64,000 nucleotides of DNA from an uncultured Gammaproteobacteria bacterium (GTDB taxonomy: Bacteria; Patescibacteriota; Microgenomatia; Levybacterales; GWA1-39-11): positions 921 through 64,920 of the forward strand of contig CAZAJO010000008.1 in assembly GCA_964485575.1 (NCBI GenBank), given 5' to 3'. A model generated the notes under the pieces. That model searched no databases and was not told the origin of the DNA. It was given only the letters and a program-made list of their open reading frames with translations. This document shows positions 1-64,000 of the stretch, one piece after another (within the stretch, counting starts at the first letter, position 1; each line of letters begins with the position of its first letter). The position numbers were made by a program, and so were the translations under genes.

Positions 1-3000
1 CAACATTTCCATTTGTCCCAAGAGTTGAAACCTGAGTCAGGTTACTTAATAAGATTTGGCCGGATCCATTTGGCGCGATGGTAAGATTTTCATTTGTCCC
101 GGTTGTGATATCTGTTGATACTCCATTGAACGTTAGAGTACCTGTTGTCGTTATGGCACCAGAACTTACTGTTCCGATATTAGTAAGGTTACCTGATGCA
201 TCAATTCTTCTGACTCCATTTGTCTGGATATCTGTGACTCCATTTATTGAAGAGGCAGAAAGTGTTGCTGTTGTACCATTGTCAACGAGTGTAAGCAAAG
301 TATTTGGTGATCCTTCAGCATCCTTTATCGTTAAGGTTCCATTGTTCCCTAATGTTGAAAGCGTAATAGTTGGTGTCGTATTTGAAAGTGTCAGGGGTGA
401 GATGCCTGATAATGTGACAGTACCTGACGCGTCAAGCGTTGTTACCCCGCTTACAGCACCGGCATTTGTGATCCCACCATTATTGTTGTTAAATCCACCG
501 GTGATTGAAGCACCCCCTGCTGATACTGTTAGACCTCCGGTACTTACCGTCAAAAGCCCACCGATAGTTTGAGCAGTTGTAAAGTTATTATTTTGGCCTT
601 TGTACGCAACATTAGATAAGGTACCGGTTGTGTTTATATTGGCGCCATTAACCTGAAGTTGAGAGAGAGCATTAATTGTGTCTACTGAAAGTGTAGCAAC
701 TGTGCCGTTGTCAACGAGAGATAACAATGTATTTGGTGAACCGGCTGAGTCTTTTATAGTAAGGGTTCCAGCTGCATCTCCTGCGCCAACGGTAACAACT
801 GGATTCGTGTTTGAAAGGATGATTGGCGTAGCAGATGAGAACGTATTCGTGTTGGTGAACGTATTTGCCTGGTTAAGATACGCTACGTTTGTGAGAGTTC
901 CAGCAGTATTTATATTAAGTCCATTAAGCTGTATAGCGGTTATCGCATTGAGAACATCAGTCTGAACAGTACCAGAAGCTGTTATATTTGTAGCGCCAGC
1001 TATTGCACCCGTGTTAGTGATTCCACCTGTGTTGTTATTTATACCTCCTGTTATGTTGGCACCTCCCGCAGTCGCTACAAACCCATTAGCAGCAGTTATT
1101 GTTCCAGTTCCGGTTGTTACGATATTGCCTGAGGTCGTCAGATTGCCATTCTCATTTATGGCAAGAGTAGCCGAACCACTTGATTGGATCTGTAAAGCGT
1201 TTTGGATCGATGCATTCGTGTCATTAATGACAAGAGCTGCAGAGCCTGTTCCGGCGTTGGTTATTGTAAATTGTCTAGAGTTGAGGTTTGCAAGAGTAAA
1301 GTCAATGTTTCCTTCATTGTCTGTTGCTGAGATAGTGTTTCCGGCCTCATAAGCTTGTTGCAACGTAACATTGTTAACGTTTGCATTACACGAGGCAATT
1401 TGATTTGAAGCATTTCGACAAAGCCCTGAAGTCCCGTTAGTGCCTAAAGTAGGTACCTGTACAAGATTACTCAAAATTATTTCTCCTGTTCCATTTGGAG
1501 CAATTGTTAGATTCTCATTTGTTCCGGTCGTGATATCTGTACTCACGCCATTGAAGGTAAGCGTTCCGGTCGTAGTTATTGCACCAGAGGATACTGTACC
1601 GATATTAGTGAGGTTGCCTGAAGCGTCTATTCTTGTTGTACCATTTGTTTGTACATTTGATGAAGCATTGACTGTCCCTACAGTCAAAGTACCAACTGTT
1701 CCATTGTCTACTAATGTCAACAATGTATTAGGGGAACCGTTTGAATCATTAATCGTTAAAGTTCCAGCCGCGTTTCCGGCTCCCAAAGTTATAACCGGGT
1801 TAGTGTTTGAGAGAACAACCGGTGTTGCTGAAGAGAACGTATTCGTGTTTGTGAAAGTATTGGCTTGATTGAGATACGCAACGTTTGTGAGAGTTCCAGC
1901 TGTGTTGATGTTAGCCCCATTGAGTTGGATTGCAGTAATGGCATTTAGGATATCCGTTTGGGTAGTACCTGAAGCAGTTATATTAGTTGCACCGGTAATT
2001 GCACCAGTATTTGTTACTCCACCATTATTGTTATCGATTCCACCAGTAATTGAAGCCCCACCGGTTGTTACTGTTAAGGCTCCCCCAATGGTCTGACCAA
2101 CGGTGAAGTTATTGTTTTGACCCTTGTAAGCAACGTTTGTGAGCGTTCCAGTTGTATTGATATTAGTACCGTTGAACAAGAATCCGGTAACAGCATTTAC
2201 GCTTCCGGTAAGAGACAAGTTACCGACAGTACCTGCATCAGTCAATGAGAGCAGGGTATTTGCATCACCATCATTTATTGTAAGCGTGCTATCAACTCCA
2301 GCAGTTCCCAAAATTGCTGTTGGAGCGGCATTGGTAAGTGTTAACGGAGATGCTCCAGAAAGAGTGACTGTCCCTGAAGCGGTGATATTGGTCGCACCAG
2401 CAATAGCACCAGTATTTGTGATTCCACCGGTGTTATTGTTGATACCACCTGTTATGGATGCACCACCTGATGATACAGTCAAAAGGCCAGCGATTGTTTG
2501 ACCGACAGTGAAGTTATTGTTCTGACCCTTATAAGCAACATTTGAGAGGGTACCCGTTGTGTTGATATTTGTTCCGTTCAACAAGAATCCGGAAACTGCA
2601 TTTATTGTTCCTGAAAGCGATAGGTTTCCAACAGTCCCAGCATCTGTTAATGTCAGAAGAGTATTTGGTGAACCTTCAGCATCTTTTATTGTCAGTACCC
2701 CGTTGTTTCCGATTGTTGCAAGAGTAACAATCGGCGCGTTGTCAGAAAGTGTTACCGGATTTGCATTCGAGAATATATTATTTTGTGAGAAAGTATTTTG
2801 TTGATTCTGATAAGCGACGTTTGTGAGTGTACCAGCTGTATTGATATCTGTCCCGTTCAATTGTATGACAGACGTTGCATTGACTGTTGCTCCCTGAATC
2901 GTTCCTGAAGCAGTTATGTTGGTTGCACCAGTGATCGCCCCCGTGTTTGAGATACCACCAGTATTGTTATTAATTCCACCGGTTATTGATGCTCCACCTG

Positions 3001-6000
3001 ATGATACCGTCAAAAGACCTGCAATAGTCTGACCAACTGTGAAATTATTGTTCTGATTTCTATACGCAACGTTTGTAAGAGTACCTGCTGTGTTTATATC
3101 AACACCATTCAATTGAAGTGATGTTGTTGCACTTATTGATGATACAGATAGCGATCCACCATCACCATAGTCAGTTAATGTCAACAGATTATTTGGAGAA
3201 AGCTCAGCATCTCTTATTGTAAGGACTCCATTTGTACCCTGGGTTGCAAGTGTCACTATTGGTGATGCGTTTGAGAGTGTGAGAGGGGATACCCCTGACA
3301 ATGTGACAGTACCGGATGCAGCAATAGTTGTAGCACCTGAAATTGCACCTGCGTTTGTTAAGCCACCGGTGTTGTTATTTATCCCTCCTGTTATTGATGC
3401 ACCACCGGTCGACACAGTAAGAAGTCCAGCGATAGTTTGACCAACGGTAAAGTTATTATTCTGGTTCTTATATGCGACATTTGTGAGCGTGCCTGCGGTA
3501 TTTATACTTGTTCCGTTCAACTGGAACGCAGAAACAGCATTTATAATATCCCCCTCAATAGTTCCAGAGGCTGTGATATTGGTTGCCCCGGTTATTGCAC
3601 CGGCATTTGTTATACCACCCAAATTATTGTCAAGACCGGCAGAGATACTTGCTCCATTCGTCGCTGAAAGTAGTCCCGCAGCTGTTATTGCACCAGTTCC
3701 GGTTGTCACGATATTTCCTGAAGTCGTTAGATTTCCAAGCTCATCAATCGTCAAAGTAGAAGTTCCATTAGATTTGACATTGATAGCAATGCCTCCCGTT
3801 CCGGCAGCGGTGTCGTTGAGAATAAAGGCATTAGCTGTTCCAGCATTTGTAAGGGTGAATGATGTGGGAGAGCCAAGGCCACCTGCTAAAGTAAAGGCGA
3901 TATTTCTTCCCGTAGTTGTCGTTATAGTATTTCCATTGTCATATGCTGTCTGAAGCGTAGCGGTTGCAGCATTACAAGTAGCAATTTGGTTCAGAGCATT
4001 TCGACATAGCCCAATAGTGCCGTTCGTCCCCAAAGTTGGAACTTGTGTAAGATTGCTAAGCACAATTTGACCTGTGCCATTAGGGGTCAGTGTCAGATCT
4101 TCATTCGTACCGGTGGTTATGTCTGTCGAAACCCCATCAAAAGTAAGAGTACCGGTTGTGGTTATTGCACCCGATGAGATTGTTCCAATGTTGACCAAAT
4201 TGCCTGATGCATCAATCCTGTCTGTACCTGAGGTCTGGACTGAGGTTGTTGCATCAAGTGTCCCTCCTTGAATAGTGCCACTTGCTGTGATGTTTGTAGC
4301 TCCAGAGACGGCACCAGTGTTTGTGATTCCACCTGCATTATTATTTATTCCACCGGTAATATTAGCCCCGCCTGCACTCACCGTCAACAAACCTCCGATT
4401 GTCTGACCGACTGTGAAGTTGTTATTTTGACCCTTATAAGCGACATTTGATAGTGTTCCAGTTGTATTGATGTTTGTCCCGTTGAATTGTAGCGCTGTCG
4501 TTGCATTTACATTAGCAACAGTTAAAGTTCCGTTTGTTCCATTATCTGTTAAGGTGAGCAATGTATTTGGAGAGACTTCAGCATCTTTGATAGTGAAAAC
4601 GCCATTGTTTCCAGCTGTTGCAAGGGTAAGTACTGGCGCATTGTTTGACAACGTCAGAGGGGAAGCGCTAGATAAGGTAACAGTTCCTGAAGCATCAATT
4701 GTAGTTGCCCCGCTTATCGCCCCGGCACTTGTTATTCCGCCTGTATTGTTGTTTATTCCCCCAGTTATTGAAGCACCACCTGTTGTGACTGTAAGTGCTC
4801 CACCGATGGTCTGACCGACGGTGAAGTTATTATCCTGTCCTTTGTAGGCGACATTTGAAAGTGTTCCTGTAGTGTTAATGCTTGTTCCATTGAGAAGGAA
4901 AGCAGTAGTTGCGTTGATATTGGCTACGGCAAGAGTTGCAGTTGTACCATTATCGGTAAGAGTGAGAAGTGTATTTGGTGCTCCATTTGAATCTCTTATT
5001 GTCAGAACCCCGGCAGCATTTCCGGCTCCTAACGTCACAATAGGATTTGTATTACTAAAAGTAAGTGGACTTGCGCTTGAAAGAGTAACAGTACCTGATG
5101 CATCAATCGTGGTTGCCCCGGCAATAGCTCCGGTTCCGGTTATACCACCTGCATTATTTGCAATTCCACCGGTAATGTTTGCTCCACCGGCATTGATTGT
5201 AAGACCACCAGTTGTGATCGTCTGAAGAGCAGTGAAAGTATTGGCCTGATTTTGGTATGCAACATTTGTGAGTGTACCTGCAGTATTTATGTCTGTACCA
5301 GCAAGTTGAATAACGCTTGTTGCATTAAGAGTCGCACCTTGAATAGTGCCACTGGCTGTGATGTTAGTAGCACCTGTAATGGCGCCGGTATTGGTGATAC
5401 CACCGGTATTATTGTTGATACCCCCCGTTATTGATGCGCCACCTGATGATACAGTTAAAAGACCAGCAATTGTCTGACCTACAGTGAAATTATTGTTCTG
5501 GCCTTTGTAAGCAACGTTAGTAAGAGTACCTGTCGTATTTATATTTGCACCATTTATTTGAAGAGCAGAAAGAGCATTAACTGTCCCAACGGTAAGGGTT
5601 GCATCTGTTCCATTGTCAACCAAAGTCAACAACGTATTTGGTGAACCGGCAGAATCTTTAATAGAAAGCGTGCCATTGGCGTCTCCTGCCCCGAGTGTTA
5701 TATCTGGTGCCGAATTGGTTAACGTTATTGGCGCGGCTGATGAAAGGGTCACGGTTCCAGAAGCTGCAATTGTTGTCGCACCAGCAATTGCACCTGTGCT
5801 TGTTATGCCGCCTGCGTTATTATTGATACCACCATTGATTGATGCGCCACCAGCACTTACCGTAATACCACCAGTCGTAACAGTCAAAAGACCTCCAATT
5901 GTTTGTCCTACGGTAAAGTTATTATTTTGACCCTTGTAAGCAACGTTAGTAAGAGTACCTGTCGTATTTATATCTGTTCCTCCGAGTGTAAATCCTGTAC

Positions 6001-9000
6001 TTGCATTGACAGTTCCAACAGATAAGGTGCCGACAGTTCCATTGTCTGTGAGCGTAAGAAGTGTATTTGGAGACCCTTCAGCATCAGATATTGTCAGAGT
6101 TCCATCTGTACCTGCAGTTGCCAGCCTTATATTTGGATTTGCATTTGAAAGAGTGAGAGGTGATGACCCGGTAAGAGTTGCTGTTCCGCTTGCCGTTAGG
6201 TTTGTTATTCCTGTAATTGAACCTGTGTTTATTATTCCTCCTGAATTGTTATTAATACCACCCTTAAGGTATGCTCCTCCTGAATTAACAGTGAGAGCAC
6301 CTGCAGACGTGATTGTTCCGGTAGCAGTTGTAGTGATATTTCCGCTAGTTGAAATATTTCCAAGCTCTGAAATCGACAATTTTGAAACACCAGCAGATTG
6401 AACATCAAGAGCAACCCCTCCGGTTCCAGCATTGGTGTCATTGATGACAAATGCATTGGCAGACCCGGCATTCGTTAGAGTGAATTGAGTAGAAAGACCA
6501 GAGTCTAATGTGAAGTCAATGTTGCGTCCAGAGGTCGTAAGGATAGTGTTACCGGCATCATATGCTTGCTGTAATGTAACGGCACTTGCGTTTGCTGCAC
6601 AAGTAGAGAGTTGGTTGCTCGCGTTTCGGCAAACTGTTGTTAACCCGGTCGTTGCTGAAAGGGTAGCAACCTGGACGTAGTTGTTTAGGAGTATTTCGCC
6701 CGTTCCATTTGGTGCCAAAGTAAGGTTCTCATTTGGTCCTGTTGTGATATCGGTTGGAACTCCATTAAATGTTAAAACACCACTTGTTGTTATTGCACCT
6801 GAGCTTATTGTATTGATATTTGTCAGGTTACCGATTACATCTAATCTTGTTACTCCATTAGTTTGAATATTATTTGTAGCATTGAGGGTAGCTCCCTCAA
6901 TTGTGCCACTGGCTGTAATGTTTGTTGCACCTGTTATTGCACCGGTATTTGTGATTCCACCTGCGTTATTGTTGATGCCTCCTGTTATTGATGCACCTCC
7001 TGTTGTGACAGTAAGTGCTCCACCGATGGTTTGACCGACGGTGAAGTTGTTATCTTGACCCTTATAAGCAACGTTTGAAAGCGTACCGGTTGTATTAATG
7101 CTTGTTCCATTGAGAAGGAAAGCTGTAGTTGCGTTGATATTGGCTACGGCAAGAGTTGCAGTTGTACCATTATCGGTAAGAGTGAGAAGTGTATTTGGTG
7201 CTCCATTTGAATCTCTTATTGTCAGAACCCCGGCTGCATTTCCAGCTCCAAGTGTGATTATTGGAGTTGTATTTGAAAGGGTTAATGGCGAACCACTGGA
7301 AAGTGTTACCGTTCCAGAAGCAGCAATCGTTGTTGCACCGGCGATTGCACCGGTATTTGTTATACCACCTACATTATTGTCTATACCCCCAGTGATATTT
7401 GCTCCACCAGCACTGATGGTAAGACCGCCCGATGATATTGTTTGAAGAGCGGTGAAAGTATTGGCTTGATTTTGGTATGCAACGTTTGTGAGAGTTCCTG
7501 CTGTGTTGATATCAACTCCATTAAGTTGAATAACTGACGTACCATTAATGGTTGCTCCTTGAATAGTGCCACTGGCTGTGATGTTAGTAGCACCAGTAAT
7601 GGCGCCGGTATTGGTGATACCACCGGTATTATTGTTGATACCTCCAGTTATAGATGCTCCATCCGCACTGATAGTGAGTCCGCCGGTTGTGATCGTCTGA
7701 AGAGCCGTAAAGGTATTTGATTGATTTTGGTAAGCAACGTTTGTTAATGTACCTGCAGTGTTGATATCAACCCCACCGATCTGCAATGTCGTTCCAGCAT
7801 TTACTGATCCTGTAACAGAAAGATTCCCGACAGAACCAGCATCTGTCAAGGTTAGCAGAGTATTTGGAACACCTGCAGAATCTTTGATCGTAAATGTTCC
7901 ATTGGCATTTGCAGCACCCAATGTAACAATCGGATTCGTGTTACTAAATGTAAGAGGGGAGCCAGCAGAGAGTGTTACAAGTCCAGATGCTCCGATTGTT
8001 GTAGCACCTGAGATAGCACCAGTGTTTGTGATGCCACCTGTGTTATTGTTAATTCCTCCAGTTATTGATGCGCCACCCGTTGTAACCGTTAAAGCTCCAC
8101 CGATAGTCTGACCCACGGTGAAGTTGTTATCCTGTCCTTTGTAGGCGACATTACTAAGAGTGCCGGTTGTGTTGATGTTTGTTCCTCCTAGTAAGAATCC
8201 GTTCGCTGCATTTATTGTTCCTGTAACCGAAAGATTTCCAACTGTACCGGCATCGGTAAGAGTCAAAAGTGTATTTGGAGAACCTTCTGCATCTTTTATT
8301 GTTAATACTCCATCAACTCCAGCAGTTGCCAGAGAGATATTTGGAGTCCCGTTGGTAAGAGCAAGAGGATTTGCCCCTGACAATGTAACGACGCCTGATG
8401 CATCAATTGTTGTTGCTCCGGATATTGAAGCCGTGTTTATTATTCCGCCATTGTTGTTGTTGATACCACCAACGACTGAAAGACCACCAGCAGAAATAAT
8501 CTGTGCAGCCGTAAATGTATTTGATTGATTTTTGTATGCAACATTGGACAAAGTGCCTGCTGTGTTAATATTTGTTCCATTCAATTGAATTGCAGTAATT
8601 GCATTGAGTATATCGGTCTGAGTCGTTCCACTTGCTGTAATATTTGTAGCACCCGTAATTGCACCCGTATTTGTAATGCCTCCGGTATTATTATTAATAC
8701 CTCCAGTTATATCGGCTCCACCAGCTTGAATAGCAAGTCCCCCTGTTGTGATTGTTTGACCTGCTGTGAAAATATTAGCTTGGTTGAGATAGGCAACATT
8801 CGTAAGCGTACCTGCAGTATTTATGTTGGTTCCATTCAATAGATAACCGGTCCCAGCATTTATTGTTCCTGTGACTGAAAGATTGCCAACGGTACCGGCG
8901 TCGGTAAGTGTTAGAAGTGTGTTGGGGGAACCTGCAGAATCCCTTATTGTCAAAACACCATTCGCATTACCAGCTCCTAATGTCACTATCGGATTGGTAT

Positions 9001-12000
9001 TACTAAAAGTTAATGGAGATGCAGCAGATAAAGTAACAAGTCCTGATGCTCCAATTGTTGTTGCACCGGAGATAGCACCGGCATTTGTGATACCACCAGT
9101 ATTATTGTTGATGCCCCCGGTTATTGACGCTCCACCCGCACTTACGGTTAATGCTCCTGCTGATGTTATTGTTCCAGTTCCAGTTGTTGCGATGTTTCCA
9201 GATGTTGTGATGGTTCCAAGTTCTGTGATTGTCAAAGCTGAAGCGCTTGCAGACTGTATTTCAAATGCGATTCCACCTGATCCGGTACGTACGTCATTTA
9301 TGACAAACGCGTTCGCGCTTCCGGCATTCATGAGAGTGAAGGACGTTGGAGTTCCCGAATCCGTGTTTTCATCGTAAAGCGTAAAGTCGATATTTCGACC
9401 GGAGGTTGTAAGAATTGTATTCCCAGCATCATAAGCAAGTTGAAGCGTAACGCCATTTGAATTTGGTGCACATGCAGACAAGAAGTCACCTGCATTGCGG
9501 CACAAAGCCGTCGAGCCGTCAGGTGAAGCAAGAGTTGGAATCTGTATCGTATCATTGAGGTTGATAACTCCCGATCCATTAGCAACGAGTGTAAGATCTT
9601 CATTGCTTCCAGTTGTAATGTCTGTTGCAGCACCAGTTATAGTAACGGTTCCTGCGATATTTTGTGCAGTTGTGAAATTGTTGTTCTGGCCTTTGTAAGC
9701 AACATTTGTGAGAGTTCCGGTTGTGTTGATGCTTGTGCCATTCAATTGGAACACTGAGGTAGCATTGATAGTCGCACCTTGAATTGTGCCTGAAGCGGTG
9801 ATGTTTGTCGCTCCTGTTATTGCACCCGTGTTTGTGATACCACCGGTATTATTGTTGATGCCTCCGGTGATATTTGCACCACCAGCATTTATTGTAATAC
9901 CTCCTGTATTTATCGTCTGGCCGATGGCAAAAAGATTTGCCTGATCAAGATATGCAACGTTTGAAAGAGTTGTACCAACATTTATGTTGGTACCGTTCAG
10001 TAAAAATCCGGTTGTTGCATTGATGTTGGCAACTGCAAGTGTTGCATTTGTTCCATTATCGGTAAGTGTCAGAAGGGTATTTGGTGACCCTTGAGCATCT
10101 GCAATAGTGAGGACACCATCAACTCCGGTGGTTGCCAATGTTAGAACTGGTGCTGCATTTGAGAGAGTAAGCGGGGAAGCACCTGATAATGTCACGACAC
10201 CCGAAGCAGTGATATCTGTTACTCCAGAAATAGCTCCTGTGCTTGTTATTCCACCAGCGTTATTATTGATACCTCCGGTTATTGATGCGCCTCCGGTTGT
10301 GACGGTTAAAGCTCCACCGATGGTTTGGCCAACCGTGAAGTTGTTGTTTTGTCCTTTGTATGCGACGTTTGTGAGAGTTCCGGTTGTGTTGATGTTTGTT
10401 CCGTTCAATAGATATCCTCCAACTGCATTGATTGTTCCAGTCACTGAAAGATTTCCTACTGTACCAGTATCGGTTAATGTAAGAAGCGTGTTTGGAGAAC
10501 CCTCTCCATCTCTTATCGTGAGCGTACCATTGGATCCTGCTGCAGCCACAGTTATTGCAGAGGTGGTCGCAGTAAGTGCGAGTGGGGTACTACTTGAGAG
10601 TGTAACAAGGCCAGATGCATCAATCGTTGTTGCACTGCCAATAGCGCCGGTATTTGTTATACCTCCATTGTTGTTATTAATACCCCCAGTGACGGATAGC
10701 CCACCTGATGAGATTATTTGTGCTGCAGTGAATGTATTGGATTGATTCTTGTATGCAACATTTGTGAGAATACCTGCGGTATTTATATCAGTTCCGTTCA
10801 GCTGAAGAGCAGTAATAGCATTGATGATATCTCCCTGAATCGTTCCTGACGCAGTAATATTTGTAGCACCGGTTATAGCACCTGTGTTTGTGATACCACC
10901 AGTATTGTTGTTAATTCCACCGGTTATTGATGCGCCACCGGTTGTGACGGTTAAGGCTCCACCGATGGTTTGGCCAACTGTGAAGTTATTGTTTTGTCCT
11001 TTGTACGCAACGTTTGTGAGAGTTCCGGTTGTGTTGATGTTAGTTCCACCCAAAAGTATTCCTGTTCCTGCATTTATGGACCCTGTCACTGAAAGATTAC
11101 CTGTAGTACCGGTGTCTGTTAATGTTAGAAGGGTATTTGGAGCTCCTTCTGCATCTTTTATAGTAAGGACTCCATTCGTGCCAGCTGTAGCAAGAGTAAT
11201 TACTGGAGCACTATCTGAAAGAGTTAGAGGTGCGGCATTTGAAAGGGTCACAACTCCAGAGGCGTCAATTGAAGTTGCGCCACTTATCGCACCGGCATTT
11301 GTGATACCCCCTGCGTTGTTGTTGATACCACCGGTAACATCAAGCCCACCGGCTTGGATTGCAAGTCCCCCAGTCGTAATGATCTGACCGGCAGTGAAGG
11401 TATTTGATTGGTTTTTATATGCAACGTTTGTGAGGGTGTTTGCAGTATTTATATTTGCACCATTCAATTGAAGAGCACTTGTCGCATTGATCGTGCCAAC
11501 TGTCAAAGTTGCAACAGTTCCGTTGTCAACAAGAGTAAGAAGTGTATTTGGTGTTCCATTTGAATCTTTGATTGTAAGCGTACCGGCAGCATTTCCAGCA
11601 CCCAAAGTGATGATTGGAGTAGTGTTTGAAAGCGTAAGTGGGGAGGCTCCTGATAGCGTCACTACACCTGAAGCAGCAATTGTAGTTGCTCCGGCGATTG
11701 CACCTGTGTTTGTGATGCCACCATTATTATTGTTGATTCCACCAGAAATGTTTGCACCCCCCGCAACAACAGTTATTCCGCCGGTATTGATGGTTTGTCC
11801 CAAGGTGAATGTATTAGCAGTATCAAGGTACGCAACGTTTGATAATGTACCACCGGTATTTATATTTACACCGTTGAGTTGAATTGCTGTTATCGCATTT
11901 AATATATCTGTTTGCGTCGTTCCTGATGCAGTAATATTTGTAGCACCGGTTATGGCACCCGTGTTTGTGATGCCACCAGTGTTATTGTTAATTCCACCTG

Positions 12001-15000
12001 TTATTGAAGCGCCACCTGTTGTGACGGTTAAGGCTCCACCGATGGTTTGGCCAACAGTGAAGTTGTTGTTTTGTCCTTTGTACGCAACGTTTGTGAGAGT
12101 TCCGGTTGTGTTGATGTTTGTTCCGTTGAGTTGGAATCCACTAACAGCATTTATTGTGCCACTTATTGCAAGATTTCCAACGGTACCAGCGTCGGTAAGC
12201 GCAAGAAGGGTATTTGGTGACCCTTCTGCATCCCTGATCCTCAACACTCCATTATTTCCTGCGGTTGCAAGCGTAATATCAGGAGCACTGTTAGACAGAG
12301 TGAGTGGGGCAGCCGAGGAGAAGGTGTTGGTATTAGTAAATACGTTTGCTTGGTCTAGATAGGCAACATTTGATAGTGTTCCACCCACATTTATACTTGT
12401 TCCGTTGAGCTGGAATGCTGTCAATGCGTTGATTGTATCTCCCTGAATAGTTCCCGACGCAGTGATATTTGTTGCTCCTGTTATTGCACCGGTGTTTGTG
12501 ATTCCACCATTGTTGTTGTTGATTCCACCTGTTATTGAAGCGCCCCCCGCACTAACAGTAAGGGCACCTGCTGAGGTTATAGTTCCAGTTCCAGTTGTCG
12601 CGATGTTACCTGATGTTGATATAGTACCTAGCTCAGAAATTGTTAACGCAGAGACACTTGCAGACTGTACCTCAAAAACAATTCCACCCGATCCAACATT
12701 TGAGTCATTGATCACAAAAGCGTTTGCGCTTCCTGCATTTGTAAGTCTTAACTGAGTCGTAAGACCGGAATCAAGAGTGAAGTCGATGTTCTTTCCTGCA
12801 GTTGTAAGGATCGTATTTCCACCGTTATATGCTGATTGTAAGGTTACTCCAAATGCTGTAGGGTCACATTGTGAAAGTTCATTCGTTGCATTTTGACAAA
12901 GGACGGTAAAGCCTTGAACACCTGCAAGTATTGGAATTCCAACTGTATCGTTAAGTACAATCTTACCTGTACCATTTGCTAGCAGTGTAAGATCCTGATT
13001 TGATACTGTTGTTATATCTGTTGAAACTCCACTAAATGTAAGTGTACCTGTGGTGGTGATAGCCCCAGAAGCTATTGTTCCAATGTTGACAAGATTTCCT
13101 GATGCGTCAACCCTTTGCGTTCCATTCGTCTGTATCGAAGTTACTGCATTTAGTATATCCCCCTGGCTAGTGCCAGATGCTGTTATGTTTGTTGCTCCTG
13201 TAATTGAACCAGTGTTTGTTATACCACCTGTGTTATTGTTGATTCCACCGTTGATAGATGCCCCTCCAGCTGTAACAAATAGTCCATTAGCTGAAGTTAT
13301 CGTTCCTGAACCGATTGTCTGGATGCTATTTGAAGATGAAATGTAACCACTCGTTGAGGCATTTCCGCTTTCATCAATGGTAAGTCTTCTATTTCCACCA
13401 GACTGGATTTCAAGAGCTACTTGGTTTGGAGCGGCATTATTATCATTGATAATAAATGCCGATGCTGTTCCTTCGTTTGTTAAAGTAAGTGAGGTTGCAG
13501 CATTGAGACCGGAAGCAAGAGTAAAGTCGATGTTTCTACCCGAGTTTGTAAGAATTGTATTTCCGTTGTCATAGGATGATTGCAAGGTGCCTGCTGATGA
13601 GCCAACGTCGCAGAGAACTACTTCATCATCTCCATTAGTACAAAGAGGACTTCCAACAACAGTAACTAAGTTCTCTATGGTTACCGTACTGTTTGCTGCA
13701 AGTGTAGTGAATTTTCCTGATGAGCGCGTAGTGTTTCCGATTGGTGTATTGTCTATAGATCCTCCCGTTATAACAGCGTTACTTGAAGAGAGATTGTTTG
13801 CAGTAACTGCACCAACGAGATTTACCGTATCTGTTCCGGATCCGATATTAATAAAGTCTGGACTCGTGTTGTCTGTTCCGATATTGACGGTGTTACCGGT
13901 CGACAACGTTCCAATATTGATTGAGCCATTGGCTGATGCTCCGGCTCCTGCATTAATTGTGACTGATCCACCGGTTGATCCTCCGGCAGTAGATGTCCCA
14001 GCAACTAGTCTGAGATTTCCACCCGTAGCATCAACAGTAGAGCTTGCCGGATTGATAGTGATATCAGTTCCACCAACGAGGGTAGTAATGTCTGATGTGT
14101 TGTCTCCGGCAAGATATATAACTCCTGCCTCAGACACCTTAAGGGTTGATGCGCCATTTGACTGAAGATCAAAGAATGTACCGCCTCCCCCAGCTGATGT
14201 GTCATTGAGAATGAATGCACTTGCAGTACTTTGATTTTCCAAAGTGAAAGATGTTGGAAGATTAAGACCCGGAGCCAATGTGAATGCAATATTTCGTCCG
14301 TCATTTGTAAGGATTGTATTTCCATTATTGTATGAGGACTGAAGGGTTCCGGTTCCTGATCCTATTGAACATTTGATTATGTTATCGAATGAATCTATAC
14401 ATAGCGCAGTTCCTGAGCTTGTCGTCAAATTTTCGATAAGGACAGTGCTATTGGCAGCAAGTGTTGTGAATGCACCAGAAGAGCGGACGGTAGCACCAAC
14501 GCTCGTTCCATTTATAGTTCCTCCAGTAACAGTCACTCCGCTTGAGTTGAAGTTGTTAGCTGTAACTGACCCGACAAGGTTTATGGTGTCTAACAAAGAC
14601 CCTATATTGACAATATCGGCCAAGGTATCATTTGTTGCTATATTTATGACATTTCCCCCGGTTCCGGTTCCTATATAGATAGTCTTTGCACTATTACCAA
14701 TACCTAGATTAATGTCTCCTGTCGTTCCTGTATCAAGAGTTAGGGAATTGGAACCTGTAGCAGATATCGTTCCGACTCCAGCAAAAGTTAGATCGGTTGC
14801 ACTAACGCCAATTGTGTCAAGACTAATGACGCCCGTTAATGCTCCAAGCGTTGTGACATTTAATCCTCCGTTTGATGTGACCGCAAAAGTACCGGTAGCA
14901 TTGCCAATTGCTACATTTCCTGTTCCGGTTGTTGCGATGTTTACATCGGATGCACCTGAAGTTCCAAGATTTGTCGTACCTGTTGATGAAAGAGTTGTAA

Positions 15001-18000
15001 AGGCTCCCGTTGATGGGGTTGTTGCACCAATTGCAGTACTATTTATACCTGTTGCGGTTGCTGTGAAGTTGCCTGAAGTGATCAGTAAATTGTTGACTCC
15101 GGCATTGATAGATGATGCAGACAAACCTGAAAGACTGAGTACCCCGGAAGTTGCGGTAAGATTGATTGCCCCGGTCGTCAGGGTCAACCCATTTGATGCT
15201 GTCAAAAGACCAGCAGATGTTATAGTACCGGTTCCGGTTGTTGCTATATTTCCACTTGTTGTAAGATTTCCAAGCTCATTTATGGTCAAAGTTGCAGATC
15301 CGGAGGACTGAATCTCAAGAGCAGTATTTGTATTCTCGTTATTGTCGTTGATGATAAATGCAGAAGCTGTCCCTTGGTTTGTGAGAGTCAATGAGGTCGT
15401 CTGATCTTGACCCAATGTAAAGTCAATACTTCTTCCAGGAGTCGTTGTTATAGAGTTCCCAGTGTTGTAAGCAGCCTGCAGTCCAAATGGTGCACCGTTA
15501 CAGTACGCAAGGTTGTTACTTACGTCCAAACAAAGGGTGTTCCCATTCTGAGTCTGTAGACCATTGATCTGGATTCTCTCATTAGATGTTGTATTGAACA
15601 CTACGTTGTTACCGGTTGATGGTGTAAATACAGCAGATCCTGAAGCATCAAATGAATTTCCATTTGTGATAATCACATTTCCGTTGAAAGTAGAGATCCC
15701 AGCAACATCTAGAGTACTTCCAAGAGTAGTAGCTCCAGTCCCAACGCTAAAGGTATTGCTACCGGTGACCGTTGTATTCCCGTTCAACGAAACGTTACCG
15801 GTACCCGTGGAGAACGTGTATGCTCCAACTTGGGTAATATTATTATTGAAAGTTCCAACTCCATTGACAGTCAATGCACCTCCAAGAGTCGTAAGACCGG
15901 TTCCTACGGTAAATGTATTTGCTCCCGTTACTGATGTATTTCCATTCAGAAGAGTCAGTGCATTAATGTTGAGGTTCCCAATCCCATTTAATGGGCTTAG
16001 TGTGATTTCACCTGTTGTGTCACCACCGATGGTGAGTGCACTAAGCTCTGTGGTCTGAATAGAACGTGGTGCTCCTGCAAGTGTCAAATTACCAGAGATA
16101 GATGCATTACTGGTCGTCGTAAGCAAAGTGAAATTACCGGTTGAAGGAGTAGTTACTCCAATTGCAGTACCGTTGATACCCGTTGCGGTAGTATTGAAAT
16201 TATTTGATGTGAAAGTCAAATTGTTTCCTCCGGTGTTGATACTTGATGCAGAAAGCCCAGAAAGATTTAATGTTCCCGAAGTTGCGGTTAGATTGAGTGC
16301 TCCTGTTGTTAATGTCAGTCCGTTTGATGCTGTCAAAAGACCTGCAGAGGTTATTGTTCCAGTGCCGGTTGTAGAAATATTGCCACTAGTTGTTAGATTT
16401 CCAAGCTCATTGATAGTGAGTGTAGCAGATCCCGAGGACTGGATCTCAAGGGACGTATTGGTATTTGCATTGTTATCGTTAATGATAAATGCACTAGCTG
16501 TACCAAGGTTTGTTAGTGTGAGTGAAGTTGTCTGATCCTGACCCAATGTGAATGCCAAATTTCGTCCAGGAGTTGTCGTTATCGTATTTCCTGTATTATA
16601 TGCAGCTTGAAGTCCGAAAGGTGCTCCGTTACAGTACGCAAGGTTGTTACTTACGTCAAGACATAGAGTATTACCATTCTGAGTCTGTAGACCATTTATC
16701 TGTATCCTCTCAGTACCAGTAGTATTGAATACTACATTGTTCCCAGACGAAGGAGCAAAAACAGCAGCGCCTGAAGCGTTGAATGAATTACCTGTTGTTA
16801 TAAATACGTTACTGTTAAATGTTGCAGTGCCCGCAACATCAAGAGTGCTTCCAAGAGTTGTAGCACCGGTTCCGACAGTAAAGGTATTGGATCCGGTAAC
16901 TGAAGTGTTTCCATTGAGTGAAACATTACCAGTTCCTGTTGAGAATGTGCCTGTCCCTGTTTGGGAAATGTTGTTGGTAAATGTGCCGACTCCATTAACT
17001 GTTAGTGCTCCCCCGAGTGTTGTAAGCCCGGTTCCAACAGTTAAAGTGTTCGTACCTGTAACTGATGTATTACCGTTTAGAGTGATTGCGCCAGTTCCAG
17101 TTGTGAATGTGCTAGCACCTACCTGGCTTATGTTGTCATTAAATGTGGATACACCTAAGACATTCAATGTACCGTTGAATGCTGAATTTCCATTGACCGT
17201 AAAGTTACCTGCACCTGAAAGAGGGGATACCACAATATTTCCTGTCGTATTTCCACCAATTGTAAGAGTGTTGTTCTCGGTTGTCTGGATCGAGCGGGGA
17301 GCACCGGCAAGAGTTAGATCTCCAGAGAATGATGCAGTACCAGTTGTTGTTAGATTTGTGAAATTACCCGTCGATGGAGTAGTAGCACCGATGGCAGTGT
17401 TGTTTATGCCAGTAGCAGTGACGGTAAAATTACCGGATCCGATGAGTAAATTATTTCCTCCAAACTGTAGTGATGAAGCAGATAGACCAGACAAATTGAG
17501 TGCTCCTGATGTACCGGTGATATTAACAGCACCAGTCGTTACGCTGAGTCCGTTTGACGCTGTCAATAGCGCATTAGATGTTATAGTGCCTGTTCCGGTA
17601 GTTGCTATATTTCCACTCGTTGTAAGATTTCCAAGCTCGTTTATAGACAAAGTTGCAGATCCCGAAGACTGGATTTCAAGAGATGTATTAGTATTGGCAT
17701 TATTGTCATTGATGATAAATGCTGAAGCAGTACCCAGATTAGTCAGGGTAAGAGATGTTGTCTGATCTTGACCCAATGTAAATGCAAGGTCACGACCCGG
17801 AGTTGTCGTTATCGTGTTTCCGGTGTTGTATGCTGCTTGAAGTCCAAATGGAGCACCGTTACAGTATGCAAGATTATTGCTTACATCCAAACAAAGGGTG
17901 TTCCCATTCTGAGTCTGTAACCCATTGATTTGAATTCTTTCATTTGAGGATGTATTAAATACGACATTATTGCCGGTAGAAGGTGTAAATACAGCTGATC

Positions 18001-21000
18001 CTGAAGCATTGAATGAGTTACCAGTTGTTACAAATACGTTGCCATTAAATGTTGCTGTACTAGCAACTGTAAGCGTACTGCCCAACGTTGTCGCACCAGT
18101 TCCGACTGAGAACGTATTGCTTCCTGTGACAGATGTATTTCCATTCAAAGAAACTGTTCCAGTCCCTGTTGAGAATGTACCGGTGCCAACTTGGCTAATA
18201 TTGTTGTTGAATGTTGCAGCCCCTTGTACACTCAAAAGGCCAGTGATGTCGGTGTTACCAGCAATCTGCACAAGTCCAGTCGTATTACCACCGATAGTCA
18301 GAGTGTTAAAGTCGGTCGTCTGAATTGAGCGTGGGGCACCTGCAAGAGTCAGATTCCCAGAGAATGAGGCATTCCCCGTAGTTGTGAGTGTAGTGAAATT
18401 ACCGGTGGAAGGGGTAGTGGCTCCTATTGCAGTATTGTTGATTCCGGTCGCAGTTGTATTGAAGTTTGATGAGGTGAATGTCAGAGCATTTGCACCTGAA
18501 TCAAATGTAGACGCACCAAGTCCAGTAAGAACAATTGCGCCTGAAGAACCAGTTATGTTTACAGCTCCAGCTGTGACTGTAAGGCCATTTGAAGCAGTTA
18601 ATAATCCGTTAGATGTTATTGTTCCCCCTGAGGTTGTGAGGATATTGTCAATAGTTGAAAGAGTTCCATTCTCACTTATTGTAAGCGTAGCCGAACCACT
18701 ACTTTGAATAGACAGTGCATTTTGGATAGAAGCATTGGTGTCATTGATAACAAATGCTGCACTTCCGGTTCCGGCATTGGTGAGCAGGAACTGACGTGAT
18801 GAAAGATCAGCAAGTGTAAAGTCAATATTCCCATGAAGATCGTTAGCAACTATGGTATTTCCTGAATTGTATGCCTGCTGTAGGGTAACATTAAGAGCGT
18901 TTGATGAACAAATAGAAAGCTCGTTTGCCCCATTTCGACAAACAACTGTCGCACCAACGGTTCCTGAAAGATTTGGAATCCTTGTTATAGTATTTAGTAC
19001 TATTTGTCCCGTTCCGTCAGGTGAAAGAGTAAGATCCTCATTTGAATTGGTTGTGATATCTGTTGCAGCACCTGAGAATATGAGCCCTGTAGATCCTATC
19101 GATTTATTTGAAAGAGTCTGGGTCTGATTAGCAAAAATGAATGTGTCATCTGCAGTGAGTGCTGGAATGGTGGCAAATCTTGACGCAGAGGGAGCAAGAG
19201 ATGTGATTGTCGTAGTATTAGTCGTTCCAAGTACTACCTGGTTTGTTGTGTTTGTGAGATTTAGAGACGCAAATGTTGGCGATGATGTCGCAGCGATACT
19301 TTGAGGTAATGAAAGAGAAATAGTACCAGACCCATTAGCCACGAGAACTTGATTTGAAGTACCCGTAATAGTATTCAAACTAAACCCTGACCCATTCCCT
19401 ATGAGAAGAGCTCCATTTGGAGCAGCAGAACTATCCACCCCGGTTCCACCTCTCAAAGGTGCGAGTTGTTGTTCTGAGGCAAGAACACCTGATGCGTTAT
19501 TGATGACAACTCCAGCTGTTGTAAACGGAGATATGGTGACAGATGTATTTGCCGTAACTGTTGTGAATGCTGCAGTTGACGGAGTAGTGGCTCCAATAGC
19601 AGTGCTATTGATTCCAGTTGCCGTGACGTTTAAGTTTGCTGCTCCGATGAGTAAATTATTTCCCCCAAACTGTAGAGATGAGGCAGATAGACCTGAAAGA
19701 CTGAGGGCTCCTGACGTGCCTGTGATATTGACTGCCCCTGTCGTTACGGTAAATCCATTTTGTGCTGTAAGAAGTCCTGCGGATGTTATGGCACCGGTAC
19801 CAGTAGTCAGGATATTTCCGCTAGTCGAAAGGTTACCAACAGACGTTAAGTTTCCGTTCTCAGAGATAGTAAGAGTTGCGCTACCACTTGATTGAGCTTG
19901 GAATACATCCTGAAGTGAGGCATTCGTGTCGTTTATGACAAAAGCAGCTGACCCAGTCCCTGCATTTGTAAGCAAAAATTGACGGGATGAAAGGTCAGCA
20001 AGAGTAATGTCGATATTACCTTCACCATCGGTTGCGCTAATAGTGTTTCCTGCTTCGTAAGCCAGTTGGAGCGAAATATTAGCAGCATTTGCAGGACACT
20101 CAGTTATCTCGTTTGTTATATCATCACGGCACAAGGTGGTCGCGCTTAGTCCAGCAGCTGGAAGATTAAGTAGTTTGGTTATATTTGAAAGGACGATCTG
20201 ACCCGTTCCATCAGGGGTAATAGTAAGGTCTTGATTCGATACGGTTGTGATATCGGTCCCTACACCATTAAAGGTTAGTGACCCTGTCGCTGTGATTGCT
20301 CCCGTTGACAAGCTATTGCTTGTGATCGAACCAGTTGTTATAAGATTTCCATTCTCAGAAATCGTGAGCGTTGCTGAACCGCTACTTTGAATAGATAGAG
20401 CATTTTGGATAGAGGCATTCGTGTCGTTTATGACAAATGCTGCTGACCCAGTACCGGCATTGGTAAGGAGGAATTGGCGAGATGAAAGGTCAGCAAGAGT
20501 GAAATCGATATTACCTTCACCATCGGTTGCGCTTATAGTGTTTCCTGCTTCGTATGCCAGTTGAAGCGAAATATTAGCAGCATTTGCCGGACACTCAGTG
20601 ATTTCATGAGAAGAATCATCACGGCAAAGTGTTGTTCCACTTACACCTGCTAATGGTAAGTTCTCTAATCGTGCAATATTTGAAAGTACGATTTGACCGG
20701 TTCCATTAGGTGTAAGCGTAAGATCTTCGTTACTGACCGTAATCAGGTCATTTGCAGCTCCAGAGAACACGAGTCCTGATGCTCCAATAGTTTTGTTAGT
20801 CAACGTTTGCGTTTGTGCCGCAAAAATAAAGGTGTCATCAAACGTGAGCGCTGGAAGTGTTGCAATACGTGGAGCACCCGGTGCTGGAGAATTTATTGTT
20901 GTAGTGTTTATTGTTCCTAATGACAATTGGTTTGTCGTTGCAGCAAGTCCGAGATTTCCTGCATATGAAAGTGTCGCAGCGTTGTCTCCCGCATTATTCA

Positions 21001-24000
21001 CGAATGCCAATTGGTATGTCGGTGCAGTTGTTAAGATCTGATTTTGGAGACTGAATGTCAGGTTATTTGACGAAGCCCCATTCCAGTAGGATCCTTGTAA
21101 TGACAATAGGTTTGAATTATTCAATGTTGCTCCACTCGTTGATGTGGCAAGTCTCAAAAGAGAGAGGGTATCAACTCCTGTCTGGTCGCCGACATTAAAA
21201 GCTGTCAGAGAAGTTATCGTCGTACCATCGTCTGTAAAATTAGAATCCCCGATATTTGATCCCGTTACGGTAAACTTGGCAAGTCTATTAAGAGTTCCAG
21301 CTCCTCCGACAACTCCACCGGCTCCAGCACAGTTTCCGACAGTAAGACAGACTGTCCCGTCATAGTCTGGAATACTTATTGTCCTCAAAGTTCCAGTTGT
21401 TATTTGACTAAGATCAAATAAGAATTGCTTTGTATTATCACCGTCATCCTGGAATGTGATTGAATTATCTGTAAGTAGTTTGTTTGTTAGAGTCTGGCTT
21501 TGGTTGGCAAAGATAAATGTGTCATTTGCACTAAGTCCTGGGATCGTAGCAATCCTTGAAGCTGCTGGCGCAACCGAGGAGATAGTCGTTGTGTTCCCAG
21601 TTCCCAAAACCAATTGATTTGTTGCCGCAAGGGAAGTAAGAACTCCTGCAGTCGTTAGATTCCCGTTCTCATTAATGGTAAGAGTAGCAGAGCCACTGCT
21701 TTGAATAGATAGGGCATTTTGTACGGACGCATTTGTATCATTTATGACAAATGCAGCACTTCCTGTACCTGCGTTTGTGAGCAGGAACTGTCGTGATGAA
21801 AGATCTGCAAGAGTTAGTGAAATATCACCAAACGAGTTAGAAGCGCTGATTGTGTTTCCAGCTTCGTACGCTAGCTGAAGGGAAATGTTTGCTGCATTTG
21901 CTGGACATTCGGTGACCTGATGAGATAAATCATCGCGGCAAAGTGTCGTTGCGGCAACACCTGCGACTGGCAGGTTCTCAAGACGCGTGATATTGGAAAG
22001 AACAATCTGGCCGGTTCCATTTGGAGTAATGGTAAAGTCCTCGTTGGCAAGCGTTGAGATGTCTGTTGCAGCACCAGAGAAAACAAGACCAGTCGTACCA
22101 ATGGTCTTATTGGTGAGGGTTTGAGTTTGCTGCGCGAAAATAAATGTATCATCGACGGTAAGTGCTGGTAATGTTGCAATTCGTGGGGCAGAAGGCGCAA
22201 CCGAACTTATTGTTGTCGTGTTTCCAGATCCCAAAACCAATTGATTGGTTGCCGCTTGCGCTGTCAAAGTTGTTGCTGAAAGGATAGACCCGGTTCCGGT
22301 GGTTAGGATATTTCCCGACGTTGATAGGAGCCCATTTTCATTGATGGTAAGAGTTGCGCTACCACTGCTTTGGATAACGAGTGAATTATTGACAGAACCG
22401 CTCGTATCATTGATTACAAAAGCACTTGCTGTTCCGACGTTTGTTAGAAGGAGGGAAGTCGAAAGACCTGATCCTAATGTAAAGTCGATATTCCTATTTG
22501 CTGTTGTAGTTATCGTATTTCCTGAATCATAAGCAAGCTGCAATGAGACGTTGCTAGCATTTGCCGGACATTGTGTAATCTCGTTACTGACGTTATCACG
22601 ACAAAGGGTAGTTGCGGCAACTCCGGCAGCAGGAAGACTACCAAGTCTTACTGTATTCGAAAGAACAATTTGCCCAATCCCTGAAGCAGACAAAGTCAGG
22701 TCTTCATTGCTTGCGGTCGTTATGTCTGTGGCAGCACCTGAAAAGATAAGACCTGTAGATCCGATTGTCTTGTTACTTAATGTCTGCGTTTCGTTTGCAA
22801 ATACAAAAGTGTCTGACGCATTTAAAGCAGGTATCGTTGCTGTCCTTGGGACTGACTGTGAGTTGGAGTTTATAACAAGCGTATTACCGGCAGCACCTAG
22901 CGTAAGCTGATTACTTGTGTTTGAAAGTGTTTGCGATGCGAATGTCGGTGACGAAGTAGCGGCAATATCTTGAGGCGTAGAAAGAACAATTGTTCCACTA
23001 CCGTTCACAACATTTACCTGATTTGATGTACCTGAAATGTAATTAAGACTAAGTCCGGTACCATTGCCTATTAAAATCTGCCCAGGCAAAGCTGCTGATG
23101 TATCAAGGCCTGTTCCTCCTCGAGCCGGATTGAGTTGAGCGATAGTTGAGAAAACTCCCGAAGAATTATTGATTACAACTCCATCTGTTATGAAGCTTGA
23201 AAGAGTAAAAGCACCATTTGCCGACAGGTTAGTAAAAGCACCCGTTGAAGGGGTAGTACTACCCACAGCAGTACTGTTGATTCCGGTAGCTGTTGTGTTG
23301 AGGTTTGCTGATGTAATGAGTAAGTTATTTACTCCAGTTGATATACTTGAACCAGATAGGCCTGACAAATTAAGCGTACCTGCAGTAGCGGTAAGGTTAA
23401 GAGTGCCGGTTGTTAATGTAAGACCGTTTGATGCAGTAAGTGTTCCGGCTGAAGTAATAGTACCTGCTCCGGTTGTTAAGATATTTCCACTCGTTGACAA
23501 AATACCGTTCTCGTTGATGGTAAGTGTCGTTGAACCACCTGATTGCACTTCCAATGCATTCTGGATAGCAGCATTTGTATCATTGATAACAAGTGCTGAA
23601 GAGGCGGTTCCTGCATTTGTTAGGGTTAATGCACGGGCACTATCAGATGCCAACGTAAAGTCTAAGTTGCCGATAGAATCTGAAACGCTTATCGTGTTTC
23701 CGGAATTGTAAGCAAGTTGCAGTGAAATGCCACCAGCGTTTGCTGGACATTGAGTTATCTCGTTGCTGACGTTATCGCGACAAAGAGTTGTAGCACTTAC
23801 CCCAGGCCCTGGAAGATTTAAAAGACGGGTAGTGTTGGAAAGAACGATTTGCCCTGTCCCATTTGGAGTAATGGTGAAGTCTTCATTGGCAAGCGTTGAA
23901 ACATCAGTCGCTGCTCCTGAAAAGGTAAGGCCGGTCGCACCGATAGTCTTGTTGGAAAGAGTCTGTGTTTCATTGGCAAAGACAAATGTGTCATCCGCAG

Positions 24001-26113
24001 AAAGTGCTGGTAGTGTCGCAATTCTGGCAGCTCCCGGAGCAGGAGAGGTAATAGTTGTCGTGTTACCGGTCCCCAAGACTATCTGGTTTGTAACAGCCTG
24101 AGCAGTCAATGTTGTTGCAGAGACAATTGTGCCGGCACCAGTCGTTAGGATATTGCCGGATGTTGATAAATTATCTCCAGCAGTTGTTGGGGCGATTGTA
24201 GAGGTTCCATTGTTGCGGGTGAAAAATCCGACAGTACCCGAAGTATTGGTTGTTGTTATATTTCCAGAACATACAAGATTGCCAGTTGCGTCATCAATTG
24301 TACATCCCGTTGTGCCTGATCCCCCTGCAAGAGAAACATCCCCATCAGACGCAATTAGGAGCGCTTGCGCTCCTGTAGTGGTGTTGTATATCGTGAATTG
24401 TGACGTATCCACATTCACGGAATAATCATCCTGACCCACATCACTATCCACGAAAAATACCGAAGGATCAGAATTGGCTATAGTGATATCTCCGCCTGCT
24501 GTAGTTGTACCGGTGAGATAAAGATTTCGATAACGCCTGAGCGCAGAACCGAGATCGTAGGTATCATCAGCACTTGGTCCGATACTTCCAGCAACCTCAA
24601 GCCTAAAAGGATTACCATCAGCATCGAGGTCATCTGGTGCAACACCAATACCGAGACGGCCATTCGGAATCGTGACGAGTCCCGCTCCAATCGTCGCAGT
24701 GTCTAGGGCAGAACCGATATTGATGATATCAGCGGCAGTGTTGTCCGTTGCAATATTTATGACGTTTCCAGCCGTACCTGTGCCGACATTGATGATTTTT
24801 GCATTGTTTCCGGTGCCAAGATTGACTGTGCCGGTCGTGCCACTGTCAAGCGTCAAAGAGCTAGCTCCAGCAGAGAGCACTGACCCTGCACCTGTAAAAC
24901 TAAGGATTGTACCGCCTAGGTTAAAGTTGTTAGCAACGCCTGTTACTGATGTCAAGGTAGAAGATAATTGGATGTTGGCTTCTCCTGATGGACTTTCTGT
25001 GACATCAAAATCTCCACCAAGAAAATCCAGAGCATTTATCACATTCGAGACGACTACATCATTCTCTTTGATAGTTGCAACAGCAAAAGATGTGATATTA
25101 GTCCAAGAAGGAATGCCTGATGGGTCAACTGTTAAAAACTGTCCAGTCGTTCCGATCGGCAGCCCTGCAAGAACGTCAGTGGAAGCTGCATAGATGATGT
25201 CACCGGTCGTGTATGTAGAAAGTCCAGTTCCACCTACACCAACACTTATAAGTCCCGTCTTTATTGCTTCTCCGGCTACCGATCCTCCAGACCCAATTGT
25301 TAAAGTATTTGCAATATCTGGATCAGTGAGACATGAAGAACAATGTCCACGTGCAACCAAAGTTTCGAGTGTCGTTATGTCGGAAATGGTGAGATCAGTT
25401 ATCTGTATGCCATCACCCGCAAGAAGCTCTATATCACCTGTCTGACCCTGGAGTGAAGTAACCCCACTGGCATCCACAGAAATCGTGGGGGACTGTGGAT
25501 CTCCACTCAAAGTCACATTGTCACCAGCGGTTAGACTGTAGACTACATTTGGAGCTGTGATATTCCCTTTGAAAAGACTCGTACCCTCAACGAGAAGATT
25601 TTTCTTTATCGTTAGGTTCTCACGAGCAACAACCGGCAGTCCAAAAATCACACTACCGGTTAGCTTCAATTTGCTTGTTTGGGTTCCAAGTACTTCCGGT
25701 GTTTCGGTTGCGACATCTGTAGATTTAATTATTTTTGGAGCTGAATTCTTTATTAGCTGTTGCCTTGCAAAAACACCAGTAACGAAAAGTGCTGAGGCTA
25801 AAACACCGAGAACCAGGGTTTTCTTTGTTGGTTTGAGGTATGCGAATTGAAAGAATAGCCTTGTAGCCTCAAAAAGGAGGCTCATACTGTTGATAAATGA
25901 CTGAAATGGGCTTATAGTTTTATCAGCTGATGGAACAGCATCCACCTTAGCTTTGCTAGCTTCTACGAGCTTGGTAAGATCATCTTGCCTGTACTGAAAT
26001 TCTCCTTTTTCGTTGGTAAATGGGGTAAGTGAGTGGCGGTCGCAGAGATACACAAGGGTTTCTACTGAAACACCAAGCTGACGAGCTGCCTGTTTTAACG
26101 TTAATAATTTCAT
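1..26113 (-). CDS. giant repetitive cell-surface protein (3' end cut by window edge; >8,700 codons here): N-terminal HTH_17/excisionase-like motif, one TM helix, then >8,500 aa of Thr/Gly/Asn/Ser/Ala-rich tandem modules
   Basis: ATG = revcomp of cat at 26111-26113. I hand-translated the minus strand at 26113-25680, 24690-24480, 22633-22553, 17110-17042, 13681-13622 and 3667-3437; every piece is open and in one frame (plus-strand triplets starting at positions = 2 mod 3). The ORF track lists no minus-strand ORF in that frame; the track omits ORFs with no in-window stop, as with ppa at 63492. The plus strand is cut into ~90 short ORFs with PVV/VPV-rich translations, as expected for antisense of ACC/GGT/AAC-rich coding DNA. 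N-terminus: MKLLTLKQAARQLGVSVETLVYLCDRHSLTPFTNEKGEFQYRQDDLTKL. TM: TLVLGVLASALFVTGVFA. Confidence 0.8.
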   Translation of the reverse strand, partial: MKLLTLKQAARQLGVSVETLVYLCDRHSLTPFTNEKGEFQYRQDDLTKLVEASKAKVDAVPSADKTISPFQSFINSMSLLFEATRLFFQFAYLKPTKKTLVLGVLASALFVTGVFARQQLIKNSAPKIIKSTDVATETPEVLGTQTSKLKLTGSVIFGLPVVARENLTIKKNLLVEGTSLFKGNITAPNVVYSLTAGDNVTLSGDPQSPTISVDASGVTSLQGQTGDIELLAGDGIQITDLTISDITTLETLVARGHCSSCLTDPDIANTLTIGSGGSVAGEAIKTGLISVGVGGTGLSTYTTGDIIYAASTDVLAGLPIGTTGQFLTVDPSGIPSWTNITSFAVATIKENDVVVSNVINALDFLGGDFDVTESPSGEANIQLSSTLTSVTGVANNFNLGGTILSFTGAGSVLSAGASSLTLDSGTTGTVNLGTGNNAKIINVGTGTAGNVINIATDNTAADIINIGSALDTATIGAGLVTIPNGRLGIGVAPDDLDADGNPFRLEVAGSIGPSADDTYDLGSALRRYRNLYLTGTTTAGGDITIANSDPSVFFVDSDVGQDDYSVNVDTSQFTIYNTTTGAQALLIASDGDVSLAGGSGTTGCTIDDATGNLVCSGNITTTNTSGTVGFFTRNNGTSTIAPTTAGDNLSTSGNILTTGAGTIVSATTLTAQAVTNQIVLGTGNTTTITSPAPGAARIATLPALSADDTFVFANETQTLSNKTIGATGLTFSGAATDVSTLANEDFTITPNGTGQIVLSNTTRLLNLPGPGVSATTLCRDNVSNEITQCPANAGGISLQLAYNSGNTISVSDSIGNLDFTLASDSARALTLTNAGTASSALVINDTNAAIQNALEVQSGGSTTLTINENGILSTSGNILTTGAGTITSAGTLTASNGLTLTTGTLNLTATAGTLNLSGLSGSSISTGVNNLLITSANLNTTATGINSTAVGSTTPSTGAFTNLSANGAFTLSSFITDGVVINNSSGVFSTIAQLNPARGGTGLDTSAALPGQILIGNGTGLSLNYISGTSNQVNVVNGSGTIVLSTPQDIAATSSPTFASQTLSNTSNQLTLGAAGNTLVINSNSQSVPRTATIPALNASDTFVFANETQTLSNKTIGSTGLIFSGAATDITTASNEDLTLSASGIGQIVLSNTVRLGSLPAAGVAATTLCRDNVSNEITQCPANASNVSLQLAYDSGNTITTTANRNIDFTLGSGLSTSLLLTNVGTASAFVINDTSGSVNNSLVIQSSGSATLTINENGLLSTSGNILTTGTGSILSATTLTAQAATNQLVLGSGNTTTISSVAPSAPRIATLPALTVDDTFIFAQQTQTLTNKTIGTTGLVFSGAATDISTLANEDFTITPNGTGQIVLSNITRLENLPVAGVAATTLCRDDLSHQVTECPANAANISLQLAYEAGNTISASNSFGDISLTLADLSSRQFLLTNAGTGSAAFVINDTNASVQNALSIQSSGSATLTINENGNLTTAGVLTSLAATNQLVLGTGNTTTISSVAPAASRIATIPGLSANDTFIFANQSQTLTNKLLTDNSITFQDDGDNTKQFLFDLSQITTGTLRTISIPDYDGTVCLTVGNCAGAGGVVGGAGTLNRLAKFTVTGSNIGDSNFTDDGTTITSLTAFNVGDQTGVDTLSLLRLATSTSGATLNNSNLLSLQGSYWNGASSNNLTFSLQNQILTTAPTYQLAFVNNAGDNAATLSYAGNLGLAATTNQLSLGTINTTTINSPAPGAPRIATLPALTFDDTFIFAAQTQTLTNKTIGASGLVFSGAANDLITVSNEDLTLTPNGTGQIVLSNIARLENLPLAGVSGTTLCRDDSSHEITECPANAANISLQLAYEAGNTISATDGEGNIDFTLADLSSRQFLLTNAGTGSAAFVINDTNASIQNALSIQSSGSATLTISENGNLITTGSITSNSLSTGAITATGSLTFNGVGTDITTVSNQDLTITPDGTGQIVLSNITKLLNLPAAGLSATTLCRDDITNEITECPANAANISLQLAYEAGNTISATDGEGNIDITLADLSSRQFLLTNAGTGSAAFVINDTNASLQDVFQAQSSGSATLTISENGNLTSVGNLSTSGNILTTGTGAITSAGLLTAQNGFTVTTGAVNITGTSGALSLSGLSASSLQFGGNNLLIGAANLNVTATGINSTAIGATTPSTAAFTTVTANTSVTISPFTTAGVVINNASGVLASEQQLAPLRGGTGVDSSAAPNGALLIGNGSGFSLNTITGTSNQVLVANGSGTISLSLPQSIAATSSPTFASLNLTNTTNQVVLGTTNTTTITSLAPSASRFATIPALTADDTFIFANQTQTLSNKSIGSTGLIFSGAATDITTNSNEDLTLSPDGTGQIVLNTITRIPNLSGTVGATVVCRNGANELSICSSNALNVTLQQAYNSGNTIVANDLHGNIDFTLADLSSRQFLLTNAGTGSAAFVINDTNASIQNALSIQSSGSATLTISENGTLSTIDNILTTSGGTITSNGLLTASNGLTVTAGAVNITGSSGAIVLTGLGASTFDSGANALTFTSSNFNTTATGINNTAIGATTPSTGNFTTLTTTGNASFSGNLTLAGAPRSIQTTDFNTLTIGGNTTGLVQIAGNTDITGLLSVQGAATFNNNISQVGTGTFSTGTGTVSLNGNTSVTGSNTFSVGTGATTLGSTLTVASTATFNGNVFVTTGNSFNASGSAVFTPSTGNNVVFNTSSNERIQINGLQTQNGNTLCLDVSNNLAYCNGAPFGLQAAYNTGNTITTTPGRDLAFTLGQDQTTSLTLTNLGTASAFIINDNNANTNTSLEIQSSGSATLSINELGNLTTSGNIATTGTGTITSNALLTASNGLSVTTGAVNITGTSGALNLSGLSASSLQFGGNNLLIGSGNFTVTATGINNTAIGATTPSTGNFTNLTTTGTASFSGDLTLAGAPRSIQTTENNTLTIGGNTTGNIVVSPLSGAGNFTVNGNSAFNGTLNVLGVSTFNDNISQVGASTFTTGTGAITLNGNTSVTGTNTLTVGTGLTTLGGALTVNGVGTFTNNISQTGTGTFSTGTGNVSLNGNTSVTGSNTFTVGTGATTLGSTLDVAGTATFNSNVFITTGNSFNASGAAVFAPSSGNNVVFNTTGTERIQINGLQTQNGNTLCLDVSNNLAYCNGAPFGLQAAYNTGNTITTTPGRNLAFTLGQDQTTSLTLTNLGTASAFIINDNNANTNTSLEIQSSGSATLTINELGNLTTSGNISTTGTGTITSAGLLTASNGLTLTTGALNLTATSGTLNLSGLSASSINTGGNNLTFTSNNFNTTATGINGTAIGVTTPSTGNFTLLTTTSNASISGNLTLAGAPRSIQTTELSALTIGGDTTGEITLSPLNGIGNLNINALTLLNGNTSVTGANTFTVGTGLTTLGGALTVNGVGTFNNNITQVGAYTFSTGTGNVSLNGNTTVTGSNTFSVGTGATTLGSTLDVAGISTFNGNVIITNGNSFDASGSAVFTPSTGNNVVFNTTSNERIQINGLQTQNGNTLCLDVSNNLAYCNGAPFGLQAAYNTGNSITTTPGRSIDFTLGQDQTTSLTLTNQGTASAFIINDNNENTNTALEIQSSGSATLTINELGNLTTSGNIATTGTGTITSAGLLTASNGLTLTTGAINLTATSGVLSLSGLSASSINAGVNNLLITSGNFTATATGINSTAIGATTPSTGAFTTLSSTGTTNLGTSGASDVNIATTGTGNVAIGNATGTFAVTSNGGLNVTTLGALTGVISLDTIGVSATDLTFAGVGTISATGSNSLTLDTGTTGDINLGIGNSAKTIYIGTGTGGNVINIATNDTLADIVNIGSLLDTINLVGSVTANNFNSSGVTVTGGTINGTSVGATVRSSGAFTTLAANSTVLIENLTTSSGTALCIDSFDNIIKCSIGSGTGTLQSSYNNGNTILTNDGRNIAFTLAPGLNLPTSFTLENQSTASAFILNDTSAGGGGTFFDLQSNGASTLKVSEAGVIYLAGDNTSDITTLVGGTDITINPASSTVDATGGNLRLVAGTSTAGGSTGGSVTINAGAGASANGSINIGTLSTGNTVNIGTDNTSPDFINIGSGTDTVNLVGAVTANNLSSSNAVITGGSIDNTPIGNTTRSSGKFTTLAANSTVTIENLVTVVGSPLCTNGDDEVVLCDVGSSAGTLQSSYDNGNTILTNSGRNIDFTLASGLNAATSLTLTNEGTASAFIINDNNAAPNQVALEIQSGGNRRLTIDESGNASTSGYISSSNSIQTIGSGTITSANGLFVTAGGASINGGINNNTGGITNTGSITGATNITASGTSQGDILNAVTSIQTNGTQRVDASGNLVNIGTIASGAITTTGTLTFSGVSTDITTVSNQDLTLLANGTGKIVLNDTVGIPILAGVQGFTVLCQNATNELSQCDPTAFGVTLQSAYNGGNTILTTAGKNIDFTLDSGLTTQLRLTNAGSANAFVINDSNVGSGGIVFEVQSASVSALTISELGTISTSGNIATTGTGTITSAGALTVSAGGASITGGINNNNGGITNTGAITGATNITASGTIQGDTINALTAFQLNGTSINVGGTLSNVAYLDQANVFTNTNTFSSAAPLTLSNSAPDITLATAGNNGVLRIRDAEGSPNTLLALTDAGTVGNLAISGTINAVSGFQLNGTNINTTGTLTNVAYKGQNNNFTVGQTIGGALTVTTGGASITGGINNNTGGITNTGAITGATNITASGTTQTDILNAITAIQLNGVNINTGGTLSNVAYLDTANTFTLGQTINTGGITVVAGGANISGGINNNNGGITNTGAIAGATTIAASGVVTLSGASPLTLSNTTPIITLGAGNAAGTLTIKDSNGTPNTLLTLVDNGTVATLTVGTINATSALQLNGANINTANTLTNVAYKNQSNTFTAGQIITTGGLAIQAGGLDVTGGINNNAGGITNAGAISGATSIDASGVVTLSNAAPLTLSDSAPVITLATAGTNGVLTIKDAEGAPNTLLTLTDTGTTGNLSVTGSINAGTGILLGGTNINTTGTLTNVAYKGQNNNFTVGQTIGGALTVTTGGASITGGINNNTGGITNTGAITGATNITASGTIQGDIINAITALQLNGTDINTAGILTNVAYKNQSNTFTAAQIISSGGLSVTGGINNNNGGITNTGAIGSATTIDASGLVTLSSSTPLALTATTSAITVAAAGSNGTLTIRDGEGSPNTLLTLTDTGTVGNLSVTGTINAVGGYLLNGTNINTTGTLTNVAYKGQNNNFTVGQTIGGALTVTTGGASITGGINNNAGGITSTGAISGVTDITASGVVTLSGASPLTLSNAAPVLTLATTGVDGVLTIADAQGSPNTLLTLTDNGTNATLAVANINATTGFLLNGTNINVGTTLSNVAYLDQANLFAIGQTINTGGITINAGGANITGGINNNTGGITNTGAITGATNITASGTIQGATINATSVFQLNGTSINTTGTLTNVAYKGQNNNFTTAQNIAGTVTITGAATDITTGSNEDLTLVANGSGVINLNDTIQIPTLASPDGSTALCRNAGDFLSACAPNSNGVTLQLAYDAGNTILTTSGRNIDFTLYDENTDSGTPTSFTLMNAGSANAFVINDVRTGSGGIAFEIQSASASALTITELGTITTSGNIATTGTGTITSAGALTVSAGGASITGGINNNTGGITNAGAISGATTIGASGLVTLSAASPLTFSNTNPIVTLGAGNANGVLTIRDSAGSPNTLLTLTDAGTVGNLSVTGTINAGTGYLLNGTNINTAGTLTNVAYLNQANIFTAGQTITTGGLAIQAGGADITGGINNNTGGITNTGAITGATNITASGTTQTDILNAITAIQLNGTNINTAGTLSNVAYKNQSNTFTAAQIISAGGLSVVGGINNNNGGIINTASISGATTIDASGVVTLSGANPLALTNGTPNISLATAGVDGVLTIKDAEGSPNTLLTLTDAGTVGNLSVTGTINAANGFLLGGTNINTTGTLSNVAYKGQDNNFTVGQTIGGALTVTTGGASITGGINNNTGGITNTGAISGATTIGASGLVTLSAGSPLTFSNTNPIVTLGAANANGTFTIKDSAGVPNTLLTLTDAGSVGNLSVTGSVNAGTTLQIGGVDINTAGTLTNVAYQNQSNTFTALQTITTGGLTISADGASITGGINNNTGGITNTGAITGATNITASGTIQGATINGTSVIQLNGVDINTAGTLTNVAYQNQANTFTALQTISSGGLTISAGGANITGGIDNNVGGITNTGAIAGATTIAASGTVTLSSGSPLTLSNTTPIITLGAGNAAGVLTIRDSNGAPNTLLTLTDNGTTATLAVANINATTAFLLNGTSINTTGTLSNVAYKGQDNNFTVGQTIGGALTVTTGGASITGGINNNAGGITNTGAITGATNITASGTIEGATLNATNNIQTNGVTRLDVIGNLTNINTISSGAITTSGVLTFNGVPTDITTGPNENLTLAPNGTGEILLNNYVQVATLSATTGLTTVCRNASNQLSTCAANASAVTLQQAYDAGNTILTTSGRNIDFTLDSGLSTQFTLTNAGSANAFVINDTNAGTGGVALDVQSAGVSKLSISELGNISTSGNITTTATGTITSAGALTVNSGGAYLKGGINNNSGGIINTGSITGITNLTASGTATLTGSSPLTLSNANPNIRLATAGTDGTLTISDAEGSPNTLLTLTDNGTVGTLSVGTVNASTGFTLGGTDINTTGTLTNVAYKGQNNNFTVGQTIGGLLTVTTGGITVSAGGASINGGINNNAGGITSTGAIAGATTIAASGTVTLSSAAPITLTNSAPDITLGAGDANGTLSIKDSAGSPNTLLTLVDNGTDATLTVGTVNALSALQINGANINTTGTLTNVAYKGQNNNFTVGQTIAGLLTVSSGGASITGGINNNTGGITNTGAITGATNITASGTIQGATLNATSVIQLAGTDINTAGTLTNVAYQNQANTFTALQTITTGGLTINAGGANITGGIANNAGGITGTGAIAGATTIDASGTVTLSSASPLTFSNTNPIVTLGAGNAAGVLTIRDSNGAPNTLLTLTDNGTTATLAVANINATTAFLLNGTSINTTGTLSNVAYKGQDNNFTVGQTIGGALTVTTGGASITGGINNNTGGITSAGAISGATTIDASGTVTLSSASPLTLSNNAPVLTLATAGNNGVFTIKDAEVSPNTLLTLTDNGTNGTLTVANVNATTALQFNGTNINTTGTLSNVAYKGQNNNFTVGQTIGGLLTVSAGGANITGGINNNAGGITNTGAVSGATNITASGTIQGGTLDATTSVQTSGTDRIDASGNLVNIGTISSGAITTTGTLTFDGVSTDITTGTNEDLTLTPNGTGQIVLSNLTQVPTLGTNGTIGLCRNALNQIATCNAATATLQTAYDNGNTITTTTGRNIAFTLAGGLGSPTSFTLTNAGTANAFILNDTAAGTGGIAINVKSNGTSTLTIDELGNLTTSGNIVTTGTGAITAAGLLSATNGASISAGLDNNLGGITNAGAITGATNITASGTIEGDIINAVSAFQLNGTSINTAGTLTNVAYKNQNNNFTVGQTIAGLLTVSTGGASITGGINNNTGGLTNAGAISGATTIAASGTVTLSGVSPLTLSNASPIVTLATQGTNGVLTIRDAELSPNNLLTLTDYGDGGSLSVSSISATTSLQLNGVDINTAGTLTNVAYRNQNNNFTVGQTIAGLLTVSSGGASITGGINNNTGGISNTGAITGATNITASGTIQGATVNATSVIQLNGTDINTAGTLTNVAYQNQQNTFSQNNIFSNANPVTLSDNAPIVTLATIGNNGVLTIKDAEGSPNTLLTLTDAGTVGNLSLSGTINAVSGFLLNGTNINTTGTLSNVAYKGQNNNFTVGQTIAGLLTVSSGGASITGGINNNTGGITNTGAIAGATNITASGTVTLSGASPLTLTNAAPTAILGTAGVDSTLTINDGDANTLLSLTDAGTVGNLSLTGSVNAVTGFLFNGTNINTTGTLTNVAYKGQNNNFTVGQTIGGALTVTTGGASITGGIDNNNGGVTNTGAITGATNITASGTTQTDILNAITAIQLNGANINTAGTLTNVAYLNQANTFTNTNTFSSATPVVLSNTNPVITLGAGNAAGTLTINDSNGSPNTLLTLVDNGTVGTLTVGTVNASSNVQTNGTTRIDASGNLTNIGTVSSGAITTTGTLTFNGVSTDITTGTNENLTIAPNGTGEIILSNLVQVPTLGTNGTSGLCRNASNQIASCNANVNNVTLQQAYEAGNTISATDNEGNIDFTLANLNSRQFTITNAGTGSAALVINDTNASIQNALQIQSSGSATLAINENGNLTTSGNIVTTGTGTITAANGFVATAGGANITGGINNNTGGITNTGAIAGATNITASGTVQTDVLNAITAIQLNGLNINTAGTLTNVAYLNQANTFTNTNTFSSATPIILSNTNPVVTVGAGDAAGTLTIKDSAGSPNTLLSLVDNGTVATLSVDTINALSQLQVNGANINTTGTLSNVAYKGQNNNFTTAQTIGGLLTVSTGGLTVSAGGASITGGFNNNNGGITNAGAVSGVTTLDASGTVTLSGISPLTLSNTTPTITLSTLGNNGTLTIKDAEGSPNTLLTLVDNGTTATLSASSINGVTDIQTNGVRRIDASGNLTNIGTVSSGAITTTGTLTFNGVSTDITTGTNENLTIAPNGSGQILLSNLTQVSTLGTNGNV
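100..13350 (-). repeat. family-A tandem coding modules inside the giant gene (~400 nt = ~133 aa each; higher-order ~2.2-kb near-identical copies)
   Basis: Antisense shadow ORFs recur at 393-420-nt spacing (2139/2559, 4467/4872, 5613/6006, 7758/8160, 11487/11952/12462) with near-identical translations. The copies at 4872-5225 and 7098-7445 are almost identical, 2226 nt apart. Hand-translating the minus strand at 3667-3437 gives ...LTNVAYKNQNNNFTVGQTIAGLLTVSTGGASITGGINNNTGGLTNAGAISGATTIAASGTVTLSG... Confidence 0.75.
15330..18420 (-). repeat. family-B modules inside the giant gene (~1.16-1.25 kb period) made of short NGNTSVTG-x-NTF-x-VGTG sub-repeats
   Basis: Shadow ORFs at 15564, 16725 and 17970 share the same long translation, 1161 and 1245 nt apart. 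Minus-strand hand translation at 17110-17042 gives TFTTGTGAITLNGNTSVTGTNTL. Confidence 0.7.
18800..24120 (-). repeat. family-C modules inside the giant gene (~1.21 kb period) carrying a Cys-pair motif TTLCRD(N/D)xSxEITxCPANA
   Basis: Shadow ORFs at 18852, 20793(partial), 22551 and 23763 are mutually similar. Minus-strand hand translation at 22633-22553 gives PAAGVAATTLCRDNVSNEITQCPANAS. Confidence 0.7.
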
Positions 26114-26600
26114 TGACGAGTTTTGACTATCGCGTATATATAAAACGGGTGTATATCTAATGTATCTATTTTCGATAAAACTAGTCAACGTATGTTAATG
26201 ATAGGTACTGTAACAAACTGTACTGTTTTTCATAAAAAAATATATAACGTGTAGAAGCGGTTAAAAAGCGAAAAAAAATGATGATGCATTATGTTATAGA
26301 AAGTAGTAGTCATCCTAAACCGTATCAAATCTTAAAAAACAGAATATATTTCACAAAAACTTTTCACGCACATTAATCTTATAGTAACTATTCAGCAAAT
26401 TTTAATATTTTTATTTTCTCAAAATTGCAGAAAAAAATATTTCATTTTTCGCAAAATTAAAATTGACTTTTCACAGAATTGCGATATTTGAAGCTAATTA
26501 TTTTACGGTATTATAAATTGCTTTGATATAACAGAATAAAATGCATTATTGAGTTTATTAGTAGTACATAATGTAATTTAGCTTGGATTCAAGGCCAAAT

Positions 26601-26873
26601 TTATTTATCCATGAAGAGAACTTCGATTCCTAAGAAGATATTAGCGCTGTCTTGTTTGACTTTCATGACAGCTTGTTCGAATTTCAACTCTTTTACTTTC
26701 TGACGGTTATCGTAAAGAACTAACTCTTGGCGTATGATAGAGATGAAGTTAGCATGCATCGGGTATATATCAAATGGTCCAACTTCATTGAAAGAACTTA
26801 TACGTTCAACCTCACCTTCATAGATAATGTTTTCAGTATCTCTGACTTTAACTTTGAATTTTTTCTCACTCAT
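26601..26873 (-). CDS. atpC: F-type ATP synthase epsilon subunit, beta-sandwich domain only (90 aa)
   Basis: Last gene after atpD. FKVKVRDTENIIYEGEVERISSFNEVGPFDIYPMHANF matches the epsilon N-domain pattern (..GxxGILPGHAP..). No C-terminal helical domain. Confidence 0.6.
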   Translation of the reverse strand: MSEKKFKVKVRDTENIIYEGEVERISSFNEVGPFDIYPMHANFISIIRQELVLYDNRQKVKELKFEQAVMKVKQDSANIFLGIEVLFMDK

Positions 26874-26883
26874 AAGATCCTAT

Positions 26884-29287
<2,404 letters not shown>

Positions 29288-29290
29288 ATG

Positions 29291-30925
29291 TTAATTTTTT
29301 GGACCTCCTTCTTGAGGTATGGGTGCAATTGGGGCTACAGATGGCATAGCGTGTTGAGGTGTAGACTCGTGGGGAACTGCGGATTGGGGTGGTGATGCAA
29401 CCTGATGAGTAGGTTGTAGTGGGGCTTGTGCTGCAAATTGTGGCTGGACTATTTCTGCTCCTTTTATCGACATGGCAAGAAGAGCATCTTTATTATCCAT
29501 TATCTTTTTATTGAATTCCTTCAGGTCATTCGTAGCAGTTACATCATACAATATTTTTTGCCTACCTCTGTCATAATAAGCTGTTATCAAGCCCCTCTTT
29601 ACATCTTCGAGATCCTCAACTTTTTCGATGAGGTTTTGTAGTATCAGGGATATGACTACTAACTGCACAATTCGTGGAACTGACTCCTGATAAGGCTGGT
29701 TGAAGAATTTTTGGATAAGCTCTCCAAGTCTTAAGTTTTTCTTCACATCCTCAGTTAACTCTTGCCCAAAGTGGGAAATATTTTGCAATTTATCATTTTG
29801 TGAGATGAATGCTGTCAATTCTTTATTGATTTCCCGTGTCAATTTATCCAATGTCTGACGGCCAACACGGGTAACTGAAAGTGGAATGTTAACAGCCGGC
29901 CTCATTCCTTGAAAATAGATATTGCTGTCCAAATAGATGTGACCATCAGTAATTCCCATAACATTTGTTGTTATATATCCGGTAAAATCACCTTCAACAA
30001 TTTCAATGACAGGAAGGCAAGTCAGGCTCACTTCTCCTTTTGTTTTATGTTTGAAATTTCCTCCACGCTCGAGTAATCTTGAATGTACATAAAAGATATC
30101 CCCAGGATATGAATCACGACCAGGAAATCTACGGGCAAGAAGAGAAATCTCGCGGTAAAATTTTGCATGAGATGAAAGATCATCCAGTATCAAAAGTGTG
30201 TCTGTTCCTTGTTCTTTAAAATATTCAGCAATGGTCATTGCAGCATAAGGTGTCTGATAAATGAGAGTCGGAGAGTCATAGGAGCTTGTCGCTACAATTA
30301 TTATTTTATTCATGATTTTCTCTTCGATAAAAAATTGTTGTAGCTTTTTGATATCGCTTTTCTTTTTGGCGATAGCTGCATAAATCACTGTATTACCCTC
30401 AAATATCTGGGTTTTTATGATATTCATGATAAGAGATGTCTTTCCGGTCTTTCTGTCCCCGATAAGAAGTTCCCGTTGACCTCGCCCTAAGGGAATCATA
30501 AGATCCAAAAGTGCAACTCCTGTCACCAATTGCTTTGTAATCTTTTGACGGCCAGATATTCCGACCGGTTTTGCCTCAATATCTCGCATTGTTGTTGGAG
30601 GAGTGAAAGGAATACTTGGATCTAGAGGTTCTCCCAATGGATTTATGGCATGTCCCAGAAGTTCCGGACCGACCGGAACAGATAAAAGTGTATCGGTTCT
30701 TGTTACCATCGTACCCACTCGGACAGGCTCATGGGAAAAAACACGAGCCTCGACTTTCCCCCTATTGATGGCAAACACCTCAGCCTTCTGACCGGTCTCA
30801 AAAAGTATGACCTCGTGAGTTCTGACTTTTGGTAGCCCCTCGATAAATGCGATAGGATGGCTAACCTGATAAACAACACCGTATTCTCCTGATTTTTGTA
30901 GTAAAGCGTCAAATTGAGCGTTCAT
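29291..30925 (-). CDS. atpA: F-type ATP synthase alpha subunit with ~45-aa Pro/Gln-rich C-terminal tail
   Basis: GDRKTGKTS P-loop and an alpha-type layout. Tail: ...QFAAQAPLQPTHQVASPPQSAVPHESTPQHAMPSVAPIAPIPQEGGPKN. Confidence 0.92.
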   Translation of the reverse strand: MNAQFDALLQKSGEYGVVYQVSHPIAFIEGLPKVRTHEVILFETGQKAEVFAINRGKVEARVFSHEPVRVGTMVTRTDTLLSVPVGPELLGHAINPLGEPLDPSIPFTPPTTMRDIEAKPVGISGRQKITKQLVTGVALLDLMIPLGRGQRELLIGDRKTGKTSLIMNIIKTQIFEGNTVIYAAIAKKKSDIKKLQQFFIEEKIMNKIIIVATSSYDSPTLIYQTPYAAMTIAEYFKEQGTDTLLILDDLSSHAKFYREISLLARRFPGRDSYPGDIFYVHSRLLERGGNFKHKTKGEVSLTCLPVIEIVEGDFTGYITTNVMGITDGHIYLDSNIYFQGMRPAVNIPLSVTRVGRQTLDKLTREINKELTAFISQNDKLQNISHFGQELTEDVKKNLRLGELIQKFFNQPYQESVPRIVQLVVISLILQNLIEKVEDLEDVKRGLITAYYDRGRQKILYDVTATNDLKEFNKKIMDNKDALLAMSIKGAEIVQPQFAAQAPLQPTHQVASPPQSAVPHESTPQHAMPSVAPIAPIPQEGGPKN

Positions 30926-31461
30926 TATTGTTTTGGTGGCAATGTCACCATGCCTGACGAGACAAGCATTTCGCTTGTGACTTTTGTAAGGATAGGCCGT
31001 ATCGAAAAGTCCAGATATTTACCACCTGATTTGATAGCAGCGCCTGCAACAAGGGACTTATCTACACTTACTTCAAAAAGGACTTGCTTATTAACATTTA
31101 TGACAAACCATCTTGAGAAAGCTTGTAGTGTCTCTTCTTTAGGCTCAAAAGCGAGAATGAGCGAGATGATAGGAAGACCGGTTATTTTTATCTGTATCTT
31201 CTCTATAAAGTCTTTAATGGCAAGCCGAGACTCTGGATTTACGTTGTTGTTGCGAAGCAATGTCATAAAAGCATCCTTTTTCTTGATCCCAAAATTATCC
31301 AAAAGTGCAGCCTCCGGATTGAACTGAGTCGCAAATATCTTTTGAGAGATAAGGTTGAGGCGGTTTGAGAAATCCTCCGCTTGAGCCTTTGTGTTAAATA
31401 GTTCTGATAGGTCAAGTGTATCCATATTAGTCGAATAATCCGTCTTTTTTAGCTCGTTCAA
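30925..31461 (-). CDS. atpH: F-type ATP synthase delta (OSCP) subunit
   Basis: C-terminus EVSVDKSLVAGAAIKSGGKYLDFSIRPILTKV matches the OSCP pattern ([23 protein letters not shown]). An alternative start at the internal Met (~31425) would remove the 35-nt overlap with atpF. Confidence 0.75.
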   Translation of the reverse strand: MNELKKTDYSTNMDTLDLSELFNTKAQAEDFSNRLNLISQKIFATQFNPEAALLDNFGIKKKDAFMTLLRNNNVNPESRLAIKDFIEKIQIKITGLPIISLILAFEPKEETLQAFSRWFVINVNKQVLFEVSVDKSLVAGAAIKSGGKYLDFSIRPILTKVTSEMLVSSGMVTLPPKQ

Positions 31462-32167
31462 GTGACTTTATGACTAGATTTTGATGATCCTCAAGTGACA
31501 GTGATTTGTTGAGGATCTCTTGAGCCACTTTCTGAACAATCCCATTACTTGCTTGCTCGATCCTATGCATTTTTGCTGTCTTGTATGTTTCTATTTCCTT
31601 CTCAAGATTGTTCAGTAACGTCTGTCTAAAGTCTCTTATCTGCTGCTGTAGGGCAAGCTCTAATTCACTTGTGACATTCTGAAACCCGCTCAGAGACAGA
31701 GTTGTTATCTGCTTTAAAGAGGCTTGGTAGCTTGCTGTAAAAGCATTTCCCGTGTCATATGCCTCCTTGTGGACATCAACTACTATCTTTTGCAATGCTT
31801 GGTCTAAAGCCATTTTTGAACTCGAGCTCACATTGCCAACGTCAACTACCATCCGCTCCAAAGCATTGTCCAAAGATGCCTTTGAAGTCTGACTGATATA
31901 CTGCGCTCCTGCAAGAACTTGGTTGGCCTGATGGGTCGCAATCTGCATAATCTGATTGGACTGATTGACCGCGTTGTCTAGTATCTGACGCTCGCGGGCC
32001 ATCCCATTGCCGACTATCTCACTGTAGTCAGTTTCGAGCTTATTCTCACGCTTGTCGATGTTTTTTTCTTTATTTCTTACTCCAAGCAAGTAAAAAACAA
32101 CAAAAACGACGATTACCAGGTCAAACACAACACTAATAACCTGGAAGAGCAGGTTGGGCATATACAT
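31427..32167 (-). CDS. atpF: F-type ATP synthase b subunit-like protein (N-terminal TM helix plus long coiled coil)
   Basis: First gene of the operon. One N-terminal hydrophobic helix, then ~200 aa of heptad-rich helix. At 246 aa it is long for a b subunit. Confidence 0.55.
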   Translation of the reverse strand: MYMPNLLFQVISVVFDLVIVVFVVFYLLGVRNKEKNIDKRENKLETDYSEIVGNGMARERQILDNAVNQSNQIMQIATHQANQVLAGAQYISQTSKASLDNALERMVVDVGNVSSSSKMALDQALQKIVVDVHKEAYDTGNAFTASYQASLKQITTLSLSGFQNVTSELELALQQQIRDFRQTLLNNLEKEIETYKTAKMHRIEQASNGIVQKVAQEILNKSLSLEDHQNLVIKSLERAKKDGLFD

Positions 32168-32483
32168 CCATAGTACGGTAAAACGTGAATTTTGTGAAGA
32201 TGTCAGTATATATAACTGAAGGAAGAATTGAATTTTGAGGTCATTAGACCTATAACTTTTCGCGCCTTACAAATGTCACAAGCCTATAGGTTGCATGCTG
32301 TATAATTACTGTTATGCAAGCAGAAGTAAAAGTCATTCACCTCTTAGAACCTATGGAGGAAGGGAAGGGTACTGTTGCGCTATTTTTAAATGATGAATAT
32401 GGATTTACGGTATTCGAGCTTTATTCTAAAATTCGAAGCTTTTTTACTAACAATCAGTTATAATTTCTTACACATGAAAGGGG

Positions 32484-32909
32484 GTGAACTACATGACAAA
32501 ACTTAATCCTTATATAAATTTTAAAGACAACACGCGAGAGGCAATGGAATTCTACAAATCAGTATTTGGAGGAGAACTTACCATGAGCACTTTTAAAGAG
32601 GGCATGGGCCAGGACGGACCTGAGGCAGATTTGATAATGCATGCCATGCTTATCGTCGGACCTGAAATGACACTTATGGCATCTGACACTCCATCTCATA
32701 TGGAATACAAACCAGCTGCTGGAATCGGGATGTCTTTGAGTGGTGAAAGCTCAGATGAAGAGCAACTTACCAATTATTGGAACAAACTGTCTGTTGGCGG
32801 TACACCATTTATGCCACTTGGAAAAGCTCCATGGGGAGATACATTTGGAATGTTGACTGATAAATTCGGTATCAACTGGATGGTAAATATAGCTGGCAAG
32901 AAAGAATAA
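32484..32909 (+). CDS. VOC/glyoxalase-superfamily protein (PhnB/YjdN-like)
   Basis: MTKLNPYINFKDNTREAMEFYKSVFGGEL... is the usual VOC N-terminus. GGGGG Shine-Dalgarno 8 nt upstream. Confidence 0.75.
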   Translation: MNYMTKLNPYINFKDNTREAMEFYKSVFGGELTMSTFKEGMGQDGPEADLIMHAMLIVGPEMTLMASDTPSHMEYKPAAGIGMSLSGESSDEEQLTNYWNKLSVGGTPFMPLGKAPWGDTFGMLTDKFGINWMVNIAGKKE

Positions 32910-32930
32910 AATTTCTTGATTCTATAACTA

Positions 32931-32961
32931 AAAAGCTCACTTTACGTGAGCTTTTTTTTGA
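32931..32961 (+). terminator. rho-independent terminator after the VOC gene
   Basis: aaaaAGCTCACtttacGTGAGCTtttttttt: a 7-bp perfect stem, 6-nt loop and T8 tail. Confidence 0.8.
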
Positions 32962-32986
32962 ATCTGATAGCGGTCAGTAGTATAAT
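32958..32986 (+). promoter_or_regulatory. sigma70-like promoter TTGAAT-17nt-TATAAT ending 6 nt before the ATG at 32993 (likely a leaderless transcript)
   Basis: -35 at 32958-32963, 17-nt spacer, -10 TATAAT at 32981-32986. The predicted TSS falls on the start codon. Confidence 0.45.
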
Positions 32987-32992
32987 CGCCGC

Positions 32993-33442
32993 ATGAGAGA
33001 AATTTTTCCTGATTACGAGCTTACCGAAGACCATTTCATGGAAGTGATTAAGGACAGGATATCCAAACTAAAGATAAAAAATGGTGAATTAAAGACAGGT
33101 AATGGATTTGAAGACCCCGCAGAAAAAGAGAAAGATTGCAAAGGTAGATCAAAACACTATATTGCCTTGAACGGAAAAGATACACCAAGACAACAGGCTG
33201 TGTCTCTTGTTCATGAAGCTATACATATAGATATTTCTGAAAGATTTTGGGAGCAACCCATGTATGGAACGTTCATAGAAATGAGATCTGATGAGGAAAG
33301 GTTAGTCGCATCTAGAACTGAAAAGTTTTTAGGTGAAAATTTGTCACTTGCTTTAGCTGGACTATATTTTACAAAGATGAAGCATGGCAATGGTATCCAA
33401 ATTCCCCTCATTCCCGAATCTATGCTACCAACTACAGCCTGA
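32993..33442 (+). CDS. hypothetical small protein with HExxH (HEAIH) zinc-metallopeptidase-like motif
   Basis: ATG at 32993. Motif ...VSLVHEAIHIDISERFW... No family recognised beyond the motif. Confidence 0.45.
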   Translation: MREIFPDYELTEDHFMEVIKDRISKLKIKNGELKTGNGFEDPAEKEKDCKGRSKHYIALNGKDTPRQQAVSLVHEAIHIDISERFWEQPMYGTFIEMRSDEERLVASRTEKFLGENLSLALAGLYFTKMKHGNGIQIPLIPESMLPTTA

Positions 33443-34237
33443 GGATGAGAAATGCTACACCAAGACCTGCAAGGGCAATTGCTGCTACTATCGTGACATT
33501 AAAGATAATCCCGAGATGAATTATGCGTGACGCCGCGGGATTTCGACCCAACGCCTCAACACCTTTTGCAGCTGCACGTCCAAAACTCAAAAATCCAAGT
33601 ATCATAGAACCTAAGACCACAATTGCGGCCATTATGTATTTAAATATTGCTGAAGGTCCTTCTTTTGTAGGAGTCAGTACTAACTTGAATACATCAGAAA
33701 GTGTACCTGGAAAGGTTGGCTTAGAGTTGAAATAGTGAAGATCAAGACTTATCGCTATCTTGTCAGACGCTTTCTTATTTGAGTTTGTATAGTCCTCAGC
33801 CGCAGTTCCCAATACATATCCCTCTTTTGTCGCTTTGACAGCAACCCCTGGCATTGTTGATGAAGTGACCAGATCTCCCTTTTTTATATTCCCCTCCAGT
33901 GAAGAGACATAAACATATACTGTTCCTGTTGAAATGACAGGCACACCATTTGTGATATTTGTGGTGTTTATAATAATTGCAGCATCCCGCGCAACTACTC
34001 CAAGGACTTGAGAATCGTATGGTATTGTGGTTGCTACTGCACCCTTTGACCCTGCCGAAAGAATAATACCATCCTTCACATTTTTATCCTTCACATCAAC
34101 CATATGAGCAACCCCCAAAGTAGCCCCGGTGTCAGTCGTTGAATTAACCGCAGGGGTAGCAGTCTGAGCTTCAATTTTTACAACGTTCGTTACAAAAACC
34201 AAAAACATCAATACTACAAATAGGAATAATCTTTTCA
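33432..34237 (-). CDS. secreted protein: signal peptide plus ~170-aa extracytoplasmic domain plus a C-terminal two-helix hairpin resembling an ATP-synthase c-subunit (proteolipid) without the ion-binding carboxylate
   Basis: Probable start MKRLFLFVVLMFLVFVTNVVKIEA at ~34237 (the track ORF extends to 34277). The C-terminus AAIVVLGSMILGFLSFGRAAAKGVEALGRNPAASRIIHLGIIFNVTIVAAIALAGLGVAFLILRL lines up with chloroplast/bacterial AtpE ...[49 protein letters not shown]. The R(Q/N)P loop and GL.VA are shared, and E is replaced by A. Confidence 0.55.
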
Positions 34238-34257
34238 TATATCTACTATAGCAATTT

Positions 34258-35250
34258 TTACCTTTGACCAGAAACAATTTCGGAAAGACTTTGGCTATTG
34301 TTAACCTTTTGCGTTACGTCATCCTTTTCCCGTTGAAGTTCATTCACTTTTATATTTAAGTCTTCTGATTTTATCTCTAGTTCAATATTGTTGACTCGAA
34401 GTGCCTCTCCAATGAGATACCTTTCCAGTTCAAATTTATATAATAATTTCGTGTTTAGCCAGTTCACTGTCAGAGACATCAAATTCAGAAAAATGATAAG
34501 AAGTGGAATCGTCAATTCTTTATCAAACAGTTTCATATAACCTGCAGTCAAAAGTGCAAAACTCATAACAGGTGGAACAACAATCAAATAGATAAGAAAC
34601 CTGAGAGACAATCTACTGCTAGGACTGTCTATCGTTAGCATACCTAAAAATCCTCTATCAGGCTTACTTAGCAACAAGGACTGGCAACTTATGATAAATA
34701 GTGCAGAAATCATGAGTTGATTAACTTTTGTATGAAGATCTTGCTTTGTTATGACAGCATAAACAGATTCATAAAAAGTAAGTGCAACCAGTAGTATCGT
34801 GAAAAAGAGTATTAGTTGACTGAAAAAATGCCTATGGACTAATTTAGTGTAAAGCAAAATCATGGTAATACCAAAAACACAAAGAGCGACACCATAATAG
34901 AAATTACTTTGAGAACTGAGAATAGATAACACTCCAAAAAGAATAATAAGAACCAATAAAACAACACTAATAATCTTGCGTACGTTAGAAAGTTGAATGG
35001 TACTATACTTTTTCTTCTGGATTAACAAAAACAATGCTGAAGAAATAACCCCTGCAAAAATAAATAGATGAATCAAACCAAATAAAAACATCACAAAAGC
35101 TGCTCCCGCCGATAAAACACCACTAACATCTGAAATCCTTCTAATGAGGGTAACAGCGCCTGTATTTGCAGGAACATTTATATTTGAAGCGGGGTATACG
35201 ACTTGAGTCATACTAAAAGTATAGGTAAAATTACTATGGAATACAAACAA
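34258..35250 (-). CDS. polytopic membrane protein (7-8 TM) with C-terminal coiled coil
   Basis: Seven or more hydrophobic helices, then the heptad-rich tail ERYLIGEALRVNNIELEIKSEDLNIKVNELQREKDDVTQKV. It overlaps the downstream gene frame by 20 nt, indicating an operon. Confidence 0.5.
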   Translation of the reverse strand: MFVFHSNFTYTFSMTQVVYPASNINVPANTGAVTLIRRISDVSGVLSAGAAFVMFLFGLIHLFIFAGVISSALFLLIQKKKYSTIQLSNVRKIISVVLLVLIILFGVLSILSSQSNFYYGVALCVFGITMILLYTKLVHRHFFSQLILFFTILLVALTFYESVYAVITKQDLHTKVNQLMISALFIISCQSLLLSKPDRGFLGMLTIDSPSSRLSLRFLIYLIVVPPVMSFALLTAGYMKLFDKELTIPLLIIFLNLMSLTVNWLNTKLLYKFELERYLIGEALRVNNIELEIKSEDLNIKVNELQREKDDVTQKVNNSQSLSEIVSGQR

Positions 35251-35291
35251 TCAAGTTCATAATTATTCACATAAAGGAGTATAATTTTAGG

Positions 35292-35663
35292 GTGACAAAA
35301 ATACTCTTGATTGATGATGATCCACTAATACGTCGGCTTTATTTAAAGGCACTTCAATTTTCAGGGTTTGAGACAAAAATTGCATCAGATGGAGAATTGG
35401 GAATAACAATGGCACGTACTTATCTTCCGGATCTTATCCTACTTGATATCATGTTGCCTAAAAAAAATGGGTTTGAAGTCTTAAGAGAATTAAAGATTGA
35501 TCCACAAACAGCCTCAATCCCAGTAATAATCCTGTCTAATCTCTCACACGAAAGTGATGCAGAAACTGCGCTTGATAGTGGAGCTATCAACTACTTAATA
35601 AAGAGTGATCACGAACCAAATGAAGTTGTGCAATTGATTCAAAAAACTCTTAGCATAAGTTAG
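35292..35663 (+). CDS. single-domain response regulator (CheY-like receiver)
   Basis: MTKILLIDDDPLIRR...LILLDIMLP...IPVIILSNL...LIKSD: acidic pocket, phospho-Asp, T/S and K positions all present. No output domain. Confidence 0.85.
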   Translation: MTKILLIDDDPLIRRLYLKALQFSGFETKIASDGELGITMARTYLPDLILLDIMLPKKNGFEVLRELKIDPQTASIPVIILSNLSHESDAETALDSGAINYLIKSDHEPNEVVQLIQKTLSIS

Positions 35664-36673
35664 TTAGGTTGAAGAACTTCAAGTAATCCTGACAAAGACA
35701 TCGTTGCAACACATATCACCGAATCACAACCACCATAGTAAAGATATATAGTGTCATCTCTCACAATAGCACCACATGAGAATACAAGATTTGGAATTGT
35801 TCCTTGCATCTCATAATCTTTTTCTGGCTCAAGAAGGGGAGCATTCGTTCTTGAAATTATTTTACGAGGGTCAGAAGGGTCAAGTAGCATAGCTCCAATC
35901 TTATAAACAAATCCTGGATTGCAAGCAGCATGGTAGAACAAAAGAAGTCCTTTTTCAGTCTCTATTGGTGGTCCTGCAATACCAATCTTTATGTTGTCCC
36001 AGTTGTCTAGTCTGGCTTGGGCCATAATGCCGCCGGTTAAGAATTTGACATCAGGAAATGATAAATCTCTCAACTTATCAAACCAAATAGAATGGCCAAG
36101 TCTATGGAAAGCATAATACCCATTTTCAAGTTTAAAAACGCTTGCATCTTTATCATCAACCCCCGGCGGTGAGATAAGCTTTGGACTGTCCCAATTCCAG
36201 TTTTTGGCGACAAAATCACTGACAGAGATGGAGGTAAATGCGACTCTTGGAGGATTGGTTCCATCATATGCTGTATAGGTCATATAAAATCTGTTCTCGA
36301 TCTTTGTAATGCGGGGATCTTCGCATCCTGAATTCCATCCCGGTTTTGTGCTCATCTCAAAATCCTGGGTAGGACGGTAGATAGGCTCATCGAGATTTTC
36401 ATTAATGGTTAATCCATCAACGGATGAAGCGTATCCCAGACAGCTTACACCATCATATCCTTGAGCTCTATATATAAGATGGACTCTCCCTTCCTCATAT
36501 ACTACAGCCGGGTTGAATGTCGCTTTTGCCCGCCATGAAAAATTAGGATCCGGAGTGATGATAGGATTTCCGTCAAACTTTGTAAACTTCGTCTGGATTA
36601 CATCCTGAGGCTCACTTTCATTAATGGATTTTTTTGTGTTGTTTGAGGATGAAAATCCTAAGAACTCGAACAT
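35660..36673 (-). CDS. GH130-like glycosidase/phosphorylase (DUF377 beta-propeller family)
   Basis: Motifs GCEDPRI, YTAYDG and YYGGCDS are typical of GH130/DUF377. Confidence 0.55.
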   Translation of the reverse strand: MFEFLGFSSSNNTKKSINESEPQDVIQTKFTKFDGNPIITPDPNFSWRAKATFNPAVVYEEGRVHLIYRAQGYDGVSCLGYASSVDGLTINENLDEPIYRPTQDFEMSTKPGWNSGCEDPRITKIENRFYMTYTAYDGTNPPRVAFTSISVSDFVAKNWNWDSPKLISPPGVDDKDASVFKLENGYYAFHRLGHSIWFDKLRDLSFPDVKFLTGGIMAQARLDNWDNIKIGIAGPPIETEKGLLLFYHAACNPGFVYKIGAMLLDPSDPRKIISRTNAPLLEPEKDYEMQGTIPNLVFSCGAIVRDDTIYLYYGGCDSVICVATMSLSGLLEVLQPN

Positions 36674-36720
36674 ATATTTATAGTAGCACTAATTGACCAC
36701 CGTGGTAAAATCAACTACAT

Positions 36721-37161
36721 ATGCAAAAGGAAAAATTTAAGATGATTGTCTCTGTTTATCTACTTCTTATGAAGGAAGGAAAAATTTATCTTCAAAAAAG
36801 AAAAGGTACAGGATTTAGGGATGGACAATGGGGGCTTATTGCCGGTCATCATGATGGAGGCCAAACTCTCAAAGAAGCGATGATTCGGGAGGCCAAAGAA
36901 GAAGCAAACATTGAAATTTTGCACTCGGATCTTCAATTTGTTCATGCTCTCCATAAAAGAGAAAATGACGAGAGACTCGAAATATTTTTCAGAACTGATA
37001 CTTGGGTAGGTGAACCGATCATTGCCGAACCGCATAAGGCAGAAAGCGCAGAGTGGTTTGACCCAAATCAACTTCCTGAAAGAACAATAGACTACATTGC
37101 AGATGTCATCAAGAATGTTACAGCTGGAACTAACTATAGTGATTATGGTTTTGAATCATGA
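36721..37161 (+). CDS. NUDIX hydrolase
   Basis: Nudix box GLIAGHHDGGQTLKEAMIREAKEEANI. Confidence 0.8.
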   Translation: MQKEKFKMIVSVYLLLMKEGKIYLQKRKGTGFRDGQWGLIAGHHDGGQTLKEAMIREAKEEANIEILHSDLQFVHALHKRENDERLEIFFRTDTWVGEPIIAEPHKAESAEWFDPNQLPERTIDYIADVIKNVTAGTNYSDYGFES

Positions 37162-37622
37162 ATAAGCTTGCGACTCTTTGCTATCTTCAAAAAAATGGGC
37201 GCACACTTATGATATGCCCCCACAAAAAGAAAGTCACAGAATATAATGGGAAATGGAATGGATTGGGAGGAAAAGTGCAGAATGGAGAGACCCCTGAAGA
37301 ATGTGCGATACGTGAAGTGTATGAAGAATCCAATTTAAAGGTTAAAAAGCTCCAGTTTGCGGGTATCCTTACGTTCCCTAAGATTTTTGATGATCAAGAT
37401 TGGTATTGTGTAGTTTATAAAAGCTCAGATTTTTCCGGAAAGTTAATTGAGTCTGATGAGGGAAACCTGGAATGGATAAAGAATGAGAAAGTTTTGGAAA
37501 AAAACCTTTGGGAAGGTGATCATTTTTTTCTTCCGTATCTTTTTTCAGGTAAATTATTCAATGGGAAATTCTTTTACAAGAAGGGTACATTGTTAAAGCA
37601 TTCAATATCCCTTATGGAGTAG
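37158..37622 (+). CDS. NUDIX hydrolase (MutT-like)
   Basis: Nudix box GLGGKVQNGETPEECAIREVYEESNL. ATGA overlap with the upstream NUDIX gene. Confidence 0.8.
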   Translation: MNKLATLCYLQKNGRTLMICPHKKKVTEYNGKWNGLGGKVQNGETPEECAIREVYEESNLKVKKLQFAGILTFPKIFDDQDWYCVVYKSSDFSGKLIESDEGNLEWIKNEKVLEKNLWEGDHFFLPYLFSGKLFNGKFFYKKGTLLKHSISLME

Positions 37623-39975
37623 GTGTTGGACTTGGCGTCGGCGTATTTGTCGGACTATTATTGTCATAATGATAATTCGATTTGTCAGATGGCCTTTTGT
37701 ATTTGTTGTCATCTTTATAGTGCTCGTTAACCCACGCATCAATCGCTTCTTGCCATCTATTCTTTCCGTCAGTTGAGACCGGATCATCTTCGACAAAATT
37801 TATCACTTCAATTGTATCGTAATCATTGCGAGACACTTCTTCGTCAGATGCCAATTTTCCTTGATCGTGTTTTGACATTTTCAGCGTTTTAAATATTGGA
37901 GATTTTGTTGTTGGCTCAGTCCCTTTGATGAAATATTCAACCCTTGTTGGTTGTCCATCAATTGGAAGACCCCCTGAGAAAGCATCAATTTGCTTATCAA
38001 TAATGCTATCAGGCTTTTTGAATTCTTCTTTTGAGGTTCCCTTAAGGACTCGTGTCATAACTTTATTCCAGATAGGAGATGCACCTGTTACACCTGACGC
38101 AATACGGGGATCGAGTGGTGTGTTGTCATTATTTCCAACCCAGACACCCACTGCAAATGATGGAGTATATCCGATTGTCCAGTTATCTCTTTTCTGGTCA
38201 GTTGTACCGGTTTTGACTGCAACAGTTCTCCCAGAGACATTGAGCCATGAATTTGGTCCAAAGGCTTCAGTTCTAGCATTATTATCAAGAAGAATGTGGG
38301 ATATTAAAAATGCCACTGACTCCTCAAGAACCTGCTGTTGACCTTTATCTTGATGCTTATAAAGAGTCTTTCCATGAGTGTCTTTTACTTCTTCTATTCC
38401 AAATGTTTCCTTCTTTTGACCGCCTCTCGCAAACACCGAGTAAGCAGAGGTTATCTGCACAAGACTTGCTTCACGTCCACCCAAAACAAGAGACAATCCA
38501 ACACTCTTAAGATGATCTGCGGTTGGCTCCCAATTTGAGATTCCCATATCAAAACCTTTTTGCATTACAGGCTTTATTCCAACCCGGGCAAGCATTTTCA
38601 CAGCTGGAATGTTAAGAGAATTACCTAGTGAGAAGCGTAGTTGGACAGGTCCTCTAAATTTACCGTCGTAATTGACAGGGGTATACGCTGTGTTGTTTCC
38701 GCTTCCATCGTTGACTGGAAAATCTGTCTTTACATCCATAATAAGAGTTGAAGGGGTATAACCCTTTTCAAGGGCAACAGCATACATTATCGGCTTTAGA
38801 CTTGATCCCGGTTGACGAAGCGAAGTTGCTGCGTTGAATTGCCCGTCGATATCGTCATTAAAATAATCGCGACTCCCAAGCATTGCAAGAATTCCTCCCG
38901 TTTTGACATCCAATACCATAACCGCTGCATTCTGGACTTTAAAATTCTTAAATCCCTCAAATTCTTTTGTAACAATTCCCTCTGCATCATCCTGAATGTC
39001 AGAATCCAGAGTAGTTTTGATAGTTAAGTTTCCATTACTGACATAATTCTCTCCAAACATATCCACTAATTGTTGTCGTACCCACATAACAAAATGGGGG
39101 GCCTTAATAGCTTCTGTCTTATGCTCTTTGAATGTGAAATTTGATATTTCCTTTAACGATTCGTCGGCTTGTTTTTGGGAAATATACCCTTCATCCTTCA
39201 TGCGTCTTAAAACGTCTTTGGAACGTCCAATGTAATTCTTGTCACTGTTTGAGAAAGGAGAATAATATGAAGGTAACTGTGGAAGACCTCCTAAGAATGC
39301 GCTTTGGGCGAGTGTCAGGTCTTTTGCGTGCTTGTTAAAATATAAATTGCTCGCCGCCTCAATTCCTACAGATGTTCCTCCATAAGGAATGTTGTTAAGG
39401 TACATCTCCAAGATCTGATCTTTAGAATATTTACTGTCAACCTGAACGGCTAAAATGAGTTCTTTCAGTTTTCTTGTGATACTTCGCTCTGATGTCAGAA
39501 GGGCAATTTTTACTAATTGTTGCGTAATAGTAGATCCTCCAGTTGCACGCTTTCTTAATAGTGGATCTAAAATCACTCCCCGGAACATACCGGTCAGAGA
39601 AAATCCTTTATTGCGCATAAAGTCCTTATCTTCAGTTGCGATTGTGGCATTTCGTAAATCCTGTGGAATTTGGTCAAGTTTTACATAAATACGATTGTAG
39701 TCTTTGTAGAAAGAGTAGAGGAGCTTTCCATTTTTGTCCAAAATTCTTGTCGAATCCTTTATGTTTCCGTTTGCTAATTTTCCGGGAGTTGGAAGATCTC
39801 GGCTTACCCAAAGAACATAAACAAACCCAAATAAAATTAATCCCACTAAACCAAAGAAGAGGTATTTAGCAAGCTTTGCTTCTAAAAATGCCGTTTTTGA
39901 AGCGAAAAATGGACGTTTTCTTTGTGCGGTTCGGCGCAGACGACTATAATGCTGCATGAGTAGTCTAGTATACAA
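37612..39975 (-). CDS. class A penicillin-binding protein (bifunctional transglycosylase/transpeptidase) with Pro/Thr-rich C-terminal tail
   Basis: GT51 motif ATIATEDKDFMRNKGF, SxxK (GSSLKP) and KTGTT. Tail ...NNSPTNTPTPSPTPTP. Confidence 0.9.
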   Translation of the reverse strand: MYTRLLMQHYSRLRRTAQRKRPFFASKTAFLEAKLAKYLFFGLVGLILFGFVYVLWVSRDLPTPGKLANGNIKDSTRILDKNGKLLYSFYKDYNRIYVKLDQIPQDLRNATIATEDKDFMRNKGFSLTGMFRGVILDPLLRKRATGGSTITQQLVKIALLTSERSITRKLKELILAVQVDSKYSKDQILEMYLNNIPYGGTSVGIEAASNLYFNKHAKDLTLAQSAFLGGLPQLPSYYSPFSNSDKNYIGRSKDVLRRMKDEGYISQKQADESLKEISNFTFKEHKTEAIKAPHFVMWVRQQLVDMFGENYVSNGNLTIKTTLDSDIQDDAEGIVTKEFEGFKNFKVQNAAVMVLDVKTGGILAMLGSRDYFNDDIDGQFNAATSLRQPGSSLKPIMYAVALEKGYTPSTLIMDVKTDFPVNDGSGNNTAYTPVNYDGKFRGPVQLRFSLGNSLNIPAVKMLARVGIKPVMQKGFDMGISNWEPTADHLKSVGLSLVLGGREASLVQITSAYSVFARGGQKKETFGIEEVKDTHGKTLYKHQDKGQQQVLEESVAFLISHILLDNNARTEAFGPNSWLNVSGRTVAVKTGTTDQKRDNWTIGYTPSFAVGVWVGNNDNTPLDPRIASGVTGASPIWNKVMTRVLKGTSKEEFKKPDSIIDKQIDAFSGGLPIDGQPTRVEYFIKGTEPTTKSPIFKTLKMSKHDQGKLASDEEVSRNDYDTIEVINFVEDDPVSTDGKNRWQEAIDAWVNEHYKDDNKYKRPSDKSNYHYDNNSPTNTPTPSPTPTP

Positions 39976-40004
39976 TTTTTGAGAGTAACAATCAAAAATG
40001 AAGC

Positions 40005-40478
40005 TTATTTCATGTATTTTTTGAGGTAATTTATTCTTTCAGTTTGGATGATGTATCTTCTGAAAGCGGAGTGGAGTGGGCGGGGCAAATTGTCGAGAGT
40101 GAACCATCCGATATCATCAATCTTATCCTTTTCCATGATTTTTACATTCCTTGGATCAACTTTAACGATAAATCCAATTGCTAGCCAGTGAGTCTTTATT
40201 CCTTTTTGAATACGTATCGCCGAGATTGCCGGAATCTGTTCCAGAATTTCTGCTTTACACCCCAATTCTTCTTTAACCTCTCGCAAAACTCCCTGCTCAG
40301 GCGTCTCTCCAAACTCTAATTGTCCACCCCCATTATCCCACCGTCCAACCTCATCTCTACAGGCTTTACCCCTTTTATGTAATAGGATGTTGCCTTTTCC
40401 ATCCATGCAATAAAAATTCATGGTAACTCCAATATAATCAATCCCAACTTTACGTTTCATAGTACAGCAGTATACCAA
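40005..40478 (-). CDS. NUDIX hydrolase (third paralog)
   Basis: Nudix box GGGQLEFGETPEQGVLREVKEELG. Confidence 0.8.
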   Translation of the reverse strand: MVYCCTMKRKVGIDYIGVTMNFYCMDGKGNILLHKRGKACRDEVGRWDNGGGQLEFGETPEQGVLREVKEELGCKAEILEQIPAISAIRIQKGIKTHWLAIGFIVKVDPRNVKIMEKDKIDDIGWFTLDNLPRPLHSAFRRYIIQTERINYLKKYMK

Positions 40479-40524
40479 ATGAGAATGTTATGGCAAAAAA
40501 ATCTAAATTGACTATAATCTATAT

Positions 40525-41718
40525 ATGGACGAAATAGAGCAATTACTGACCCGTGGCGTTGACAAGGTATACCCCTCAAAGGACGCTTTGGAGAAAGAAC
40601 TCCGTTCTGGCAAAAAATTAAAACTTTATGAAGGGTTTGATCCAACAGGAACAGATCTTCACATTGGGCACATGATAGGCCTTCGCAAATTGGCGCAATG
40701 GCAAAAATTGGGACATCATGTCATTTTTCTCATCGGAACAGGAACAGGGCAAGCTGGGGATCCATCCGGAAAGCTATCATCTCGTGAAAAATTCTTTAAC
40801 GAAGAGGAGTTAAAGAAAAACGCTAAAGACTATGTAATGCAGGCAAAAAAGCTTCTTGAATTTGAAGGGCCCAATCCTGTTGAAATCCTTTATAACGGCG
40901 ACTGGTTGAACAAACTTACACTTACCCAAATCTTAGAGATTTTTGGACACATTACCCATCAACAACTCATCGAACGAGATATGTTCCAGGAGAGGATAAA
41001 AGCAAACAGTGATATTAATATGAGGGAATTCATCTATCCGGTTCTTCAAGGGTATGATTCTGTTGCCATGAATGTCGATCTTGAGTTAGGAGGAACCGAT
41101 CAAACATTTAATATGCTTGTTGGTCGAAAACTCCAACGATCTATTAATAACCGGGAGAAATTTGTGATGACAACGCCACTTCTTACCGACTCAAAAGGTA
41201 CAAAAATTGGAAAATCTGAAGGCAATGTAATCGGTCTTACTGACAAGCCGGAGGACCTTTTCGGTAAAATCATGAGCCTTTCAGATGATGTAATTGTTAA
41301 GGCAATGGAGTATCTGACAGACATTCCGATGAGTGAGATACGTGAGATTGAAGAGAAAATAAAGCATGAGAATCCAATTATTTTTAAGAAAAGGTTGGCA
41401 TTTGAGATTGTGAAGCAATTGAATACCGAGAGTGACGCAAAAAGTGCAGAAGAAACATTTAGAAGCGTGGTGCAAGAAAAAACTGTACCATCAGATATAC
41501 CTGAATTTGATTTTCCAAACGGTACAACGGTTTCGGCATCAGCCACTTCAAACAACCTTGTTGATTCAAATTCTGAGTGGAAAAGACTCGTTTCCCAAGG
41601 TGCAGTTTCAGTAGATGGAAAGCGGATAGAAAATCCATTCATGAAAAATGATGAACTGCCCGCTGGCGGAATTCTCAAAATAGGAAACAGAAATTATGCT
41701 AAAATAAAAAAAAGCTAA
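40525..41718 (+). CDS. tyrS: tyrosyl-tRNA synthetase
   Basis: HIGH motif (LHIGHM), KMSKS-type motif (KIGKSEGN) and a C-terminal S4-like domain. The 397-aa length fits TyrRS rather than TrpRS. Confidence 0.85.
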   Translation: MDEIEQLLTRGVDKVYPSKDALEKELRSGKKLKLYEGFDPTGTDLHIGHMIGLRKLAQWQKLGHHVIFLIGTGTGQAGDPSGKLSSREKFFNEEELKKNAKDYVMQAKKLLEFEGPNPVEILYNGDWLNKLTLTQILEIFGHITHQQLIERDMFQERIKANSDINMREFIYPVLQGYDSVAMNVDLELGGTDQTFNMLVGRKLQRSINNREKFVMTTPLLTDSKGTKIGKSEGNVIGLTDKPEDLFGKIMSLSDDVIVKAMEYLTDIPMSEIREIEEKIKHENPIIFKKRLAFEIVKQLNTESDAKSAEETFRSVVQEKTVPSDIPEFDFPNGTTVSASATSNNLVDSNSEWKRLVSQGAVSVDGKRIENPFMKNDELPAGGILKIGNRNYAKIKKS

Positions 41719-41719
41719 C

Positions 41720-41821
41720 ATGGAAACAATACGGAAGAAAAAATGGATTATGCGCACCCTTATGGTCATCGTGACACTGGCTATGGTCGCAACCATCATT
41801 TTACCCTACGTCATACAATAG
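41720..41821 (+). CDS. 33-aa putative single-TM micropeptide METIRKKKWIMRTLMVIVTLAMVATIILPYVIQ
   Basis: ATG 2 nt after the tyrS stop; its TAG abuts the recG ATG (41822). Basic N-terminus followed by a 20-aa hydrophobic helix. Confidence 0.35.
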   Translation: METIRKKKWIMRTLMVIVTLAMVATIILPYVIQ

Positions 41822-43864
41822 ATGAATCTTGATACTCCTGTTGGAGAACTCGGACTTACATTCCGACTTAAAAAATCAGCACTTGCTAGACTCAACATTT
41901 TCACTCTAGGAGATCTCCTTTTTCATCTCCCATTCAGGTACGAGGACTTCACAAATGCCGTTACCATTAGAAATCTTAAGATAGGGCAACAATCTGTGAT
42001 AAGAGGAAAGGTTCTTGATATAAAGAACGAGTACACAAAAAAAAGGTTTGTTCTTCAAAAAGCAAAAATCATGGATGACACGGGAACTGTCGAATGCACT
42101 TGGTTCAATCAAACATATATAACCCGAATTATCCATAAAGGTGACGAAATAGGACTTGTCGGAAAGCTTGATTTTTTTGGGAAAAAACCCACCTTTCAAG
42201 TAAAAGAATATGAAGTCATATCCAACGAATCTGGGCTTCATACAACTGGATTTGTACCTGTTTACAATGAAACGAAAGGACTTTCATCCAAATGGTTACG
42301 AAACAGAATAAATGACATCCTCACTAATAATAAAACGACTGTTCAGGAATATTTACCTCTACAAGAATTGAAAAAACTCAACTTCGCCGATTTGTATACT
42401 GCTCTTAAGACTTGTCATTTTCCCCAAGATATAAAATCAGCTGACCTTGCACGAGCGCGACTAGCTTTTGATGAATTATTACTTTCACACTTAGCAGCAA
42501 TTAAAAGAAGACGCGAATGGGAAGAAAAAAATAAAGGAGTACCATTCCAAACTGCAAATTACAAACTGCAAACTACAAAATTTATAAACTCCTTGCCATT
42601 TGAGCTAACAGGTGGACAGAAAAAAGCACTCTCAGATATTGAAAATGATTTACAAAGGGATATACCAATGAATAGACTCTTGGAGGGGGATGTAGGTAGT
42701 GGAAAAACAGTTGTTGCAGCGATTTCGATGTATATAGCACACCTCAATTCTTTCCAGTCAGTACTAATGGCACCCACGGAGATTCTTGCCAACCAACATT
42801 ACGATACTATTTCAAAACTCTTCGAACCCCTAGGTGTTTCAGTCGGCCTCCTCACCGGTTCGTCCAAAACAGGTTCTAAACTCTCAACTCTCAACTCTCA
42901 ATTCTCAATTCTTGTAGGTACTCACGCTCTTATTCAAAAAAATGTGAATTTTGAAAAACTAGGACTTGTTGTCATTGATGAGCAGCAGCGGTTTGGGGTA
43001 GAACAGCGCTCGATCTTACGAGAAAAAGGTACTAACCCTCATTTCTTGACGATGACTGCAACACCTATCCCAAGAACAATTCTCTTGGCTGTATATAAAG
43101 ACCTTGATATTTCATTATTAAATGAATTGCCGAAGGGAAGGCAAAAGATAAAGACTTGGCTTGTCCCCAACAAAAAAAGAGAGAAAGCATACGAATGGAT
43201 AAAAAAACAGATTGTCGAAAGTGAATTTGCCGATCAAGCATTTATTGTTTGTCCATTTATAGAAGATTCTGAAAGCATGGACACCATCAAAGCAGCAAAA
43301 TCAGAGTTTGAAAGGTTGCAGCATGAGGATCTGAAAGGACTCAAGCTTGGATTGTTACATGGAAAAATGACAGGAAAAGAAAAAGATCAGGTGCTTATGG
43401 ACTTTAAGGATAAAAAAACACACGTACTTGTCGCAACACCTGTTGTTGAGGTAGGAATTGATATACCAGGTGCCACAATCATGGTAATTGAGGCCGCCGA
43501 GCGATTTGGACTTTCCCAGCTACACCAGCTCCGAGGTAGGGTAGGCCGGGGTGACAAGCAGTCTTATTGTCTCTTATTCACCGAATCTGAATCTGAGATT
43601 GCTACAAAAAGACTATCATTTATGGAAACTTCCCATAGTGGTTTTGAACTTGCAGAGTTGGATCTAAAACTTCGTGGTGGAGGAGACCTTTTCGGTACAC
43701 GCCAACACGGAGCAGGCGGCATGAAAATTGCAGATTTTTCAAATTTTGAACTTGTTGAAAAAGCAAAAAACGAAGCTGAATATTTGATCAAAGATCTGGA
43801 AAATAATCCGAAGCTTTTAGAAAAAGTGGAAAGTGTCTCGCAAAAATTAGTCCACCCCGACTAG
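41822..43864 (+). CDS. recG: ATP-dependent DNA helicase RecG
   Basis: N-terminal wedge/OB region, Walker A GDVGSGKT, DEQQRFG, and helicase motif VI QLRGRVGRG. Confidence 0.9.
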   Translation: MNLDTPVGELGLTFRLKKSALARLNIFTLGDLLFHLPFRYEDFTNAVTIRNLKIGQQSVIRGKVLDIKNEYTKKRFVLQKAKIMDDTGTVECTWFNQTYITRIIHKGDEIGLVGKLDFFGKKPTFQVKEYEVISNESGLHTTGFVPVYNETKGLSSKWLRNRINDILTNNKTTVQEYLPLQELKKLNFADLYTALKTCHFPQDIKSADLARARLAFDELLLSHLAAIKRRREWEEKNKGVPFQTANYKLQTTKFINSLPFELTGGQKKALSDIENDLQRDIPMNRLLEGDVGSGKTVVAAISMYIAHLNSFQSVLMAPTEILANQHYDTISKLFEPLGVSVGLLTGSSKTGSKLSTLNSQFSILVGTHALIQKNVNFEKLGLVVIDEQQRFGVEQRSILREKGTNPHFLTMTATPIPRTILLAVYKDLDISLLNELPKGRQKIKTWLVPNKKREKAYEWIKKQIVESEFADQAFIVCPFIEDSESMDTIKAAKSEFERLQHEDLKGLKLGLLHGKMTGKEKDQVLMDFKDKKTHVLVATPVVEVGIDIPGATIMVIEAAERFGLSQLHQLRGRVGRGDKQSYCLLFTESESEIATKRLSFMETSHSGFELAELDLKLRGGGDLFGTRQHGAGGMKIADFSNFELVEKAKNEAEYLIKDLENNPKLLEKVESVSQKLVHPD

Positions 43865-43905
43865 TATTGCCATTAAGCCTCAAATTCTGTATAATACTGA
43901 GAAGT

Positions 43906-44082
43906 ATGCCACAAGAGCCAAAGAGAAGACATTCTAGACAAAGAAAGGGGAAAAGACGAAGCTCTATTTCTCTTGATTCAATTGCAGCCTCAGTTTGCAA
44001 AAACTGTGGATCTGTAGTTGTACCTCACACTATCTGCAAAGCATGCGGATATTACAAAGGCCGCCAAGTACTTTCTAAATAA
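43906..44082 (+). CDS. rpmF: 50S ribosomal protein L32
   Basis: MPQEPKRRHSRQRKGKRR...CKNCGSVVVPHTICKACGYYKGRQV matches bL32 (MAVPKRRTS...CPNCG..HRVCPSCGYYKG). A TATAAT sits at ~43890-43895, 10 nt upstream. The track ORF start at 43867 is probably too early. Confidence 0.85.
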   Translation: MPQEPKRRHSRQRKGKRRSSISLDSIAASVCKNCGSVVVPHTICKACGYYKGRQVLSK

Positions 44083-44091
44083 TATAACTTC

Positions 44092-44445
44092 ATGAAAACT
44101 GCTCTTGATCCAAGGCATAAGAAGAGACAGGACATTGTTCAACTTCTTTTTTCCTACAGTTTTTTAGAACAAAAAATTTCTGATCCAAAAGCTCGAGAAG
44201 TAATATCAAAAATTCCGGAATTGGATCTACAAATAAATAATATAGCTCCCGAATTCCCAATAGACAAAATCAACAAAGTTGACCTGTCTATTTTACGTCT
44301 GGCTATTTATGAGTTACAATTTGAGAAGAGCACTCCACCGAAAGTAATCATTGATGAAGCAATTGAGTTAGCTAAAGAATTTGGAGGAGAATCGTCTCCA
44401 GGCTTTATAAATGGAGCTCTTGGGAAGTTGTTAAAAAGTCTATGA
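44092..44445 (+). CDS. nusB: transcription antitermination factor NusB
   Basis: ...KVDLSILRLAIYELQFEKSTPPKVIIDEAIELAKEFGGESSPGFINGALGKL matches the NusB signature. Confidence 0.8.
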   Translation: MKTALDPRHKKRQDIVQLLFSYSFLEQKISDPKAREVISKIPELDLQINNIAPEFPIDKINKVDLSILRLAIYELQFEKSTPPKVIIDEAIELAKEFGGESSPGFINGALGKLLKSL

Positions 44446-45113
44446 ATGTTAAATTACCAGAATTCAAGGATGAAAAAATCCGAAAACTAGTTTTTACCCA
44501 TAGGTCATACCTTAACGAAAATAAAGAGGTACAAGAGTCAAATGAGCGTCTTGAATTTTTGGGGGATAGTATCCTTTCATTTGTCGTTTCATCCCACATC
44601 TACTCACAACACCCGGACATAAAAGAAGGGGATCTGACTAGTCTCAGATCAGTTCTAACAAATACGCAGACTCTGTATCTCGTCTCAGAAGCTTTAGGAC
44701 TTGGCAATCTACTTACTATGAGTAAAGGGGAGGAAGACGGCGGTGGAAGGACGAACAAGACTATTCTTGCAAATACTTACGAGGCTGTTGTGGGAGGTCT
44801 TTATCTTGATCAAGGGATAGATGCAGCTCGGGAATTCATTACTCAAACTATTATTGAGAATGCTAATGAATTCGTAGGATCTCAAGGACTAAAAGACGCA
44901 AAAAGCATGCTGCAAGAATATATGCAAGAAAAGTTTAAAGTCAGTCCTGATTATAGAATCTTGGATGAGCAAGGACCTGATCACGACAAAAATTATACTT
45001 CAGGCGTATTTTTGAATGGTGAATTGATAGCCAAAGGGGTAGGACATTCAAAACAAGAGGCTGAAAAAGACGCTGCACAAAAGGCTCTTGAGACAATGAA
45101 CGTTTCATATTAA
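44442..45113 (+). CDS. rnc: ribonuclease III
   Basis: ERLEFLGDSIL catalytic signature and a C-terminal dsRBD. Confidence 0.92.
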   Translation: MNVKLPEFKDEKIRKLVFTHRSYLNENKEVQESNERLEFLGDSILSFVVSSHIYSQHPDIKEGDLTSLRSVLTNTQTLYLVSEALGLGNLLTMSKGEEDGGGRTNKTILANTYEAVVGGLYLDQGIDAAREFITQTIIENANEFVGSQGLKDAKSMLQEYMQEKFKVSPDYRILDEQGPDHDKNYTSGVFLNGELIAKGVGHSKQEAEKDAAQKALETMNVSY

Positions 45114-45161
45114 TTAAATGCTTGTAATTGAGCCTCAAAAATAGTACAATTACACCTTACT

Positions 45162-45428
45162 ATGTTAGTTATTAGATTTACAAGAACAGGAAAAAGAGGA
45201 GAGAGAAAATACAGACTCGTCGTCAAAGAAAAGAGAAGTAAAAGAGACGGCAAGCCTGTAGATTTGCTTGGCTTCTACGAAAAAACAGTTAATTCCGTAA
45301 CGAAGGAATTCGATGCTGACAAAATAAAGTACTGGATTTCAAAAGGCGCACAAATGACACCTTCTGTTAAGGACGTTATTGAAGGTGTTAAAAGAGAAAA
45401 AAAGGTAAAGGCTCCAAAAACAAATTAA
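45162..45428 (+). CDS. rpsP: 30S ribosomal protein S16
   Basis: MLVIRFTRTGKRGERKYRLVV... is the bS16 pattern. Confidence 0.85.
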   Translation: MLVIRFTRTGKRGERKYRLVVKEKRSKRDGKPVDLLGFYEKTVNSVTKEFDADKIKYWISKGAQMTPSVKDVIEGVKREKKVKAPKTN

Positions 45429-45429
45429 C

Positions 45430-45678
45430 ATGAAAGAAACACTCGAATATATTCTTGCTGCAATCATTGACAATAAAGATGTTACTGTTACAGAAAGCGA
45501 GGAAGAGGGAAGCATTATCCTAACAATTCACGCTCCACAAGAAGAAATAGGAAGAATCATCGGAAAAGGCGGAAAAGTCATCAACGCTATGAAGCAGTTA
45601 GTAAAAATTCAGGCAATCCGCGAGAACAAAAGAGTTGAAATAAATGTAGAAGAGTCAGAATCAGAACCCCAAGAGTAA
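45430..45678 (+). CDS. KH-domain RNA-binding protein (YlqC/UPF0109-like)
   Basis: GRIIGKGGKVINAMK is a KH GXXG loop. Conserved position between rpsP and trmD. Confidence 0.75.
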   Translation: MKETLEYILAAIIDNKDVTVTESEEEGSIILTIHAPQEEIGRIIGKGGKVINAMKQLVKIQAIRENKRVEINVEESESEPQE

Positions 45679-45679
45679 C

Positions 45680-46366
45680 GTGAAAATCTCCGTTATAACA
45701 CTGTTCCCAGAAATATTTGAACCTATTCTCAATCATTCTATTCTAAAACGTGCCACTGAAAAAGGGCTGGTCGAATTTAATATCGTCAGTCACAGAGATT
45801 TTGGAATAGGAGCTCACAAAACGGTTGATGATAGACCATATGGAGGGGGAGCTGGGATGGTTTTACGAGTTGACGTCTTAAGTCAAGCAATTGATTCCGT
45901 AAAAATGAACCTAGAAGGCGAAGTTGTGGCTCTTATGGATCCACAAGGAGAAGTCTATTCTCAAGAAAAGTCAGAAGATTTTTCAAAACTCAATCATCTT
46001 ATTTTAGTTTGTGGACACTATGAAGGATTTGATGAGAGAGTACGGGATCTGGTAGACGTTGAGATATCTGTAGGAGACTATGTCCTTACCGGAGGCGAAA
46101 TTCCTGCAATGATCATTCTAGACAGCGTGACAAGACTTGTTGATGGGGTACTTAAAGACAAAAATGCAACCAGATTTGAATCACATTCAAAAACAGAAGA
46201 GGGTAGAATCCTTGAAGGTCCAACGTACACAAGACCGGAAGAATACAATTCAAAGAAGGTACCGGAGGTATTATTGTCAGGCGATCCAAAGAAAATAGCT
46301 GAATTTAAAAAAAACGAGGCCATCAAAACTACGAAGAGCAAGAGACCCGATCTTCTCAAAGACTAA
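45680..46366 (+). CDS. trmD: tRNA (guanine37-N1)-methyltransferase
   Basis: MKISVITLFPEIFEPILNHSILKRA...DDRPYGGGAGMVL. Confidence 0.9.
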   Translation: MKISVITLFPEIFEPILNHSILKRATEKGLVEFNIVSHRDFGIGAHKTVDDRPYGGGAGMVLRVDVLSQAIDSVKMNLEGEVVALMDPQGEVYSQEKSEDFSKLNHLILVCGHYEGFDERVRDLVDVEISVGDYVLTGGEIPAMIILDSVTRLVDGVLKDKNATRFESHSKTEEGRILEGPTYTRPEEYNSKKVPEVLLSGDPKKIAEFKKNEAIKTTKSKRPDLLKD

Positions 46367-47019
46367 CGCCAACTCTTAAGAGTGTTAAGTTGAGATTCTT
46401 CTGCTTTCGTTAAGTTTTTAACAGCAGTAGTATCGGCGTTTAAGGGTCTTATCGTTACCGGTTTATAATAGAAATTAACGTCAAGTCTTGCATCAGATTT
46501 TGCCAAATCAATAGCCTTTATATCCACCAACGGAATACTTTTATACAATTCTTGAGCAAATTTGCGTAGATTAACATTTTCTCCTGAAGCATTCACTAGA
46601 ATATTAAGAAATGGTATGCCATTCACTACTTTAGCAGTAGGCTGCACCTTCTTATCAGTTTCTGAAGCATAAATTCCACCTACTTTAATACTAAAACCAC
46701 CGAGCTTTACTCCTGCTCTTTCTGCTGCCTTATTGAGCTCAGTGTATATCAAAACTACGTCTTTTTGTAAAGGGAGCGCTGTAGTTACTACTTCATAATT
46801 CTCGTCAACGACTGCTTGCGGAAGAGAATTGAGTAGGGTTACGCTTTGGTCTTTTGCATCGACTGTCGAAGATTTTGTGGTCAATAATGATTGCACGTCT
46901 TGGATGTCGGACCACTGGGGCATTACAATCCGGAAAAACACGAAAAAGGAAGCAAAGCCAAATATCAAAGGCAACAATTGTTTCTTTCTTTTTCTGTAAA
47001 TCAATTCTAACTCGTGCAT
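46363..47019 (-). CDS. pilO: type IV pilus assembly protein PilO-like
   Basis: Third gene of the pilM-pilN-X operon. N-terminal TM helix, then a periplasmic domain. 4-nt overlap with the trmD stop. Confidence 0.5.
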   Translation of the reverse strand: MHELELIYRKRKKQLLPLIFGFASFFVFFRIVMPQWSDIQDVQSLLTTKSSTVDAKDQSVTLLNSLPQAVVDENYEVVTTALPLQKDVVLIYTELNKAAERAGVKLGGFSIKVGGIYASETDKKVQPTAKVVNGIPFLNILVNASGENVNLRKFAQELYKSIPLVDIKAIDLAKSDARLDVNFYYKPVTIRPLNADTTAVKNLTKAEESQLNTLKSWR

Positions 47020-47022
47020 ATA

Positions 47023-47559
47023 TTATTTGAATGTTATCCCGAATGTCAGACTGTATCTTAAGGTCTTTGGATTTAAGCCAAACGATCTCATATCGATTTT
47101 CTTGATCCCTCTTTTTTTGTCTGACGCAAGCTGGGCAATTTTACTTTCAATAAGATCATTGAGAGAAGAGAGGCTTTCAGATTCCAATGTAACCTGCATC
47201 TCCGTATCTGTACCATTGATTGCATCGACTTCTGAATCTTGTGGTATAACACCGGATATTGAATCAAGTCTTGCGACAACTGGAGATCTCTTGCTCAAAA
47301 CTTTTTGTACATCTATTATTCTGCTTTTTATTTCTATCAACTTGTCTTTCTTATCTTGCATAGCAAGTAGTTGAGCATTAAGTTTTTGCTCCTTTTGATC
47401 AAGACTGTCGTAAACTCCCCTCAGAACAAGTCTGTAGACGATTAGTCCCAATGAGATAACAACCGTGAAGCAAAAAACTCCGGCAGTGATATAGAAGAAT
47501 TTCTTTAAAGCGTTATCTACACGTTTACGACCTAATGAGAGATTGATTCCTTGTTTCAT
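47023..47559 (-). CDS. pilN: type IV pilus assembly protein PilN-like
   Basis: Single TM (FFYITAGVFCFTVVISLGLIVY) followed by a coiled coil, directly after pilM. Confidence 0.6.
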   Translation of the reverse strand: MKQGINLSLGRKRVDNALKKFFYITAGVFCFTVVISLGLIVYRLVLRGVYDSLDQKEQKLNAQLLAMQDKKDKLIEIKSRIIDVQKVLSKRSPVVARLDSISGVIPQDSEVDAINGTDTEMQVTLESESLSSLNDLIESKIAQLASDKKRGIKKIDMRSFGLNPKTLRYSLTFGITFK

Positions 47560-47564
47560 AGAGG

Positions 47565-48590
47565 CTAAATTGCGTCCTTTAATGCAAGTCCTGAGACTAC
47601 ATTAAAACTCAATGAGTCGGCACCGATTTCCGGAGGAACATTTTTCATATCATAAACCTGAAATGAACTTCCGAGAACTACCTGAATATTTAGTTGGTTT
47701 GTAAAATATATGTCAACACCAGGCAACTGAGCAGAGCCACCTGAAAGGATCATCTGGGTTATCGGTTGATTTGGATTCTTTTCTTTATACAATAACATTG
47801 TCTTTCTTATGTCTCCCAATATAGACTCCAAAATAGGGAAGAGTGATTTTCCTATTTTACCCTCAAATGCATCTTTATTGAGACCATAGGCTTTTTTGTA
47901 TGAATCTGCCTGGGTAACATCAATACCAAGATCCAATGATATTGCACGTGTTATCGCAATACCTCCCTTATCAACCGTAAATACCATTATCAGTTCCCCA
48001 TTCTCAACAACAGCAATGTTTGTGGTTGCTGCCCCCATGTGAACAATCATATTAGAGGTACCGGTATTTACGAGTGGAAAGATGGATCTATGGACTGAGA
48101 GCATTTCAGTCTCAATAGTAGAAGGTACTAGACCAAGTTCATCAAGTACTGTTTCGTATTTCTTGATGAGCGAAAGTGACGCAGCTACCAGAAGTATTCT
48201 AGATGTTTTGTTTTGCGCAGTTGAAGGACTAAGTACTTGCCAATCAGTCTTGACTTGATCCAATGGAAGAGGAATGTATTGCTCCATTTCATATTTAAGA
48301 GCCGCTGCCAATTCCTTTTCGGAAAGCGCAGGCATCTCAATAATTTTTGTATATACCTGGCTTTCAGGCAGAGCAACATTTACCTCTTTCTGTTTTATAT
48401 TTGCACTTGCAATGATTTGCTTTACTGCTTCAGCAAACTTATGAAGATCCTCTGGGGATTCGGACATGATTCCCTTTTGTGGAGCTGGACCCAGGCCCAT
48501 CGACTCTATAGCAAAAGAGTTTCCTCCTTTTTTAAGAGAAAGCGCCTTGATAGACGTCGTTCCAATGTCTAACCCAAATGTATCGCTCAT
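47565..48590 (-). CDS. pilM: type IV pilus assembly protein PilM (actin-like ATPase fold)
   Basis: MSDTFGLDIGTTSIKALSL... is the actin-like phosphate-1 motif. 341 aa. Confidence 0.8.
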   Translation of the reverse strand: MSDTFGLDIGTTSIKALSLKKGGNSFAIESMGLGPAPQKGIMSESPEDLHKFAEAVKQIIASANIKQKEVNVALPESQVYTKIIEMPALSEKELAAALKYEMEQYIPLPLDQVKTDWQVLSPSTAQNKTSRILLVAASLSLIKKYETVLDELGLVPSTIETEMLSVHRSIFPLVNTGTSNMIVHMGAATTNIAVVENGELIMVFTVDKGGIAITRAISLDLGIDVTQADSYKKAYGLNKDAFEGKIGKSLFPILESILGDIRKTMLLYKEKNPNQPITQMILSGGSAQLPGVDIYFTNQLNIQVVLGSSFQVYDMKNVPPEIGADSLSFNVVSGLALKDAI

Positions 48591-49468
48591 TGTGACAGTA
48601 ATGAATAGGGAAATATCTCAAGTGGCAGTTGGGGATATGACTGGAAATAAACAACTTTTCTGACCGTGTCCCCGGATGTACCCGTTGAAGTTACCACGGA
48701 TCCTTGAGCTGGAAAGACTACCCCTGAAGACTGAAAACCAACAAGACTTGAGTTAAATATTGGGATGACTTTCATGATAAGACCATTTGATAGACTTGCT
48801 CCTCCAAAAGTGAGTGAGGCTGAATTTCTAAATGTTACTCCTTTTAGAGTGAATGGCCCACCCGAGGTGGTGCCAGTTGCCGCACCGGAAATTCTTGAAC
48901 ATCCGGATGCTTCATACACATTTTTTTGAATTGTAGGATTGGCAACCGTTCCTCTCAACAAAACTACTTCGATTGCAGGAGCGACACTGTCACCACTTGA
49001 AGCTGAACAAGAAGTCTGTGACACATTGCCCCAATATAGAGTGATACCCACGGGATTTCCTGCTCCCATTTGATTGAGGAAAAGGTTTGCTGGATTTGCT
49101 GAATAATCAGATAGCCATACATCTGCTCCTGAAGCTTGATCAACCTCCTGTCCATTGTTTATGACAATAGCAGTTCCATTGTCTGTCGTAAAAGTAGTTG
49201 AGAAAGAGGCGTTATTATCTAGATTTATTGGGGAATTTAAAGTACCGATACCACTTTGTCTCTCGATTGTTTGTTGAATGCCTGATTCAGCAGCCTGAAA
49301 AGCTCTTTGAGATTCTTCATTTTGCTTTGAAAGTTTTAATTCAGTTACAACCCGGGCTGCAATGGATAATCCAACTGTTAATGCAACGATCATGGTCAAT
49401 ACCACAATGAGGAGGATTTGTCCTTTCTGACCACCACGAATAATCCCATTTCTAAAAGACATAGACAT
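48587..49468 (-). CDS. PilX-N-like pilus-associated protein (pilin-like N-terminal helix, no Glu5)
   Basis: N-terminus GGQKGQILLIVVLTMIVALTVGLSIA resembles the PilX_N pattern. 4-nt overlap with pilM. Confidence 0.4.
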   Translation of the reverse strand: MSMSFRNGIIRGGQKGQILLIVVLTMIVALTVGLSIAARVVTELKLSKQNEESQRAFQAAESGIQQTIERQSGIGTLNSPINLDNNASFSTTFTTDNGTAIVINNGQEVDQASGADVWLSDYSANPANLFLNQMGAGNPVGITLYWGNVSQTSCSASSGDSVAPAIEVVLLRGTVANPTIQKNVYEASGCSRISGAATGTTSGGPFTLKGVTFRNSASLTFGGASLSNGLIMKVIPIFNSSLVGFQSSGVVFPAQGSVVTSTGTSGDTVRKVVYFQSYPQLPLEIFPYSLLSQ

Positions 49469-49501
49469 ATCAATAATACGGTCAAAGCGGAGACGATGTC
49501 A

Positions 49502-49558
49502 AGCTACGACCTGCTATTCAGGTTGCGCTACGACCTGCTATGCAGGTTGCGCTATGGA
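49502..49558. repeat. 24-nt tandem direct repeat (2.3 copies); each unit carries an ACCTG...CAGGT hairpin
   Basis: gctacgacctgctattcaggttgc / gctacgacctgctatgcaggttgc / gctatggac, lying between two pilin-like genes. Confidence 0.7.
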
Positions 49559-50136
49559 CTAAAGTTTCTCATCGTAACTGATGTATTGAATGGACTATTT
49601 GCTGTATTTTCACTTGTAGTATTTGCTCTTTGTGAAACGGTGAAAGATACGCTTATGATAGGCTGAGAATAAGGGTTTGCATTATTTTGTAAACACGAAA
49701 AAGTACAGCTAGCAGGATCAACTTTTACTGAATTATTGTCTATTAGATAGGTAGTTATAGAACCACTGGAGGAAGCTATGCTTGCTGATTGAATATCGCA
49801 AGAAAACGCTACGAGTGAGTTATCGGATTGCTTGAATTCGATTGACGTGCCTGACTTAAGAGTAGTGCAATCTGAGATGGCAACACCTCCAACTTTTGTC
49901 ACTGACTCAGCCAATCTTGCAGTATTTGAAATAATTGAAAGAGCATAATTACCATTTTGAGAAACATCATTTGTTACTTTAGTCTTATTACCACCACGAA
50001 GAGTAGAGTAGAGAATACCGACTATTAGCCCCGACACAATCACAATGATACTTGTAACAGCCAAAAGCTCAACAAGAGTGTAGCCCTTTTGGCCATTTTT
50101 TAGTTTGTAGTTTATAGTTTTTAGTTTGGTAATCAT
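49552..50136 (-). CDS. type IV minor pilin / pseudopilin (prepilin N-terminal methylation domain)
   Basis: Leader ...NGQKG|YTLVELLAVTSIIVIV with Glu at +5. Confidence 0.8.
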   Translation of the reverse strand: MITKLKTINYKLKNGQKGYTLVELLAVTSIIVIVSGLIVGILYSTLRGGNKTKVTNDVSQNGNYALSIISNTARLAESVTKVGGVAISDCTTLKSGTSIEFKQSDNSLVAFSCDIQSASIASSSGSITTYLIDNNSVKVDPASCTFSCLQNNANPYSQPIISVSFTVSQRANTTSENTANSPFNTSVTMRNFSP

Positions 50137-50678
50137 GGATTACTGGCAGGATACGCATATGGCATACATGCAATAAGTTCTGACTTGTGACAAAATGTGT
50201 TTGTCGAGGGACATTTCGTCGAAATCCATTTGACTCGTACAGTTACTTTTATTTCAGTGTTTGGACATTGCCCCCCACTTGGGGAAAAAACAACTGTCCT
50301 GTTAAAAGTTGTTCCCAGGTTGATTCCAGTATCGCTACAAGATGTAGTTGTTAAAGTATTGTTATCTTCATCAATACAGTATGTTGCATTTTGGTTAAAT
50401 GAAGCAAAGGTTGAAAGATCGTTTTTCTGTATGTTCCTTACGAATTCGATTCCTTGTTGCGCATACTTATTGGCTTGGTTTTGTTTTTTTATGAAAGTAG
50501 AATTATATAGTCCATTCACAATCACAATAGCTATAGCTGTAATGATAAGAAGGATAGTCATAAGCGCAACTATCGCTTCAATAATTGTTTGACCCCTTTG
50601 AAGTTTGTGTTTCATATCATTGAACAGAAATATTTCCACCGGAATCAATAGTGATAGTTTTTGTCTGACCGTATCCAA
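50133..50678 (-). CDS. type IV minor pilin-like protein
   Basis: ...KHKLQRG|QTIIEAIVALMTILLII. The probable true start is the internal Met at ~50615, which removes the overlap with the upstream pilin. Confidence 0.7.
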   Translation of the reverse strand: MDTVRQKLSLLIPVEIFLFNDMKHKLQRGQTIIEAIVALMTILLIITAIAIVIVNGLYNSTFIKKQNQANKYAQQGIEFVRNIQKNDLSTFASFNQNATYCIDEDNNTLTTTSCSDTGINLGTTFNRTVVFSPSGGQCPNTEIKVTVRVKWISTKCPSTNTFCHKSELIACMPYAYPASNP

Positions 50679-51168
50679 TCACTACGATATTACATGGAGC
50701 CCCACCAACCGTTGACGACAAAGGACTAAAATGAACCTGAGTACAAGTAGTTGCAGCAGAAAAAGTTAAATTGTTGGGTAAAACAAGAAGTCTTATGCGT
50801 GAGGGGCTTACATTCTCGCACAATTGATTGAGTTCCATCTGAGAATTACCAAGCATATTTATTGTGTATCCCCCAAGAGAATCAGAACCACAAGAGATGG
50901 TATTGCCATTGAGGTCTTGATTGGTCTTGACTGCAGATAGTGCGTTGAATCGAGCCTGACTAACAAGAAGTTTTATATTATTGCCGGTTTGATTGACTTG
51001 TTGGGAGTGACTATACGTAACGAAAGACACAATTCCTATGCCAGAAAGTACAGCAATTATGCTAAACACAACAAGAAGCTCAATTAGGGTGAAACCACGA
51101 GAATTTGAGAGTTGAGATTTGAGAATTAAGAATTTTAAATTTGTGATCTTCTGGGTAAAACATTTCAT
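50617..51168 (-). CDS. type IV pilin (prepilin)
   Basis: Leader ...LKSQLSNSRG|FTLIELLVVFSIIAVL; the same leader as the next pilin. Confidence 0.8.
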   Translation of the reverse strand: MKCFTQKITNLKFLILKSQLSNSRGFTLIELLVVFSIIAVLSGIGIVSFVTYSHSQQVNQTGNNIKLLVSQARFNALSAVKTNQDLNGNTISCGSDSLGGYTINMLGNSQMELNQLCENVSPSRIRLLVLPNNLTFSAATTCTQVHFSPLSSTVGGAPCNIVVIGYGQTKTITIDSGGNISVQ

Positions 51169-51205
51169 ACTTAAATATCAATTCTCAATTTTCAATTATC
51201 AATTT

Positions 51206-51667
51206 TTATGGGCTGGTTAATTTGAAAGGTACATTCGGGGAAGTACAAACGTTAGCGTCGGCTTGATCAGTATCCTTCTCAGAGTCATTTGAATTCTCAA
51301 GGCAACCAAATAGTGTGTAGGTAGATCCGTCAACTGCTGCAGTATATATATAAGGGTCACCCGTAACTGGATCACATGGTACTTTCTGCATATATACGGT
51401 CCCATTTACTGAAATCCCATTACCACAAGTAGATAGATTTGCAGTAGCAGGGTAGTCACCATTATCTGCTCTGTAAAGCTCTAAAGCAGACTGCATTTGG
51501 TACATATTTGACTTTCTTTGCCCGTCTCTTCCTCGTTGTCTTGCACCAATGAAATTTGCTGTCAAAAGAGCTGTGAGAATAGCAATTATAGAGATTGAAA
51601 CCAATAATTCGATGAGCGTGAAACCTCGAGGGTTTGAGAGTTGAGATTTGAGAGTTGAGAATTTCAT
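51206..51667 (-). CDS. type IV pilin (prepilin), Cys-containing
   Basis: MKFSTLKSQLSNPRG|FTLIELLVSISIIAIL. 153 aa with four Cys. Confidence 0.85.
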   Translation of the reverse strand: MKFSTLKSQLSNPRGFTLIELLVSISIIAILTALLTANFIGARQRGRDGQRKSNMYQMQSALELYRADNGDYPATANLSTCGNGISVNGTVYMQKVPCDPVTGDPYIYTAAVDGSTYTLFGCLENSNDSEKDTDQADANVCTSPNVPFKLTSP

Positions 51668-52029
51668 GATTGATTCTTAAGTTTATTAATTATAGAAACC
51701 AGTATGGCTACAATCTCATTTGATTCACTTTTAAGTTTAGATAGTTCTTTTGCCGAAAGCAAGCCTGATACCTCAATGACTTCAAGCCAATAGTATGTCT
51801 CCTTAGCTTCTCGAAGAGAAATGAGCATTTTTTGCCTAAAATCCTTAGGTGATGATGCATCTTGCGCCTCGTAAACATTCGCCCCAATTGAAGTAGCAGA
51901 CCTAACAATTTGAGATGCTAACGCGTAACCTGCAGGAGTTTTTGGAAACATATTAGACAACCTTATAGTATCTGAAGAAAAAGAAATCAAACGTTGCATA
52001 AATTCTTTTTTCCATTGATTTCTGTCCAT
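51664..52029 (-). CDS. four-helix-bundle protein of the 23S-rRNA-IVS (TIGR02436-like) family
   Basis: ...SQIVRSATSIGANVYEAQDASSPKDFRQKMLISLREAKETYYWLEV... matches the family pattern (SIGANIAEG...DF...L.IA.GS..E...WL). Confidence 0.55.
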   Translation of the reverse strand: MDRNQWKKEFMQRLISFSSDTIRLSNMFPKTPAGYALASQIVRSATSIGANVYEAQDASSPKDFRQKMLISLREAKETYYWLEVIEVSGLLSAKELSKLKSESNEIVAILVSIINKLKNQS

Positions 52030-52069
52030 AATGTGAACATTTTTAAATTTTCAAATCTCAATTCTCAAT

Positions 52070-52717
52070 TCATGGCGATATATTTGGGCTTGTAACTCCA
52101 TAGGTGCAGGGCACATTTGTTCCGCAGGTTATATCTGTTCCGCCAATTCCGGTCCCAATCGTACTTTGGCAAGCACTTCCGCCATTGCAAGCCTGAGGAT
52201 CATTGCCACCTCTGTCTAAAGATGCATAAAGTGCATACGACTGCCCGGTAGAATCTGACCAGTACGCATAATTCTTAGCAACCTTTGGATCTATTGGGAG
52301 TACATCCATATATGGACTCCATGTGTGTCCCCATGCAACTGCGGTACCGCTTGTCCCATCTGTGGATATCTCATTTATGTTTGCAGCTTGGTAGGCTGGA
52401 GGATATCTATGGAAGTCGTTATAATAGACCTCAAGTGCTCTTTGGACCTGTGCAAGGTCTCCTTTTCTTTTTGAGTCCTGGCTTTTATTGAACTGCTCAA
52501 CTGGATTGACAACGGCAAGGATGAGTGCGGACAAAACTCCAAGAACACCGATGACCGTAATTAGCTCGATGAGAGTAAATCCACCACTTACCCCTACAAG
52601 AAGTTGTTGACGAAGATATTGAGGATTTGTTCTCCCCAAAAAAGGGATATCACGACTGAAACAACCAAAAAAGGTCCGAACGGAATTGTGCTTCCAAAAA
52701 AGTGCAATTTGCGCCAT
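52070..52717 (-). CDS. type IV pilin (prepilin); start probably downstream of the track start
   Basis: ...LLVGVSGG|FTLIELITVIGVLGVL. The track start overlaps pilD by 124 nt. An in-frame TTG at ~52639 would give a 20-aa leader. Confidence 0.75.
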   Translation of the reverse strand: MAQIALFWKHNSVRTFFGCFSRDIPFLGRTNPQYLRQQLLVGVSGGFTLIELITVIGVLGVLSALILAVVNPVEQFNKSQDSKRKGDLAQVQRALEVYYNDFHRYPPAYQAANINEISTDGTSGTAVAWGHTWSPYMDVLPIDPKVAKNYAYWSDSTGQSYALYASLDRGGNDPQACNGGSACQSTIGTGIGGTDITCGTNVPCTYGVTSPNISP

Positions 52718-53355
52718 ACAACCAGTATGATTGAGACCAAAGCACCTGTCAAGAAAGCCATATATAAGGCTACGATGACTGATGGAAATCCCAATAAAAA
52801 CCCTAATACGAAGGAAAATTTAACATCCCCAAACCCCATTCCCCTCCCCTTTGTAATTGCGAAAAGTATAAGAAAAAACAGCAGTGCACCGATTCCTGCA
52901 TATAGATGATTTGTTAGCGGCACATGCTTCTCGTAAAGATAAAAGATGCTTGCTATCGTTGACACTATGACTAATAAGTCAGGTATAATCCCGTATTCGA
53001 TATCGGCAAAAAAGATTCCTATAAGACTCCACAATATCACAGCTAAAAACAAGGCAGAAAACATAGTAATTGTCTGCGCCATAAATAGTGTGGCAACAAG
53101 CGTAAATGTTATACCAGTCAAAACTTCAACAATGATGAGCCTTCGCGGAATTTTTTTCTTACAAAATCTACATTTTCCACCCAAGATAAGATAAGAGACT
53201 ATAGGGATAAGATCTTGTGGGGAGAGTATTCTTTTACAGTGTTCACAGTACGATCTTCCACCAACAATACCACGCCCCGTTGAAAGTCTATCAATAACAA
53301 CGTTTAGAAAACTCCCCAAGACGCTACCAATTATAAAAGAGAGTAGTAGAACCAT
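52594..53355 (-). CDS. pilD: prepilin peptidase (A24 family)
   Basis: N-terminal CxxC...CxxC (YCEHCKR...CRFCKK) followed by polytopic aspartyl peptidase helices. Confidence 0.85.
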   Translation of the reverse strand: MVLLLSFIIGSVLGSFLNVVIDRLSTGRGIVGGRSYCEHCKRILSPQDLIPIVSYLILGGKCRFCKKKIPRRLIIVEVLTGITFTLVATLFMAQTITMFSALFLAVILWSLIGIFFADIEYGIIPDLLVIVSTIASIFYLYEKHVPLTNHLYAGIGALLFFLILFAITKGRGMGFGDVKFSFVLGFLLGFPSVIVALYMAFLTGALVSIILVVWRKLHFFGSTIPFGPFLVVSVVISLFWGEQILNIFVNNFL

Positions 53356-53368
53356 TCCTTAAGTATAC

Positions 53369-55393
53369 CTATTTTTGTACTTCTTTTGTTATGGCTTTCT
53401 TTATATCTTCATTGAAAATACTCTTGTAGTATTTAGCAACCTCATCTACCTTCTTTTTATCTTTGTAACAATTTAATGCGTTGAAGTACCAGAAATAATA
53501 ATAACTTTTCTCGATAGGGTACAGATCTATTGCTTTTTTCATATCCGTATCTGCATCCGAGCAGTTACCGTATTGGCTTTCAACTCTGGATTTGCCTGCA
53601 TATCCTTTAGAAAACTCAGGATCAATAACAGTTGCGTATTTATAGTATTTAGCCGCGGCGCTAAAATCAGCATACTCACTAAAAAAAACATCCCCAATTT
53701 TGACGAATGCATCAGCATAATATGTAGGAATGTCTGACGTTGTAAGATTCCTCTCACTTGGTAGTAGTTTTGCCCGTTCTGGGATGTCGATACTGGCAAA
53801 ATCGTGTGGGAACATCCTCCTATAATCTTCAACGGAGGGTAAATTTTTTCTTTCAATAAGTTGATAACCTATTCCCCTCGGTAACCACATAAATTCGCTA
53901 TTGTTGAGTTTGATCTGCGTTGTCGCAAAAACGGGACGACTCTTTGATATTTTTTCGATAGTCCTAAAAAAGGCGTACAGATCGTCTTTTTTGTATTCTT
54001 TCTTTGATTGCTCAAAGAGAGGTGTGAAATAGTCATTTCTTATGGCAAAATTTCCTATTTCAACAAGCTCTATGTCTGGCCTTGTCTTCTTCACAAAGTG
54101 CATGTACCACGTATTGAATGATTTCGTATCCCCCTCTGCAACAAGTATTGATCCTTTAGGTAAATTTCTCATGAAATTGGCTCCAAATTCATTTCCAATC
54201 GACATGCTTGAGAGGTTTGTTTTTTGATAATTTTTAGTGAACTGCAGTAGTGGAATCAATATAAAAACCGCCAAAAGAATCATTGAATATATCTTTTTTG
54301 AAAAGACTCTTGCAAAAAAAGTGTAGATAAATAGTAATCCCCACGGAAAAAATATGACCAACATGACCTCAGAAAGAAGATAAAAACGTTCAACTGTTGC
54401 AAGAACAAAATTGTTGGTTATAGGAAAAGCTGCATAAAGGATAAATACTGGACCTAGAAGTAGGATAGACCCCATCATCAAAAACCCTAAATATTTTTCT
54501 TTACGAATCATGTTATATATTCCAAGTAGTGAAATAATTACAACTGGTATAGTTAATGAAGAACTGAGTGATTCAAAATAGTTTTTCAATAGGAAACTCC
54601 TCAATTCAAATGCAGGTCTAGGAAATATTCCTGCTGAAAATGTACCATAATCTCTTCTTAATACAAGGTTGATGAAATTCGGAAGGTTTTTTGCGTCATC
54701 CCAGTTTACGACCGGATTTCTAACAGCTGCTATTGGGATGTAAAGATATGGAAGCAGCCCTAAAAGAAAAACAGGGGGTAACCATAGTAATTTTTTGCGG
54801 AAAGAAAAAATTTCCCGTCTTTTGTTTATAGCCAAAAAGACAACTAGTGGGACCAGCATGAGAATAGTCATGTGGTTTGCCAACCCAAGGCCCAAAAATA
54901 ATACTGTCAAAGCTAAGTTTTTAAATCTCACCTTCTTATAAAAAATGAAAATATTGTAAACCATGCAAAGGGAAAGAAATATATTGAGCATAAAAACCTC
55001 AGGTATTTCGCTAAAAAGCCAGAAATGATAGGAAAATGCCAGCGCTCCGATACTTATGATTTGGATCATCTTATCCGATATGAAGATTTTTGTGATTTTC
55101 CAAAAAACGAAAAGTGAACCTATCGCTGCAAAAGCAGAGATCAGTCCAACTTTAGTAACAGGCTCAAGATTTAGTTGCAAATGACTTAAAGCAAAACCAA
55201 GCACTGTAAAGAGTGGGTATCCCGGAGGGTGAGCAACACCACCAACTACAGCAGCAGTAACGAGATCTCCAACATCCCCACCATAAATATCACTTGTCAA
55301 TCCAGATATATAGAAAAATAAGATTATGGACAGAAAAATAGAGACGAAGAAGGAAAAAAAGCCGATTGTTATTTTTATTCCACCAATAGACAT
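53369..55393 (-). CDS. polytopic GT-C-like membrane protein (DUF2723/TMEM260-like) with C-terminal TPR repeats
   Basis: About 12 TM helices, a GDVGDLVTAAVVGGVAHPPGYPLF loop near the N-terminus, and C-terminal TPR-like YYKYATVIDPEFSKGY.../AIDLYPIEKSYYYFW. Confidence 0.45.
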   Translation of the reverse strand: MSIGGIKITIGFFSFFVSIFLSIILFFYISGLTSDIYGGDVGDLVTAAVVGGVAHPPGYPLFTVLGFALSHLQLNLEPVTKVGLISAFAAIGSLFVFWKITKIFISDKMIQIISIGALAFSYHFWLFSEIPEVFMLNIFLSLCMVYNIFIFYKKVRFKNLALTVLFLGLGLANHMTILMLVPLVVFLAINKRREIFSFRKKLLWLPPVFLLGLLPYLYIPIAAVRNPVVNWDDAKNLPNFINLVLRRDYGTFSAGIFPRPAFELRSFLLKNYFESLSSSLTIPVVIISLLGIYNMIRKEKYLGFLMMGSILLLGPVFILYAAFPITNNFVLATVERFYLLSEVMLVIFFPWGLLFIYTFFARVFSKKIYSMILLAVFILIPLLQFTKNYQKTNLSSMSIGNEFGANFMRNLPKGSILVAEGDTKSFNTWYMHFVKKTRPDIELVEIGNFAIRNDYFTPLFEQSKKEYKKDDLYAFFRTIEKISKSRPVFATTQIKLNNSEFMWLPRGIGYQLIERKNLPSVEDYRRMFPHDFASIDIPERAKLLPSERNLTTSDIPTYYADAFVKIGDVFFSEYADFSAAAKYYKYATVIDPEFSKGYAGKSRVESQYGNCSDADTDMKKAIDLYPIEKSYYYFWYFNALNCYKDKKKVDEVAKYYKSIFNEDIKKAITKEVQK

Positions 55394-55443
55394 TATTGAA
55401 AGTTATATCAAAAAAAAGAAATTAAGAGAAGACTAAAGATGAA

Positions 55444-56010
55444 TTACTGTGTACACCAGTAGCAGTTGGCATTATTAGGAGCTACTGGATTGTTTGGACC
55501 TCCTACGCAAGCTGCATTTGAGCTTGGAGTAGTACCATCCTGGTTATACTTTGTATTAATATCACGCTCTTGAGATTTTGATTTTGGCTGATAGCACATT
55601 GTTATATTCCCACCTGTCTCACTAGCATATAGATTGGCAAGTATTCCGGTAGCTGTTGTGAAGGCTGGTTTGAGTTCTCCCTCAGTTATAAGAACTCCGA
55701 GACATGTTGTGAACATAGCAGAATCGGTAAATAAATTGACTGCTGACAACGTATTGTTGCCTACGCCCATACATTCAGCACCTGCTGCCCCCCAAGGCAT
55801 AGCACTATGAGTAGTGTAGTAGCGAATGTTTGCATTCAGAAACTCAACCGCAGTATTTTTAGAATTTGAATCTTGTGCTTTATTCAACTGCTCGAAAGGG
55901 TCAATAGTCGCAACCAAAGCAGCAGCGAGGATACCGAGAATACCAATAACAACGAGAAGCTCGATGAGGGTGAAACCTTTCTGTAACTGTCGGACAGGTG
56001 ACAATTTCAT
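55444..56010 (-). CDS. type IV pilin, canonical leader (major pilin candidate)
   Basis: MKLSPVRQLQKG|FTLIELLVVIGILGILAAALVA. Six Cys. Strong upstream promoter-like elements. Confidence 0.85.
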   Translation of the reverse strand: MKLSPVRQLQKGFTLIELLVVIGILGILAAALVATIDPFEQLNKAQDSNSKNTAVEFLNANIRYYTTHSAMPWGAAGAECMGVGNNTLSAVNLFTDSAMFTTCLGVLITEGELKPAFTTATGILANLYASETGGNITMCYQPKSKSQERDINTKYNQDGTTPSSNAACVGGPNNPVAPNNANCYWCTQ

Positions 56011-56019
56011 ATTAAGTCA

Positions 56020-56052
56020 ATCATAACCACAATGAATTTCCCTTGTCAAGGG
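56020..56052 (-). promoter_or_regulatory. putative promoter (-35 TTGACA, 18 nt, -10 TATGAT) overlapping a 13-bp palindrome CCCTTGaCAAGGG
   Basis: Minus-strand read: ccCCTTGACAAGGGaaattcattgtggtTATGATtgacttaatATG(56010). Confidence 0.4.
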
Positions 56053-56064
56053 GTACTTTCACGC

Positions 56065-56673
56065 TTAAAGGAAGATAGATTCAATGGCAATTTTTCTATT
56101 TATGTTATTGGTTTTGGTAAGACTCAAAAGAGGTAAAGCTTTCTTACAATAATGAAAATAACTGACTACGTTTTCATCATCGATGCTTTCAAGAAGTAGT
56201 GTCCTTAAAACAGGGATAATTTCATCTAAAGAATAATCCTCTAGAAAAATTGCTGCATCATCTATCGTTCCCCAATCTCCTTTTGTCTTGCATATGTTCC
56301 TTATCAGGCTAGGGAGCTCTTTAATAATAGTTGTTTCAAATCCCACTCTGACAACCGAACATCTGGAACGAATCGTCGGCAACAAATAATCTTCGTTCAT
56401 TGATACAAAAATGAAATAAATATTCTCATTTGCTTCTTCAATATTTTTAAGAAGAGCATTCTGTGCCTCAATAGTAAGAGTACCTCTAAAAACGATCAGT
56501 TTTTTTGTTGGCGTTTTGTAGTTGAGGGATTTTTTTATATTTCTTGCATCTTCAATCTTGATGATTTCATCAATATATTCAGTCTCGAAAGGGGAGAAGA
56601 GATTTTCTATCTGGTATCTCTCTAAATATTCATCCGTAAGTCTTTTGTCACCGATTAATAAGATGCTATTCAT
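56065..56673 (-). CDS. DNA polymerase III delta-prime (HolB)-like, short form without P-loop
   Basis: TIEAQNALLKNIEE... and the sensor-2-like LLPTIRSRC. Confidence 0.5.
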   Translation of the reverse strand: MNSILLIGDKRLTDEYLERYQIENLFSPFETEYIDEIIKIEDARNIKKSLNYKTPTKKLIVFRGTLTIEAQNALLKNIEEANENIYFIFVSMNEDYLLPTIRSRCSVVRVGFETTIIKELPSLIRNICKTKGDWGTIDDAAIFLEDYSLDEIIPVLRTLLLESIDDENVVSYFHYCKKALPLLSLTKTNNINRKIAIESIFL

Positions 56674-56781
56674 TCAATTTATTTTATACCATATATAGAA
56701 AGTGTTGTTGACGGCAATGGCAATTTCAACTACGATAAATGTACCGCTTTTAGGAAGCGGGGTTTGTAGTGAGGAAAAACT

Positions 56782-58527
56782 ATGCCTACTGTCCAAAATC
56801 AATTTAACGCCCCTGTTGATAGTGCTGGGCCAAGTATTGGAAGTATCCTTGTCCAAGAAAAACTCTTAAGCCCAGAACAATTCGCAAATCTTAAGGTTGA
56901 GGCAGCAAAGCAAAATATTGATATTGATAAGCTTATCCACGATCTTCAGATCATCCCCGAAGAGAAATATTTCGAAGCACAAGCAAAAATGCTCAATGTC
57001 CCCTTTACAAGCGTAACTACTCTTCCTTTTTCACCTGAAGCTCTTGGATTTATTCCAAAATCTGTGGCAGAAAGGTTTAATCTCATTCCGTTCGCATTTG
57101 ATAGGGAGGCAAAAGTTCTATCTGTTGTCATGAGCAACACAAATGATGTTGAGGCTATTGAATTTATTAAGCAAAAAACTGGCGCAACTATCAAGGTGTT
57201 CCAGGGAATTCCTACCGAAGTTACACAGGCTATACAGACCCAATACAGTTTCGGGCTGGTTGGTGAAGTTAAAGCAGCTCTCAAAGAAAGCGAGAAAATC
57301 CAAAAAGTTAAAACTTTTGATTTACAAAGCATTTCAGAGGTTATTAAAGAAGCACCTATAGCCAAAATAGTTTCTACAATTCTTGAGTATGCTGTTAAGA
57401 GTAGAGCTTCTGATATACATCTTGAGCCTCAAGAGGATAGAGTGAGAGTGAGATACAGGATAGATGGCATCCTTTATGAGAGGCTATCTTTGCCGTTAGG
57501 AGTAAGTGAAGCCGTTATTTCTCGTGTCAAAATTTTATCGGGTCTTAAAATTGACGAGCATAGAACTCCCCAGGATGGTCGTTTTAATTTTAAGGTTGCA
57601 GAAGAGGAGGTTGATCTTCGTGTAAGTTCACTTCCGACTGTTTTTGGTGAAAAAATTGTCATGAGGTTGCTTCGAAAATCCGGGGGAGTACCGACTCTTA
57701 ATGACCTTGGCCTGGGAGGAACATCCCTAAGGACACTTGAAGCTGCCATGCTTCGTCCTCATGGAATCATTCTTGTCTGCGGACCTACCGGATCTGGTAA
57801 AACAACGACTCTTTATGCAGTCCTGTCAAAACTCAATACGACAAGAGTAAATATTCTCACCCTAGAAGATCCTGTCGAATACCAAATTCCTGGCGCCAAT
57901 CAAGTTCAGATCAATGATGATGTAGGCCTTACTTTTGCCACAGGTCTCCGGGCATTTTTGAGGCAAGATCCGAATATCATACTCGTAGGAGAGATTCGTG
58001 ACAAAGAGACGACAGAACTTGCCATACAGGCTTCATTGACCGGACATTTAGTGTTCTCGACACTTCACACTGATAGCGCATCAGGAGCTCTTCCTCGTCT
58101 TATCGATATGGGTGCAGAAACTTTTCTTCTTGCCTCAACGATCAATGCGACGATGGGACAACGTATCGCAAGAAAGATATGCTCTCATTGCAAGATTGAA
58201 TACACCCCGCCACCTGAGATCATTGAAGAGATGAGAAAAGTTCTCGGCCCACTGATGCCAAAAGGTAATGGTGCACCTATAAAACTATTTAAAGGTTCAG
58301 GATGCGAGGTTTGTGGCCACTCAGGATTCTTGGGTCGGGTCGGAATCTATGAAGTAATGGCTATCAGTGAAGGGATTGCAAAACTCATCTTAGAGAGAAA
58401 AGACAGTACGACAATTGAGACAAAAGCCAAGGAAGAGGGAATGATTACAATGAAACAAGATGGATACCTCAAGGTTCTTTCCGGAGTAACAACAATCGAT
58501 GAGATTCTAAGAGTTGCGCAGGAATAA
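56782..58527 (+). CDS. pilB: type IV pilus assembly ATPase PilB (GspE family)
   Basis: GPTGSGKTTT Walker A, Asp/His boxes, tetra-Cys CSHC...CEVCGHSG, and an N-terminal GspII-like domain. GAGGA SD 8 nt upstream. Confidence 0.92.
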   Translation: MPTVQNQFNAPVDSAGPSIGSILVQEKLLSPEQFANLKVEAAKQNIDIDKLIHDLQIIPEEKYFEAQAKMLNVPFTSVTTLPFSPEALGFIPKSVAERFNLIPFAFDREAKVLSVVMSNTNDVEAIEFIKQKTGATIKVFQGIPTEVTQAIQTQYSFGLVGEVKAALKESEKIQKVKTFDLQSISEVIKEAPIAKIVSTILEYAVKSRASDIHLEPQEDRVRVRYRIDGILYERLSLPLGVSEAVISRVKILSGLKIDEHRTPQDGRFNFKVAEEEVDLRVSSLPTVFGEKIVMRLLRKSGGVPTLNDLGLGGTSLRTLEAAMLRPHGIILVCGPTGSGKTTTLYAVLSKLNTTRVNILTLEDPVEYQIPGANQVQINDDVGLTFATGLRAFLRQDPNIILVGEIRDKETTELAIQASLTGHLVFSTLHTDSASGALPRLIDMGAETFLLASTINATMGQRIARKICSHCKIEYTPPPEIIEEMRKVLGPLMPKGNGAPIKLFKGSGCEVCGHSGFLGRVGIYEVMAISEGIAKLILERKDSTTIETKAKEEGMITMKQDGYLKVLSGVTTIDEILRVAQE

Positions 58528-58529
58528 AT

Positions 58530-59597
58530 ATGGACATCAATCAATTATTAGAAAAGGCCATCACAACAAATGCTTCAGACCTTCATCTTATGGTCGGTGT
58601 ACCTCCCGTGTACAGAATAAATGGAGCACTCCAGCAGCTATCTACTGTACCACCACTTACGGATCAACAACTTGAGCAAATGGTCATGTCTTTGCTCTCC
58701 CCAGCACAAAAAGATATGTTTGTCACCAACCGCGCTCTGGATTTCTCGTATGGGTATGGGGGTGGAAATTTTGGAGATAAAGGTAGATTTAGGGTCAACG
58801 TTTATTACCAAAGAAATTCAGTTGCTGCAGCATTTAGACTACTTCCTCCGAAAGTAAAGACAATAGAAGAACTTCGCCTCCCCCCTATTTGTCACAAGCT
58901 AGCTACTCTAAAGCATGGATTTGTATTGATCACAGGACCGACCGGACATGGTAAGACAACTACAATTGCCTCAATAGTTAATGAAATAAATATGACAAGA
59001 GCCGCAAACATTCTAACAGTTGAGGATCCAATAGAATATGTCTTTCCCAAGGGAAGAAGCATAATATCTCAAAGAGAACTTGGACACGACACATTATCCT
59101 GGGCTGAAAGTCTTAAAAGCGCACTACGGGAAGACCCCGATGTTGTTATTGTAGGCGAAATGAGGGACCCCGAAAGCATAGCAAGTGCTATAACTATTGC
59201 CGAAACTGGCCACTTAGTACTGTCAACGCTTCACACAAATTCGGCTGCACAAACAATAGACAGAATAATCGACTCATTTCCAGAAGCCCAACAAAATCAG
59301 GTAAAGATCCAACTCGCGGCAACACTTGAAGCAGTAGTATCCCAAAGACTGATTCCAACGATTGATGGTCTAAGGATTGTTGCAACTGAAGTTCTTCTTG
59401 CCACAAATGCAGTCAGGGCCAACATCCGAGAAGGTAAGACTCACTTGATAGATTCGACGATCGAGACGTCTTCAGAAGAGGGAATGAACTCACTTGAAGC
59501 ATCTCTCGCACAACTCGTTAAGGAAGGCATCATAACCCTTGATGTTGCACAAGCTTATGCATTAAGACCTGATAGCCTTGCCCGCATGATGGGATAG
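58530..59597 (+). CDS. pilT: twitching-motility ATPase PilT
   Basis: GPTGHGKTTT and VVIVGEMRDPESI. 355 aa directly after pilB. Confidence 0.9.
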   Translation: MDINQLLEKAITTNASDLHLMVGVPPVYRINGALQQLSTVPPLTDQQLEQMVMSLLSPAQKDMFVTNRALDFSYGYGGGNFGDKGRFRVNVYYQRNSVAAAFRLLPPKVKTIEELRLPPICHKLATLKHGFVLITGPTGHGKTTTIASIVNEINMTRAANILTVEDPIEYVFPKGRSIISQRELGHDTLSWAESLKSALREDPDVVIVGEMRDPESIASAITIAETGHLVLSTLHTNSAAQTIDRIIDSFPEAQQNQVKIQLAATLEAVVSQRLIPTIDGLRIVATEVLLATNAVRANIREGKTHLIDSTIETSSEEGMNSLEASLAQLVKEGIITLDVAQAYALRPDSLARMMG

Positions 59598-59601
59598 AAC
59601 T

Positions 59602-60804
59602 ATGGATTATTCATTCGTTGCAGCTGACAAGCAAGGACTCAAACAAAAAGGAAAACTTGAGGCCAATGATCAAAAAGAGGTAGTTGATTACCTTCGGTCG
59701 AAAGAGTTAACCCCACTTGAAGTAAAGAGTCTTGAGAAGAGGGAAAGTAGTCTCATGGGTTATTTTTCCCGTGTCAAAGGGAATGACATCGTTCTTTTTA
59801 CCAGACAACTTGCTTCAATGATCCTAACCGGTCTTACCGTTATTGAGAGCTTGAATATTCTAAAGCAACAGAACAATAAACCACAGATGCAAAAGATTGT
59901 CGATGATCTTATAGCAAATCTTTCAGAAGGAAAACCATTATCAACTGCTCTTGCAAATTATCCGGCAGTTTTTTCGACCACCTATATTGCCCTTATAAAA
60001 TCGGCAGAAGAGGGTGGTATCTTGGATAAAGTGCTTGCCCGTCTTGCCGACAATCTTGAAAAGTCAGAAGAAATCCACAAACGGGTAAAATCAGCTCTCT
60101 TTTACCCAGGGATCATTATCTCCGGTGTAGTAATTGTTATCGTCATGATGAATGTTTTTGTTATCCCACAAATGGGTGCATTATACGAAAGTCTTGATCT
60201 TCAGTTGCCTATCATGACTAGGATTGTTCTTGCTGGATCAAAATTGACGACAACACTTCTTCCTTTCTCTATCTTTTTTATTATTGGCGGGTATTTTGGT
60301 TTTAAGAGATTTGCAAAAACAGTAACAGGCATTCGGATTATCGATAAAATAAAGTTAAGAGCTCCAGTTTTTGGGGACATCATGAGGTTATCTATCTTAA
60401 GTGAGGTATCAAGAACCATCTCATTGCTGGTAAATTCCGGCGCATCCCTTATTGGAGCATTAAATATTGCCGCAGATGTTTCAGGAAATGTCTATTACAA
60501 AAGCGCTCTCAAAGGAACGAGCTCTCTTGTTGAAAAAGGAGCTGGACTGTCGGTCGCTTTACAAAATCAGATGATATTTCCACCTTTAATGATACAAATG
60601 GTAAAAGTTGGAGAATCTACCGGAAAAATTGACGAATCCCTTCTGAAAGTAAGTGAATATTTTGAAAGAGATCTTGATATTAAGGTAAAGACTCTTACGA
60701 CCTCCATAGAACCTATCCTTATCATCATTCTAGGAGTCTCTGTAGCATTCCTTATTATCTCAGTTATTACCCCTATATATTCACTGGTATCTCAAATCCA
60801 GTAG
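59602..60804 (+). CDS. pilC: type IV pilus platform protein PilC (GspF family)
   Basis: Two GspF repeats with three TM segments. 400 aa after pilT. Confidence 0.9.
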   Translation: MDYSFVAADKQGLKQKGKLEANDQKEVVDYLRSKELTPLEVKSLEKRESSLMGYFSRVKGNDIVLFTRQLASMILTGLTVIESLNILKQQNNKPQMQKIVDDLIANLSEGKPLSTALANYPAVFSTTYIALIKSAEEGGILDKVLARLADNLEKSEEIHKRVKSALFYPGIIISGVVIVIVMMNVFVIPQMGALYESLDLQLPIMTRIVLAGSKLTTTLLPFSIFFIIGGYFGFKRFAKTVTGIRIIDKIKLRAPVFGDIMRLSILSEVSRTISLLVNSGASLIGALNIAADVSGNVYYKSALKGTSSLVEKGAGLSVALQNQMIFPPLMIQMVKVGESTGKIDESLLKVSEYFERDLDIKVKTLTTSIEPILIIILGVSVAFLIISVITPIYSLVSQIQ

Positions 60805-61342
60805 GAAGCGGGTAGGTATAAAGAGTCGCATTTTTAACATCATATCCATCTCTGCGCTCATCAGTTGACGGGAGTACACCATCCAAAACCCCTATCACCC
60901 AACCATGACAGACAAATAAAGGTTTTTCATTAGGATACTCCTCTAGAATATCCCTAAATTCTCCAATAATACGAGTCCTAAAATCCTCGTGCGATTCGCC
61001 GTTTGGAGGCGTTAGTAGGTGCCATTGCCTTCCATGGGTTTCTTCCATTTCAGAAACATATCTCGTCTCGAAATCTCCTAGATTTCTTTCTGATAAGTTG
61101 GGGCGTACTACTATCGGTAGGTTGTCGAATGCAAAAGAAATCATCTGGGCGGACGTAAGGGCTCTTCTGAGAGGGGACGTAAAGATTTTCGTTATTTCAA
61201 CATCTTTAAGCTCTCTGATAAGTTGTTCTACCTGTTCTATGCCAGTAGGAGACAAGGGTCTATCCTGACTTCCCTGAACACGCTTGATCTTATTCCATTC
61301 AGTTTCACCGTGCCTGACTAAATGTATAACTCGTTCACTCAT
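60773..61342 (-). CDS. histidine phosphatase family protein (phosphoglycerate-mutase-like)
   Basis: HLVRHGETEWN catalytic RHG motif. Confidence 0.8.
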   Translation of the reverse strand: MSERVIHLVRHGETEWNKIKRVQGSQDRPLSPTGIEQVEQLIRELKDVEITKIFTSPLRRALTSAQMISFAFDNLPIVVRPNLSERNLGDFETRYVSEMEETHGRQWHLLTPPNGESHEDFRTRIIGEFRDILEEYPNEKPLFVCHGWVIGVLDGVLPSTDERRDGYDVKNATLYTYPLPTGFEIPVNI

Positions 61343-61475
61343 AAGGGAATATTATACATCGCTATGAGCTCAAAACCAATACCGTGAAGTTTGCCATATC
61401 GCTTCAAATCTGATACAATATTTTATATTCTTATAATCTTTTGAATTCATTTTGAAACTAAAAACACTTCCCAAC

Positions 61476-61504
61476 TTGCAACATCCAAATCATTTCTATA
61501 CAAT
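61476..61504 (+). promoter_or_regulatory. putative sigma70 promoter TTGCAA-17nt-TACAAT upstream of gyrB
   Basis: -35 at 61476-61481, -10 at 61499-61504, ATG at 61521. Confidence 0.35.
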
Positions 61505-61517
61505 TGTTTTTTGTTGA

Positions 61518-63473
<1,956 letters not shown>

Positions 63474-63491
63474 GGGGGTGACAATTAAATT

Positions 63492-64000
63492 ATGAAATTA
63501 ACAACAGGAGACAAAGCGCCAGAGTTAGTAAACGTACTAATTGAGGTGCCTTTAGACAGCAAAGTAAAATACGAGTTTGATAAAGAAACAGAGATGGTTA
63601 CCGTTGACCGGTTCCTTTATTTTGACAAAGGTTATCCAGCAAACTATGGTTTCATTCCAAACACATTGTCAGGAGATGGTGACCCAGTTGATGTTTTGGT
63701 CCTTGCACCTTACTCTTTAGCGCCAGGGGTTGTCATTGTTGCAAAACCGATTGGGATGCTTGAGACTGAGGATGAAAAAGGAATGGACGCCAAGCTTGTT
63801 GCAGTACCAACAGAAAAAGCAAACCCAGAATTTGGAAAGTATAATGACATTTCCGAACTTCCGGCAGAAATTACAGAATCAATCAAATACTTTTTTGAGA
63901 ACTACAAGAAAAATGAACCTGGTAAATGGGTGAAAGTAAGTGGATGGAAGGGTAGAGAAGACGCTTTAAAGGAAATTACTGACGGCATAACCAATGCCGC
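63492..64000 (+). CDS. ppa: inorganic pyrophosphatase (family I), 3'-partial at window edge
   Basis: MKLTTGDKAPELVNVLIEVP...YPANYGFIPNTLSGDGDPVDVLVL. No stop in the window. Confidence 0.85.
   Translation, partial: MKLTTGDKAPELVNVLIEVPLDSKVKYEFDKETEMVTVDRFLYFDKGYPANYGFIPNTLSGDGDPVDVLVLAPYSLAPGVVIVAKPIGMLETEDEKGMDAKLVAVPTEKANPEFGKYNDISELPAEITESIKYFFENYKKNEPGKWVKVSGWKGREDALKEITDGITNA

What the first reader, a model, noticed from the sequence alone, without database searches (positions are those of the whole stretch)
1..26113. Single ORF of more than 26 kb encoding a giant surface protein, cut by the window edge
One minus-strand reading frame stays open from the ATG at 26113 to position 1, more than 8,700 codons. 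I checked it by hand translation at six widely spaced sites and by the absence of any same-frame ORF in the track. Proteins of this size are rare, and in small-genome symbiont-like bacteria they are usually the main host-interaction or surface organelle. The complete gene is therefore even larger than seen here.
Basis: seen in the sequence. Interest (0 to 1): 0.8.

Follow-up and report, generated by a model that had tools for sequence, protein, structure and literature searches.

The report
Giant membrane-anchored surface fibre gene
The window holds the first 8,704 codons of a real, strongly conserved gene of a tiny Levybacteria (candidate-phyla-radiation) bacterium; it appears to encode a membrane-anchored surface fibre built from phage-tail-fibre-like repeats, and near relatives carry versions called at 9,929 to 18,686 amino acids.

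Summary
The minus-strand frame from ATG 26113 to position 2 has 8,704 codons and no stop, where about 485 stops are expected by chance. It is not an artefact. An independently assembled orthologue is collinear over 3,678 residues, with 91.5% amino-acid identity, near-saturated synonymous sites and dN/dS about 0.04.

The organism is a Levybacteria (Microgenomates, Patescibacteria) bacterium, not a Saccharibacterium.

The protein has a short MerR/excisionase-type helix-turn-helix, a single transmembrane helix, and then more than 8,500 residues rich in Thr, Gly, Asn and Ala. This body is made of two module types with paired cysteines and matches no curated family.

The gene lies directly downstream of the ATP synthase operon in 30 of 34 related loci examined, from Microgenomates and Saccharimonadales genomes. 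In 33 of those 34 it runs off the contig or locus. Near relatives are called at 9,929 and 18,686 aa (inside their contigs), and at least 10,311 and 12,757 aa (cut by contig ends).

Relatives that share its modules end in intramolecular-chaperone domains of phage tail fibres or tailspikes (Peptidase_S74, or a domain weakly like phi29 gp12).

Best reading: a very long, probably trimeric, N-terminally anchored surface fibre. Its role in host contact is inferred, and the cytoplasmic DNA-binding-type domain is unexplained.

The parts
2..26113 (-). Open reading frame of 8,704 codons. This is the 5' part of the giant gene; the 3' end lies beyond window position 1.
   Evidence: No stops in the frame. 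About 485 stops expected by chance. dN/dS ~0.04 against the orthologue in CAZDED010000003.1.
25958..26107 (-). N-terminal winged helix-turn-helix of MerR/excisionase type (aa 3-52), presumed cytoplasmic.
   Evidence: Pfam HTH_17 E=4.5e-4, 20.9 bits, below the gathering score of 27. PHROG MerR-like regulator E=1.4e-4. It is the only part of the AlphaFold model with usable confidence (pLDDT 63-75), with a strand-helix-helix-hairpin-helix order. Relatives pass Pfam's MerR threshold. The motif is conserved in 33 of the 34 loci; L040 lacks it.
25766..25822 (-). The only transmembrane-like segment (aa 98-116, KTLVLGVLASALFVTGVFA), acting as a signal-anchor.
   Evidence: It is the only 19-residue window with mean hydropathy >1.6 in 8,704 aa. 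AlphaFold predicts a helix at 98-121. A hydrophobic segment sits at aa 93-180 in 33 of the 34 loci, and at aa 29 in L040.
25079..25696 (-). Conserved first extracellular region (aa 140-345). It carries the motifs ITAPNVVY, an invariant CxxC (C258/C261) and GGTG..Y..GD..Y...L..LP.G..GQ.L....P.W.
   Evidence: Alignment A4 of 11 sequences has 66% mean column identity and 52 invariant columns. It retrieved 58 genome loci. It gives a weak profile hit to the phage Mu gp45 baseplate spike, E=1.3e-3 over 36 aa.
12542..24166 (-). Proximal body (aa ~650-4524). It holds 12 of the 16 'A' modules (~185 aa each: ...TDITT..NEDLT..PNGTG.I.L...LC-x9-10-C...LQxAYxxGNTI...), separated by spacers of variable length.
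   Evidence: Motif map and cysteine pairs. Module alignments. No Pfam, NCBIfam, PHROG or PDB-sequence match.
2..12541 (-). Distal body (aa 4525-8704). It forms four to five super-repeats of 864-1,132 aa, each with one A module followed by 'B' units of 78-85 or ~137 aa (GGINNNTGGITNTGAITGATNITASG...LNGTNINTTGTLTNVAYKGQNNNFT).
   Evidence: 28 GGINNN anchors and their spacing. Super-repeat alignment A3 is 59-68% identical to its first sequence. B-unit alignment A5 has 78% mean column identity. The module order is collinear with metagenome contigs L066, L067 and L068.
16106..17335 (-). One 410-aa module copy (aa ~2927-3336) that is present here but absent from the orthologue in CAZDED010000003.1.
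   Evidence: It is the only large gap inside the 3,678-residue pairwise alignment (a second 212-column gap lies at the orthologue's end). The DNA diagonal shifts by 1,150 nt at this point.
26159..26188 (-). Promoter-like site TTGACT-18-TACATT, ending 46 nt upstream of the ATG.
   Evidence: Consensus scan found 1 site (shuffled sequences give a mean of 4.5, so this alone is not evidence). No terminator-like site was found between atpC and the gene.
26114..26600 (.). AT-rich intergenic spacer of 487 nt between atpC and the giant gene, with T7-T8 runs.
   Evidence: Sequence read.
26601..31461 (-). ATP synthase genes atpH-A-G-D-C, the conserved upstream neighbour on the same strand.
   Evidence: Pfam hits. 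atpD-atpC lie upstream on the same strand in 30 of 34 related loci and in the loci.

Best explanation
This is the 5' portion (8,704 of probably 10,000-19,000 codons) of a real chromosomal gene of a Levybacteria (Patescibacteria) bacterium. It encodes a giant cell-surface fibre anchored at its N-terminus.

Shown: the ORF is coding and under strong constraint. It belongs to a family that is conserved and sits downstream of the ATP synthase operon in many Patescibacteria. The family is almost always too long for its contig. The protein starts with a MerR/excisionase-type helix-turn-helix and a single transmembrane helix, and the rest is a mosaic of two repeat-module types.

Inferred: the transmembrane helix acts as a signal-anchor, leaving the helix-turn-helix in the cytoplasm and the >8,500-residue Thr/Gly/Asn-rich body outside. 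The body would fold into an extended beta-rich fibre, probably a trimer. Folding would be nucleated from the missing C-terminal end by an intramolecular-chaperone domain of the kind used by phage tail fibres and tailspikes (Peptidase_S74, or the phi29 gp12 Peptidase_G2 type), followed by a coiled coil and a small terminal beta domain ending in NWWI(I/V)N. At the roughly 0.05-0.06 nm per residue of phage tail fibres (my own knowledge, rough), such a fibre would be 0.5-1 micrometre long, longer than the cell. It would serve to reach or hold another surface, most plausibly the host cell of this presumed episymbiont.

The role of the cytoplasmic DNA-binding-type domain is not explained.
For: Real gene:
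- 0 stops in 8,704 codons against ~485 expected.
- Against the orthologue in L006: 91.5% aa identity over 3,678 residues, pS 0.64, dN/dS 0.042 overall and 0.02-0.05 in eight of nine 500-column blocks; one block is too saturated to give a ratio.
- The module order of both halves is reproduced in independent assemblies.

Size:
- Orthologous genes are called at >=10,311 aa (CAZDED010000003.1).
- 18,686 aa and 9,929 aa, both inside their contigs, and >=12,757 aa. These three are 91% identical to the window protein over their first 3,077 aa.

Family and synteny:
- 58 genome loci were retrieved.
- The ORF runs off the locus in 33 of 34, and all 11 loci with the full 10 kb of downstream flank are still open at ~3,700 codons.
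- atpD-atpC lie upstream in 30 of 34, and 33 of 34 have the helix-turn-helix followed by a hydrophobic segment at aa 93-180.

Topology:
- A single hydrophobic segment, no signal peptide, a moderately confident winged helix-turn-helix and a transmembrane helix in the AlphaFold model, and 19 cysteine pairs, one of them the conserved CxxC.

Fibre and chaperone link:
- Proteins that share the N-terminal core motifs carry Peptidase_S74 above Pfam's threshold: P0146 56 bits, P0093 45, P0103 39, P0027 36.
- A 3' fragment of a homologue that carries B and A modules (L070, 50-64% identical) ends in the same C-terminal region as the complete distant relatives P0108, P0180, P0202 and P0222.
- The profile of that region finds phi29 gp12 as its best PDB matches (6qz9 E=0.012; 3gqh E=0.013). 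The alignment starts at DFAEYFE, the first residues of the 3gqh C-terminal-domain chain. Next comes a tailspike chaperone domain (28nb).
- P0138 gives a weak Pfam Peptidase_G2 hit.
- The core region weakly matches the phage Mu gp45 spike.

Binding-type domains in relatives' distal parts: SH3_3 and BNR in P0138, and an Fn3-like segment in L070 (read from the sequence, not tested).
Against: - The C-terminus of this gene is not in the window, so the chaperone-domain argument rests wholly on relatives.
- The gp12/G2 and gp45 similarities are weak (E 1e-2 to 1e-3), and L070's C-terminal region has no Pfam or PHROG hit.
- AlphaFold monomer models of a super-repeat and of the N-terminal 650 aa were low-confidence (pLDDT 43 and 37). 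The fold and oligomeric state are therefore untested.
- The body matches no known adhesin, beta-helix or fibre family.
- The protein evolves almost as slowly as ATP synthase subunits (91.5% identity, against 95.9% for AtpD and 93.3% for AtpC). That is unusual for a host-recognition protein.
- There are no expression, localisation or host data.
Confidence: 0.6

Rival explanations
1. A structural envelope component (a sheath, S-layer-like coat or cell-cell tether) rather than a host-recognition fibre. It would be anchored in the same way, but its function would be mechanical or protective and independent of any host.
For: Sequence conservation is very high for a surface protein: dN/dS 0.04 and 91.5% aa identity, against 95.9% for AtpD. 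The gene keeps a fixed housekeeping position beside the atp operon in genomes labelled Levybacteria, Amesbacteria, Woesebacteria, Saccharimonadales and others. Its composition is monotonous, and no recognisable binding domain lies in the visible 8,704 aa.
Against: Relatives carry binding-type distal domains (SH3_3, BNR) and phage-fibre chaperone domains. A single N-terminal anchor with a length of 10-19 thousand residues suits a long filament better than a coat. Copy number varies between close relatives.
Confidence: 0.2
2. A membrane-tethered transcription factor or contact sensor. The N-terminal MerR-type helix-turn-helix would bind DNA, either in place (ToxR-like) or after proteolytic release, so that events at the giant ectodomain would control gene expression.
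For: The helix-turn-helix is conserved in 33 of the 34 loci and in distant relatives, where it passes Pfam's MerR threshold. It is under the same purifying selection as the rest of the protein (dN/dS 0.042 for alignment columns 0-500). It lies on the cytoplasmic side of the only transmembrane helix.
Against: The MerR dimerisation helix and effector domain are absent. No target site or regulated gene is known. A sensor does not need 10,000 or more residues, so this could only be an added function, not the whole explanation.
Confidence: 0.1
3. An assembly artefact or decaying pseudogene. On this view, repeat mis-joins created or inflated an ORF that is not translated as one protein.
For: The gene is repetitive and breaks most short-read assemblies. 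One exact 110-nt repeat pair lies 2,220 nt apart. Near-identical relatives are called at 9,929 and 18,686 aa. Three more distant relatives carry in-frame stops.
Against: Zero stops where ~485 are expected. dN/dS is 0.04 along 3,678 aligned residues. There are no repeated 127-mers. Both halves are collinear with independent assemblies. In 33 of 34 genome loci the frame stays open to the end of the locus.
Confidence: 0.03
4. A tail-fibre gene of a prophage or phage-derived element.
For: It shares modules with proteins that carry Peptidase_S74 and are named 'tail fiber domain-containing'. There are weak hits to phage Mu gp45 and phi29 gp12.
Against: No phage genes flank it. The neighbours are the ATP synthase operon, PBP1A, TyrRS, RecG, NusB and RNase III. 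Its position is conserved in genomes from several Patescibacteria lineages. An N-terminal helix-turn-helix plus membrane anchor does not fit a virion protein. PHROGs gives only the helix-turn-helix hit.
Confidence: 0.02

Closest known systems
Phage tail fibres and tailspikes with a C-terminal intramolecular chaperone (Peptidase_S74: endosialidase, T5 L-shaped fibre; Peptidase_G2: phi29 gp12 pre-neck appendage)
   Same: Both are long, repetitive, beta-rich proteins rich in Thr/Gly/Asn. Proteins that share this gene's N-terminal core motifs end in Peptidase_S74. The C-terminal region of the family, including a fragment that carries this gene's module types, finds gp12's C-terminal auto-chaperone domain as its best, though weak, match.
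   Different: This is a chromosomal housekeeping-context gene, not a virion gene. It is 10-20 times longer. It is anchored in the cell membrane by an N-terminal transmembrane helix preceded by a helix-turn-helix. A coiled coil and an extra terminal domain follow the chaperone-like domain. This gene's own C-terminus is unseen.
Very large surface proteins of other CPR bacteria (Vampirococcus lugosii and Absconditicoccaceae; PMC8080830, PMC13059738)
   Same: Both are the longest proteins of ultra-small, presumably episymbiotic bacteria. They are predicted to be membrane- or surface-located and are proposed to mediate attachment.
   Different: The published examples are 1,392-4,163 aa and are built from recognised adhesion domains (fibronectin type III in both papers; PKD, integrin and DUF11 in PMC8080830). 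This family reaches called lengths of 9,929-18,686 aa, has no recognised adhesion domain in the visible part, has a cytoplasmic helix-turn-helix, and occurs in Microgenomates and Saccharimonadales genomes.
'Large' (>=10,000 aa) and 'giant' (>=30,000 aa) genes of Omnitrophota and other phyla (West-Roberts et al., bioRxiv 10.1101/2023.11.21.568195)
   Same: It falls in the same size class as their 'large' genes, but only through its orthologues. It sits in a small genome, is mostly extracellular, and is often fragmented in assemblies.
   Different: Omnitrophota giants contain many enzymatic domains and many predicted transmembrane helices. This one has a single transmembrane segment and only repeats. 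Patescibacteria are not among the phyla that paper lists as rich in such genes.
MerR-family transcription regulators (the name NCBI gives to relative P0005)
   Same: An N-terminal winged helix-turn-helix of the MerR/excisionase type.
   Different: There is no dimerisation helix and no effector-binding domain. A membrane anchor and thousands of extracellular residues follow the helix-turn-helix. The database name describes about 1% of the protein.

Membership tests
Tail-fibre/tailspike-type proteins with an intramolecular chaperone (Peptidase_S74 / Peptidase_G2) | C-terminal S74 or G2 auto-chaperone domain | not testable with these tools
   The 3' end of the gene lies outside the window, and the window's 67,970-bp contig is not in the gene-position index. 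In relatives, S74 scores above Pfam's threshold in P0146, P0093, P0103 and P0027. A G2-like domain is seen only weakly: P0138 at 19 bits, and profile A7 against gp12 at E=0.012.
Tail-fibre/tailspike-type proteins with an intramolecular chaperone (Peptidase_S74 / Peptidase_G2) | Trimeric beta-helical or fibrous fold | tested here: inconclusive
   AlphaFold monomer models are all-beta but low-confidence, with pLDDT 43 for a super-repeat and 37 for the N-terminal 650 aa. No multimer prediction was available. There are no sequence matches to solved structures.
Tail-fibre/tailspike-type proteins with an intramolecular chaperone (Peptidase_S74 / Peptidase_G2) | Encoded among phage structural genes | tested here: not met
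   The neighbours are ATP synthase, PBP1A, TyrRS, RecG, NusB, RNase III, TrmD, type IV pilus genes and GyrB. The position is conserved in 30 of 34 loci.
MerR-family transcription regulators | N-terminal winged helix-turn-helix | tested here: inconclusive
   In the window protein HTH_17 scores 20.9 bits, below the gathering score of 27 (E=4.5e-4), and the PHROG MerR-like family gives E=1.4e-4. The AlphaFold topology fits at pLDDT 63-75. Relatives pass Pfam's MerR threshold.
MerR-family transcription regulators | C-terminal coiled-coil dimerisation helix and effector-binding domain | tested here: not met
   The helix-turn-helix is followed by a ~45-residue linker, a transmembrane helix and the repeat body.
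Giant repeat adhesins secreted by type I systems (LapA/SiiE/ice-binding adhesin type) | Tandem Ig-like, cadherin or VCBS repeats | tested here: not met
   No such Pfam or NCBIfam family was found at E<=0.01 over all 8,704 aa.
Two-partner-secretion filamentous haemagglutinin / CdiA | N-terminal TPS secretion domain and FHA-type repeats | tested here: not met
   No Pfam hit. The N-terminus is a helix-turn-helix plus a transmembrane helix.
Wall-anchored giant proteins of monoderm bacteria (Ebh / LPXTG type) | N-terminal signal peptide with a C-terminal anchor | tested here: not met
   There is no signal peptide. The only hydrophobic segment is at aa 98-116, after a folded domain. Relatives' C-termini end in ...NWWI(I/V)N with no hydrophobic tail.
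'Large' genes in the sense of West-Roberts et al. (>=10,000 aa) | Predicted protein of >=10,000 aa | tested here: inconclusive
   The window shows 8,704 aa, and its contig can add at most 3,970 nt in total at the two ends. Orthologues that are 91% identical are called at >=10,311, >=12,757 and 18,686 aa, but one is called at 9,929 aa.

The most novel reading that the evidence does not exclude
The giant fibre may be both a tether and a signalling device. The conserved cytoplasmic MerR-type helix-turn-helix would bind DNA, either directly at the membrane or after release. Contact or tension at the end of a micrometre-long, phage-fibre-derived filament would then be passed on to gene expression in an episymbiont that has very few regulators. 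This would be a one-protein 'reach, hold and report' system domesticated from phage tail-fibre parts.
Probability: 0.12. Interest if true: 0.85.

Novelty: new variant of a known kind. Interest (0 to 1): 0.65.

Why it matters
Patescibacteria have genomes of about a megabase and are thought to live attached to other cells. How the non-Saccharibacteria lineages find and hold a host is largely unknown.

This gene family has several notable properties:
- A single gene of 30-56 kb would take up a few percent of such a genome.
- It keeps a fixed position beside the ATP synthase operon in genomes labelled Levybacteria, Amesbacteria, Woesebacteria and Saccharimonadales.
- It evolves almost as slowly as ATP synthase subunits.
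- It appears to be built from phage tail-fibre parts, tied to the cell by a DNA-binding-type domain and a membrane anchor.

In public data it is nearly invisible. Assemblies break inside it, and the fragments are named 'MerR family transcriptional regulator', 'beta strand repeat-containing protein' or 'hypothetical protein'. Recognising the family gives a concrete candidate for the surface apparatus of these organisms. It also adds a new lineage to the short list of bacteria with proteins of 10,000 residues or more.

Tried and rejected
- Exact-match searches for the window's left end found nothing in genome contigs or metagenome contigs, so the contig could not be extended.
- The window's own contig (NCBI, 67,970 bp) is in the protein collection but not in the gene-position index.
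- Pfam, NCBIfam and PHROGs searches of the whole protein gave only the helix-turn-helix and sub-threshold noise (DUF4251, Cu_amine_oxidN1, AnkUBD, FtsX_actino). I do not use these.
- Single-sequence and profile searches of PDB sequences with the body and with the A and B modules gave nothing usable.
- Both AlphaFold jobs gave low-confidence models. No fold search was run, because its matches would be meaningless.
- A first mixed alignment of A and B units (A1) was mis-registered and was discarded.
- The search for related loci rejected the long N-terminal alignment A2. A trimmed core alignment, A4, worked.
- Tandem Repeats Finder found no arrays, because the units are long and diverged.
- No tRNA or Rfam element is present in the window.
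- An alternative genetic code was considered, because two relatives have in-frame TGA codons. I rejected it: TGA ends ordinary genes in the window and in L003, the third relative's in-frame stop is TAA, and the TGA positions align with different residues.
- Seven literature searches found no description of this family.
Full report
**Observation.**
The reverse complement of window 1..26113, read from the ATG at 26113, translates into 8,704 residues with no stop under codes 11, 4 or 25. From the local base composition about 485 stops are expected, so P(no stop) is about 1e-217. The other five frames contain 152-857 stops, and their longest open run is 360 codons. The frame closes 27 codons upstream of the ATG. 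Orthologues begin with the same MKLLTLKQAAR. The frame leaves the window at position 2.

**Is it an artefact?**
- The internal DNA repeats are old. Repeat families are 60-88% identical, and Tandem Repeats Finder reports no array.
- The longest exact repeat is 110 nt, at 4905 and 7125 (2,220 nt apart), and there are no repeated 127-mers. At most one 2.2-kb unit is at risk of a copy-number error.
- Contig CAZDED010000003.1 (locus L006) was assembled independently from a related species. It is collinear with the window from the atp operon through the first ~3,700 codons at ~80% DNA identity.
- At the protein level that orthologue is 91.5% identical over 3,678 aligned residues, while synonymous sites are close to saturation (pS 0.64). 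This gives dN/dS 0.042 overall and 0.02-0.05 in eight of nine 500-column blocks; the ninth is too saturated to give a ratio. The only gap inside the alignment is a 410-aa module that the window has and the orthologue lacks.
- Three more distant metagenome contigs (L066, L067, L068) are collinear with aa ~3,980-8,048 at ~64% DNA identity.

This is a translated gene under strong purifying selection. It is not a chance ORF, a pseudogene or a mis-join.

**Organism and context.**
- The window's GyrB is identical to a protein on an NCBI contig of 67,970 bp. PilB, RecG, AtpD and AtpA are found on a contig of the same length. That contig can therefore add at most 3,970 bases beyond the window, both ends together.
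- The best named GyrB relatives (93%) are Candidatus Levybacteria, which belong to the Microgenomates group of Patescibacteria.
- The rest of the window is typical of such genomes. It holds atpHAGDC directly upstream on the same strand, PBP1A, three NUDIX genes, TyrRS, RecG, NusB, RNase III, TrmD, a type IV pilus cluster and GyrB.
- It contains no tRNA or Rfam element.
- A 487-nt AT-rich spacer with one promoter-like site separates atpC from the giant gene.

**Anatomy of the protein.**
- Composition is extreme: Thr 18%, Gly 13%, Asn 11.5%, Ala 10%, with only 3 Met, 2 Trp and 5 His in 8,704 residues.
- Residues 3-52 resemble a MerR/excisionase winged helix-turn-helix. Pfam HTH_17 gives E=4.5e-4, which is below threshold, and the PHROG MerR-like family gives E=1.4e-4. 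This is the only moderately confident part of the AlphaFold model.
- The only hydrophobic segment of the whole protein is aa 98-116.
- A conserved region follows at aa 140-345, with an invariant CxxC and a GGTG...P.W motif.
- The body is a mosaic of two module types.
  - There are sixteen 'A' modules of ~185 aa, each with a C-x9-10-C pair and the motif LQxAYxxGNTI.
  - From aa ~4,300 onward there are 28 'B' units of 78-85 or ~137 aa (GGINNNTGGITNTGAITGATNITASG ... NVAYKGQNNNFT).
  - The B units are arranged with A modules into super-repeats of 864-1,132 aa.
- Thirty-eight of the 39 cysteines fall into 19 pairs, one of them the conserved CxxC.
- No Pfam, NCBIfam, PHROG or PDB-sequence match exists for the body.

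**The family.**
- A word-indexed search with the first 700 aa found only fragments. One of them is named 'MerR family transcriptional regulator [Candidatus Saccharimonadales bacterium]'.
- An exhaustive HMMER search with aa 1-650 found 1,098 proteins at E<=1e-3 and 43 at E<=1e-30. Among them are distant relatives of 2,121-5,023 aa, most of which keep the helix-turn-helix and transmembrane start.
- A scan of one genome per species with the conserved core found 58 loci. Their records are titled Saccharimonadales, Levybacteria, Amesbacteria, Woesebacteria, Curtissbacteria, Roizmanbacteria and 'Patescibacteria group'. Many are titled 'uncultured Gammaproteobacteria', which conflicts with their gene content.
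- In 33 of the 34 best loci the ORF runs off the contig or the 10-kb flank. All 11 loci with the full 10 kb of downstream flank are still open after ~3,700 codons.
- In 30 of 34 loci atpD-atpC lie just upstream on the same strand. In 33 of 34 the product starts with the helix-turn-helix and has a hydrophobic segment at aa 93-180.

**How long is the whole gene?**
The lengths below are taken from gene tables.
- CAZDED010000003.1: a 10,311-residue product that still touches the contig end.
- Three ENA contigs that share an identical AtpD. Their giant genes are 99.4-100% identical to each other and 91% identical to the window's over the first 3,077 aa. The calls are:
  - 18,686 aa, inside a 117,850-bp contig that was seen in two samples;
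  - 9,929 aa, inside a 134,437-bp contig;
  - >=12,757 aa, cut by the contig end.
- Metagenome fragments add open stretches of 3,821-5,231 codons, cut at both ends.

I could not tell whether the 9,929 versus 18,686 aa difference is real copy-number variation, a premature stop or an assembly collapse.

**What the missing end probably looks like.**
- One metagenome contig (L070) holds a 3' end of 1,919 aa. The first 518 aa are B and A modules, 50-64% identical to the window protein.
- About 1,400 further residues follow. They contain a Thr/Gly/Ser-rich stretch, an Fn3-like segment, a domain with ADYAEYF...PGVAMKA, a coiled coil, and a beta-rich terminal domain ending NWWIVN.
- Most of the complete distant relatives end in the same way.
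- A profile of the ADYAEYF...PGxAMK domain finds the phi29 gp12 pre-neck appendage protein as its best PDB matches (6qz9 E=0.012; 3gqh E=0.013). The alignment starts at DFAEYFE, the first residues of the 3gqh C-terminal-domain chain. The next match is a tailspike chaperone domain.
- Pfam gives a weak Peptidase_G2 hit in P0138, and Peptidase_S74 above threshold in P0146, P0093, P0103 and P0027. All of these share the giant's N-terminal-core motifs.
- The core region also gives a weak hit to the phage Mu gp45 spike.

Each similarity is weak on its own. All of them point to the same class, the trimeric phage fibres or spikes that fold with the help of a C-terminal intramolecular chaperone. L070's C-terminal region itself has no Pfam or PHROG hit.

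**Mechanism proposed.**
- Shown: the domain order is helix-turn-helix, one transmembrane helix, then the repeat body. The gene is under strong constraint. The family and its synteny are conserved. Lengths are extreme.
- Inferred:
  - the topology is N-in/C-out, with the transmembrane helix as a signal-anchor;
  - the body is exported and folds into a long, probably trimeric, beta-rich fibre, nucleated by a C-terminal chaperone-type domain;
  - the distal end carries binding modules, as suggested by SH3_3 and BNR in relative P0138;
  - the fibre reaches or holds a partner cell.
- At the length per residue of phage tail fibres (my own knowledge, rough), 10,000-19,000 residues would give 0.5-1 micrometre.
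- The cytoplasmic helix-turn-helix is unexplained. It might be a DNA-binding output, or simply a folded cytoplasmic cap.

**Points against.**
- The C-terminus of this gene is unseen.
- AlphaFold monomer models failed, with pLDDT 43 and 37.
- The protein evolves almost as slowly as AtpD (95.9%) and AtpC (93.3%). That fits a structural role at least as well as host recognition.

**Comparison with what is known.**
- Very large surface proteins are described in other CPR bacteria, but at 1,392-4,163 aa and built from recognised adhesion domains (PMC8080830; PMC13059738).
- The census of genes of >=10,000 aa by West-Roberts et al. lists Omnitrophota, other PVC phyla, Actinobacteriota, Myxococcota and Margulisbacteria as rich in them, not Patescibacteria. 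Proteins of more than 40,000 residues are reported only from Omnitrophota and Oscillospiraceae.
- I found no paper describing this family. The library is incomplete, so this is absence of evidence only.

**Verdict.**
- It is a new variant of a known kind: a giant surface protein of an ultra-small bacterium. It has an undescribed architecture, in which phage-fibre-like modules sit between a cytoplasmic helix-turn-helix with a membrane anchor and a chaperone-type C-terminus. Its size class appears new for Patescibacteria.
- Interest 0.65.

Noticed in passing
L125 (ERZ27268712 k119_127960), L126 (ERZ27240680 k141_106736), L127 (ERZ27268724 k119_336391); gene start at locus position 12300 in each: Three contigs encode an identical AtpD, and the first 3,077 aa of their giant genes are 99.4-100% identical. 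Yet the gene is called at 18,686 aa, 9,929 aa and >=12,757 aa. This could be real repeat copy-number variation, a premature stop, or assembly collapse.
   Followed up: partly
L002:13661-13663 (TGA), L003:11549-11551 (TGA), L005 codon 927 of the gene starting at 2383 (TAA): In three more distant relatives the gene is interrupted by a single in-frame stop, after which homologous sequence continues in the same frame. This explains why databases list them as 'complete' proteins of 516-1,220 aa. It could be sequencing error, strain-level knock-outs, phase variation or read-through.
   Followed up: partly
L004:585-15673 (ENA ERZ25039461 contig_104736): At least 15 kb of same-strand short ORFs spread over all three frames, starting with a MerR_1-type ORF. 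It looks like a homologous giant gene broken up by frameshifts, perhaps from an unpolished long-read assembly.
   Followed up: partly
Loci L006-L010, L013-L016, L023-L026 and others: Dozens of genome records that carry this gene are titled 'uncultured Gammaproteobacteria bacterium'. Their gene content and closest named relatives are Patescibacteria, so the titles appear to be wrong or placeholders.
   Followed up: no
window 46363-60804: A type IV pilus cluster: PilM 47565-48590, a PilX-like pseudopilin 48587-49468, prepilin peptidase 52594-53355, PilB 56782-58527, PilT 58530-59597 and PilC 59602-60804. A GT-C/PMT-like O-mannosyltransferase homologue (53369-55393) sits inside it and could glycosylate pilins or the Ser/Thr-rich giant protein.
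   Followed up: no
window 26114-26600: The 487-nt AT-rich spacer upstream of the giant gene contains several T7-T8 homopolymer runs. Whether these affect expression by slipped-strand switching was not examined.
   Followed up: no
window 4905-5014 and 7125-7234: This is the longest exact repeat inside the visible gene (110 nt, copies 2,220 nt apart). It is the one place where a short-k assembly could have gained or lost a unit.
   Followed up: partly
window 31427-32167 (-), and the 244-246-aa genes upstream of atpH in L123-L134: A conserved 246-aa ORF with no Pfam hit lies directly upstream of atpH in the window and in every related locus listed. It is possibly a divergent ATP synthase membrane subunit.
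   Followed up: no
window 36721-37622 and 40005-40478: Three separate NUDIX hydrolase genes flank the PBP1A gene (37612-39975).
   Followed up: no
P0005 (GCA_035479535.1, DATIIO010000027.1): NCBI names a 1,220-aa stop-truncated piece of this fibre gene 'MerR family transcriptional regulator'. The name comes from about 50 residues at the N-terminus.
   Followed up: yes
L014 and L016 (both from MAG CAZPUU01), L008 and L041 (both from CAZEEU01), L047 and L050 (both from CAZDDM01), L058 and L062 (both from CAZMIE01): Some genome bins carry two contigs with a family member, which could be paralogues or co-binned strains.
   Followed up: no

Follow-up and report, generated by a model that had tools for sequence, protein, structure and literature searches.

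The repeats designated family A form the distal half of a single giant chromosomal gene of Candidatus Levybacteria (CPR/Patescibacteria), situated at one end of the 64,000-nucleotide stretch of DNA that was analyzed (the window). The giant ORF occupies positions 2-26113 of the minus strand, with at least 8,704 codons from the ATG at 26113, as placed by a six-frame scan and the position of the orthologues; the stop-free frame extends from 26194 to nt 2 (8,731 codons) and runs past the left edge of the window, so that the length is a lower bound and the 3' end and C-terminus lie beyond the window. The assignment to this group comes from GyrB, which shares 93% identity with proteins named Candidatus Levybacteria. 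The giant gene follows atpA-G-D-C, an order kept in seven other loci (L001-L005, L011, and L014; eight with the window) whose AtpD identity spans 81-96%, and its neighbors are housekeeping and type IV pilus genes, with no phage genes found nearby.

The protein begins with a MerR/HTH_17-type helix-turn-helix domain (25949-26113, minus strand) that is predicted to be cytoplasmic. Scored in isolation, the first 70 aa match HTH_17 at 29.3 bits (cut-off 27) and MerR_1 at 24.5 bits (cut-off 21.6), MerR_1 is matched by seven of eight orthologues, and a PDB profile search with the N-terminus returned weak MerR matches (E about 0.01). A single putative transmembrane anchor, KTLVLGVLASALFVTGVFA, follows at 25766-25822 (minus strand). 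With a Kyte-Doolittle value of 1.9 (19-residue window) it is the only strongly hydrophobic segment in 8,704 aa, no other window reaching 1.6; the membrane topology given here is read from this hydrophobicity plot only, and the charges flanking the helix (KPTKK before, R..K after) do not fix its orientation. This helix-turn-helix and helix start is also found in orthologues of the giant protein. Beyond the helix lie more than 8,600 charge-poor residues rich in Thr, Gly, Asn, Ala, and Ser, the composition being 19% Thr, 15% Gly, 13% Asn, and less than 5% charged residues. They include an N-proximal domain of ~80 aa (query residues about 401-484) that is common to Patescibacteria proteins named "tail fiber domain-containing."

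Architecture of the Repeat Array

A motif scan, segmentation anchored on NVAY, and an HMM architecture string delimit the family A array at 2-13348 (minus strand), starting at ORF residue 4283 and running to the edge of the window. A preliminary description had bounded the region at 100-13350; its end is accurate, and its start is arbitrary, the region being cut by the window edge. The array is built from three sub-modules, X (58 aa), Y (51 aa), and Z (27 aa), combined into 12 XYZ units of 131-143 aa, eight XZ units of 84-85 aa, and three YZ units of 92-93 aa, in addition to four W-containing units of 302-376 aa (all NVAY-anchored). Examples on the minus strand are an XYZ unit at 4856-5266 (137 aa, 411 nt), which corresponds to the ~133-aa module described previously, the adjoining XZ unit at 5267-5518 (84 aa, 252 nt), which holds the exact motif quoted for that module, and a YZ unit at 2543-2821 (93 aa, 279 nt), which lacks the Gly/Asn-rich part of X. 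The quoted module does recur 26 times between ORF residues 4283 and 8533 (nt 13348 down to about 600; motif scan), but its spacing is irregular and it is distributed over mixed X/Y/Z units, so that it does not form the plain tandem with a ~400-nt step that had been proposed; Tandem Repeats Finder likewise reported no ~400-nt array.

W is a Cys-loop domain of ~140 aa with an invariant Cys-x9/10-Cys loop and the signature C-x9-C loop, LQxAYxxGNTI, INDxN, and ExG. Sixteen copies occur in the giant ORF (residues 805-8259), and W breaks up the family A array every 850-1,130 aa. The W domains within the array lie, all on the minus strand, at 12614-13033 (Cys 4433), 9218-9637 (Cys 5565), 6347-6766 (Cys 6522), 3722-4141 (Cys 7397), and 1136-1555 (Cys 8259). 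In the distal half of the gene, tandem X(Y)Z units are expanded between consecutive W domains.

The repeats are also evident from self-comparison, in which region 1-26200 has 2,344 shared 12-mer pairs and a control region of equal size from the window has 108. In the protein, autocorrelation is highest at 740, 876, 137, 359, and 221 aa (top value 0.187; the highest value among 20 shuffles was 0.134) and in the DNA at 411, 2220, 2628, 1722, 663, 408, and 1077 nt, with the 411-, 1,077-, 2,220-, and 2,628-nt periodicities exceeding shuffled controls; the frequent unit order XZ-XYZ-XYZ measures 1,077 nt. Together with the unit segmentation, these data bear out the earlier reading of a modular intragenic repeat with higher-order structure and with periods of ~400 nt and ~2.2 kb. 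The 2.2-kb period is nevertheless not the natural super-unit, W-to-W spacing being 854-877 aa (about 2.6 kb).

Database Matches and Predicted Fold

None of the X, Y, Z, and W modules has a covering match in Pfam (the whole giant ORF scanned in four pieces, E<=0.01), NCBIfam, PHROG, or PDB, and PDB profile searches with A1 and A2 returned nothing at E<=0.1. Only 205 of 1.84 billion representative proteins match the modules, and Y is present in 12 of the 153 matched proteins carrying any module (223 scanned). The Y module and closely packed X(Y)Z arrays are almost confined to orthologues of the giant gene.

A beta-solenoid had been expected for one module. We consider it possible, though doubtful, that the X(Y)Z units adopt a monomeric beta-solenoid fold rather than that of a multi-chain (e.g., trimeric) fiber, an alternative that falls within the overall explanation proposed below. 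The short Gly-x-x-I-T-type repeats in X, with a period of about 7 residues, and the alternating hydrophobic patterns of Y and W are compatible with stacked beta-turns. However, no beta-helix, haemagglutinin-repeat, or pectate-lyase-type family was matched in the giant ORF (Pfam, E<=0.01; NCBIfam), and the AlphaFold2 monomer model of XYZ-XZ-XYZ (15-row alignment) is almost devoid of secondary structure, with only two short strands (pLDDT 58.6, pTM 0.33); W was likewise modeled without intrachain secondary structure (pLDDT 60 overall, 73-82 over residues 120-210). The expected solenoid was thus not obtained, in a model whose low confidence does not refute it. AlphaFold2 tends to give extended monomer models for chains that pair with other chains. 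Also pointing away from a monomer, an X-like module in protein P0011 occurs alongside an H-type lectin domain and a Peptidase_S74 intramolecular chaperone, which published work describes as specific to trimeric fibers.

Divergence and Gene Conversion Among Units

The preliminary description held that whole ~2.2-kb super-units are nearly identical at the DNA level and took this as a sign of recent duplication or ongoing recombination-driven length variation. The near-identity of whole super-units could not be upheld, as an ungapped comparison of 4500-6719 with the sequence 2,220 nt further on gives only 48% identity, and the best gapped paralogous pair, 4704-6262 and 6924-8470, is 72.9% identical over 1,570 nt. 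Within that pair, the core copies at 4727-5473 and 6947-7693 (minus strand, 747 nt, offset 2,220 nt) share 81.7% of nucleotides and 90% of amino acids, with identities of 0.92/0.92/0.61 at the three codon positions and 85 synonymous versus 24 non-synonymous codon differences. The protein sequence of the repeat units is under purifying selection, divergence being much greater at synonymous sites than in the amino acids. The same codon-position pattern, which fits the minus-strand frame, confirms the antisense nature of the ORFs at 4872-5225 and 7098-7445 on the plus strand; they are shadow ORFs inside the giant ORF and not genes, and the first is 82.8% identical to its partner 2,220 nt away.

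Recombination between units does occur, as had been suggested. The segments at 4905-5014 and 7125-7234 are identical over 110 nt, making them the longest exact repeat of region 1-26200 (followed by one of 53 nt), in a pair where 39% of third positions differ; the longest identical run in permuted data averaged 25 and never exceeded 61 in 20,000 trials (P<5e-5). A perfect tract amid diverged third positions indicates gene conversion, and this tract, a candidate for a recent event, lies inside the two ORFs that had been compared and probably gave rise to the impression of near-identity over 2.2 kb. Similarly, two units of the window, at aa 6237 and 6977, share 92% identity, compared with only 66% between their positional counterparts in L011. 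From these alignments, the units appear to be patchily homogenized by gene conversion.

Comparison with homologues places these exchanges on an older framework. The series of unit lengths is colinear, unit by unit, with that of the L011 homologue, which is only ~55% identical; the single exception among 23 units is a 143-aa XYZ unit at 5519-5947 (minus strand) that has no positional counterpart in L011 and whose best paralogue is only 74% identical. The array therefore predates the split between the two. The positional orthologue is also the best L011 match for all three W units, both YZ units, and five of 12 XYZ units. A close relative, L003 (about 92% amino acid identity), differs by exactly one 410-aa unit outside family A in the same gene, a 1,230-nt super-unit at 16106-17335 (minus strand) that is absent from L003 as a single 410-aa gap in the global alignment and is 74-76% identical at the nucleotide level to its neighbors. 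Whole units are thus occasionally gained or lost in the giant gene.

That the 2.2-kb super-units are recent intragenic duplications, with copy number in rapid recombination-driven flux, is accordingly unlikely. The offset of 2,220 nt is the strongest in DNA and protein autocorrelation, and the 110-nt tract and the whole-unit difference from L003 also count in its favor; however, third positions of the best pair agree at only 61%, each of its copies is matched by a positional counterpart in L011, the extra units share only 74-76% identity with their neighbors, and L011, L012, and L014, which derive from separate samples and assemblies, agree at 99.9% with 0-2 gaps. Taken together, the alignments indicate that family A is most plausibly an old and selectively maintained array in which recent copying between units is limited to short patches.

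The assembly hazard raised in the preliminary description is real. Contigs L004, L005, L010, L011, L012, L013, and L014 end within the orthologous gene, and in L001 the gene runs up to the end of the contig and is spread over more than one reading frame. L010 and L011 each carry half of a single gene (~11,400 aa in total), with a 116-nt overlap as the sole join, and P0001 and P0004 appear to be chimeric. Because every unit length is divisible by three, in-register mis-joins in a short-read assembly would preserve the frame. An array or unit count produced by mis-joined or collapsed repeats is nonetheless highly unlikely, as the 110- and 53-nt exact repeats are shorter than typical reads, the 23-unit order recurs in an independent organism with one unit excepted, and independent assemblies of the one L011 population show 99.9% agreement and not one indel in 14.6 kb of gene sequence.

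The remaining alternative, a phage-derived tail fiber gene or prophage remnant in place of a cellular surface protein, draws on the N-proximal domain and X-like modules common to tail-fiber-annotated proteins with Peptidase_S74 and on IMG/VR contig L009, which encodes the Z-to-NVAY junction motif twice, but is highly improbable given the conserved position after the ATP synthase operon in eight loci, repeats that match no PHROG, the lack of phage genes nearby, and an N-terminal membrane anchor and length of 8,700-11,400 aa unlike virion fibers.

Proposed Function

As a whole, the locus is best explained as encoding a membrane-anchored, repeat-built extracellular fiber with an old, maintained array subject to patchy conversion, a reading to which we assign a probability of roughly 60%. 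The MerR-type helix-turn-helix would remain in the cytoplasm and the single helix would anchor the protein in the membrane, with the repeats forming a long extracellular fiber in which X(Y)Z units may serve as length-setting shaft and binding modules and W domains as disulfide-stabilized nodes. Such a fiber could let the cell make contact with surfaces or with other cells, or attach to them, as would be expected of CPR bacteria living as episymbionts. We infer fiber formation and adhesion because of the Thr/Gly/Asn composition, the X-like module of P0011, the N-proximal domain shared with proteins named for tail fibers, and the literature, in which giant proteins of bacteria are commonly associated with adhesion (10.1101/2023.11.21.568195) and cultivated Patescibacteria are all obligate episymbionts (PMC12206443).

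The N-terminus also allows a more speculative and quite improbable proposal, in which a membrane-tethered MerR-type DNA-binding protein uses its ectodomain of 8,700 to 11,400 aa to sense contact or tension. When the fiber is bound or pulled (e.g., during host docking), the signal would be relayed to the cytoplasmic helix-turn-helix by proteolytic release or clustering and, if so, attachment would be coupled to gene expression or chromosome anchoring. Metagenome contigs L032 and L024 encode unrelated large proteins that likewise start with a MerR-type helix-turn-helix, one helix, and a large ectodomain, and this recurrence suggests a general but undescribed module for anchoring or signaling.

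Comparison with Known Systems

Giant repetitive surface adhesins and fibers include Ebh of Staphylococcus, SiiE, and the LapA/MpIBP-type RTX adhesins. Like these, the protein described here is a polypeptide of many thousand residues with tandem modules and higher-order super-repeats, tethered at one end and presumably extracellular for most of its length, whose repeats evolve by unequal recombination and conversion and whose gene fragments assemblies. It differs in having no sequence relation to them, as no Ig-like, cadherin-like, RTX (Pfam, NCBIfam), FIVAR/GA, or other Pfam repeats were found in the giant ORF and it has none of the profile-recognizable repeats of RTX, Bap, or Ig-repeat adhesins, in being extremely poor in charged residues, and in carrying an N-terminal helix-turn-helix and one helix where known adhesins have a signal peptide and a C-terminal anchor or T1SS signal. 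The sequence families of beta-solenoid and parallel beta-helix proteins are equally unmatched.

No YadA-type C-terminal anchor or Hep_Hag/HIM motifs, as in trimeric autotransporter adhesins, were found in the window ORF or the L010 C-terminus (Pfam), and neither the phage or prophage location nor the S74/G2 chaperone of phage-type tail fibers was found, Peptidase_S74 being undetected in the window ORF (Pfam) and in the last 1,500 aa of L010 (Pfam, PHROG); the 1,405-aa C-terminal region of L010 has no match in Pfam, PHROGs, or PDB. Similarity to MerR-family regulators lies in the N-terminal 50 residues, which match MerR_1 and HTH_17 above the Pfam cut-offs and fit the winged helix-turn-helix of the family. 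In place of the coiled-coil dimerization helix and effector-binding domain of these soluble regulators, the giant protein has a variable linker, a membrane helix, and a giant ectodomain.

The Dockerin-type and Archaeovorin giants of Omnitrophota are likewise repeat-rich, predicted to be membrane-associated and largely extracellular, and proposed to function in cell attachment, and their assemblies also break in repeats; they have lengths of 30,000 aa or more and contain enzymatic, dockerin, or thrombospondin-3 domains, to which Archaeovorins add many transmembrane helices (10.1101/2023.11.21.568195). In contrast, the protein from this different phylum has one helix and about 9-11 thousand aa (~11,400 aa in the homologue), and a Pfam search of the giant ORF found no dockerin/TSP3, SecA-DEAD, peptidase, or other enzymatic domains. 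Also comparable are the Patescibacteria proteins named "tail fiber domain-containing" or "beta strand repeat-containing" (P0011 and P0038-P0042), some with a C-terminal Peptidase_S74. Although these proteins are just 400-1,100 aa long, compared with at least 8,704 aa here, they share with the giant protein the N-proximal ~80-aa domain, isolated X, Z, or W modules, and a Thr/Gly/Asn-rich style.

Organization of the Family-A Repeats

Family A lies wholly within a single minus-strand reading frame, which is stop-free from nt 26194 to nt 2 (8,731 codons), has its first ATG at 26113 (-) and exits the window at the left edge. When paralogous stretches are compared in this frame, codon positions 1, 2, and 3 are identical at 92%, 92%, and 61%, a pattern that marks a gene translated from the minus strand. 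The plus-strand ORFs across 78-25193, including those at 4872-5225 and 7098-7445, were rejected as antisense shadows. The G+C content of the giant gene exceeds that of the flanking genes (43-46% vs. 35-42%; window 1-26000 vs. 26000-64000), an excess that reflects Gly/Ala/Thr codon content and hence provides no evidence for horizontal transfer. Rfam and tRNA scans of the 64-kb window gave no matches.

The preliminary description reported a repeat about every 400 nt within nearly identical ~2.2-kb super-units, and its observations and interpretation are each supported in part. Both periodicities are real: the 60-aa motif that it quoted occurs 26 times (ORF residues 4283-8533), and region 1-26200 contains 2,344 shared 12-mer pairs, most commonly offset by 2,220 nt, vs. 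108 pairs in an equal-length control stretch of the window. From residue 4283 onward, the protein shows autocorrelation peaks at 740, 876, 137, 359, and 221 aa (top value 0.187 vs. ≤0.134 in shuffles); the DNA peaks are at 411, 2220, 2628, 1722, 663, 408, and 1077 nt. The super-units are, however, not nearly identical as wholes. A full 2.2-kb block matches its +2220 partner at 48% ungapped identity, the best gapped paralogous pair (4704-6262 and 6924-8470) reaches 72.9% over 1,570 nt, and the best core (4727-5473 and 6947-7693) reaches 81.7%. Exact repeats in the gene reach at most 110 nt (4905-5014 = 7125-7234), in a tract that falls within the two antisense ORFs (4872-5225 and 7098-7445) on which the claim of near-identity drew, and the second longest measures 53 nt. 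Tandem Repeats Finder detected no long-period array, owing to the irregularity of the units and their identity of only 65-80%.

Segmentation at the NVAY anchor, which recurs along the protein, delimits units built from three sub-modules: X (58 aa; NVAYKGQNNNFTVGQTIGGALTVTTGGASITGGINNNTGGITNTGAITGATNITASGT), Y (51 aa; VTLSGASPLTLSN..P.VTLG...G.LTIKD..GSPNTLLTLTDNGT), and Z (27 aa; C-terminal end ..LNGTNINTAGTLT). The previously described ~133-aa module thus exists as the XYZ unit (131-143 aa, 12 copies), not in simple tandem but within a grammar that also includes XZ units (84-85 aa, eight copies) and YZ units (92-93 aa, three copies), and in which XZ-XYZ-XYZ (359 aa = 1,077 nt) is a frequent order. 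Every 850-1,130 aa the array is broken up by a W module, in which LQxAYxxGNTI, INDxN, and ExG motifs come after an invariant Cys-x9/10-Cys loop; W-to-W super-units in family A measure 877, 876, and 854 aa (~2.6 kb). As W occurs 16 times along the giant protein (residues 805 to 8259) and is not confined to family A, it is a constant node of the whole protein, and family A is set apart by the X(Y)Z expansion between these nodes. The proximal half of the gene, 13350-24300 (-), contains 11 additional W domains and repeat families of other kinds, whose periods are 1131, 1230, 2361, 495, and 1314 nt and whose copies are 72-80% identical.

Evolution of the Array

The copies in the best paralogous pair are old and under purifying selection, with 85 synonymous vs. 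24 non-synonymous codon differences, 90% amino acid identity, and 61% identity at third positions. These counts argue against a recent duplication of the super-units, as does the unit order shared with L011, a contig encoding the N-terminal part of a ~55% identical homologue. The L011 protein parallels, unit by unit and with the exception of the 143-aa unit, the length series of the window (93, 84, 137, 138, 84, 131, 136, 85, 302, 85, 131, 137, 85, 137, 376, 143, 84, 137, 136, 322, 136, 84, 93 aa, and onward), and the positional orthologue is the best L011 match of every W and YZ unit and of 5 of the 12 XYZ units, indicating that the array is older than the split between the window and L011. 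The case offers a useful calibration for genome scanning: strong protein-level repetition combined with diverged synonymous sites marks an old, selected array rather than recent duplication.

Homogenization has acted on top of this old array, the pattern being that of gene-conversion tracts of differing ages, the youngest of them recent. Mean likeness among XZ units is 0.80 within the window vs. 0.64-0.81 to their L011 positional orthologues, most of which fall below the within-window mean. The window units at aa 6237 and 6977 share 92% identity, compared with 66% between their two counterparts in L011. Third-position differences in the core pair occur in blocks, the longest perfect run being 110 nt, compared with a mean of 25 and a maximum of 61 across 20,000 permutations.

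The suggestion of ongoing recombination and length variation holds in part, being favored by the conversion tracts and by an indel relative to L003, a close relative on the 138.5-kb contig CAZDED010000003.1 with ~92% amino acid identity, whose locus reaches residue 4060 of the orthologue, just ahead of family A. Global alignment revealed one large difference in 4,000 residues, a 410-aa (1,230-nt) unit at 16106-17335 (-) that is present in the window and absent from L003; since it is 74-76% identical to neighboring units, it is not a fresh duplicate. Against ongoing change, independent assemblies from the L011 population (L012 and L014) are near-invariant, with 99.9% identity and 0-2 gaps across 11-14.6 kb of the gene. 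Unit copy number does change, but over a between-species time scale.

Relatives and Assembly

The giant-protein family is rare: a 518-aa query spanning W, X, Y, and Z retrieved 11 proteins from 5.8 billion (the 8,000 candidates with the most shared words were scored), and a five-super-unit profile, run against 1.84 billion representatives, retrieved 205 proteins at E ≤ 1e-3, mostly fragments. W, X, or Z can be found singly in other large proteins, but the orthologues account for nearly all occurrences of Y and of dense X(Y)Z arrays. Literature searches recovered no description of the family. A 964-aa ORF (L009:3228-6119) on an IMG/VR contig that also codes for a serine recombinase has a weak laminin-G match and two copies of the Z-to-NVAY junction motif (..LNG.D/NIN..GTL.NVAYK.QDN.FT..QTF), so that a short junction module exists outside the giant-gene family as well.

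Two contigs from metagenome Ga0209515, identical over 116 bases (L010:1-116 and L011:18793-18908), together provide a complete homologue of ~11,400 aa, L011 contributing the N-terminal 6,066 aa and L010 5,372 aa with a terminal stop. Judged by this homologue, the window's gene probably extends several thousand codons beyond its visible part. The final 1,405 aa of the homologue are without W, X, Y, or Z and include an Fn3-like and a short coiled-coil-like stretch; this C-terminal region had no match in Pfam, PHROGs, or the PDB.

The assembly hazard that had been anticipated was borne out as contig fragmentation inside orthologous giant genes. Contigs L004, L005, and L010-L014 terminate within the gene, in L001 it runs to the contig end split between reading frames, and in L002 it is fragmented into many short ORFs. 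Serious mis-assembly of the giant gene in the window itself is unlikely, given that its exact repeats are short (≤110 nt), its reading frame is intact, and its unit order is colinear with L011. The practical hazard is one of fragmented contigs and not of collapsed copy number. Two short metagenome gene calls, P0001 and P0004 (L008:102-1061), fuse housekeeping N-termini (asparagine-synthase-like and peptidyl-tRNA-hydrolase-like) to X/Z/W repeat sequence and are probably chimeric short-read contigs.

Genomic Neighborhood

Upstream of the giant gene, on the same strand, are atpA, atpG, atpD, and atpC, and orthologues likewise directly follow the ATP synthase operon in seven other loci (L001-L005, L011, and L014; AtpD 81-96% identical). 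The window also encodes PBP1, TyrRS/TrpRS, RecG, RNase III, TrmD, GyrB, a GH130 protein (35660-36673), and a type IV pilus cluster at 47565-60804 (PilM, a weak PilX_N-like, pilin-like protein, prepilin peptidase, PilB, PilT, and PilC). Within the cluster region, a PMT/TMEM260-like glycosyltransferase (53369-55393) could glycosylate the Thr-rich fiber, whose sequence is 19% Thr. The window GyrB shares 93% identity with proteins named Candidatus Levybacteria, and the remaining named matches are from Microgenomates or Patescibacteria; GyrB proteins at 97% (P0083 and P0084) are encoded on contigs of 126-128 kb. The MAG records of L003, L004, and L005 are titled "uncultured Gammaproteobacteria bacterium"; these titles look like mislabels, as the ATP synthase genes and giant gene of these loci are 76-99% identical to those of the window, which is placed by its GyrB with Candidatus Levybacteria.

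The Putative N-Terminal Anchor

The giant protein begins with a MerR/HTH_17-type DNA-binding domain and a single predicted membrane helix (25766-26113, minus strand). Residues 1-70 score 29.3 bits against HTH_17 (cut-off 27) and 24.5 bits against MerR_1 (cut-off 21.6), the latter also matched by seven of eight orthologous N-termini, and strong hydrophobicity is confined to one segment of the 8,704 residues, at 98-116. Beyond this segment the protein is rich in Thr, Gly, Asn, Ala, and Ser, with ~5% charged residues. A PDB search with profile A4 gave weak MerR matches; its top matches, designed repeat proteins (dTor), were discounted as helical-repeat artifacts. A MerR/HTH_17-type domain with one helix is an odd and unusual anchor for a surface fiber, for which literature searches found no description. 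The same start is conserved in orthologues L003, L005, P0012, and P0017-P0019, and it recurs in two non-orthologous large proteins on metagenome contigs (L032:1104-1900, 3,371 aa; L024:7907-8700, >1,199 aa), whose N-termini carry one or two MerR-type HTHs (75 and 31 bits) and then a hydrophobic helix. This recurrence in unrelated proteins suggests that large surface proteins may share the HTH-plus-helix start as a general module.

Fold and Proposed Function

Searches of Pfam, NCBIfam, and PHROGs returned nothing credible for the repeats, and PDB searches with profiles A1 and A2 found no relative. Sub-threshold or multi-fragment hits to DUF4251, OB_YrrC, AnkUBD, LysM1, and FtsX_actino had no individually significant stretch and were taken as compositional noise; the 40.8 bits for DUF4251 (cut-off 27) are a sum over piece 17000-23113 (-) that contains no significant single stretch. 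The preliminary description anticipated a beta-solenoid; AlphaFold2 models were of low confidence, both for XYZ-XZ-XYZ (15-row alignment; pLDDT 58.6, pTM 0.33, almost no secondary structure) and for W (pLDDT 60, with a 90-residue stretch at 73-82 without intrachain secondary structure), and Foldseek with the W model gave no match at E ≤ 0.001. In protein P0011, an X-like module adjoins a Peptidase_S74 chaperone and an H-type lectin domain, and a short N-proximal domain is common to the giant protein and Patescibacteria "tail fiber domain-containing" proteins; both are hints in favor of a multi-chain fiber.

In our working model, the HTH would be cytoplasmic, the helix would serve as membrane anchor, and the repeats would form a long extracellular fiber, in which X(Y)Z units may set the length and present a binding surface and W domains may act as disulfide-stabilized nodes. 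Such a fiber could serve contact with other cells, in keeping with cultivated Patescibacteria being episymbionts (PMC12206443) and with adhesion being the role to which giant bacterial proteins are generally linked (10.1101/2023.11.21.568195).

Repeats alone are ordinary for a giant surface protein; the features that merit follow-up are the HTH anchor, the novel modules, and the gene's size against that of a CPR genome. CPR bacterial genomes are ~1 Mb, of which a gene of at least 26 kb (~34 kb in the reconstructed homologue) would take a few percent of the coding capacity. Because its chromosomal position is fixed across a Levybacteria clade, the gene must be important to the cell, with host or surface contact as its most plausible role. 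W, X, Y, and Z are rare and have no counterpart in the curated family and structure libraries that were searched, so that they offer a clean target both for solving a structure and for defining a new repeat family.

The giant Levybacteria protein would work in the manner of the giant repetitive surface adhesins and fibers of other bacteria, but on the features compared it does not fit the RTX/Ig-repeat adhesins, trimeric autotransporters, S74-type tail fibers, and beta-helix families, nor canonical MerR regulators or the giant proteins of Omnitrophota. It is best filed as a lineage-restricted giant surface fiber with uncatalogued modules and an unusual N-terminal HTH-plus-helix anchor.

Follow-up and report, generated by a model that had tools for sequence, protein, structure and literature searches.

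The two repeat families, B and C, that an earlier note had described between 15.3 and 24.1 kb of the window (the whole stretch of 64,000 nucleotides analyzed here) can on balance be read as sub-types of one unit in a giant, real extracellular protein, predicted to form a surface fibre for contact or attachment. The recurring unit consists of a conserved domain of ~155 amino acids, here named the node, followed by a variable Thr/Gly/Asn-rich stalk.

Results

A giant gene under purifying selection

Both families lie within a single open reading frame:

2..26113, minus strand: giant gene with its ATG at 26113 and 8,704 codons inside the window; the only long frame in the region

The stop-free frame spans 2..26194 on the minus strand (8,731 codons), with the C-terminus beyond the left edge of the window, and all sequence features described by the earlier note were present at their places on this frame. 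The encoded chain is rich in Thr (18%), Gly (13%), and Asn (11.5%) and poor in charged residues (6%). A syntenic orthologue has an ORF of at least 10,338 codons (at least 31 kb) that is also open-ended. Over amino acids (aa) 600-2549 the two genes share 93% amino acid and 80% nucleotide identity with a dN/dS of 0.04 (nodes 0.048, stalks 0.029). The giant gene is real and under strong purifying selection. Its neighbours have housekeeping functions (ATP synthase, PBP1A, TyrRS, and RecG) and their order is kept in other genomes, where the ATP synthase operon adjoins the giant gene in several cases. Rfam and tRNA scans of the whole window found none. Many ORFs of 150-346 aa overlap the giant gene on the plus strand, probably as the expected by-product of codons rich in ACN, GGN, and AAY.

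Definition of the node and its cysteine pair

The Cys-pair motif had been proposed as a feature of family C, and the recurring "punctuation" motif as a short connector joining distinct module types. The family C motif was recovered as TTLCRD...C five times plus a sixth, diverged copy, but 17 C-x9/10-C pairs are spread over the length of the gene, and none of the three B units lacks one. Each pair sits 90-100 aa upstream of a punctuation motif, and the two motifs are therefore the two ends of one ~155-aa domain, the node. Since the Cys hairpin is the N-terminal part of every node, the pair was rejected as a marker of family C; the connector is a conserved element as claimed, but it forms the C-terminal end of a domain rather than a short motif. 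Nodes consist of a predicted C-x9/10-C hairpin and a predicted short LQxAY helix, followed by the conserved strings GNTI..T..NI.FTL, LTNxG, AFVINDTN, and IQSSGSATLTI.E.G.L.TSGNI.TTGTG. Invariant residues in the 16-copy alignment include C30, C41, L50, Q51, Y54, G57, and N58.

A profile built from the copies recognizes 16 full nodes in the giant gene at 85-218 bits (E 2e-28 to 2e-69), so that by these E-values the node repeats far beyond chance; one degenerate node and one cut by the window edge add to these:

24056..24409, minus: degenerate node, aa 596-713; Cys 631/642, SGNILTTGAG; C-terminal part 17 bits
23390..23869, minus: node C1, aa 776-935; 216 bits
22214..22687, minus: node C2, aa 1170-1327; 210 bits
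21557..22027, minus: node C3, aa 1390-1546; 192 bits; C-terminal punctuation motif diverged
20231..20713, minus: node C4, aa 1828-1988; 212 bits; best DUF4251 stretch
19718..20218, minus: node C5, aa 1993-2159; 218 bits; abuts C4 directly; copy modelled with AlphaFold
18548..19024, minus: node C6, aa 2391-2549; 218 bits
17513..17980, minus: node B1, aa 2739-2894; 195 bits
16286..16750, minus: node B2, aa 3149-3303; 200 bits
15155..15619, minus: node B3, aa 3526-3680; 199 bits
14051..14452, minus: diverged node D1, outside the B and C regions, aa 3915-4048; 85 bits
13226..13693, minus: diverged node D2, aa 4168-4323; 127 bits
12509..12979, minus: node A1, aa 4406-4562; 207 bits
9095..9583, minus: node A2, aa 5538-5700; 200 bits
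6242..6715, minus: node A3, aa 6494-6651; 218 bits
3620..4087, minus: node A4, aa 7370-7525; 192 bits
1025..1501, minus: node A5, aa 8232-8390; 216 bits
8..76, minus: onset of another node truncated at the window edge, aa 8707-8729; matches profile positions 1-24

At the point where the window edge interrupts this last node, the orthologue carries a complete copy (L015, aa 3809-3966). The punctuation motif had been located through the antisense string PVPVV.IFP.VVRFPSS at 12 sites, 11 of which were recovered with at most 5 substitutions (plus-strand positions 1104, 3693, 6318, 9174, 12585, 15228, 16359, 17589, 19794, 22290, and 23463); at the remaining site, near 18.6 kb, the copy has diverged to SSGSATLTISENGTLSTIDNILTTS (aa 2504). 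Absent from that list were the nodes at ~21.6, 20.3, 14.1, and 13.3 kb and the degenerate copy at 24.1-24.4 kb.

Alignment confirmed the conservation of the connector in the 16 full copies of the window and in 130 further copies from 27 related loci, with the Cys pair retained in every one of these 146 nodes (146/146). All 38 Cys residues past the transmembrane (TM) helix fall into 19 local pairs, against a random expectation of ~1.9 and a maximum of 10 in 20,000 trials. Because of this pairing, and because AlphaFold places the two residues at the base of a hairpin, the C-x9/10-C pair is a putative disulfide with good, if indirect, support.

A shared unit underlies families B and C

The two regions are organized as follows:

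18548..24409, minus: family C region, aa 596-2549; one degenerate node and six full nodes (C1-C6)
15155..18547, minus: family B region, aa 2550-3680; three stalk-plus-node units
16844..17167, minus: two tandem 54-aa sub-repeats in B stalk 2, aa 3010-3117; NGNTSVTG.NT..VGTG.TTLG
18074-18235 and 15713-16036, minus: single or partial copies of the 54-aa sub-repeat in B stalks

A 62-aa pre-node element (P) also occurs five times in the family C region, which has two stalks of type S and one of type S'. Node identity is 90-92% among B copies and 53-77% among C copies, compared with 42-57% between B and C; stalk identity is 57-68% among B stalks and 69% between two C stalks, compared with 30-37% between the families. 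Judged by sequence, the two families represent sub-types of a common node-plus-stalk unit. The ~1.2-kb period that had been assigned to both holds for B, where successive nodes begin at distances of 1230 and 1131 nt, but in C for only three of the five intervals (1182, 660, 1314, 495, and 1194 nt). Similarly, the short motif of family B recurs as NGN(T/S)(S/T)V(T/S)G five times, but the family is not built of it: an array of the short motif alone was rejected, as each B stalk of 189-254 aa contains only one or two copies of the 54-aa sub-repeat. Full copies of this sub-repeat share 37-47 of their 54 residues.

A recent triplication of the B unit was also considered and rejected, because synonymous divergence between the B nodes is saturated (pairwise dS 1.3-3.1, dN ~0.06); the orthologue has two B units versus three in the window gene. 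The node copies are old, and each is conserved individually. At the DNA level the repeats are 60-80% identical, and Tandem Repeats Finder returned none from the DNA, because they are too diverged and too long.

The N-terminal base

Three features precede the repeats:

25940..26113, minus: HTH_17/MerR-like N-terminal domain, predicted cytoplasmic, aa 28-85; sub-cut-off HTH_17 score and PHROG MerR-like match
25766..25822, minus: single hydrophobic TM helix, predicted signal-anchor from hydropathy, aa ~125-143
25331..25342, minus: CxxC motif RGHCSSCLTD in the membrane-proximal base, aa 285-288; conserved in 17 of 17 homologues

The window protein itself stays below the cut-offs for HTH_17 (20.9 bits, cut-off 27) and MerR_1 (16.3 bits, cut-off 21.6). 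Its homologue P0017 exceeds those for MerR (43.4 bits), HTH_17 (30.8 bits), and MerR_1 (28.1 bits), the homologue P0156 exceeds that for MerR_1, and the sole PHROG match of the window protein is MerR-like and confined to the N-terminus. Only one 19-aa stretch in the 8,731 aa has a mean Kyte-Doolittle hydropathy above 1.7, at the same position as in the homologues, and the order of HTH, TM helix, and 'VLGxQTSKLKLxG' is kept in 16 homologous giant ORFs. In the predicted topology, a short, presumably cytoplasmic N-terminus resembling MerR/HTH_17 leads into one TM helix, beyond which at least 8,560 residues lie outside the membrane.

Predicted structure of the node

An AlphaFold model of the node was obtained from a 44-row alignment of window copies and database hits (pLDDT 79.7); the 16 window copies alone gave a model too poor for use (pLDDT 63). 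In the model, a Cys-flanked beta-hairpin with C30 and C41 at its base is followed by a short helix and then by a confident extended chain, and a compact fold is absent. Residues 60-167 have a pLDDT of 72-89, yet DSSP assigns them no secondary structure. Structure searches with the node model gave no significant match; the best viral matches (BFVD) include proteins named tail fibres, none of them significant. Autocorrelation of hydrophobic and Gly residues gave only weak peaks at lags of 11-13, 27, and 39 and no clean beta-helix signature.

Relatives and distribution

A search of 1.84 billion proteins with the node profile recovered 168 cluster representatives, mostly in multi-copy giant proteins, and informative titles among the related loci point to Patescibacteria MAGs (Levyibacteriota, Amesbacteria, Kerfeldbacteria, and Saccharimonadales). 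It is through these MAG names that the window gene is placed in Patescibacteria, the titles of the closest loci being uninformative or doubtful (such as 'uncultured Gammaproteobacteria'). Single genomes encode several paralogous giants that differ in node spacing. Curated families in Pfam, NCBIfam, and PHROGs gave nothing above threshold for the fibre part, and the matches to DUF4251, AsmA, Cu_amine_oxidN1, AnkUBD, FtsX, and CasE were all sub-threshold or spurious. Annotations of KH_KRR1 (PF17903) on some database matches were taken as low-complexity artefacts, because no single stretch exceeds the threshold. The window protein has no TPS, haemagglutinin-repeat, autotransporter, or pertactin-type families (Pfam/NCBIfam, E <= 0.1) and no PKD, fibronectin, integrin, WD40, or DUF11 domains (Pfam/NCBIfam). 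No family was found in Pfam scans of the further 1,451 aa of the orthologue and of the C-terminal 1,199 aa of a stop-ended ORF in L029, and no PDB sequence was matched by the node profile or by aa 166-2549 (0 matches). Among viruses, tblastn of the node and the C stalk against 50,697 phage records gave no match, and a scan of 2.9 million viral contigs in IMG/VR gave one marginal, partial match (11.8 bits) that lacks the Cys hairpin.

DUF4251 (PF14059), itself uncharacterized, is the only curated profile with any node signal, and a weak one. It reaches 41.5 bits only when summed over two stretches of the 4,371-aa N-terminal half (gathering cut-off 27 bits), and against single nodes all scores stay below 27 bits (17 bits for member 1, best E 1.4e-4, E < 1 for 8 of 16 copies). 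Node residues ~47-125 align to profile positions 49-125, with the Cys hairpin outside this link.

Neither Peptidase_S74 (PF13884), the C-terminal endosialidase-type intramolecular chaperone of trimeric fibres, nor another trimerization domain was found in the 8,704 aa seen, the C-terminus lying outside both the window and the orthologous contig. Peptidase_S74 is present in P0178, P0180, and P0186, which match the N-terminal region of the window protein, and in P0132, which matches the node profile and carries both a node-core match (41.5 bits) and the Peptidase_S74 domain (35.6 bits, cut-off 22). A repeat in the base of the window protein recurs, at 63% identity, in a Paceibacterota 'tail fiber domain-containing protein' with Peptidase_S74.

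Discussion

In the proposed model, the N-terminally anchored chain would extend from a Patescibacteria (CPR) cell as a long surface fibre, with the nodes as regularly recurring, disulfide-stapled stations that may maintain its register or stiffness or may display binding loops repeatedly. Such a fibre, probably adhesin-like, would let the cell contact or attach to a host cell or a surface. The chain possibly assembles into trimers like a phage tail fibre, with the homotrimer as its most likely state; since the structural matches are all non-significant, the terms "tail-fibre-like" and "trimeric" rest on indirect association. Counting against an adhesin fibre is the very low dN/dS of nodes and stalks: the receptor-binding tips of many adhesins evolve fast, unlike these parts of the window gene. 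The proposed fibre is also weakened by the lack of annotated adhesion domains, by the lack of a trimerization domain in the 8,704 aa seen, and by the weak hydrophobic periodicity. A far-reaching extension, which we regard as a speculative long shot, is that these proteins constitute a family of cellular, membrane-tethered, tail-fibre-like trimers of at least half a micrometre whose register is set by the nodes, and that the HTH domain may link what the fibre experiences, for example tension or contact with a host, to the binding of DNA or to gene regulation, which would make a giant contact-sensing one-component system in episymbiotic Patescibacteria.

The strongest competitor to the surface fibre, though clearly the less probable reading, is a single-chain beta-solenoid adhesin resembling filamentous haemagglutinin or an autotransporter passenger, with the nodes as inserted knobs and no trimer. 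The T/G/N-rich composition, the alternating hydrophobic residues, and short sub-repeats such as the 54-aa one would all suit a solenoid, one homologue bears the NCBI name 'beta strand repeat-containing protein', and a trimerization domain is absent from the window portion. However, a single-chain solenoid model is expected to show stacked strands, and AlphaFold gives no intrachain beta-sheet beyond the hairpin in spite of its confidence over residues 60-167; the periodicity is weak, and the TPS, haemagglutinin, and autotransporter families remain unmatched. Low dN/dS all along the chain (0.03-0.05) would suit a structural component of the envelope or a sheath, either S-layer-associated or a filament connecting cells, rather than a host adhesin, as would the conserved synteny beside the ATP synthase operon in several genomes and the lack of a recognizable ligand-binding domain. 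We consider this improbable, given the several paralogous giants per genome with their differing node spacing and, in the orthologue, a chain that is anchored in the membrane and exceeds 10,000 aa, unlike a typical lattice-forming S-layer protein.

That the gene encodes a phage or prophage tail fibre is very unlikely. The tail-fibre names among the non-significant BFVD top matches and the repeat common to Peptidase_S74-bearing proteins hint in that direction, but the gene has housekeeping neighbours with the same synteny in other genomes, its product has an N-terminal TM anchor, and the viral searches returned one 11.8-bit match from 2.9 million contigs, nothing from the phage tblastn, and no PHROG match to the fibre. 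Least credible of all is that the region is no gene but repeat-rich non-coding DNA or an assembly artefact. Repeats can mis-assemble and many plus-strand ORFs overlap this one, but the frame is stop-free over 26 kb with a dN/dS of 0.04 against a co-linear orthologue, and assembly collapse is unlikely because the repeats are only 60-80% identical in DNA.

The surface fibre that we favour shares features with several known systems. With the trimeric fibres and tailspikes that carry Peptidase_S74 it has in common a long, low-charge, T/G/N-rich chain with interspersed conserved stations, the 63%-identical base repeat, the combination of node and Peptidase_S74 in P0132, and an extended AlphaFold monomer. 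It differs from phage fibres in its membrane anchor, its housekeeping neighbours, and its ~ten times greater length, and in the 8,704 aa available it has neither Peptidase_S74 nor a significant match, in sequence or structure, to phage proteins of any sort. The order of a cytoplasmic HTH, a single TM helix, and an extracytoplasmic part recalls ToxR/CadC-type regulators in layout only, since these combine an OmpR-type winged helix with a small sensor, whereas the window protein combines a predicted MerR/HTH_17-type domain with a fibre of more than 8,500 aa.

Patescibacteria are regarded as living in attachment to other cells, yet few of the molecules that establish this contact, type IV pili apart, have been identified. 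Published proposals assign host attachment in CPR bacteria to giant membrane proteins (PMC8080830, PMC11665869), and those of Vampirococcus lugosii (1,392-4,163 aa) are membrane-localized, with a proposed role in host recognition or attachment (PMC8080830). The window protein is likewise very large, membrane-localized, presumably surface-exposed, and found in Patescibacteria with small genomes, but it is more than twice as long, is built of nodes, and lacks the WD40, PKD, integrin, fibronectin, and DUF11 domains of the Vampirococcus giants. Giant genes of Omnitrophota and other bacteria similarly encode extremely long, mostly extracellular, repetitive proteins with a proposed role in adhesion to other cells (bioRxiv 10.1101/2023.11.21.568195). 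These resemble the window protein in length, extracellular location, repetitiveness, and proposed adhesion, but the Omnitrophota giants have many TM helices and enzymatic domains or dockerin/thrombospondin repeats, whereas the window protein crosses the membrane with a single TM helix, lacks enzymatic domains, and is made of another repeat unit. Its size of at least 8,704 aa, its single TM helix, and its relatives in Patescibacteria fit the giant CPR membrane proteins, a loose descriptive class rather than a homology family.

The gene, of at least 26 kb (at least 31 kb in the orthologue), would amount to a few per cent of a genome of 1.3-1.6 Mb, the size given in two related records. The node is a domain undescribed in curated libraries whose repeating unit, invariant residues, and distribution are now defined, and this definition is useful for structure work, localization, and the annotation of comparable giant ORFs, at present called hypothetical. 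The conserved layout of HTH, TM helix, and fibre is unusual. The protein would be of a known kind, a giant CPR surface protein, built from a new node-plus-stalk unit, with contact or attachment as its likely function.

A single giant gene on the minus strand

The giant gene is real, single, expressed-looking and strongly constrained. Its minus-strand frame runs from window position 26194 down to 2, i.e., 8,731 codons without a stop, and continues past the left edge; with the ATG at 26113 as the likely start, the window shows 8,704 or more residues of the protein but not its C-terminus. The plus-strand ORFs of this interval (150–346 aa) are all contained in the giant frame and would be by-products of its ACN/GGN/AAY-rich codon usage. 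In a related MAG, one contig (loci L001 and L015) carries the syntenic orthologue; it matches the window co-linearly, at 77–84% nucleotide identity, over a stretch reaching from the ATP synthase operon across the giant gene, and the two giant proteins are 83–92% identical. For the family C region (aa 600–2549), identity to the orthologue is 93% for protein versus 80% for DNA, with a dN of 0.053, a dS of 1.34 and a dN/dS of 0.04. The orthologous frame, whose continuity was computed from locus coordinates, spans at least 10,338 codons and is likewise cut by the contig end; since L015 has no stop up to that end, the full protein must exceed 10,338 aa. Past the point where the window ends, L015 (aa 4400–5850) encodes two more nodes, the recurring domains described below, followed by further module types, among them a repeated "..YTLP.DDG.NNYVL.T.G.G.L.WQS..G.GAGTIT.VG.." and another B-like stalk; this stretch had no Pfam match and contains no stop.

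Nodes and stalks

An earlier note had described a concatenation of module types joined by a common "punctuation" connector, with a Cys-pair motif assigned to family C. All motifs that it quoted are present in the sequence: allowing up to five substitutions, PVPVV.IFP.VVRFPSS was located on the plus strand at 11 of the 12 sites that the note lists (the twelfth, at ~18.6 kb, is a diverged copy), TTLCRD...C has five copies and one diverged copy in family C, and the NGNTSVTG-type motif has five copies in family B. Both the connector and the Cys pair are conserved across copies, and the two checks suggested in the note thus favour its observation. Alignment from around each Cys pair through each punctuation motif showed that the two are opposite ends of one ~155-aa domain, the node, which alternates with variable Thr/Gly/Asn-rich stalks. 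The node consensus is

..PNGTGxIVLxN....L......TLCRNxSNxxxxCxxNA...TLQxAYxxGNTIxTTxGRNIDFTL......FTLTNAGTAxAFVINDTNA....ALxIQSSGSATLTIxExGNLTTSGNIxTTGTGTITSAGxLTA

A profile built from 14 copies recovered 16 full nodes in the giant protein (85–218 bits), as well as a degenerate node (aa 596–713) and, cut off by the window edge, profile positions 1–24 of a further one. The gene encodes 17 C-x9/10-C pairs along its length, including one in every family B unit, so the Cys pair is not a family C character. The earlier observation is confirmed; its modular interpretation was partly right, and needed correction as to where the units begin and end and what the Cys motif stands for. Pairwise identity is 53–77% among the six C nodes, 90–92% among the three B nodes and 42–57% between B and C; two diverged nodes follow at aa 3915 and 4168, and an A group lies further downstream.

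Module map of families C and B
18548–24409, minus strand: family C region, in the order degenerate node, P, C1, S, P, C2, P, C3, S', P, C4, C5, S, P, C6
15155–18547, minus strand: family B region, three stalk-plus-node units

In family C, P is a 62-aa pre-node element (copies 66–79% identical), S is a stalk of ~170 aa whose two copies, adjoining P included, are 69% identical, and S', a stalk of another type, is 219 aa long and has a C-x5-C pair of its own (aa 1616/1622, around window 21327–21349). The B stalks of 189, 254 and 222 aa are 57–68% identical and differ mainly in how often a 54-aa sub-repeat with NGNTSVTG.NT..VGTG.TTLG occurs (once, twice, or one and a half times); over its initial ~100 aa each is similar to the beginning of the C-type S stalk (30–37% identity). 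The ~1.2-kb period proposed earlier fits the node-start spacings of family B (1230 and 1131 nt) and three of the five family C intervals (1182, 660, 1314, 495 and 1194 nt), failing in the other two. DNA identity between the repeats is only 60–80%, and Tandem Repeats Finder did not find them.

The B nodes (window 15155–17980, minus strand) have 76–80% DNA identity versus 90–92% protein identity, with a dN of ~0.06 and a dS of 1.3–3.1, at which synonymous divergence is saturated. We read them as old duplicates, each kept by purifying selection, unlike recent homogenised repeats; the DNA divergence could alternatively mean that selection disfavours repeats with identical DNA. Copy number varies: the window has three B units and the orthologue two, with C1–C6 at identical positions in both.

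Membrane anchor and base

Features of the N-terminal part
25766–26113, minus strand: HTH_17/MerR-like segment, linker and transmembrane helix
25331–25342, minus strand: CxxC (RG.C..C[IL]TD; aa 285–288), ~150 aa past the helix
24700–24900, minus strand: base repeats GTGTAGN.INI.TDNTAAD.I.IGSALD (aa ~430–500)

The 8,731 residues contain a single hydrophobic helix, at aa 125–143, and therefore everything beyond ~143 is predicted to be outside the membrane. The N-terminal HTH_17/MerR-like segment is sub-threshold in the window protein and passes Pfam cut-offs in the distantly related proteins P0017 (MerR, HTH_17 and MerR_1) and P0156 (MerR_1). The layout of HTH, linker, helix and VLGxQTSKLKLxG is kept in 16 homologous giant frames (loci L001, L003, L005–L008, L010, L012–L014, L016–L018 and L021–L023), and the CxxC in 17 of 17 homologues. 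It is unusual for an extracellular fibre, here longer than 8,500 aa, to be tethered to a predicted cytoplasmic, DNA-binding-type domain. All 38 cysteines beyond the helix fall in 19 local pairs, the CxxC and the C-x5-C of S' included (random expectation 1.9, maximum 10 in 20,000 trials). The composition is rich in T (18%), G (13%), N (11.5%) and A (10%), with only ~6% charged residues.

One repeat of the membrane-proximal base (..GTGTAGNVINIATDNTAADIINIGSALD..) is 63% identical to repeats of a Paceibacterota protein with a Peptidase_S74 domain, named "tail fiber domain-containing protein" by NCBI. Base repeats are also common to many short database proteins (61–67% identity), some with Peptidase_S74; others have precomputed PF17903 (KH_KRR1) labels, apparently low-complexity artefacts given that no stretch reaches the threshold by itself.

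Distribution of the node domain

No family in Pfam, NCBIfam or PHROGs matched the fibre part above threshold. DUF4251 was the sole recurrent signal, with 41.5 bits summed over half of the protein; single nodes stayed under its 27-bit cut-off, and 8 of 16 copies matched at E < 1. Word-based searches of 5.8 billion proteins returned only five short fragments when a single node copy was the query and 17 when the alignment was used. When 1.84 billion cluster representatives were searched exhaustively with the profile, 168 proteins, mostly multi-copy and 1,000–5,300 aa long, matched at E ≤ 1e-3, and 28 did so at E ≤ 1e-30. A one-genome-per-species scan gave 29 loci, every one with a giant frame, almost all open-ended. 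Informative locus titles were Levyibacteriota, Amesbacteria, Kerfeldbacteria, Saccharimonadales and "Patescibacteria group"; one locus was titled Sulfotelmatobacter, and many "uncultured Gammaproteobacteria", a label that we regard as doubtful. Both cysteines are kept in 146 of 146 node copies from the window and 27 loci (C-x9-C in 94, C-x10-C in 52), and 50 of 56 full copies among the cluster-representative matches have the C-x9/10-C spacing.

Genomic neighbourhood

Other features of the window
26884–32167, minus strand: F-type ATP synthase operon (b, delta, alpha, gamma, beta)
33432–34277, minus strand: 281-aa ORF
35660–36673, minus strand: GH130-family beta-1,4-mannooligosaccharide phosphorylase-like gene (171 bits)
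46363–60804: type IV pilus gene cluster
47565–48590: PilM, in the pilus cluster
53369–55393: PMT/TMEM260-like protein O-mannosyltransferase
56782–58527: PilB-type ATPase, in the pilus cluster
58530–59597 and 59602–60804: two ORFs after the PilB-type ATPase

The ATP synthase operon directly precedes the giant gene in the same orientation, and loci L001, L005, L017 and L021 are also similar to this region. The 281-aa ORF has an N-terminal signal-like segment, C-terminal hydrophobic helices and no Pfam family; it has a ~120-aa domain in common with the C-terminal part of the related giant protein of locus L029 (33% identity, pairwise E = 4e-11), with the motif GD.[LV]TSS..PGVA.K. The GH130-like gene is noteworthy in an organism that otherwise looks reduced in genome. 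PilT and PilC are the usual neighbours after a PilB-type ATPase. The PMT/TMEM260-like enzyme could be a candidate for glycosylating a Thr/Ser-rich surface protein.

A predicted surface fibre

Giant repetitive surface proteins are a known kind, also in CPR bacteria. This one combines a repeat unit found in no curated library with a conserved MerR-type HTH, predicted to be cytoplasmic, and a single transmembrane anchor. Beyond this N-terminal anchor, ~155-aa nodes with an invariant Cys pair alternate with variable stalks.

The AlphaFold model of a node (44-row alignment; pLDDT 79.7, pTM 0.56) has hairpin strands at 29–31 and 38–40 with C30 and C41 at the base and a helix at 50–55 (LQxAY), and residues 60–167 have a pLDDT of 72–89 with no secondary structure by DSSP. 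A confident yet non-compact monomer model is expected when one chain from an oligomeric, intertwined fibre is modelled alone. PDB sequence searches gave no match; the longest PDB structural alignment was to a phage hyaluronidase triple-beta-helix (E = 5.8), and the top BFVD rows include several named tail fibres (best E = 0.17), both of which are leads rather than evidence. P0132, a weak node-profile match (E = 2e-5 library-wide, 41.5 bits locally), retains a recognisable node core (C-x14-C, LQIAY, GNTITT, NIEFTLAD) and has a Peptidase_S74 domain (35.6 bits versus a cut-off of 22). Homotrimeric endosialidase-type spikes and fibres have Peptidase_S74 as their intramolecular chaperone, and because of these associations a trimeric fibre would be the most likely assembly state. 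The domain was found neither in the visible 8,704 aa, nor in the orthologue's further 1,451 aa, nor in the sole related frame ending in a stop. A monomeric beta-solenoid adhesin is an alternative, as is a component of an envelope or sheath; a phage tail-fibre gene is effectively excluded, and so, given the constrained frame, is a non-gene.

In the fibre reading, the chain would form an extracellular fibre of an estimated ~0.2 micrometre as a single-chain solenoid or at least 0.5 micrometre if triple-stranded (from rough rises per residue), with nodes as putative disulfide-stapled stations that set register or rigidity, or show repeated loops. The very low dN/dS in nodes and stalks alike argues for mainly structural constraint along the shaft, and a specificity determinant, if any, may be located in the distal part beyond the window. 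The fibre would make contact with a host cell or surface; such a role has been proposed both for the giant membrane proteins that other CPR bacteria encode (PMC8080830) and for essential surface proteins of Saccharibacteria (PMC11665869).

Follow-up and report, generated by a model that had tools for sequence, protein, structure and literature searches.

Gene sets for PilB, PilT, PilC, PilD, PilM, PilN and PilO without PilQ have already been described in CPR bacteria (Meheust et al. 2019, PMC6744442). The roles of such type IV pili in attachment, DNA uptake and retraction rest on work with Saccharibacteria (PMC9894109; PMC11623550; PMC10187176). We analysed a 64-kb stretch of DNA, hereafter the window, whose PilB/T/C/D/M/N/O set without a secretin matches the CPR system of Meheust et al. 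exactly. The secretin-less architecture is already published for CPR and is not new in kind.

The region 46363-60804 holds pilB-pilT-pilC, divergent from a pilin gene (pln6), a GT-C glycosyltransferase gene, pilD, five more pilin genes, a PilX/GspK-like gene, pilM, a pilN-like and a pilO-like gene. The pilus genes named in a first-pass annotation were all found at the positions it had given. Profile searches and a motif scan upheld the identities of six pilins with a G/x...E signature (the slash marks the cleavage site), PilD, the divergent PilB-PilT-PilC, PilM and a PilO-fold protein. The pilus genes of the stretch are confirmed, but the stretch is more than a pilus operon. Among them lie three genes of other kinds, namely the GT-C gene, a four-helix-bundle (23S_rRNA_IVP, Avd-like) gene and a holB-like gene (56065-56673, by profile search). 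The large ORFs of the 64-kb window, a scope smaller than the genome, contain no secretin or ComEC domain, in agreement with the earlier statement that pilQ is absent. The closest related loci belong to Candidatus Levyibacteriota, and gene order is kept in about a dozen of them. Loci L001-L013 and L020 hold one-to-one orthologues of the cluster genes with their order unchanged, and a co-linear variant of the pilus cluster is carried by L072, L073, L075, L076 and L078. In this bacterium, a member of Candidatus Levyibacteriota (CPR, Microgenomatia), the cluster is predicted to encode a type IVa-like pilus machine suited to an envelope that lacks an outer membrane. Taken as a whole, the data are very likely best explained by such a pilus, a shared pilin leader that is a translated DNA repeat, and a GT-C enzyme that probably glycosylates pln6.

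The extension ATPase PilB (56782-58527, +) has an MshEN N-domain, a zinc tetracysteine and the expected motifs (T2SSE, 423 bits). It scored 548 bits against the PilB model TIGR02538, under the equivalog cut-off of 675. The platform protein PilC (59602-60804, +) contains two T2SSF domains (E=1e-54) and scored 260-320 bits with the GspF and PilC models. Both proteins are under the equivalog cut-offs, and type II secretion (T2SS) models score equally well. The retraction ATPase PilT (58530-59597, +) reached 430 bits with TIGR01420 against a cut-off of 319 and has Walker A, Walker B, His box and AVRANIRE motifs. The prepilin peptidase/N-methyltransferase PilD (52594-53355, −) was identified by A24_N_bact (E=4e-28), Peptidase_A24 (E=5e-15) and the motifs CxxC...CxxC, IIPD and GMGFGDVK.

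The proposed pilO-N-M group was clear for pilM and included a PilO-fold protein; pilN was assigned by less direct features. PilM, the actin-like cytoplasmic component (47565-48590, −), matched PF11104 (E=7e-51) and TIGR01175 (174 bits; cut-off 133). The PilN-like protein of 178 aa (47023-47559, −) had zero matches in Pfam, NCBIfam and PDB profile searches. Its assignment is based on its location, with pilM on one side and the pilO-like gene on the other, its size, an N-terminal transmembrane helix and an N-terminal INL, which we take to be the PilM-binding motif; M1, I5, N6 and L7 do not vary among 7 orthologues. The PilO-like alignment-complex protein of 218 aa (46363-47019, −) has an N-terminal transmembrane helix, a coiled coil and two alpha-beta-beta motifs, in a structure model of low confidence (pLDDT 63). 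The gene previously called PilX-like (48587-49468, −) encodes a large PilX/GspK-like minor pilin lacking Glu5 (G/QILLIVV). It has a lollipop-shaped model, and its PilX_N match was sub-threshold (E=7e-4), so that the name is less certain than those of the core machinery. Translation probably starts at the second ATG, 49462.

Six class III signal peptides, all within the pilus region, were detected by a six-frame prepilin motif scan of the 64 kb. A seventh candidate at 7302-7328 (+) was rejected as an off-frame chance match. Gly(−1) and Glu(+5) are present in 6/6 pilins. The first-pass annotation had staked its pilin assignments on a G/F..E processing signature, and they stand, as all six leaders end in G/x...E. 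HMM annotation returned N_methyl or T2SSG in 5/6. pln1 (49552-50136, −) is a minor pilin with the leader MITKLKTINYKLKNGQKG/YTLVE (KG/YTLVE; N_methyl E=2e-5) and has orthologues in all relatives. pln2 (50133-50615, −; MKHKLQRG/QTIIEA) had no Pfam match and only weak NCBIfam matches (PilV, GspI, ComGF), and was classed as minor pilin-like by its motif and orthologues. The gene really begins at Met22 of the ORF as listed, and Gln at +1 is kept in 12/12 orthologues. pln3 (50617-51168, −) is a GspH/FimU-like minor pilin (N_methyl E=3e-8; GspH E=3e-7) whose 25-aa leader, ...ILKSQLSNSRG/FTLIE, has a single canonical start codon upstream of the cleavage site. pln4 (51206-51667, −; MKFSTLKSQLSNPRG/FTLIE, with RG at the cleavage site) and pln5 (...VGVSGG/FTLIE, −) are GspG-like, both matching N_methyl and T2SSG (TIGR01710, 60 and 52 bits). 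The start of pln5 is ambiguous: the gene spans 52070-52639 from a TTG (20-aa leader) or 52070-52717 from an ATG (45 aa), and it overlaps the 3' end of pilD. pln6 (55444-56010, −) has the leader MKLSPVRQLQKG (KG/FTLIE), which is conserved across loci, and six conserved Cys (N_methyl E=2e-9). Its mature residues 1-33 are invariant in 11/12 loci, and L002 has one substitution, Glu5 to Gln. Because of its own conserved strong promoter and near-invariant N-terminal helix, we consider pln6 the probable major pilin. The T2SSG domain sits on pln4 and pln5, which counts against this assignment.

By homology, PilD would cleave seven pilin-like proteins after Gly(−1) and N-methylate residue +1. The complex of PilM and the PilN-like and PilO-like proteins would be seated in the cytoplasmic membrane together with the PilC platform. 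A tip complex of pln3, pln2, pln1 and the PilX-like protein, in GspH-I-J-K order, would prime polymerisation of pln6 driven by PilB, and PilT would depolymerise the filament for retraction. Filament formation, cleavage, methylation, retraction and glycosylation are thus putative activities; the glycosylation of pln6 as a step of this scheme is suggested by gene linkage only. By analogy with Saccharibacteria, host-cell attachment and twitching are likely uses, and DNA capture is a possible one.

The extended leader noticed earlier in two pilins is indeed shared: the pln3 and pln4 leaders have 20 identical nt and 86% identity over 56 nt, for which 0.02 matches are expected by chance. It proved to be a translated DNA repeat that the orthologues lack and not a conserved signal. 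LKSQLSN corresponds to 21 nt in three 7-nt units read in frame (CTCAAAT, CTCAACT, CTCAAAT). The sharing was rejected as proof of close pln3/pln4 paralogy, as tblastn (E<=1e-5) detects no similarity between their mature parts. In L001, whose PilB is 98% identical, the mature parts of pln3 and pln4 are 86-97% identical and the leaders unrelated; across the closest relatives, the orthologues have unrelated leaders of 6 to >30 residues. The CTCAANN array occurs instead in leaders of other paralogues, namely pln5 in L002, pln6 in L009 and pln1 in L010, and the unit is found in non-coding DNA and in recG too. On sequence grounds, the shared leader is a period-7 DNA repeat translated in frame.

Seven is the modal tandem-repeat period in these loci, with 67 arrays compared with 14 of period 6 and 9 of period 8. 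Of the 67, 20 fall within the 2.2% of sequence that immediately precedes cleavage sites (13-fold enriched, P=1.6e-17); the remaining 36 and 11 occur elsewhere, in intergenic and coding DNA, respectively. The sequence of the unit varies and the period stays. Across the lineage, such repeats occupy prepilin leaders and the spacers between genes, and they would be tolerated in the leaders because the leader is cut off. In the window, TRF detected arrays encoding the leaders of pln1 (50097-50128, −) and pln3 (51102-51134, −; TCTCAAN, also by repeat comparison). An inverted, intergenic copy (51173-51205, −) is 76% complementary to the pln3 array, and the pln3 start codon falls in the 38-nt loop between them.

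The GT-C gene (53369-55393, −; PF11028 E=2e-17) directly follows pln6 and encodes a TMEM260/DUF2723-family protein that has TPRs in its C-terminal part (residues 556-660). TMEM260 is a protein O-mannosyltransferase with catalytic Asp52 (PMC10214176). Residues 17-445 matched the human TMEM260 structure 9rql (phmmer E=1.5e-38), with Asp40 aligned to Asp52, and the catalytic Asp is thus retained. Adjacency to a pilin gene was found in 6/8 distant homologues sampled (36-39% identity), where the order pilin, GT-C, (second GT-C), PilD recurs, as it does in a Curtissbacteria locus. A Thr is invariant in 15/15 GT-C-linked pilins and missing from 4/4 unlinked pilins, and we speculate that the pln6 residue, Thr137 (55600-55602), may be a glycosylation site. 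The enzyme is a candidate pilin O-glycosyltransferase, which from its gene linkage probably O-glycosylates (mannosylates) pln6 on the outer face of the membrane. Its place beside the gene of the probable major pilin makes this protein-mannosyltransferase homologue a new lead on pilin glycosylation. The presence of GT-C may just follow phylogeny, the four loci without it representing about two lineages.

It is quite conceivable, if somewhat short of probable, that the substrate of GT-C is a polymer or envelope proteins other than pilins, and that its linkage to the pilus reflects shared envelope function or chance. Two of the eight sampled homologues lie outside pilus clusters, in clusters for general glycosylation with GT2, GT4 and methyltransferase genes, four Levyibacteriota loci have no GT-C, and the window has no polyprenyl-phosphate sugar synthase gene for donor synthesis. 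Modification of pln6 is favoured by the tight adjacency (gaps of 5-10 nt in most of the six linked loci), its survival through divergence to 36% identity and in two cluster layouts, the TPR substrate-recognition domain, as in protein O-mannosyltransferases, and the precedent of TfpW of P. aeruginosa. To our knowledge, ComG systems have neither PilT nor PilMNO, which together with a bona fide PilT and a PilM above their family cut-offs makes it extremely unlikely that the cluster is a T2SS or a competence-only (ComG-type) pseudopilus, that is, a short periplasmic or wall-spanning piston. GspD, GspC and GspL are all missing from the window, and homologous CPR systems make surface pili (PMC11623550). 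Such a piston would account for the slightly better score of PilB with GspE (557 bits) than with the PilB model, GspF as best match of PilC, the GspG matches of pln4 and pln5, the additional matches to ComGA, ComGB and ComGC models, and a gene order that we read as G-H-I-J-K-L-M, as in T2SS operons.

Three other explanations of the leaders were considered. LKSQLSN(S/P)RG could be a functional peptide signal, for example sorting two pilins or timing their processing; it occurs in two pilins of the same genome and has to be translated, since no second start codon separates the ATG from the cleavage site. This is very unlikely, given the unrelated leaders of the closest orthologues, the movement of the motif among paralogues and its identity with three units of a repeat also present outside pilin genes. 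The inverted arrays could alternatively form RNA hairpins that hide minor-pilin starts or provide RNase III sites, setting subunit stoichiometry, with leaders long because they encode the 3' arm. The fold around the pln3 start (−21.5 kcal/mol, z=−2.9), complementary copies again in spacer and leader of L001 despite a different repeat, and an rnc gene (44442-45113, recognised by eye from its ORF translation) fit this idea, but it is quite unlikely as 70 pilin upstream regions had a mean fold z of −0.36 against −0.33 in random controls, and just 6/70 had z < −2. Unlikely, too, are contingency loci, in which gain or loss of units would shift the frame and phase-vary individual minor pilins, like the heptamer repeats of Haemophilus HMW adhesins or the pentamer repeats within the opa signal peptides of Neisseria. 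Heptamer repeats have precedent as contingency loci (PMC8262952; PMC12721329), the unit is no multiple of three, the arrays are enriched at 5' ends of surface-protein genes, and the period outlasts changes in the unit. However, the arrays are imperfect and only 3-5 units long, every one seen is in frame, the pln1 array has equal copy number in the window and L001, and most arrays are simply intergenic.

Three promoter-like sites are invariant while their flanks diverge among loci. The site of the pilX-like gene (TTGACA-18-TATTAT; 49473-49502, −) fits 11/12 consensus positions and ends 4-10 nt ahead of the start codon; across 9 Levyibacteriota loci, CTTGACA and TATTAT do not vary and the flanks are unconserved. 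Between it and the pln1 stop lies a tandem pair of small hairpins, each made of one 24-nt unit (49503-49550, −), possibly an operon-end structure; L006 and L013 have a different doubled hairpin at the equivalent position. The pln6 site (TTGACA-18-TATGAT; 56020-56049, −; 11/12 consensus positions) is invariant in 11 loci, again with unconserved flanks. It ends 9 nt before the ATG, which would imply a leaderless or near-leaderless mRNA. The pilB site (TTGACG-17-TACGAT; 56708-56736, +) is followed by a 5'-UTR hairpin (56744-56760, +), with compensatory changes in 3/5 stem pairs, then a U-rich tract and GAGGA.

The four-helix-bundle gene (51664-52029, −; PF05635 E=5e-23; TIGR02436 99 bits) lies between two pilin genes, its stop overlapping the pln4 ATG (ATGA). 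It occurs only in the window and L010; neither L001, the closest relative, nor nine further Levyibacteriota loci that span the site carry it. The gene is a variably present insert and probably not a pilus part. Inverted-repeat arms flank the gene: the downstream arm (51634-51661, −) is the period-7 array encoding the pln4 leader, and the upstream arm (52041-52068, −) is 82% complementary to it. The layout in L010 is identical.

ORF listing and family scans placed a single block of type IV pilus genes at 46363-60804, including a divergent pilB-pilT-pilC, in agreement with the first-pass annotation. The gene identifications matched the family scans and motifs, and we judged the earlier reading of the region as a pilus system to be sound. 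On the minus strand, the order runs from pln6, the probable major pilin (55444-56010), through the gene for a TMEM260/DUF2723-family glycosyltransferase (GT-C, 53369-55393), pilD (52594-53355), pln5 (52070 to 52639 or 52717), a four-helix-bundle gene (51664-52029), pln4 (51206-51667), pln3 (50617-51168), pln2 (50133-50615), pln1 (49552-50136), a PilX-like gene (48587-49468), and pilM (47565-48590) to a pilN-like gene (47023-47559) and a pilO-like gene (46363-47019). A holB-like gene (56065-56673) lies between pln6 and pilB (56782-58527), which diverges from the minus-strand pilus genes and is followed by pilT (58530-59597) and pilC (59602-60804).

Strong family matches were obtained for PilM, PilT, PilD, PilB, and PilC, and N_methyl or T2SSG matches for five of the six pilins. 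PilT (TIGR01420, 430 versus 319 bits) and PilM (174 versus 133 bits) exceeded the NCBIfam cut-offs. We assigned PilB (T2SSE, 423 bits) and PilC (T2SSF, 184 bits) at the family level only, because the equivalog cut-offs were not reached. The Walker A/B, His box, and AVRANIRE motifs of PilT and the tetracysteine site of PilB were intact, as were IIPD, GMGFGDVK (GxGD), and two CxxC motifs in PilD, which matched A24_N_bact and Peptidase_A24. Within the PilM-PilN-PilO subcomplex, PilM was matched by profile, and the PilN-like and PilO-like proteins had no match among Pfam, NCBIfam, or PDB sequence profiles; hhalign detected no similarity between the two. Database homologues of the PilO-like protein number only 48, none below 45% identity and none with a Pfam domain; the protein was tentatively assigned from a structure model. 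The putative PilN was assigned by its position, topology, and invariant N-terminal M...INL, which we take to be the PilM-binding motif of PilN, and is the weakest entry in the gene list.

A six-frame motif scan of the whole window identified class III signal peptides in six ORFs, all within the pilus region, and one extra off-frame chance match on the antisense strand of a giant ORF. The leaders and cleavage sites (slash) were MITKLKTINYKLKNGQKG/YTLVE in pln1, MKHKLQRG/QTIIE in pln2, MKCFTQKITNLKFLILKSQLSNSRG/FTLIE in pln3, MKFSTLKSQLSNPRG/FTLIE in pln4, ...VGVSGG/FTLIE in pln5, and MKLSPVRQLQKG/FTLIE in pln6. Gly at -1, a hydrophobic N-terminal helix, and Glu at +5 are present in all six genes, residue +1 being Phe in four, Tyr in one, and Gln in one. 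Leaders lacking the G/F..E signature, which the first-pass annotation had named as evidence against its pilin assignments, were not seen. The real start of pln2 is Met22 of the listed ORF, and its Gln(+1) is kept in 12 of 12 orthologues. The gene pln5, with two possible starts (TTG 52639 or ATG 52717), overlaps the 3' end of pilD. The N-terminus of the PilX-like protein is hydrophobic and has no Glu5, and PilX_N was matched below threshold; GspK/PilX-type proteins lack Glu5. Weak family matches linked pln3 to GspH, pln2 to PilV/GspI-like proteins, and the PilX-like gene to PilX_N/GspK; because of these matches and the gene order, the cluster suggests a canonical H-I-J-K priming complex, followed by an L/M-like PilM-N-O. 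Residues 1-33 of mature pln6 are invariant over 12 loci except for one substitution (Glu5 to Gln in the relative L002). Six Cys and the leader are likewise conserved in pln6. We infer that pln6 encodes the major pilin.

The type II secretion operon gspE-F-G-H-I-J-K-L-M-O encodes a homologous ATPase, platform, peptidase, and (pseudo)pilins, and its order of H-I-J-K and then L/M-like genes is mirrored in the window. However, the window has PilT, and no secretin/GspD or GspC domain was found among its ORFs of at least 110 aa (64 kb); we judged a type II secretion system unlikely. The other large ORFs of the window (ATP synthase, PBP1A, RecG, tRNA synthetase, NUDIX proteins, and others) contained no secretin or ComEC domain in these 64 kb, and the earlier statement that pilQ is missing held within the same stretch; a PilQ secretin with PilP belongs to the diderm form of the type IVa system. 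Monoderm type IVa pili (Clostridium, Streptococcus sanguinis) are reported to have a motor set including PilT and PilMNO and no secretin (Melville and Craig 2013, cited in PMC6744442). These pili share the T4aP-type motor set with the window and are distant in sequence; unlike theirs, the window leaders are 8 to 25 or more residues long and hypervariable.

The cluster is a further example of the known type IV pilus of CPR bacteria, in which PilB/T/C/D/M/N/O are co-localised and PilQ is absent (PMC6744442), a published picture that the secretin-less set of the window matches. The Patescibacteria pili described (family-content survey of Meheust et al. 2019, PMC6744442; T4P-1 and T4P-2 of Nanosynbacter lyticus TM7x, PMC11623550; TM7i, PMC9894109) likewise have PilB-D, PilT, PilMNO, and several pilins without PilQ, and both TM7x/CPR pili and the window combine a small major pilin with larger minor pilins, including PilX with an extra beta domain. 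In Saccharibacteria, the sole CPR group with functional work, type IV pili mediate host binding and twitching, and competence depends on comEC (PMC11623550, PMC9894109, PMC10187176). The window differs from Saccharimonadia in belonging to the class Microgenomatia and in having one cluster of fixed order; its PilN and PilO, unlike those of described CPR pili, are too diverged for Pfam. The cluster itself adds little, as the secretin-less pilus is a recognised CPR hallmark already under genetic study in Saccharibacteria. Neither these features nor the GT-C embedded beside the major pilin nor the leaders made of heptamer repeats are described in PMC6744442, PMC11623550, or PMC9894109; the GT-C linkage and the excess of period-7 repeats are the only parts beyond published descriptions, and we treat them as leads.

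A genome scan with PilB as the query yielded 69 loci. The closest were titled Candidatus Levyibacteriota (L003, L005) or were mis-titled TPA MAGs. The TPA MAG records L001, L002, L004, L006-L013, and L020 carry the cluster, and many are titled "uncultured Gammaproteobacteria bacterium", which appears to be a mislabel of records with a Levyibacteriota-type cluster. A tblastn search with every window protein detected one-to-one orthologues, arranged alike, in L001-L013 and L020, where trmD and gyrB flank the cluster as they do in the window, and more distant Microgenomatia loci were co-linear (pilB-pilT-pilC, pilin, GT-C, pilD, pilins, pilM). Divergence between the window and its closest relative, L001, is mosaic: PilB, PilT, PilC, PilM, and GyrB are 98% identical, PilN, PilD, GT-C, and several pilins are 82-87% identical, and HolB is only 58% identical, though it lies between pln6 (96%) and pilB (98%).

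The promoter-like site CTTGACAA-N-TATGAT (56020-56049, minus strand) ends 9 nt before the pln6 ATG and is invariant in 11 loci, with everything upstream diverging. The second footprinted site, CTTGACA-18-TATTAT (49473-49502, minus strand), precedes the PilX-like gene and ends 4-10 nt before its start. These are the two best promoter-like sites, kept unchanged across relatives. Because they end so near the start codons, they would imply that pln6 and the pilX-like operon have mRNAs with no or almost no leader. The third site, TTGACnG-17-TACGAT, precedes pilB and is followed by a small conserved hairpin. This hairpin (56744-56760, plus strand), followed by a U-rich tract, is located in the pilB 5' UTR between the promoter-like site and a GAGGA Shine-Dalgarno sequence. 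It looks like a terminator or attenuator, and three of its five pairs show compensatory changes. At 49503-49550, 3' of the pln1 stop codon, are two tandem 24-nt units, each a 6-bp hairpin; a doubled hairpin of another kind occupies this place in L006 and L013. No Rfam family at gathering score and no tRNA gene was found anywhere in the window.

The first-pass annotation pointed to an extended leader shared by two pilins, here pln3 and pln4. It is real at the DNA level: a 20-nt stretch (CTCAAATCTCAACTCTCAAA) is the same in both leaders, and identity over 56 nt is 86% (chance expectation, 0.02 matches at three or fewer mismatches). The shared LKSQLSN stretch is exactly three 7-nt units in frame. 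In L001 (PilB 98% identical), identity to the window is 86% for mature pln3 and 97% for mature pln4, whereas the leaders and preceding spacers are unrelated; similarity restarts exactly at the Arg-Gly-Phe-Thr codons. Arrays of the same kind, CTCAANN, form the leader-coding sequence of pln5 in L002, pln6 in L009, and pln1 in L010. Tandem-repeat finding also showed that the window pln1 leader, like many leaders in relatives, is a period-7 array with a different unit, and that the unit sequence at a given gene differs between genomes. A conserved signal does not fit the unrelated leaders of orthologues, and we explain the shared leader by DNA repeats, not function.

In 302 kb of Levyibacteriota loci, tandem arrays of period 7 (n = 67) were much the most frequent, ahead of periods 6 (n = 14) and 8 (n = 9). 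The zones within 95 nt upstream of cleavage sites cover 2.2% of the sequence and contain 20 of the 67 period-7 arrays (binomial P = 1.6e-17); of the remaining arrays, 36 are in intergenic DNA elsewhere and 11 in coding DNA elsewhere. Non-CPR pilus loci (L034-L069) have fourfold fewer period-7 arrays per kb, and periods 9, 12, and 6 dominate there. Period 7 is the modal repeat in CPR loci (L001-L013, L020, L070-L078) at 0.16-0.32 per kb, against 0.05 per kb in non-CPR loci, and the CPR arrays are mostly intergenic with variable unit sequence. They are reminiscent of the STRR heptanucleotide repeats of cyanobacteria. On the simplest interpretation, repeats of the intergenic type are tolerated in the leader-coding part of the gene, whose product PilD cuts off, and have replaced it time and again. 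Tandem duplications of pseudo-cleavage sites in the leaders of relatives (GFSIPKGGQT three times in L008) point to relaxed constraint on leaders. Such duplications lie at L008 ~3381-3560, L010 ~3259-3334, and L007 ~4054-4160 (minus strand), for example KGGQAGFSIPKGGQTGFSIPKGGQTG/FTIIE and SSGFSVLKGRESAGFSVLKGRESAG/FTIIE. A long leader common to two pilins can arise from DNA repeats without being a signal, which calls for caution in annotation. The excess of 7-nt repeats in the intergenic DNA and pilin leaders of CPR bacteria is a genome feature that merits a systematic survey.

Period-7 arrays also occur in the recG coding sequence (41822-43864) at 42548-42579 and 42875-42912 (plus strand), translated as ...ANYKLQTTKF... 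and ...SKLSTLNSQFSI...; their units, CAAACTA and TCTCAAC, are those of the pln1 and pln3/pln4 leaders. In L009, 21.6 copies of the heptamer AATGGCT (11715-11865) lie directly 3' of pilB at the contig end. This run is long enough to be unstable and may have caused the assembly break.

Possible functions of the repeats were also considered. A hairpin hiding the start codon is not supported as a general rule: the pln3 site itself folds at z = -2.9, but the mean fold z-score upstream of every pilin was -0.36 against -0.33 for controls, and we rejected, as a general rule, a conserved RNA hairpin upstream of all pilins. A DNA-uptake sequence was also rejected; the 64 kb contain just four occurrences of the shared-leader repeat, and the ComP_DUS match of pln4 was below threshold.

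Phase variation by the period-7 arrays is possible in principle, as the unit is not divisible by 3 and arrays lie within the leaders of pln1, pln3, and pln4. The CTCTT repeats of Neisseria opa lie in the signal-peptide region. Like such contingency loci (HMW, opa) and the STRR repeats, the window has tandem units, here of 7 nt, at the 5' ends of surface-protein genes and in spacers. The heptamer precedent is that of the Haemophilus HMW repeats, which are SSR contingency loci (PMC8262952, PMC12721329). However, the window arrays, unlike these loci, are short and imperfect, their unit sequence varies from locus to locus, and no copy-number difference was found: the pln1 array is equal in the window and L001, other leader arrays are replaced outright between the window and relatives, and a metagenome scan for pln4 alleles returned one L001-like contig and allele.

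The 121-aa four-helix-bundle protein encoded between pln5 and pln4 belongs to 23S_rRNA_IVP/TIGR02436, a family (PF05635) related to the Avd protein of diversity-generating retroelements, DGRs (PMC10053308). This Avd-like gene was found only in the window and L010 (3840-4178, minus strand), which are non-sister genomes, at the same site, and the other loci lack it. In both, inverted heptamer arrays flank it (in the window, 52041-52068 and 51634-51661), and its stop codon overlaps the pln4 ATG. From this arrangement, the gene resembles a cassette carried by some genomes only, with a downstream arm that provides the pln4 leader, and this small element may be mobile or recombining. We rejected a DGR, because the window ORFs contained no reverse transcriptase domain and the region no TR/VR pair or long imperfect repeat.

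The GT-C protein (674 aa), encoded directly after pln6, matched PF11028 at 63.8 bits (cut-off 24.2) and also PMT_2. It aligned with human TMEM260 (PDB 9rql) at E = 1.5e-38 over residues 17-445, with Asp40 (GGDVGD) at the position of TMEM260 Asp52 (GGDSGE). TMEM260 is a protein O-mannosyltransferase in which Asp52, in the first extracytoplasmic loop, is catalytically important (PMC10214176). Residues 556-660 of GT-C gave TPR matches to OGT and consensus TPRs (E = 1e-4 to 1e-2). The two proteins share the GT-C module, the GGDxG[DE]L..A...GVAHPPGYPLF loop with the catalytic Asp, and C-terminal TPRs (PMC10214176; 9rql), but GT-C is bacterial and lies within a pilus cluster.

In Levyibacteriota, GT-C is present in the window, L001, L002, L007-L010, and L020, accompanied by a second, PIG-V-like GT-C in L007-L010 and L020, and is absent from L003, L004, L006, and L013, where pln6 is of a different sequence type. 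In six of the eight homologues looked up (36-39% identity), a pilin gene is followed by GT-C, in some cases a Mannosyl_trans2-like GT-C, and then PilD, mostly separated by a few nt, and two sit in other glycosylation clusters; a Curtissbacteria locus has a pilin and then GT-C. Thr137 (pre-pln6 numbering) is found in all 15 GT-C-linked pilins and in none of the four unlinked ones, which represent only about two lineages. In L012, a 325-aa ORF (7566-8543, plus strand) that by eye looks like an integrase or transposase lies between pilD and the major-pilin-like gene, at the place where other loci have GT-C.

The closest precedent is TfpW of P. aeruginosa, a GT-C enzyme encoded beside the pilin that it arabinosylates (bioRxiv 10.1101/2020.04.19.049825). 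As in the window, the accessory genes tfpO/pilO and tfpW lie directly 3' of the major pilin gene, TfpW has the GT-C fold, and their presence or absence co-varies with the pilin allele. Unlike TfpW, the window enzyme, a candidate pilin glycosyltransferase, is of the TMEM260/DUF2723 family of GT-C proteins and has TPRs, and in many related loci a PIG-V-like GT-C is present as well. Our literature search found no report linking DUF2723 to pilins. Glycosylation of the pilin by GT-C, proposed from gene linkage, is a serious possibility, a little short of evenly balanced; the enzyme would pass mannose from a polyprenyl-phosphate donor to Ser/Thr of the pilin. The wider proposal is more doubtful, namely that the major pilin in Microgenomatia is O-mannosylated by a dedicated downstream GT-C, often with a second PIG-V-like GT-C, the period-7 repeats of the leaders perhaps serving as switches or recombination modules for minor pilins. 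If true, this would be the first function for bacterial relatives of a human disease-linked protein O-mannosyltransferase and a new class of pilin glycosylation system. That bacterial DUF2723/TMEM260 enzymes glycosylate pilins is a testable hypothesis tying the surface chemistry of the CPR pilus, which matters for host recognition and phage evasion, to an enzyme.

The giant ORF (window 2-26113, minus strand) has at least 8,700 codons and runs off the window start. No credible Pfam domain was found in it. It begins with an N-terminal HTH-like segment and one transmembrane helix, followed by Thr/Gly/Asn/Ala-rich sequence (18% Thr), and its GC content is 0.44 against 0.38 in the rest of the window. 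It probably encodes a giant surface fibre or adhesin.
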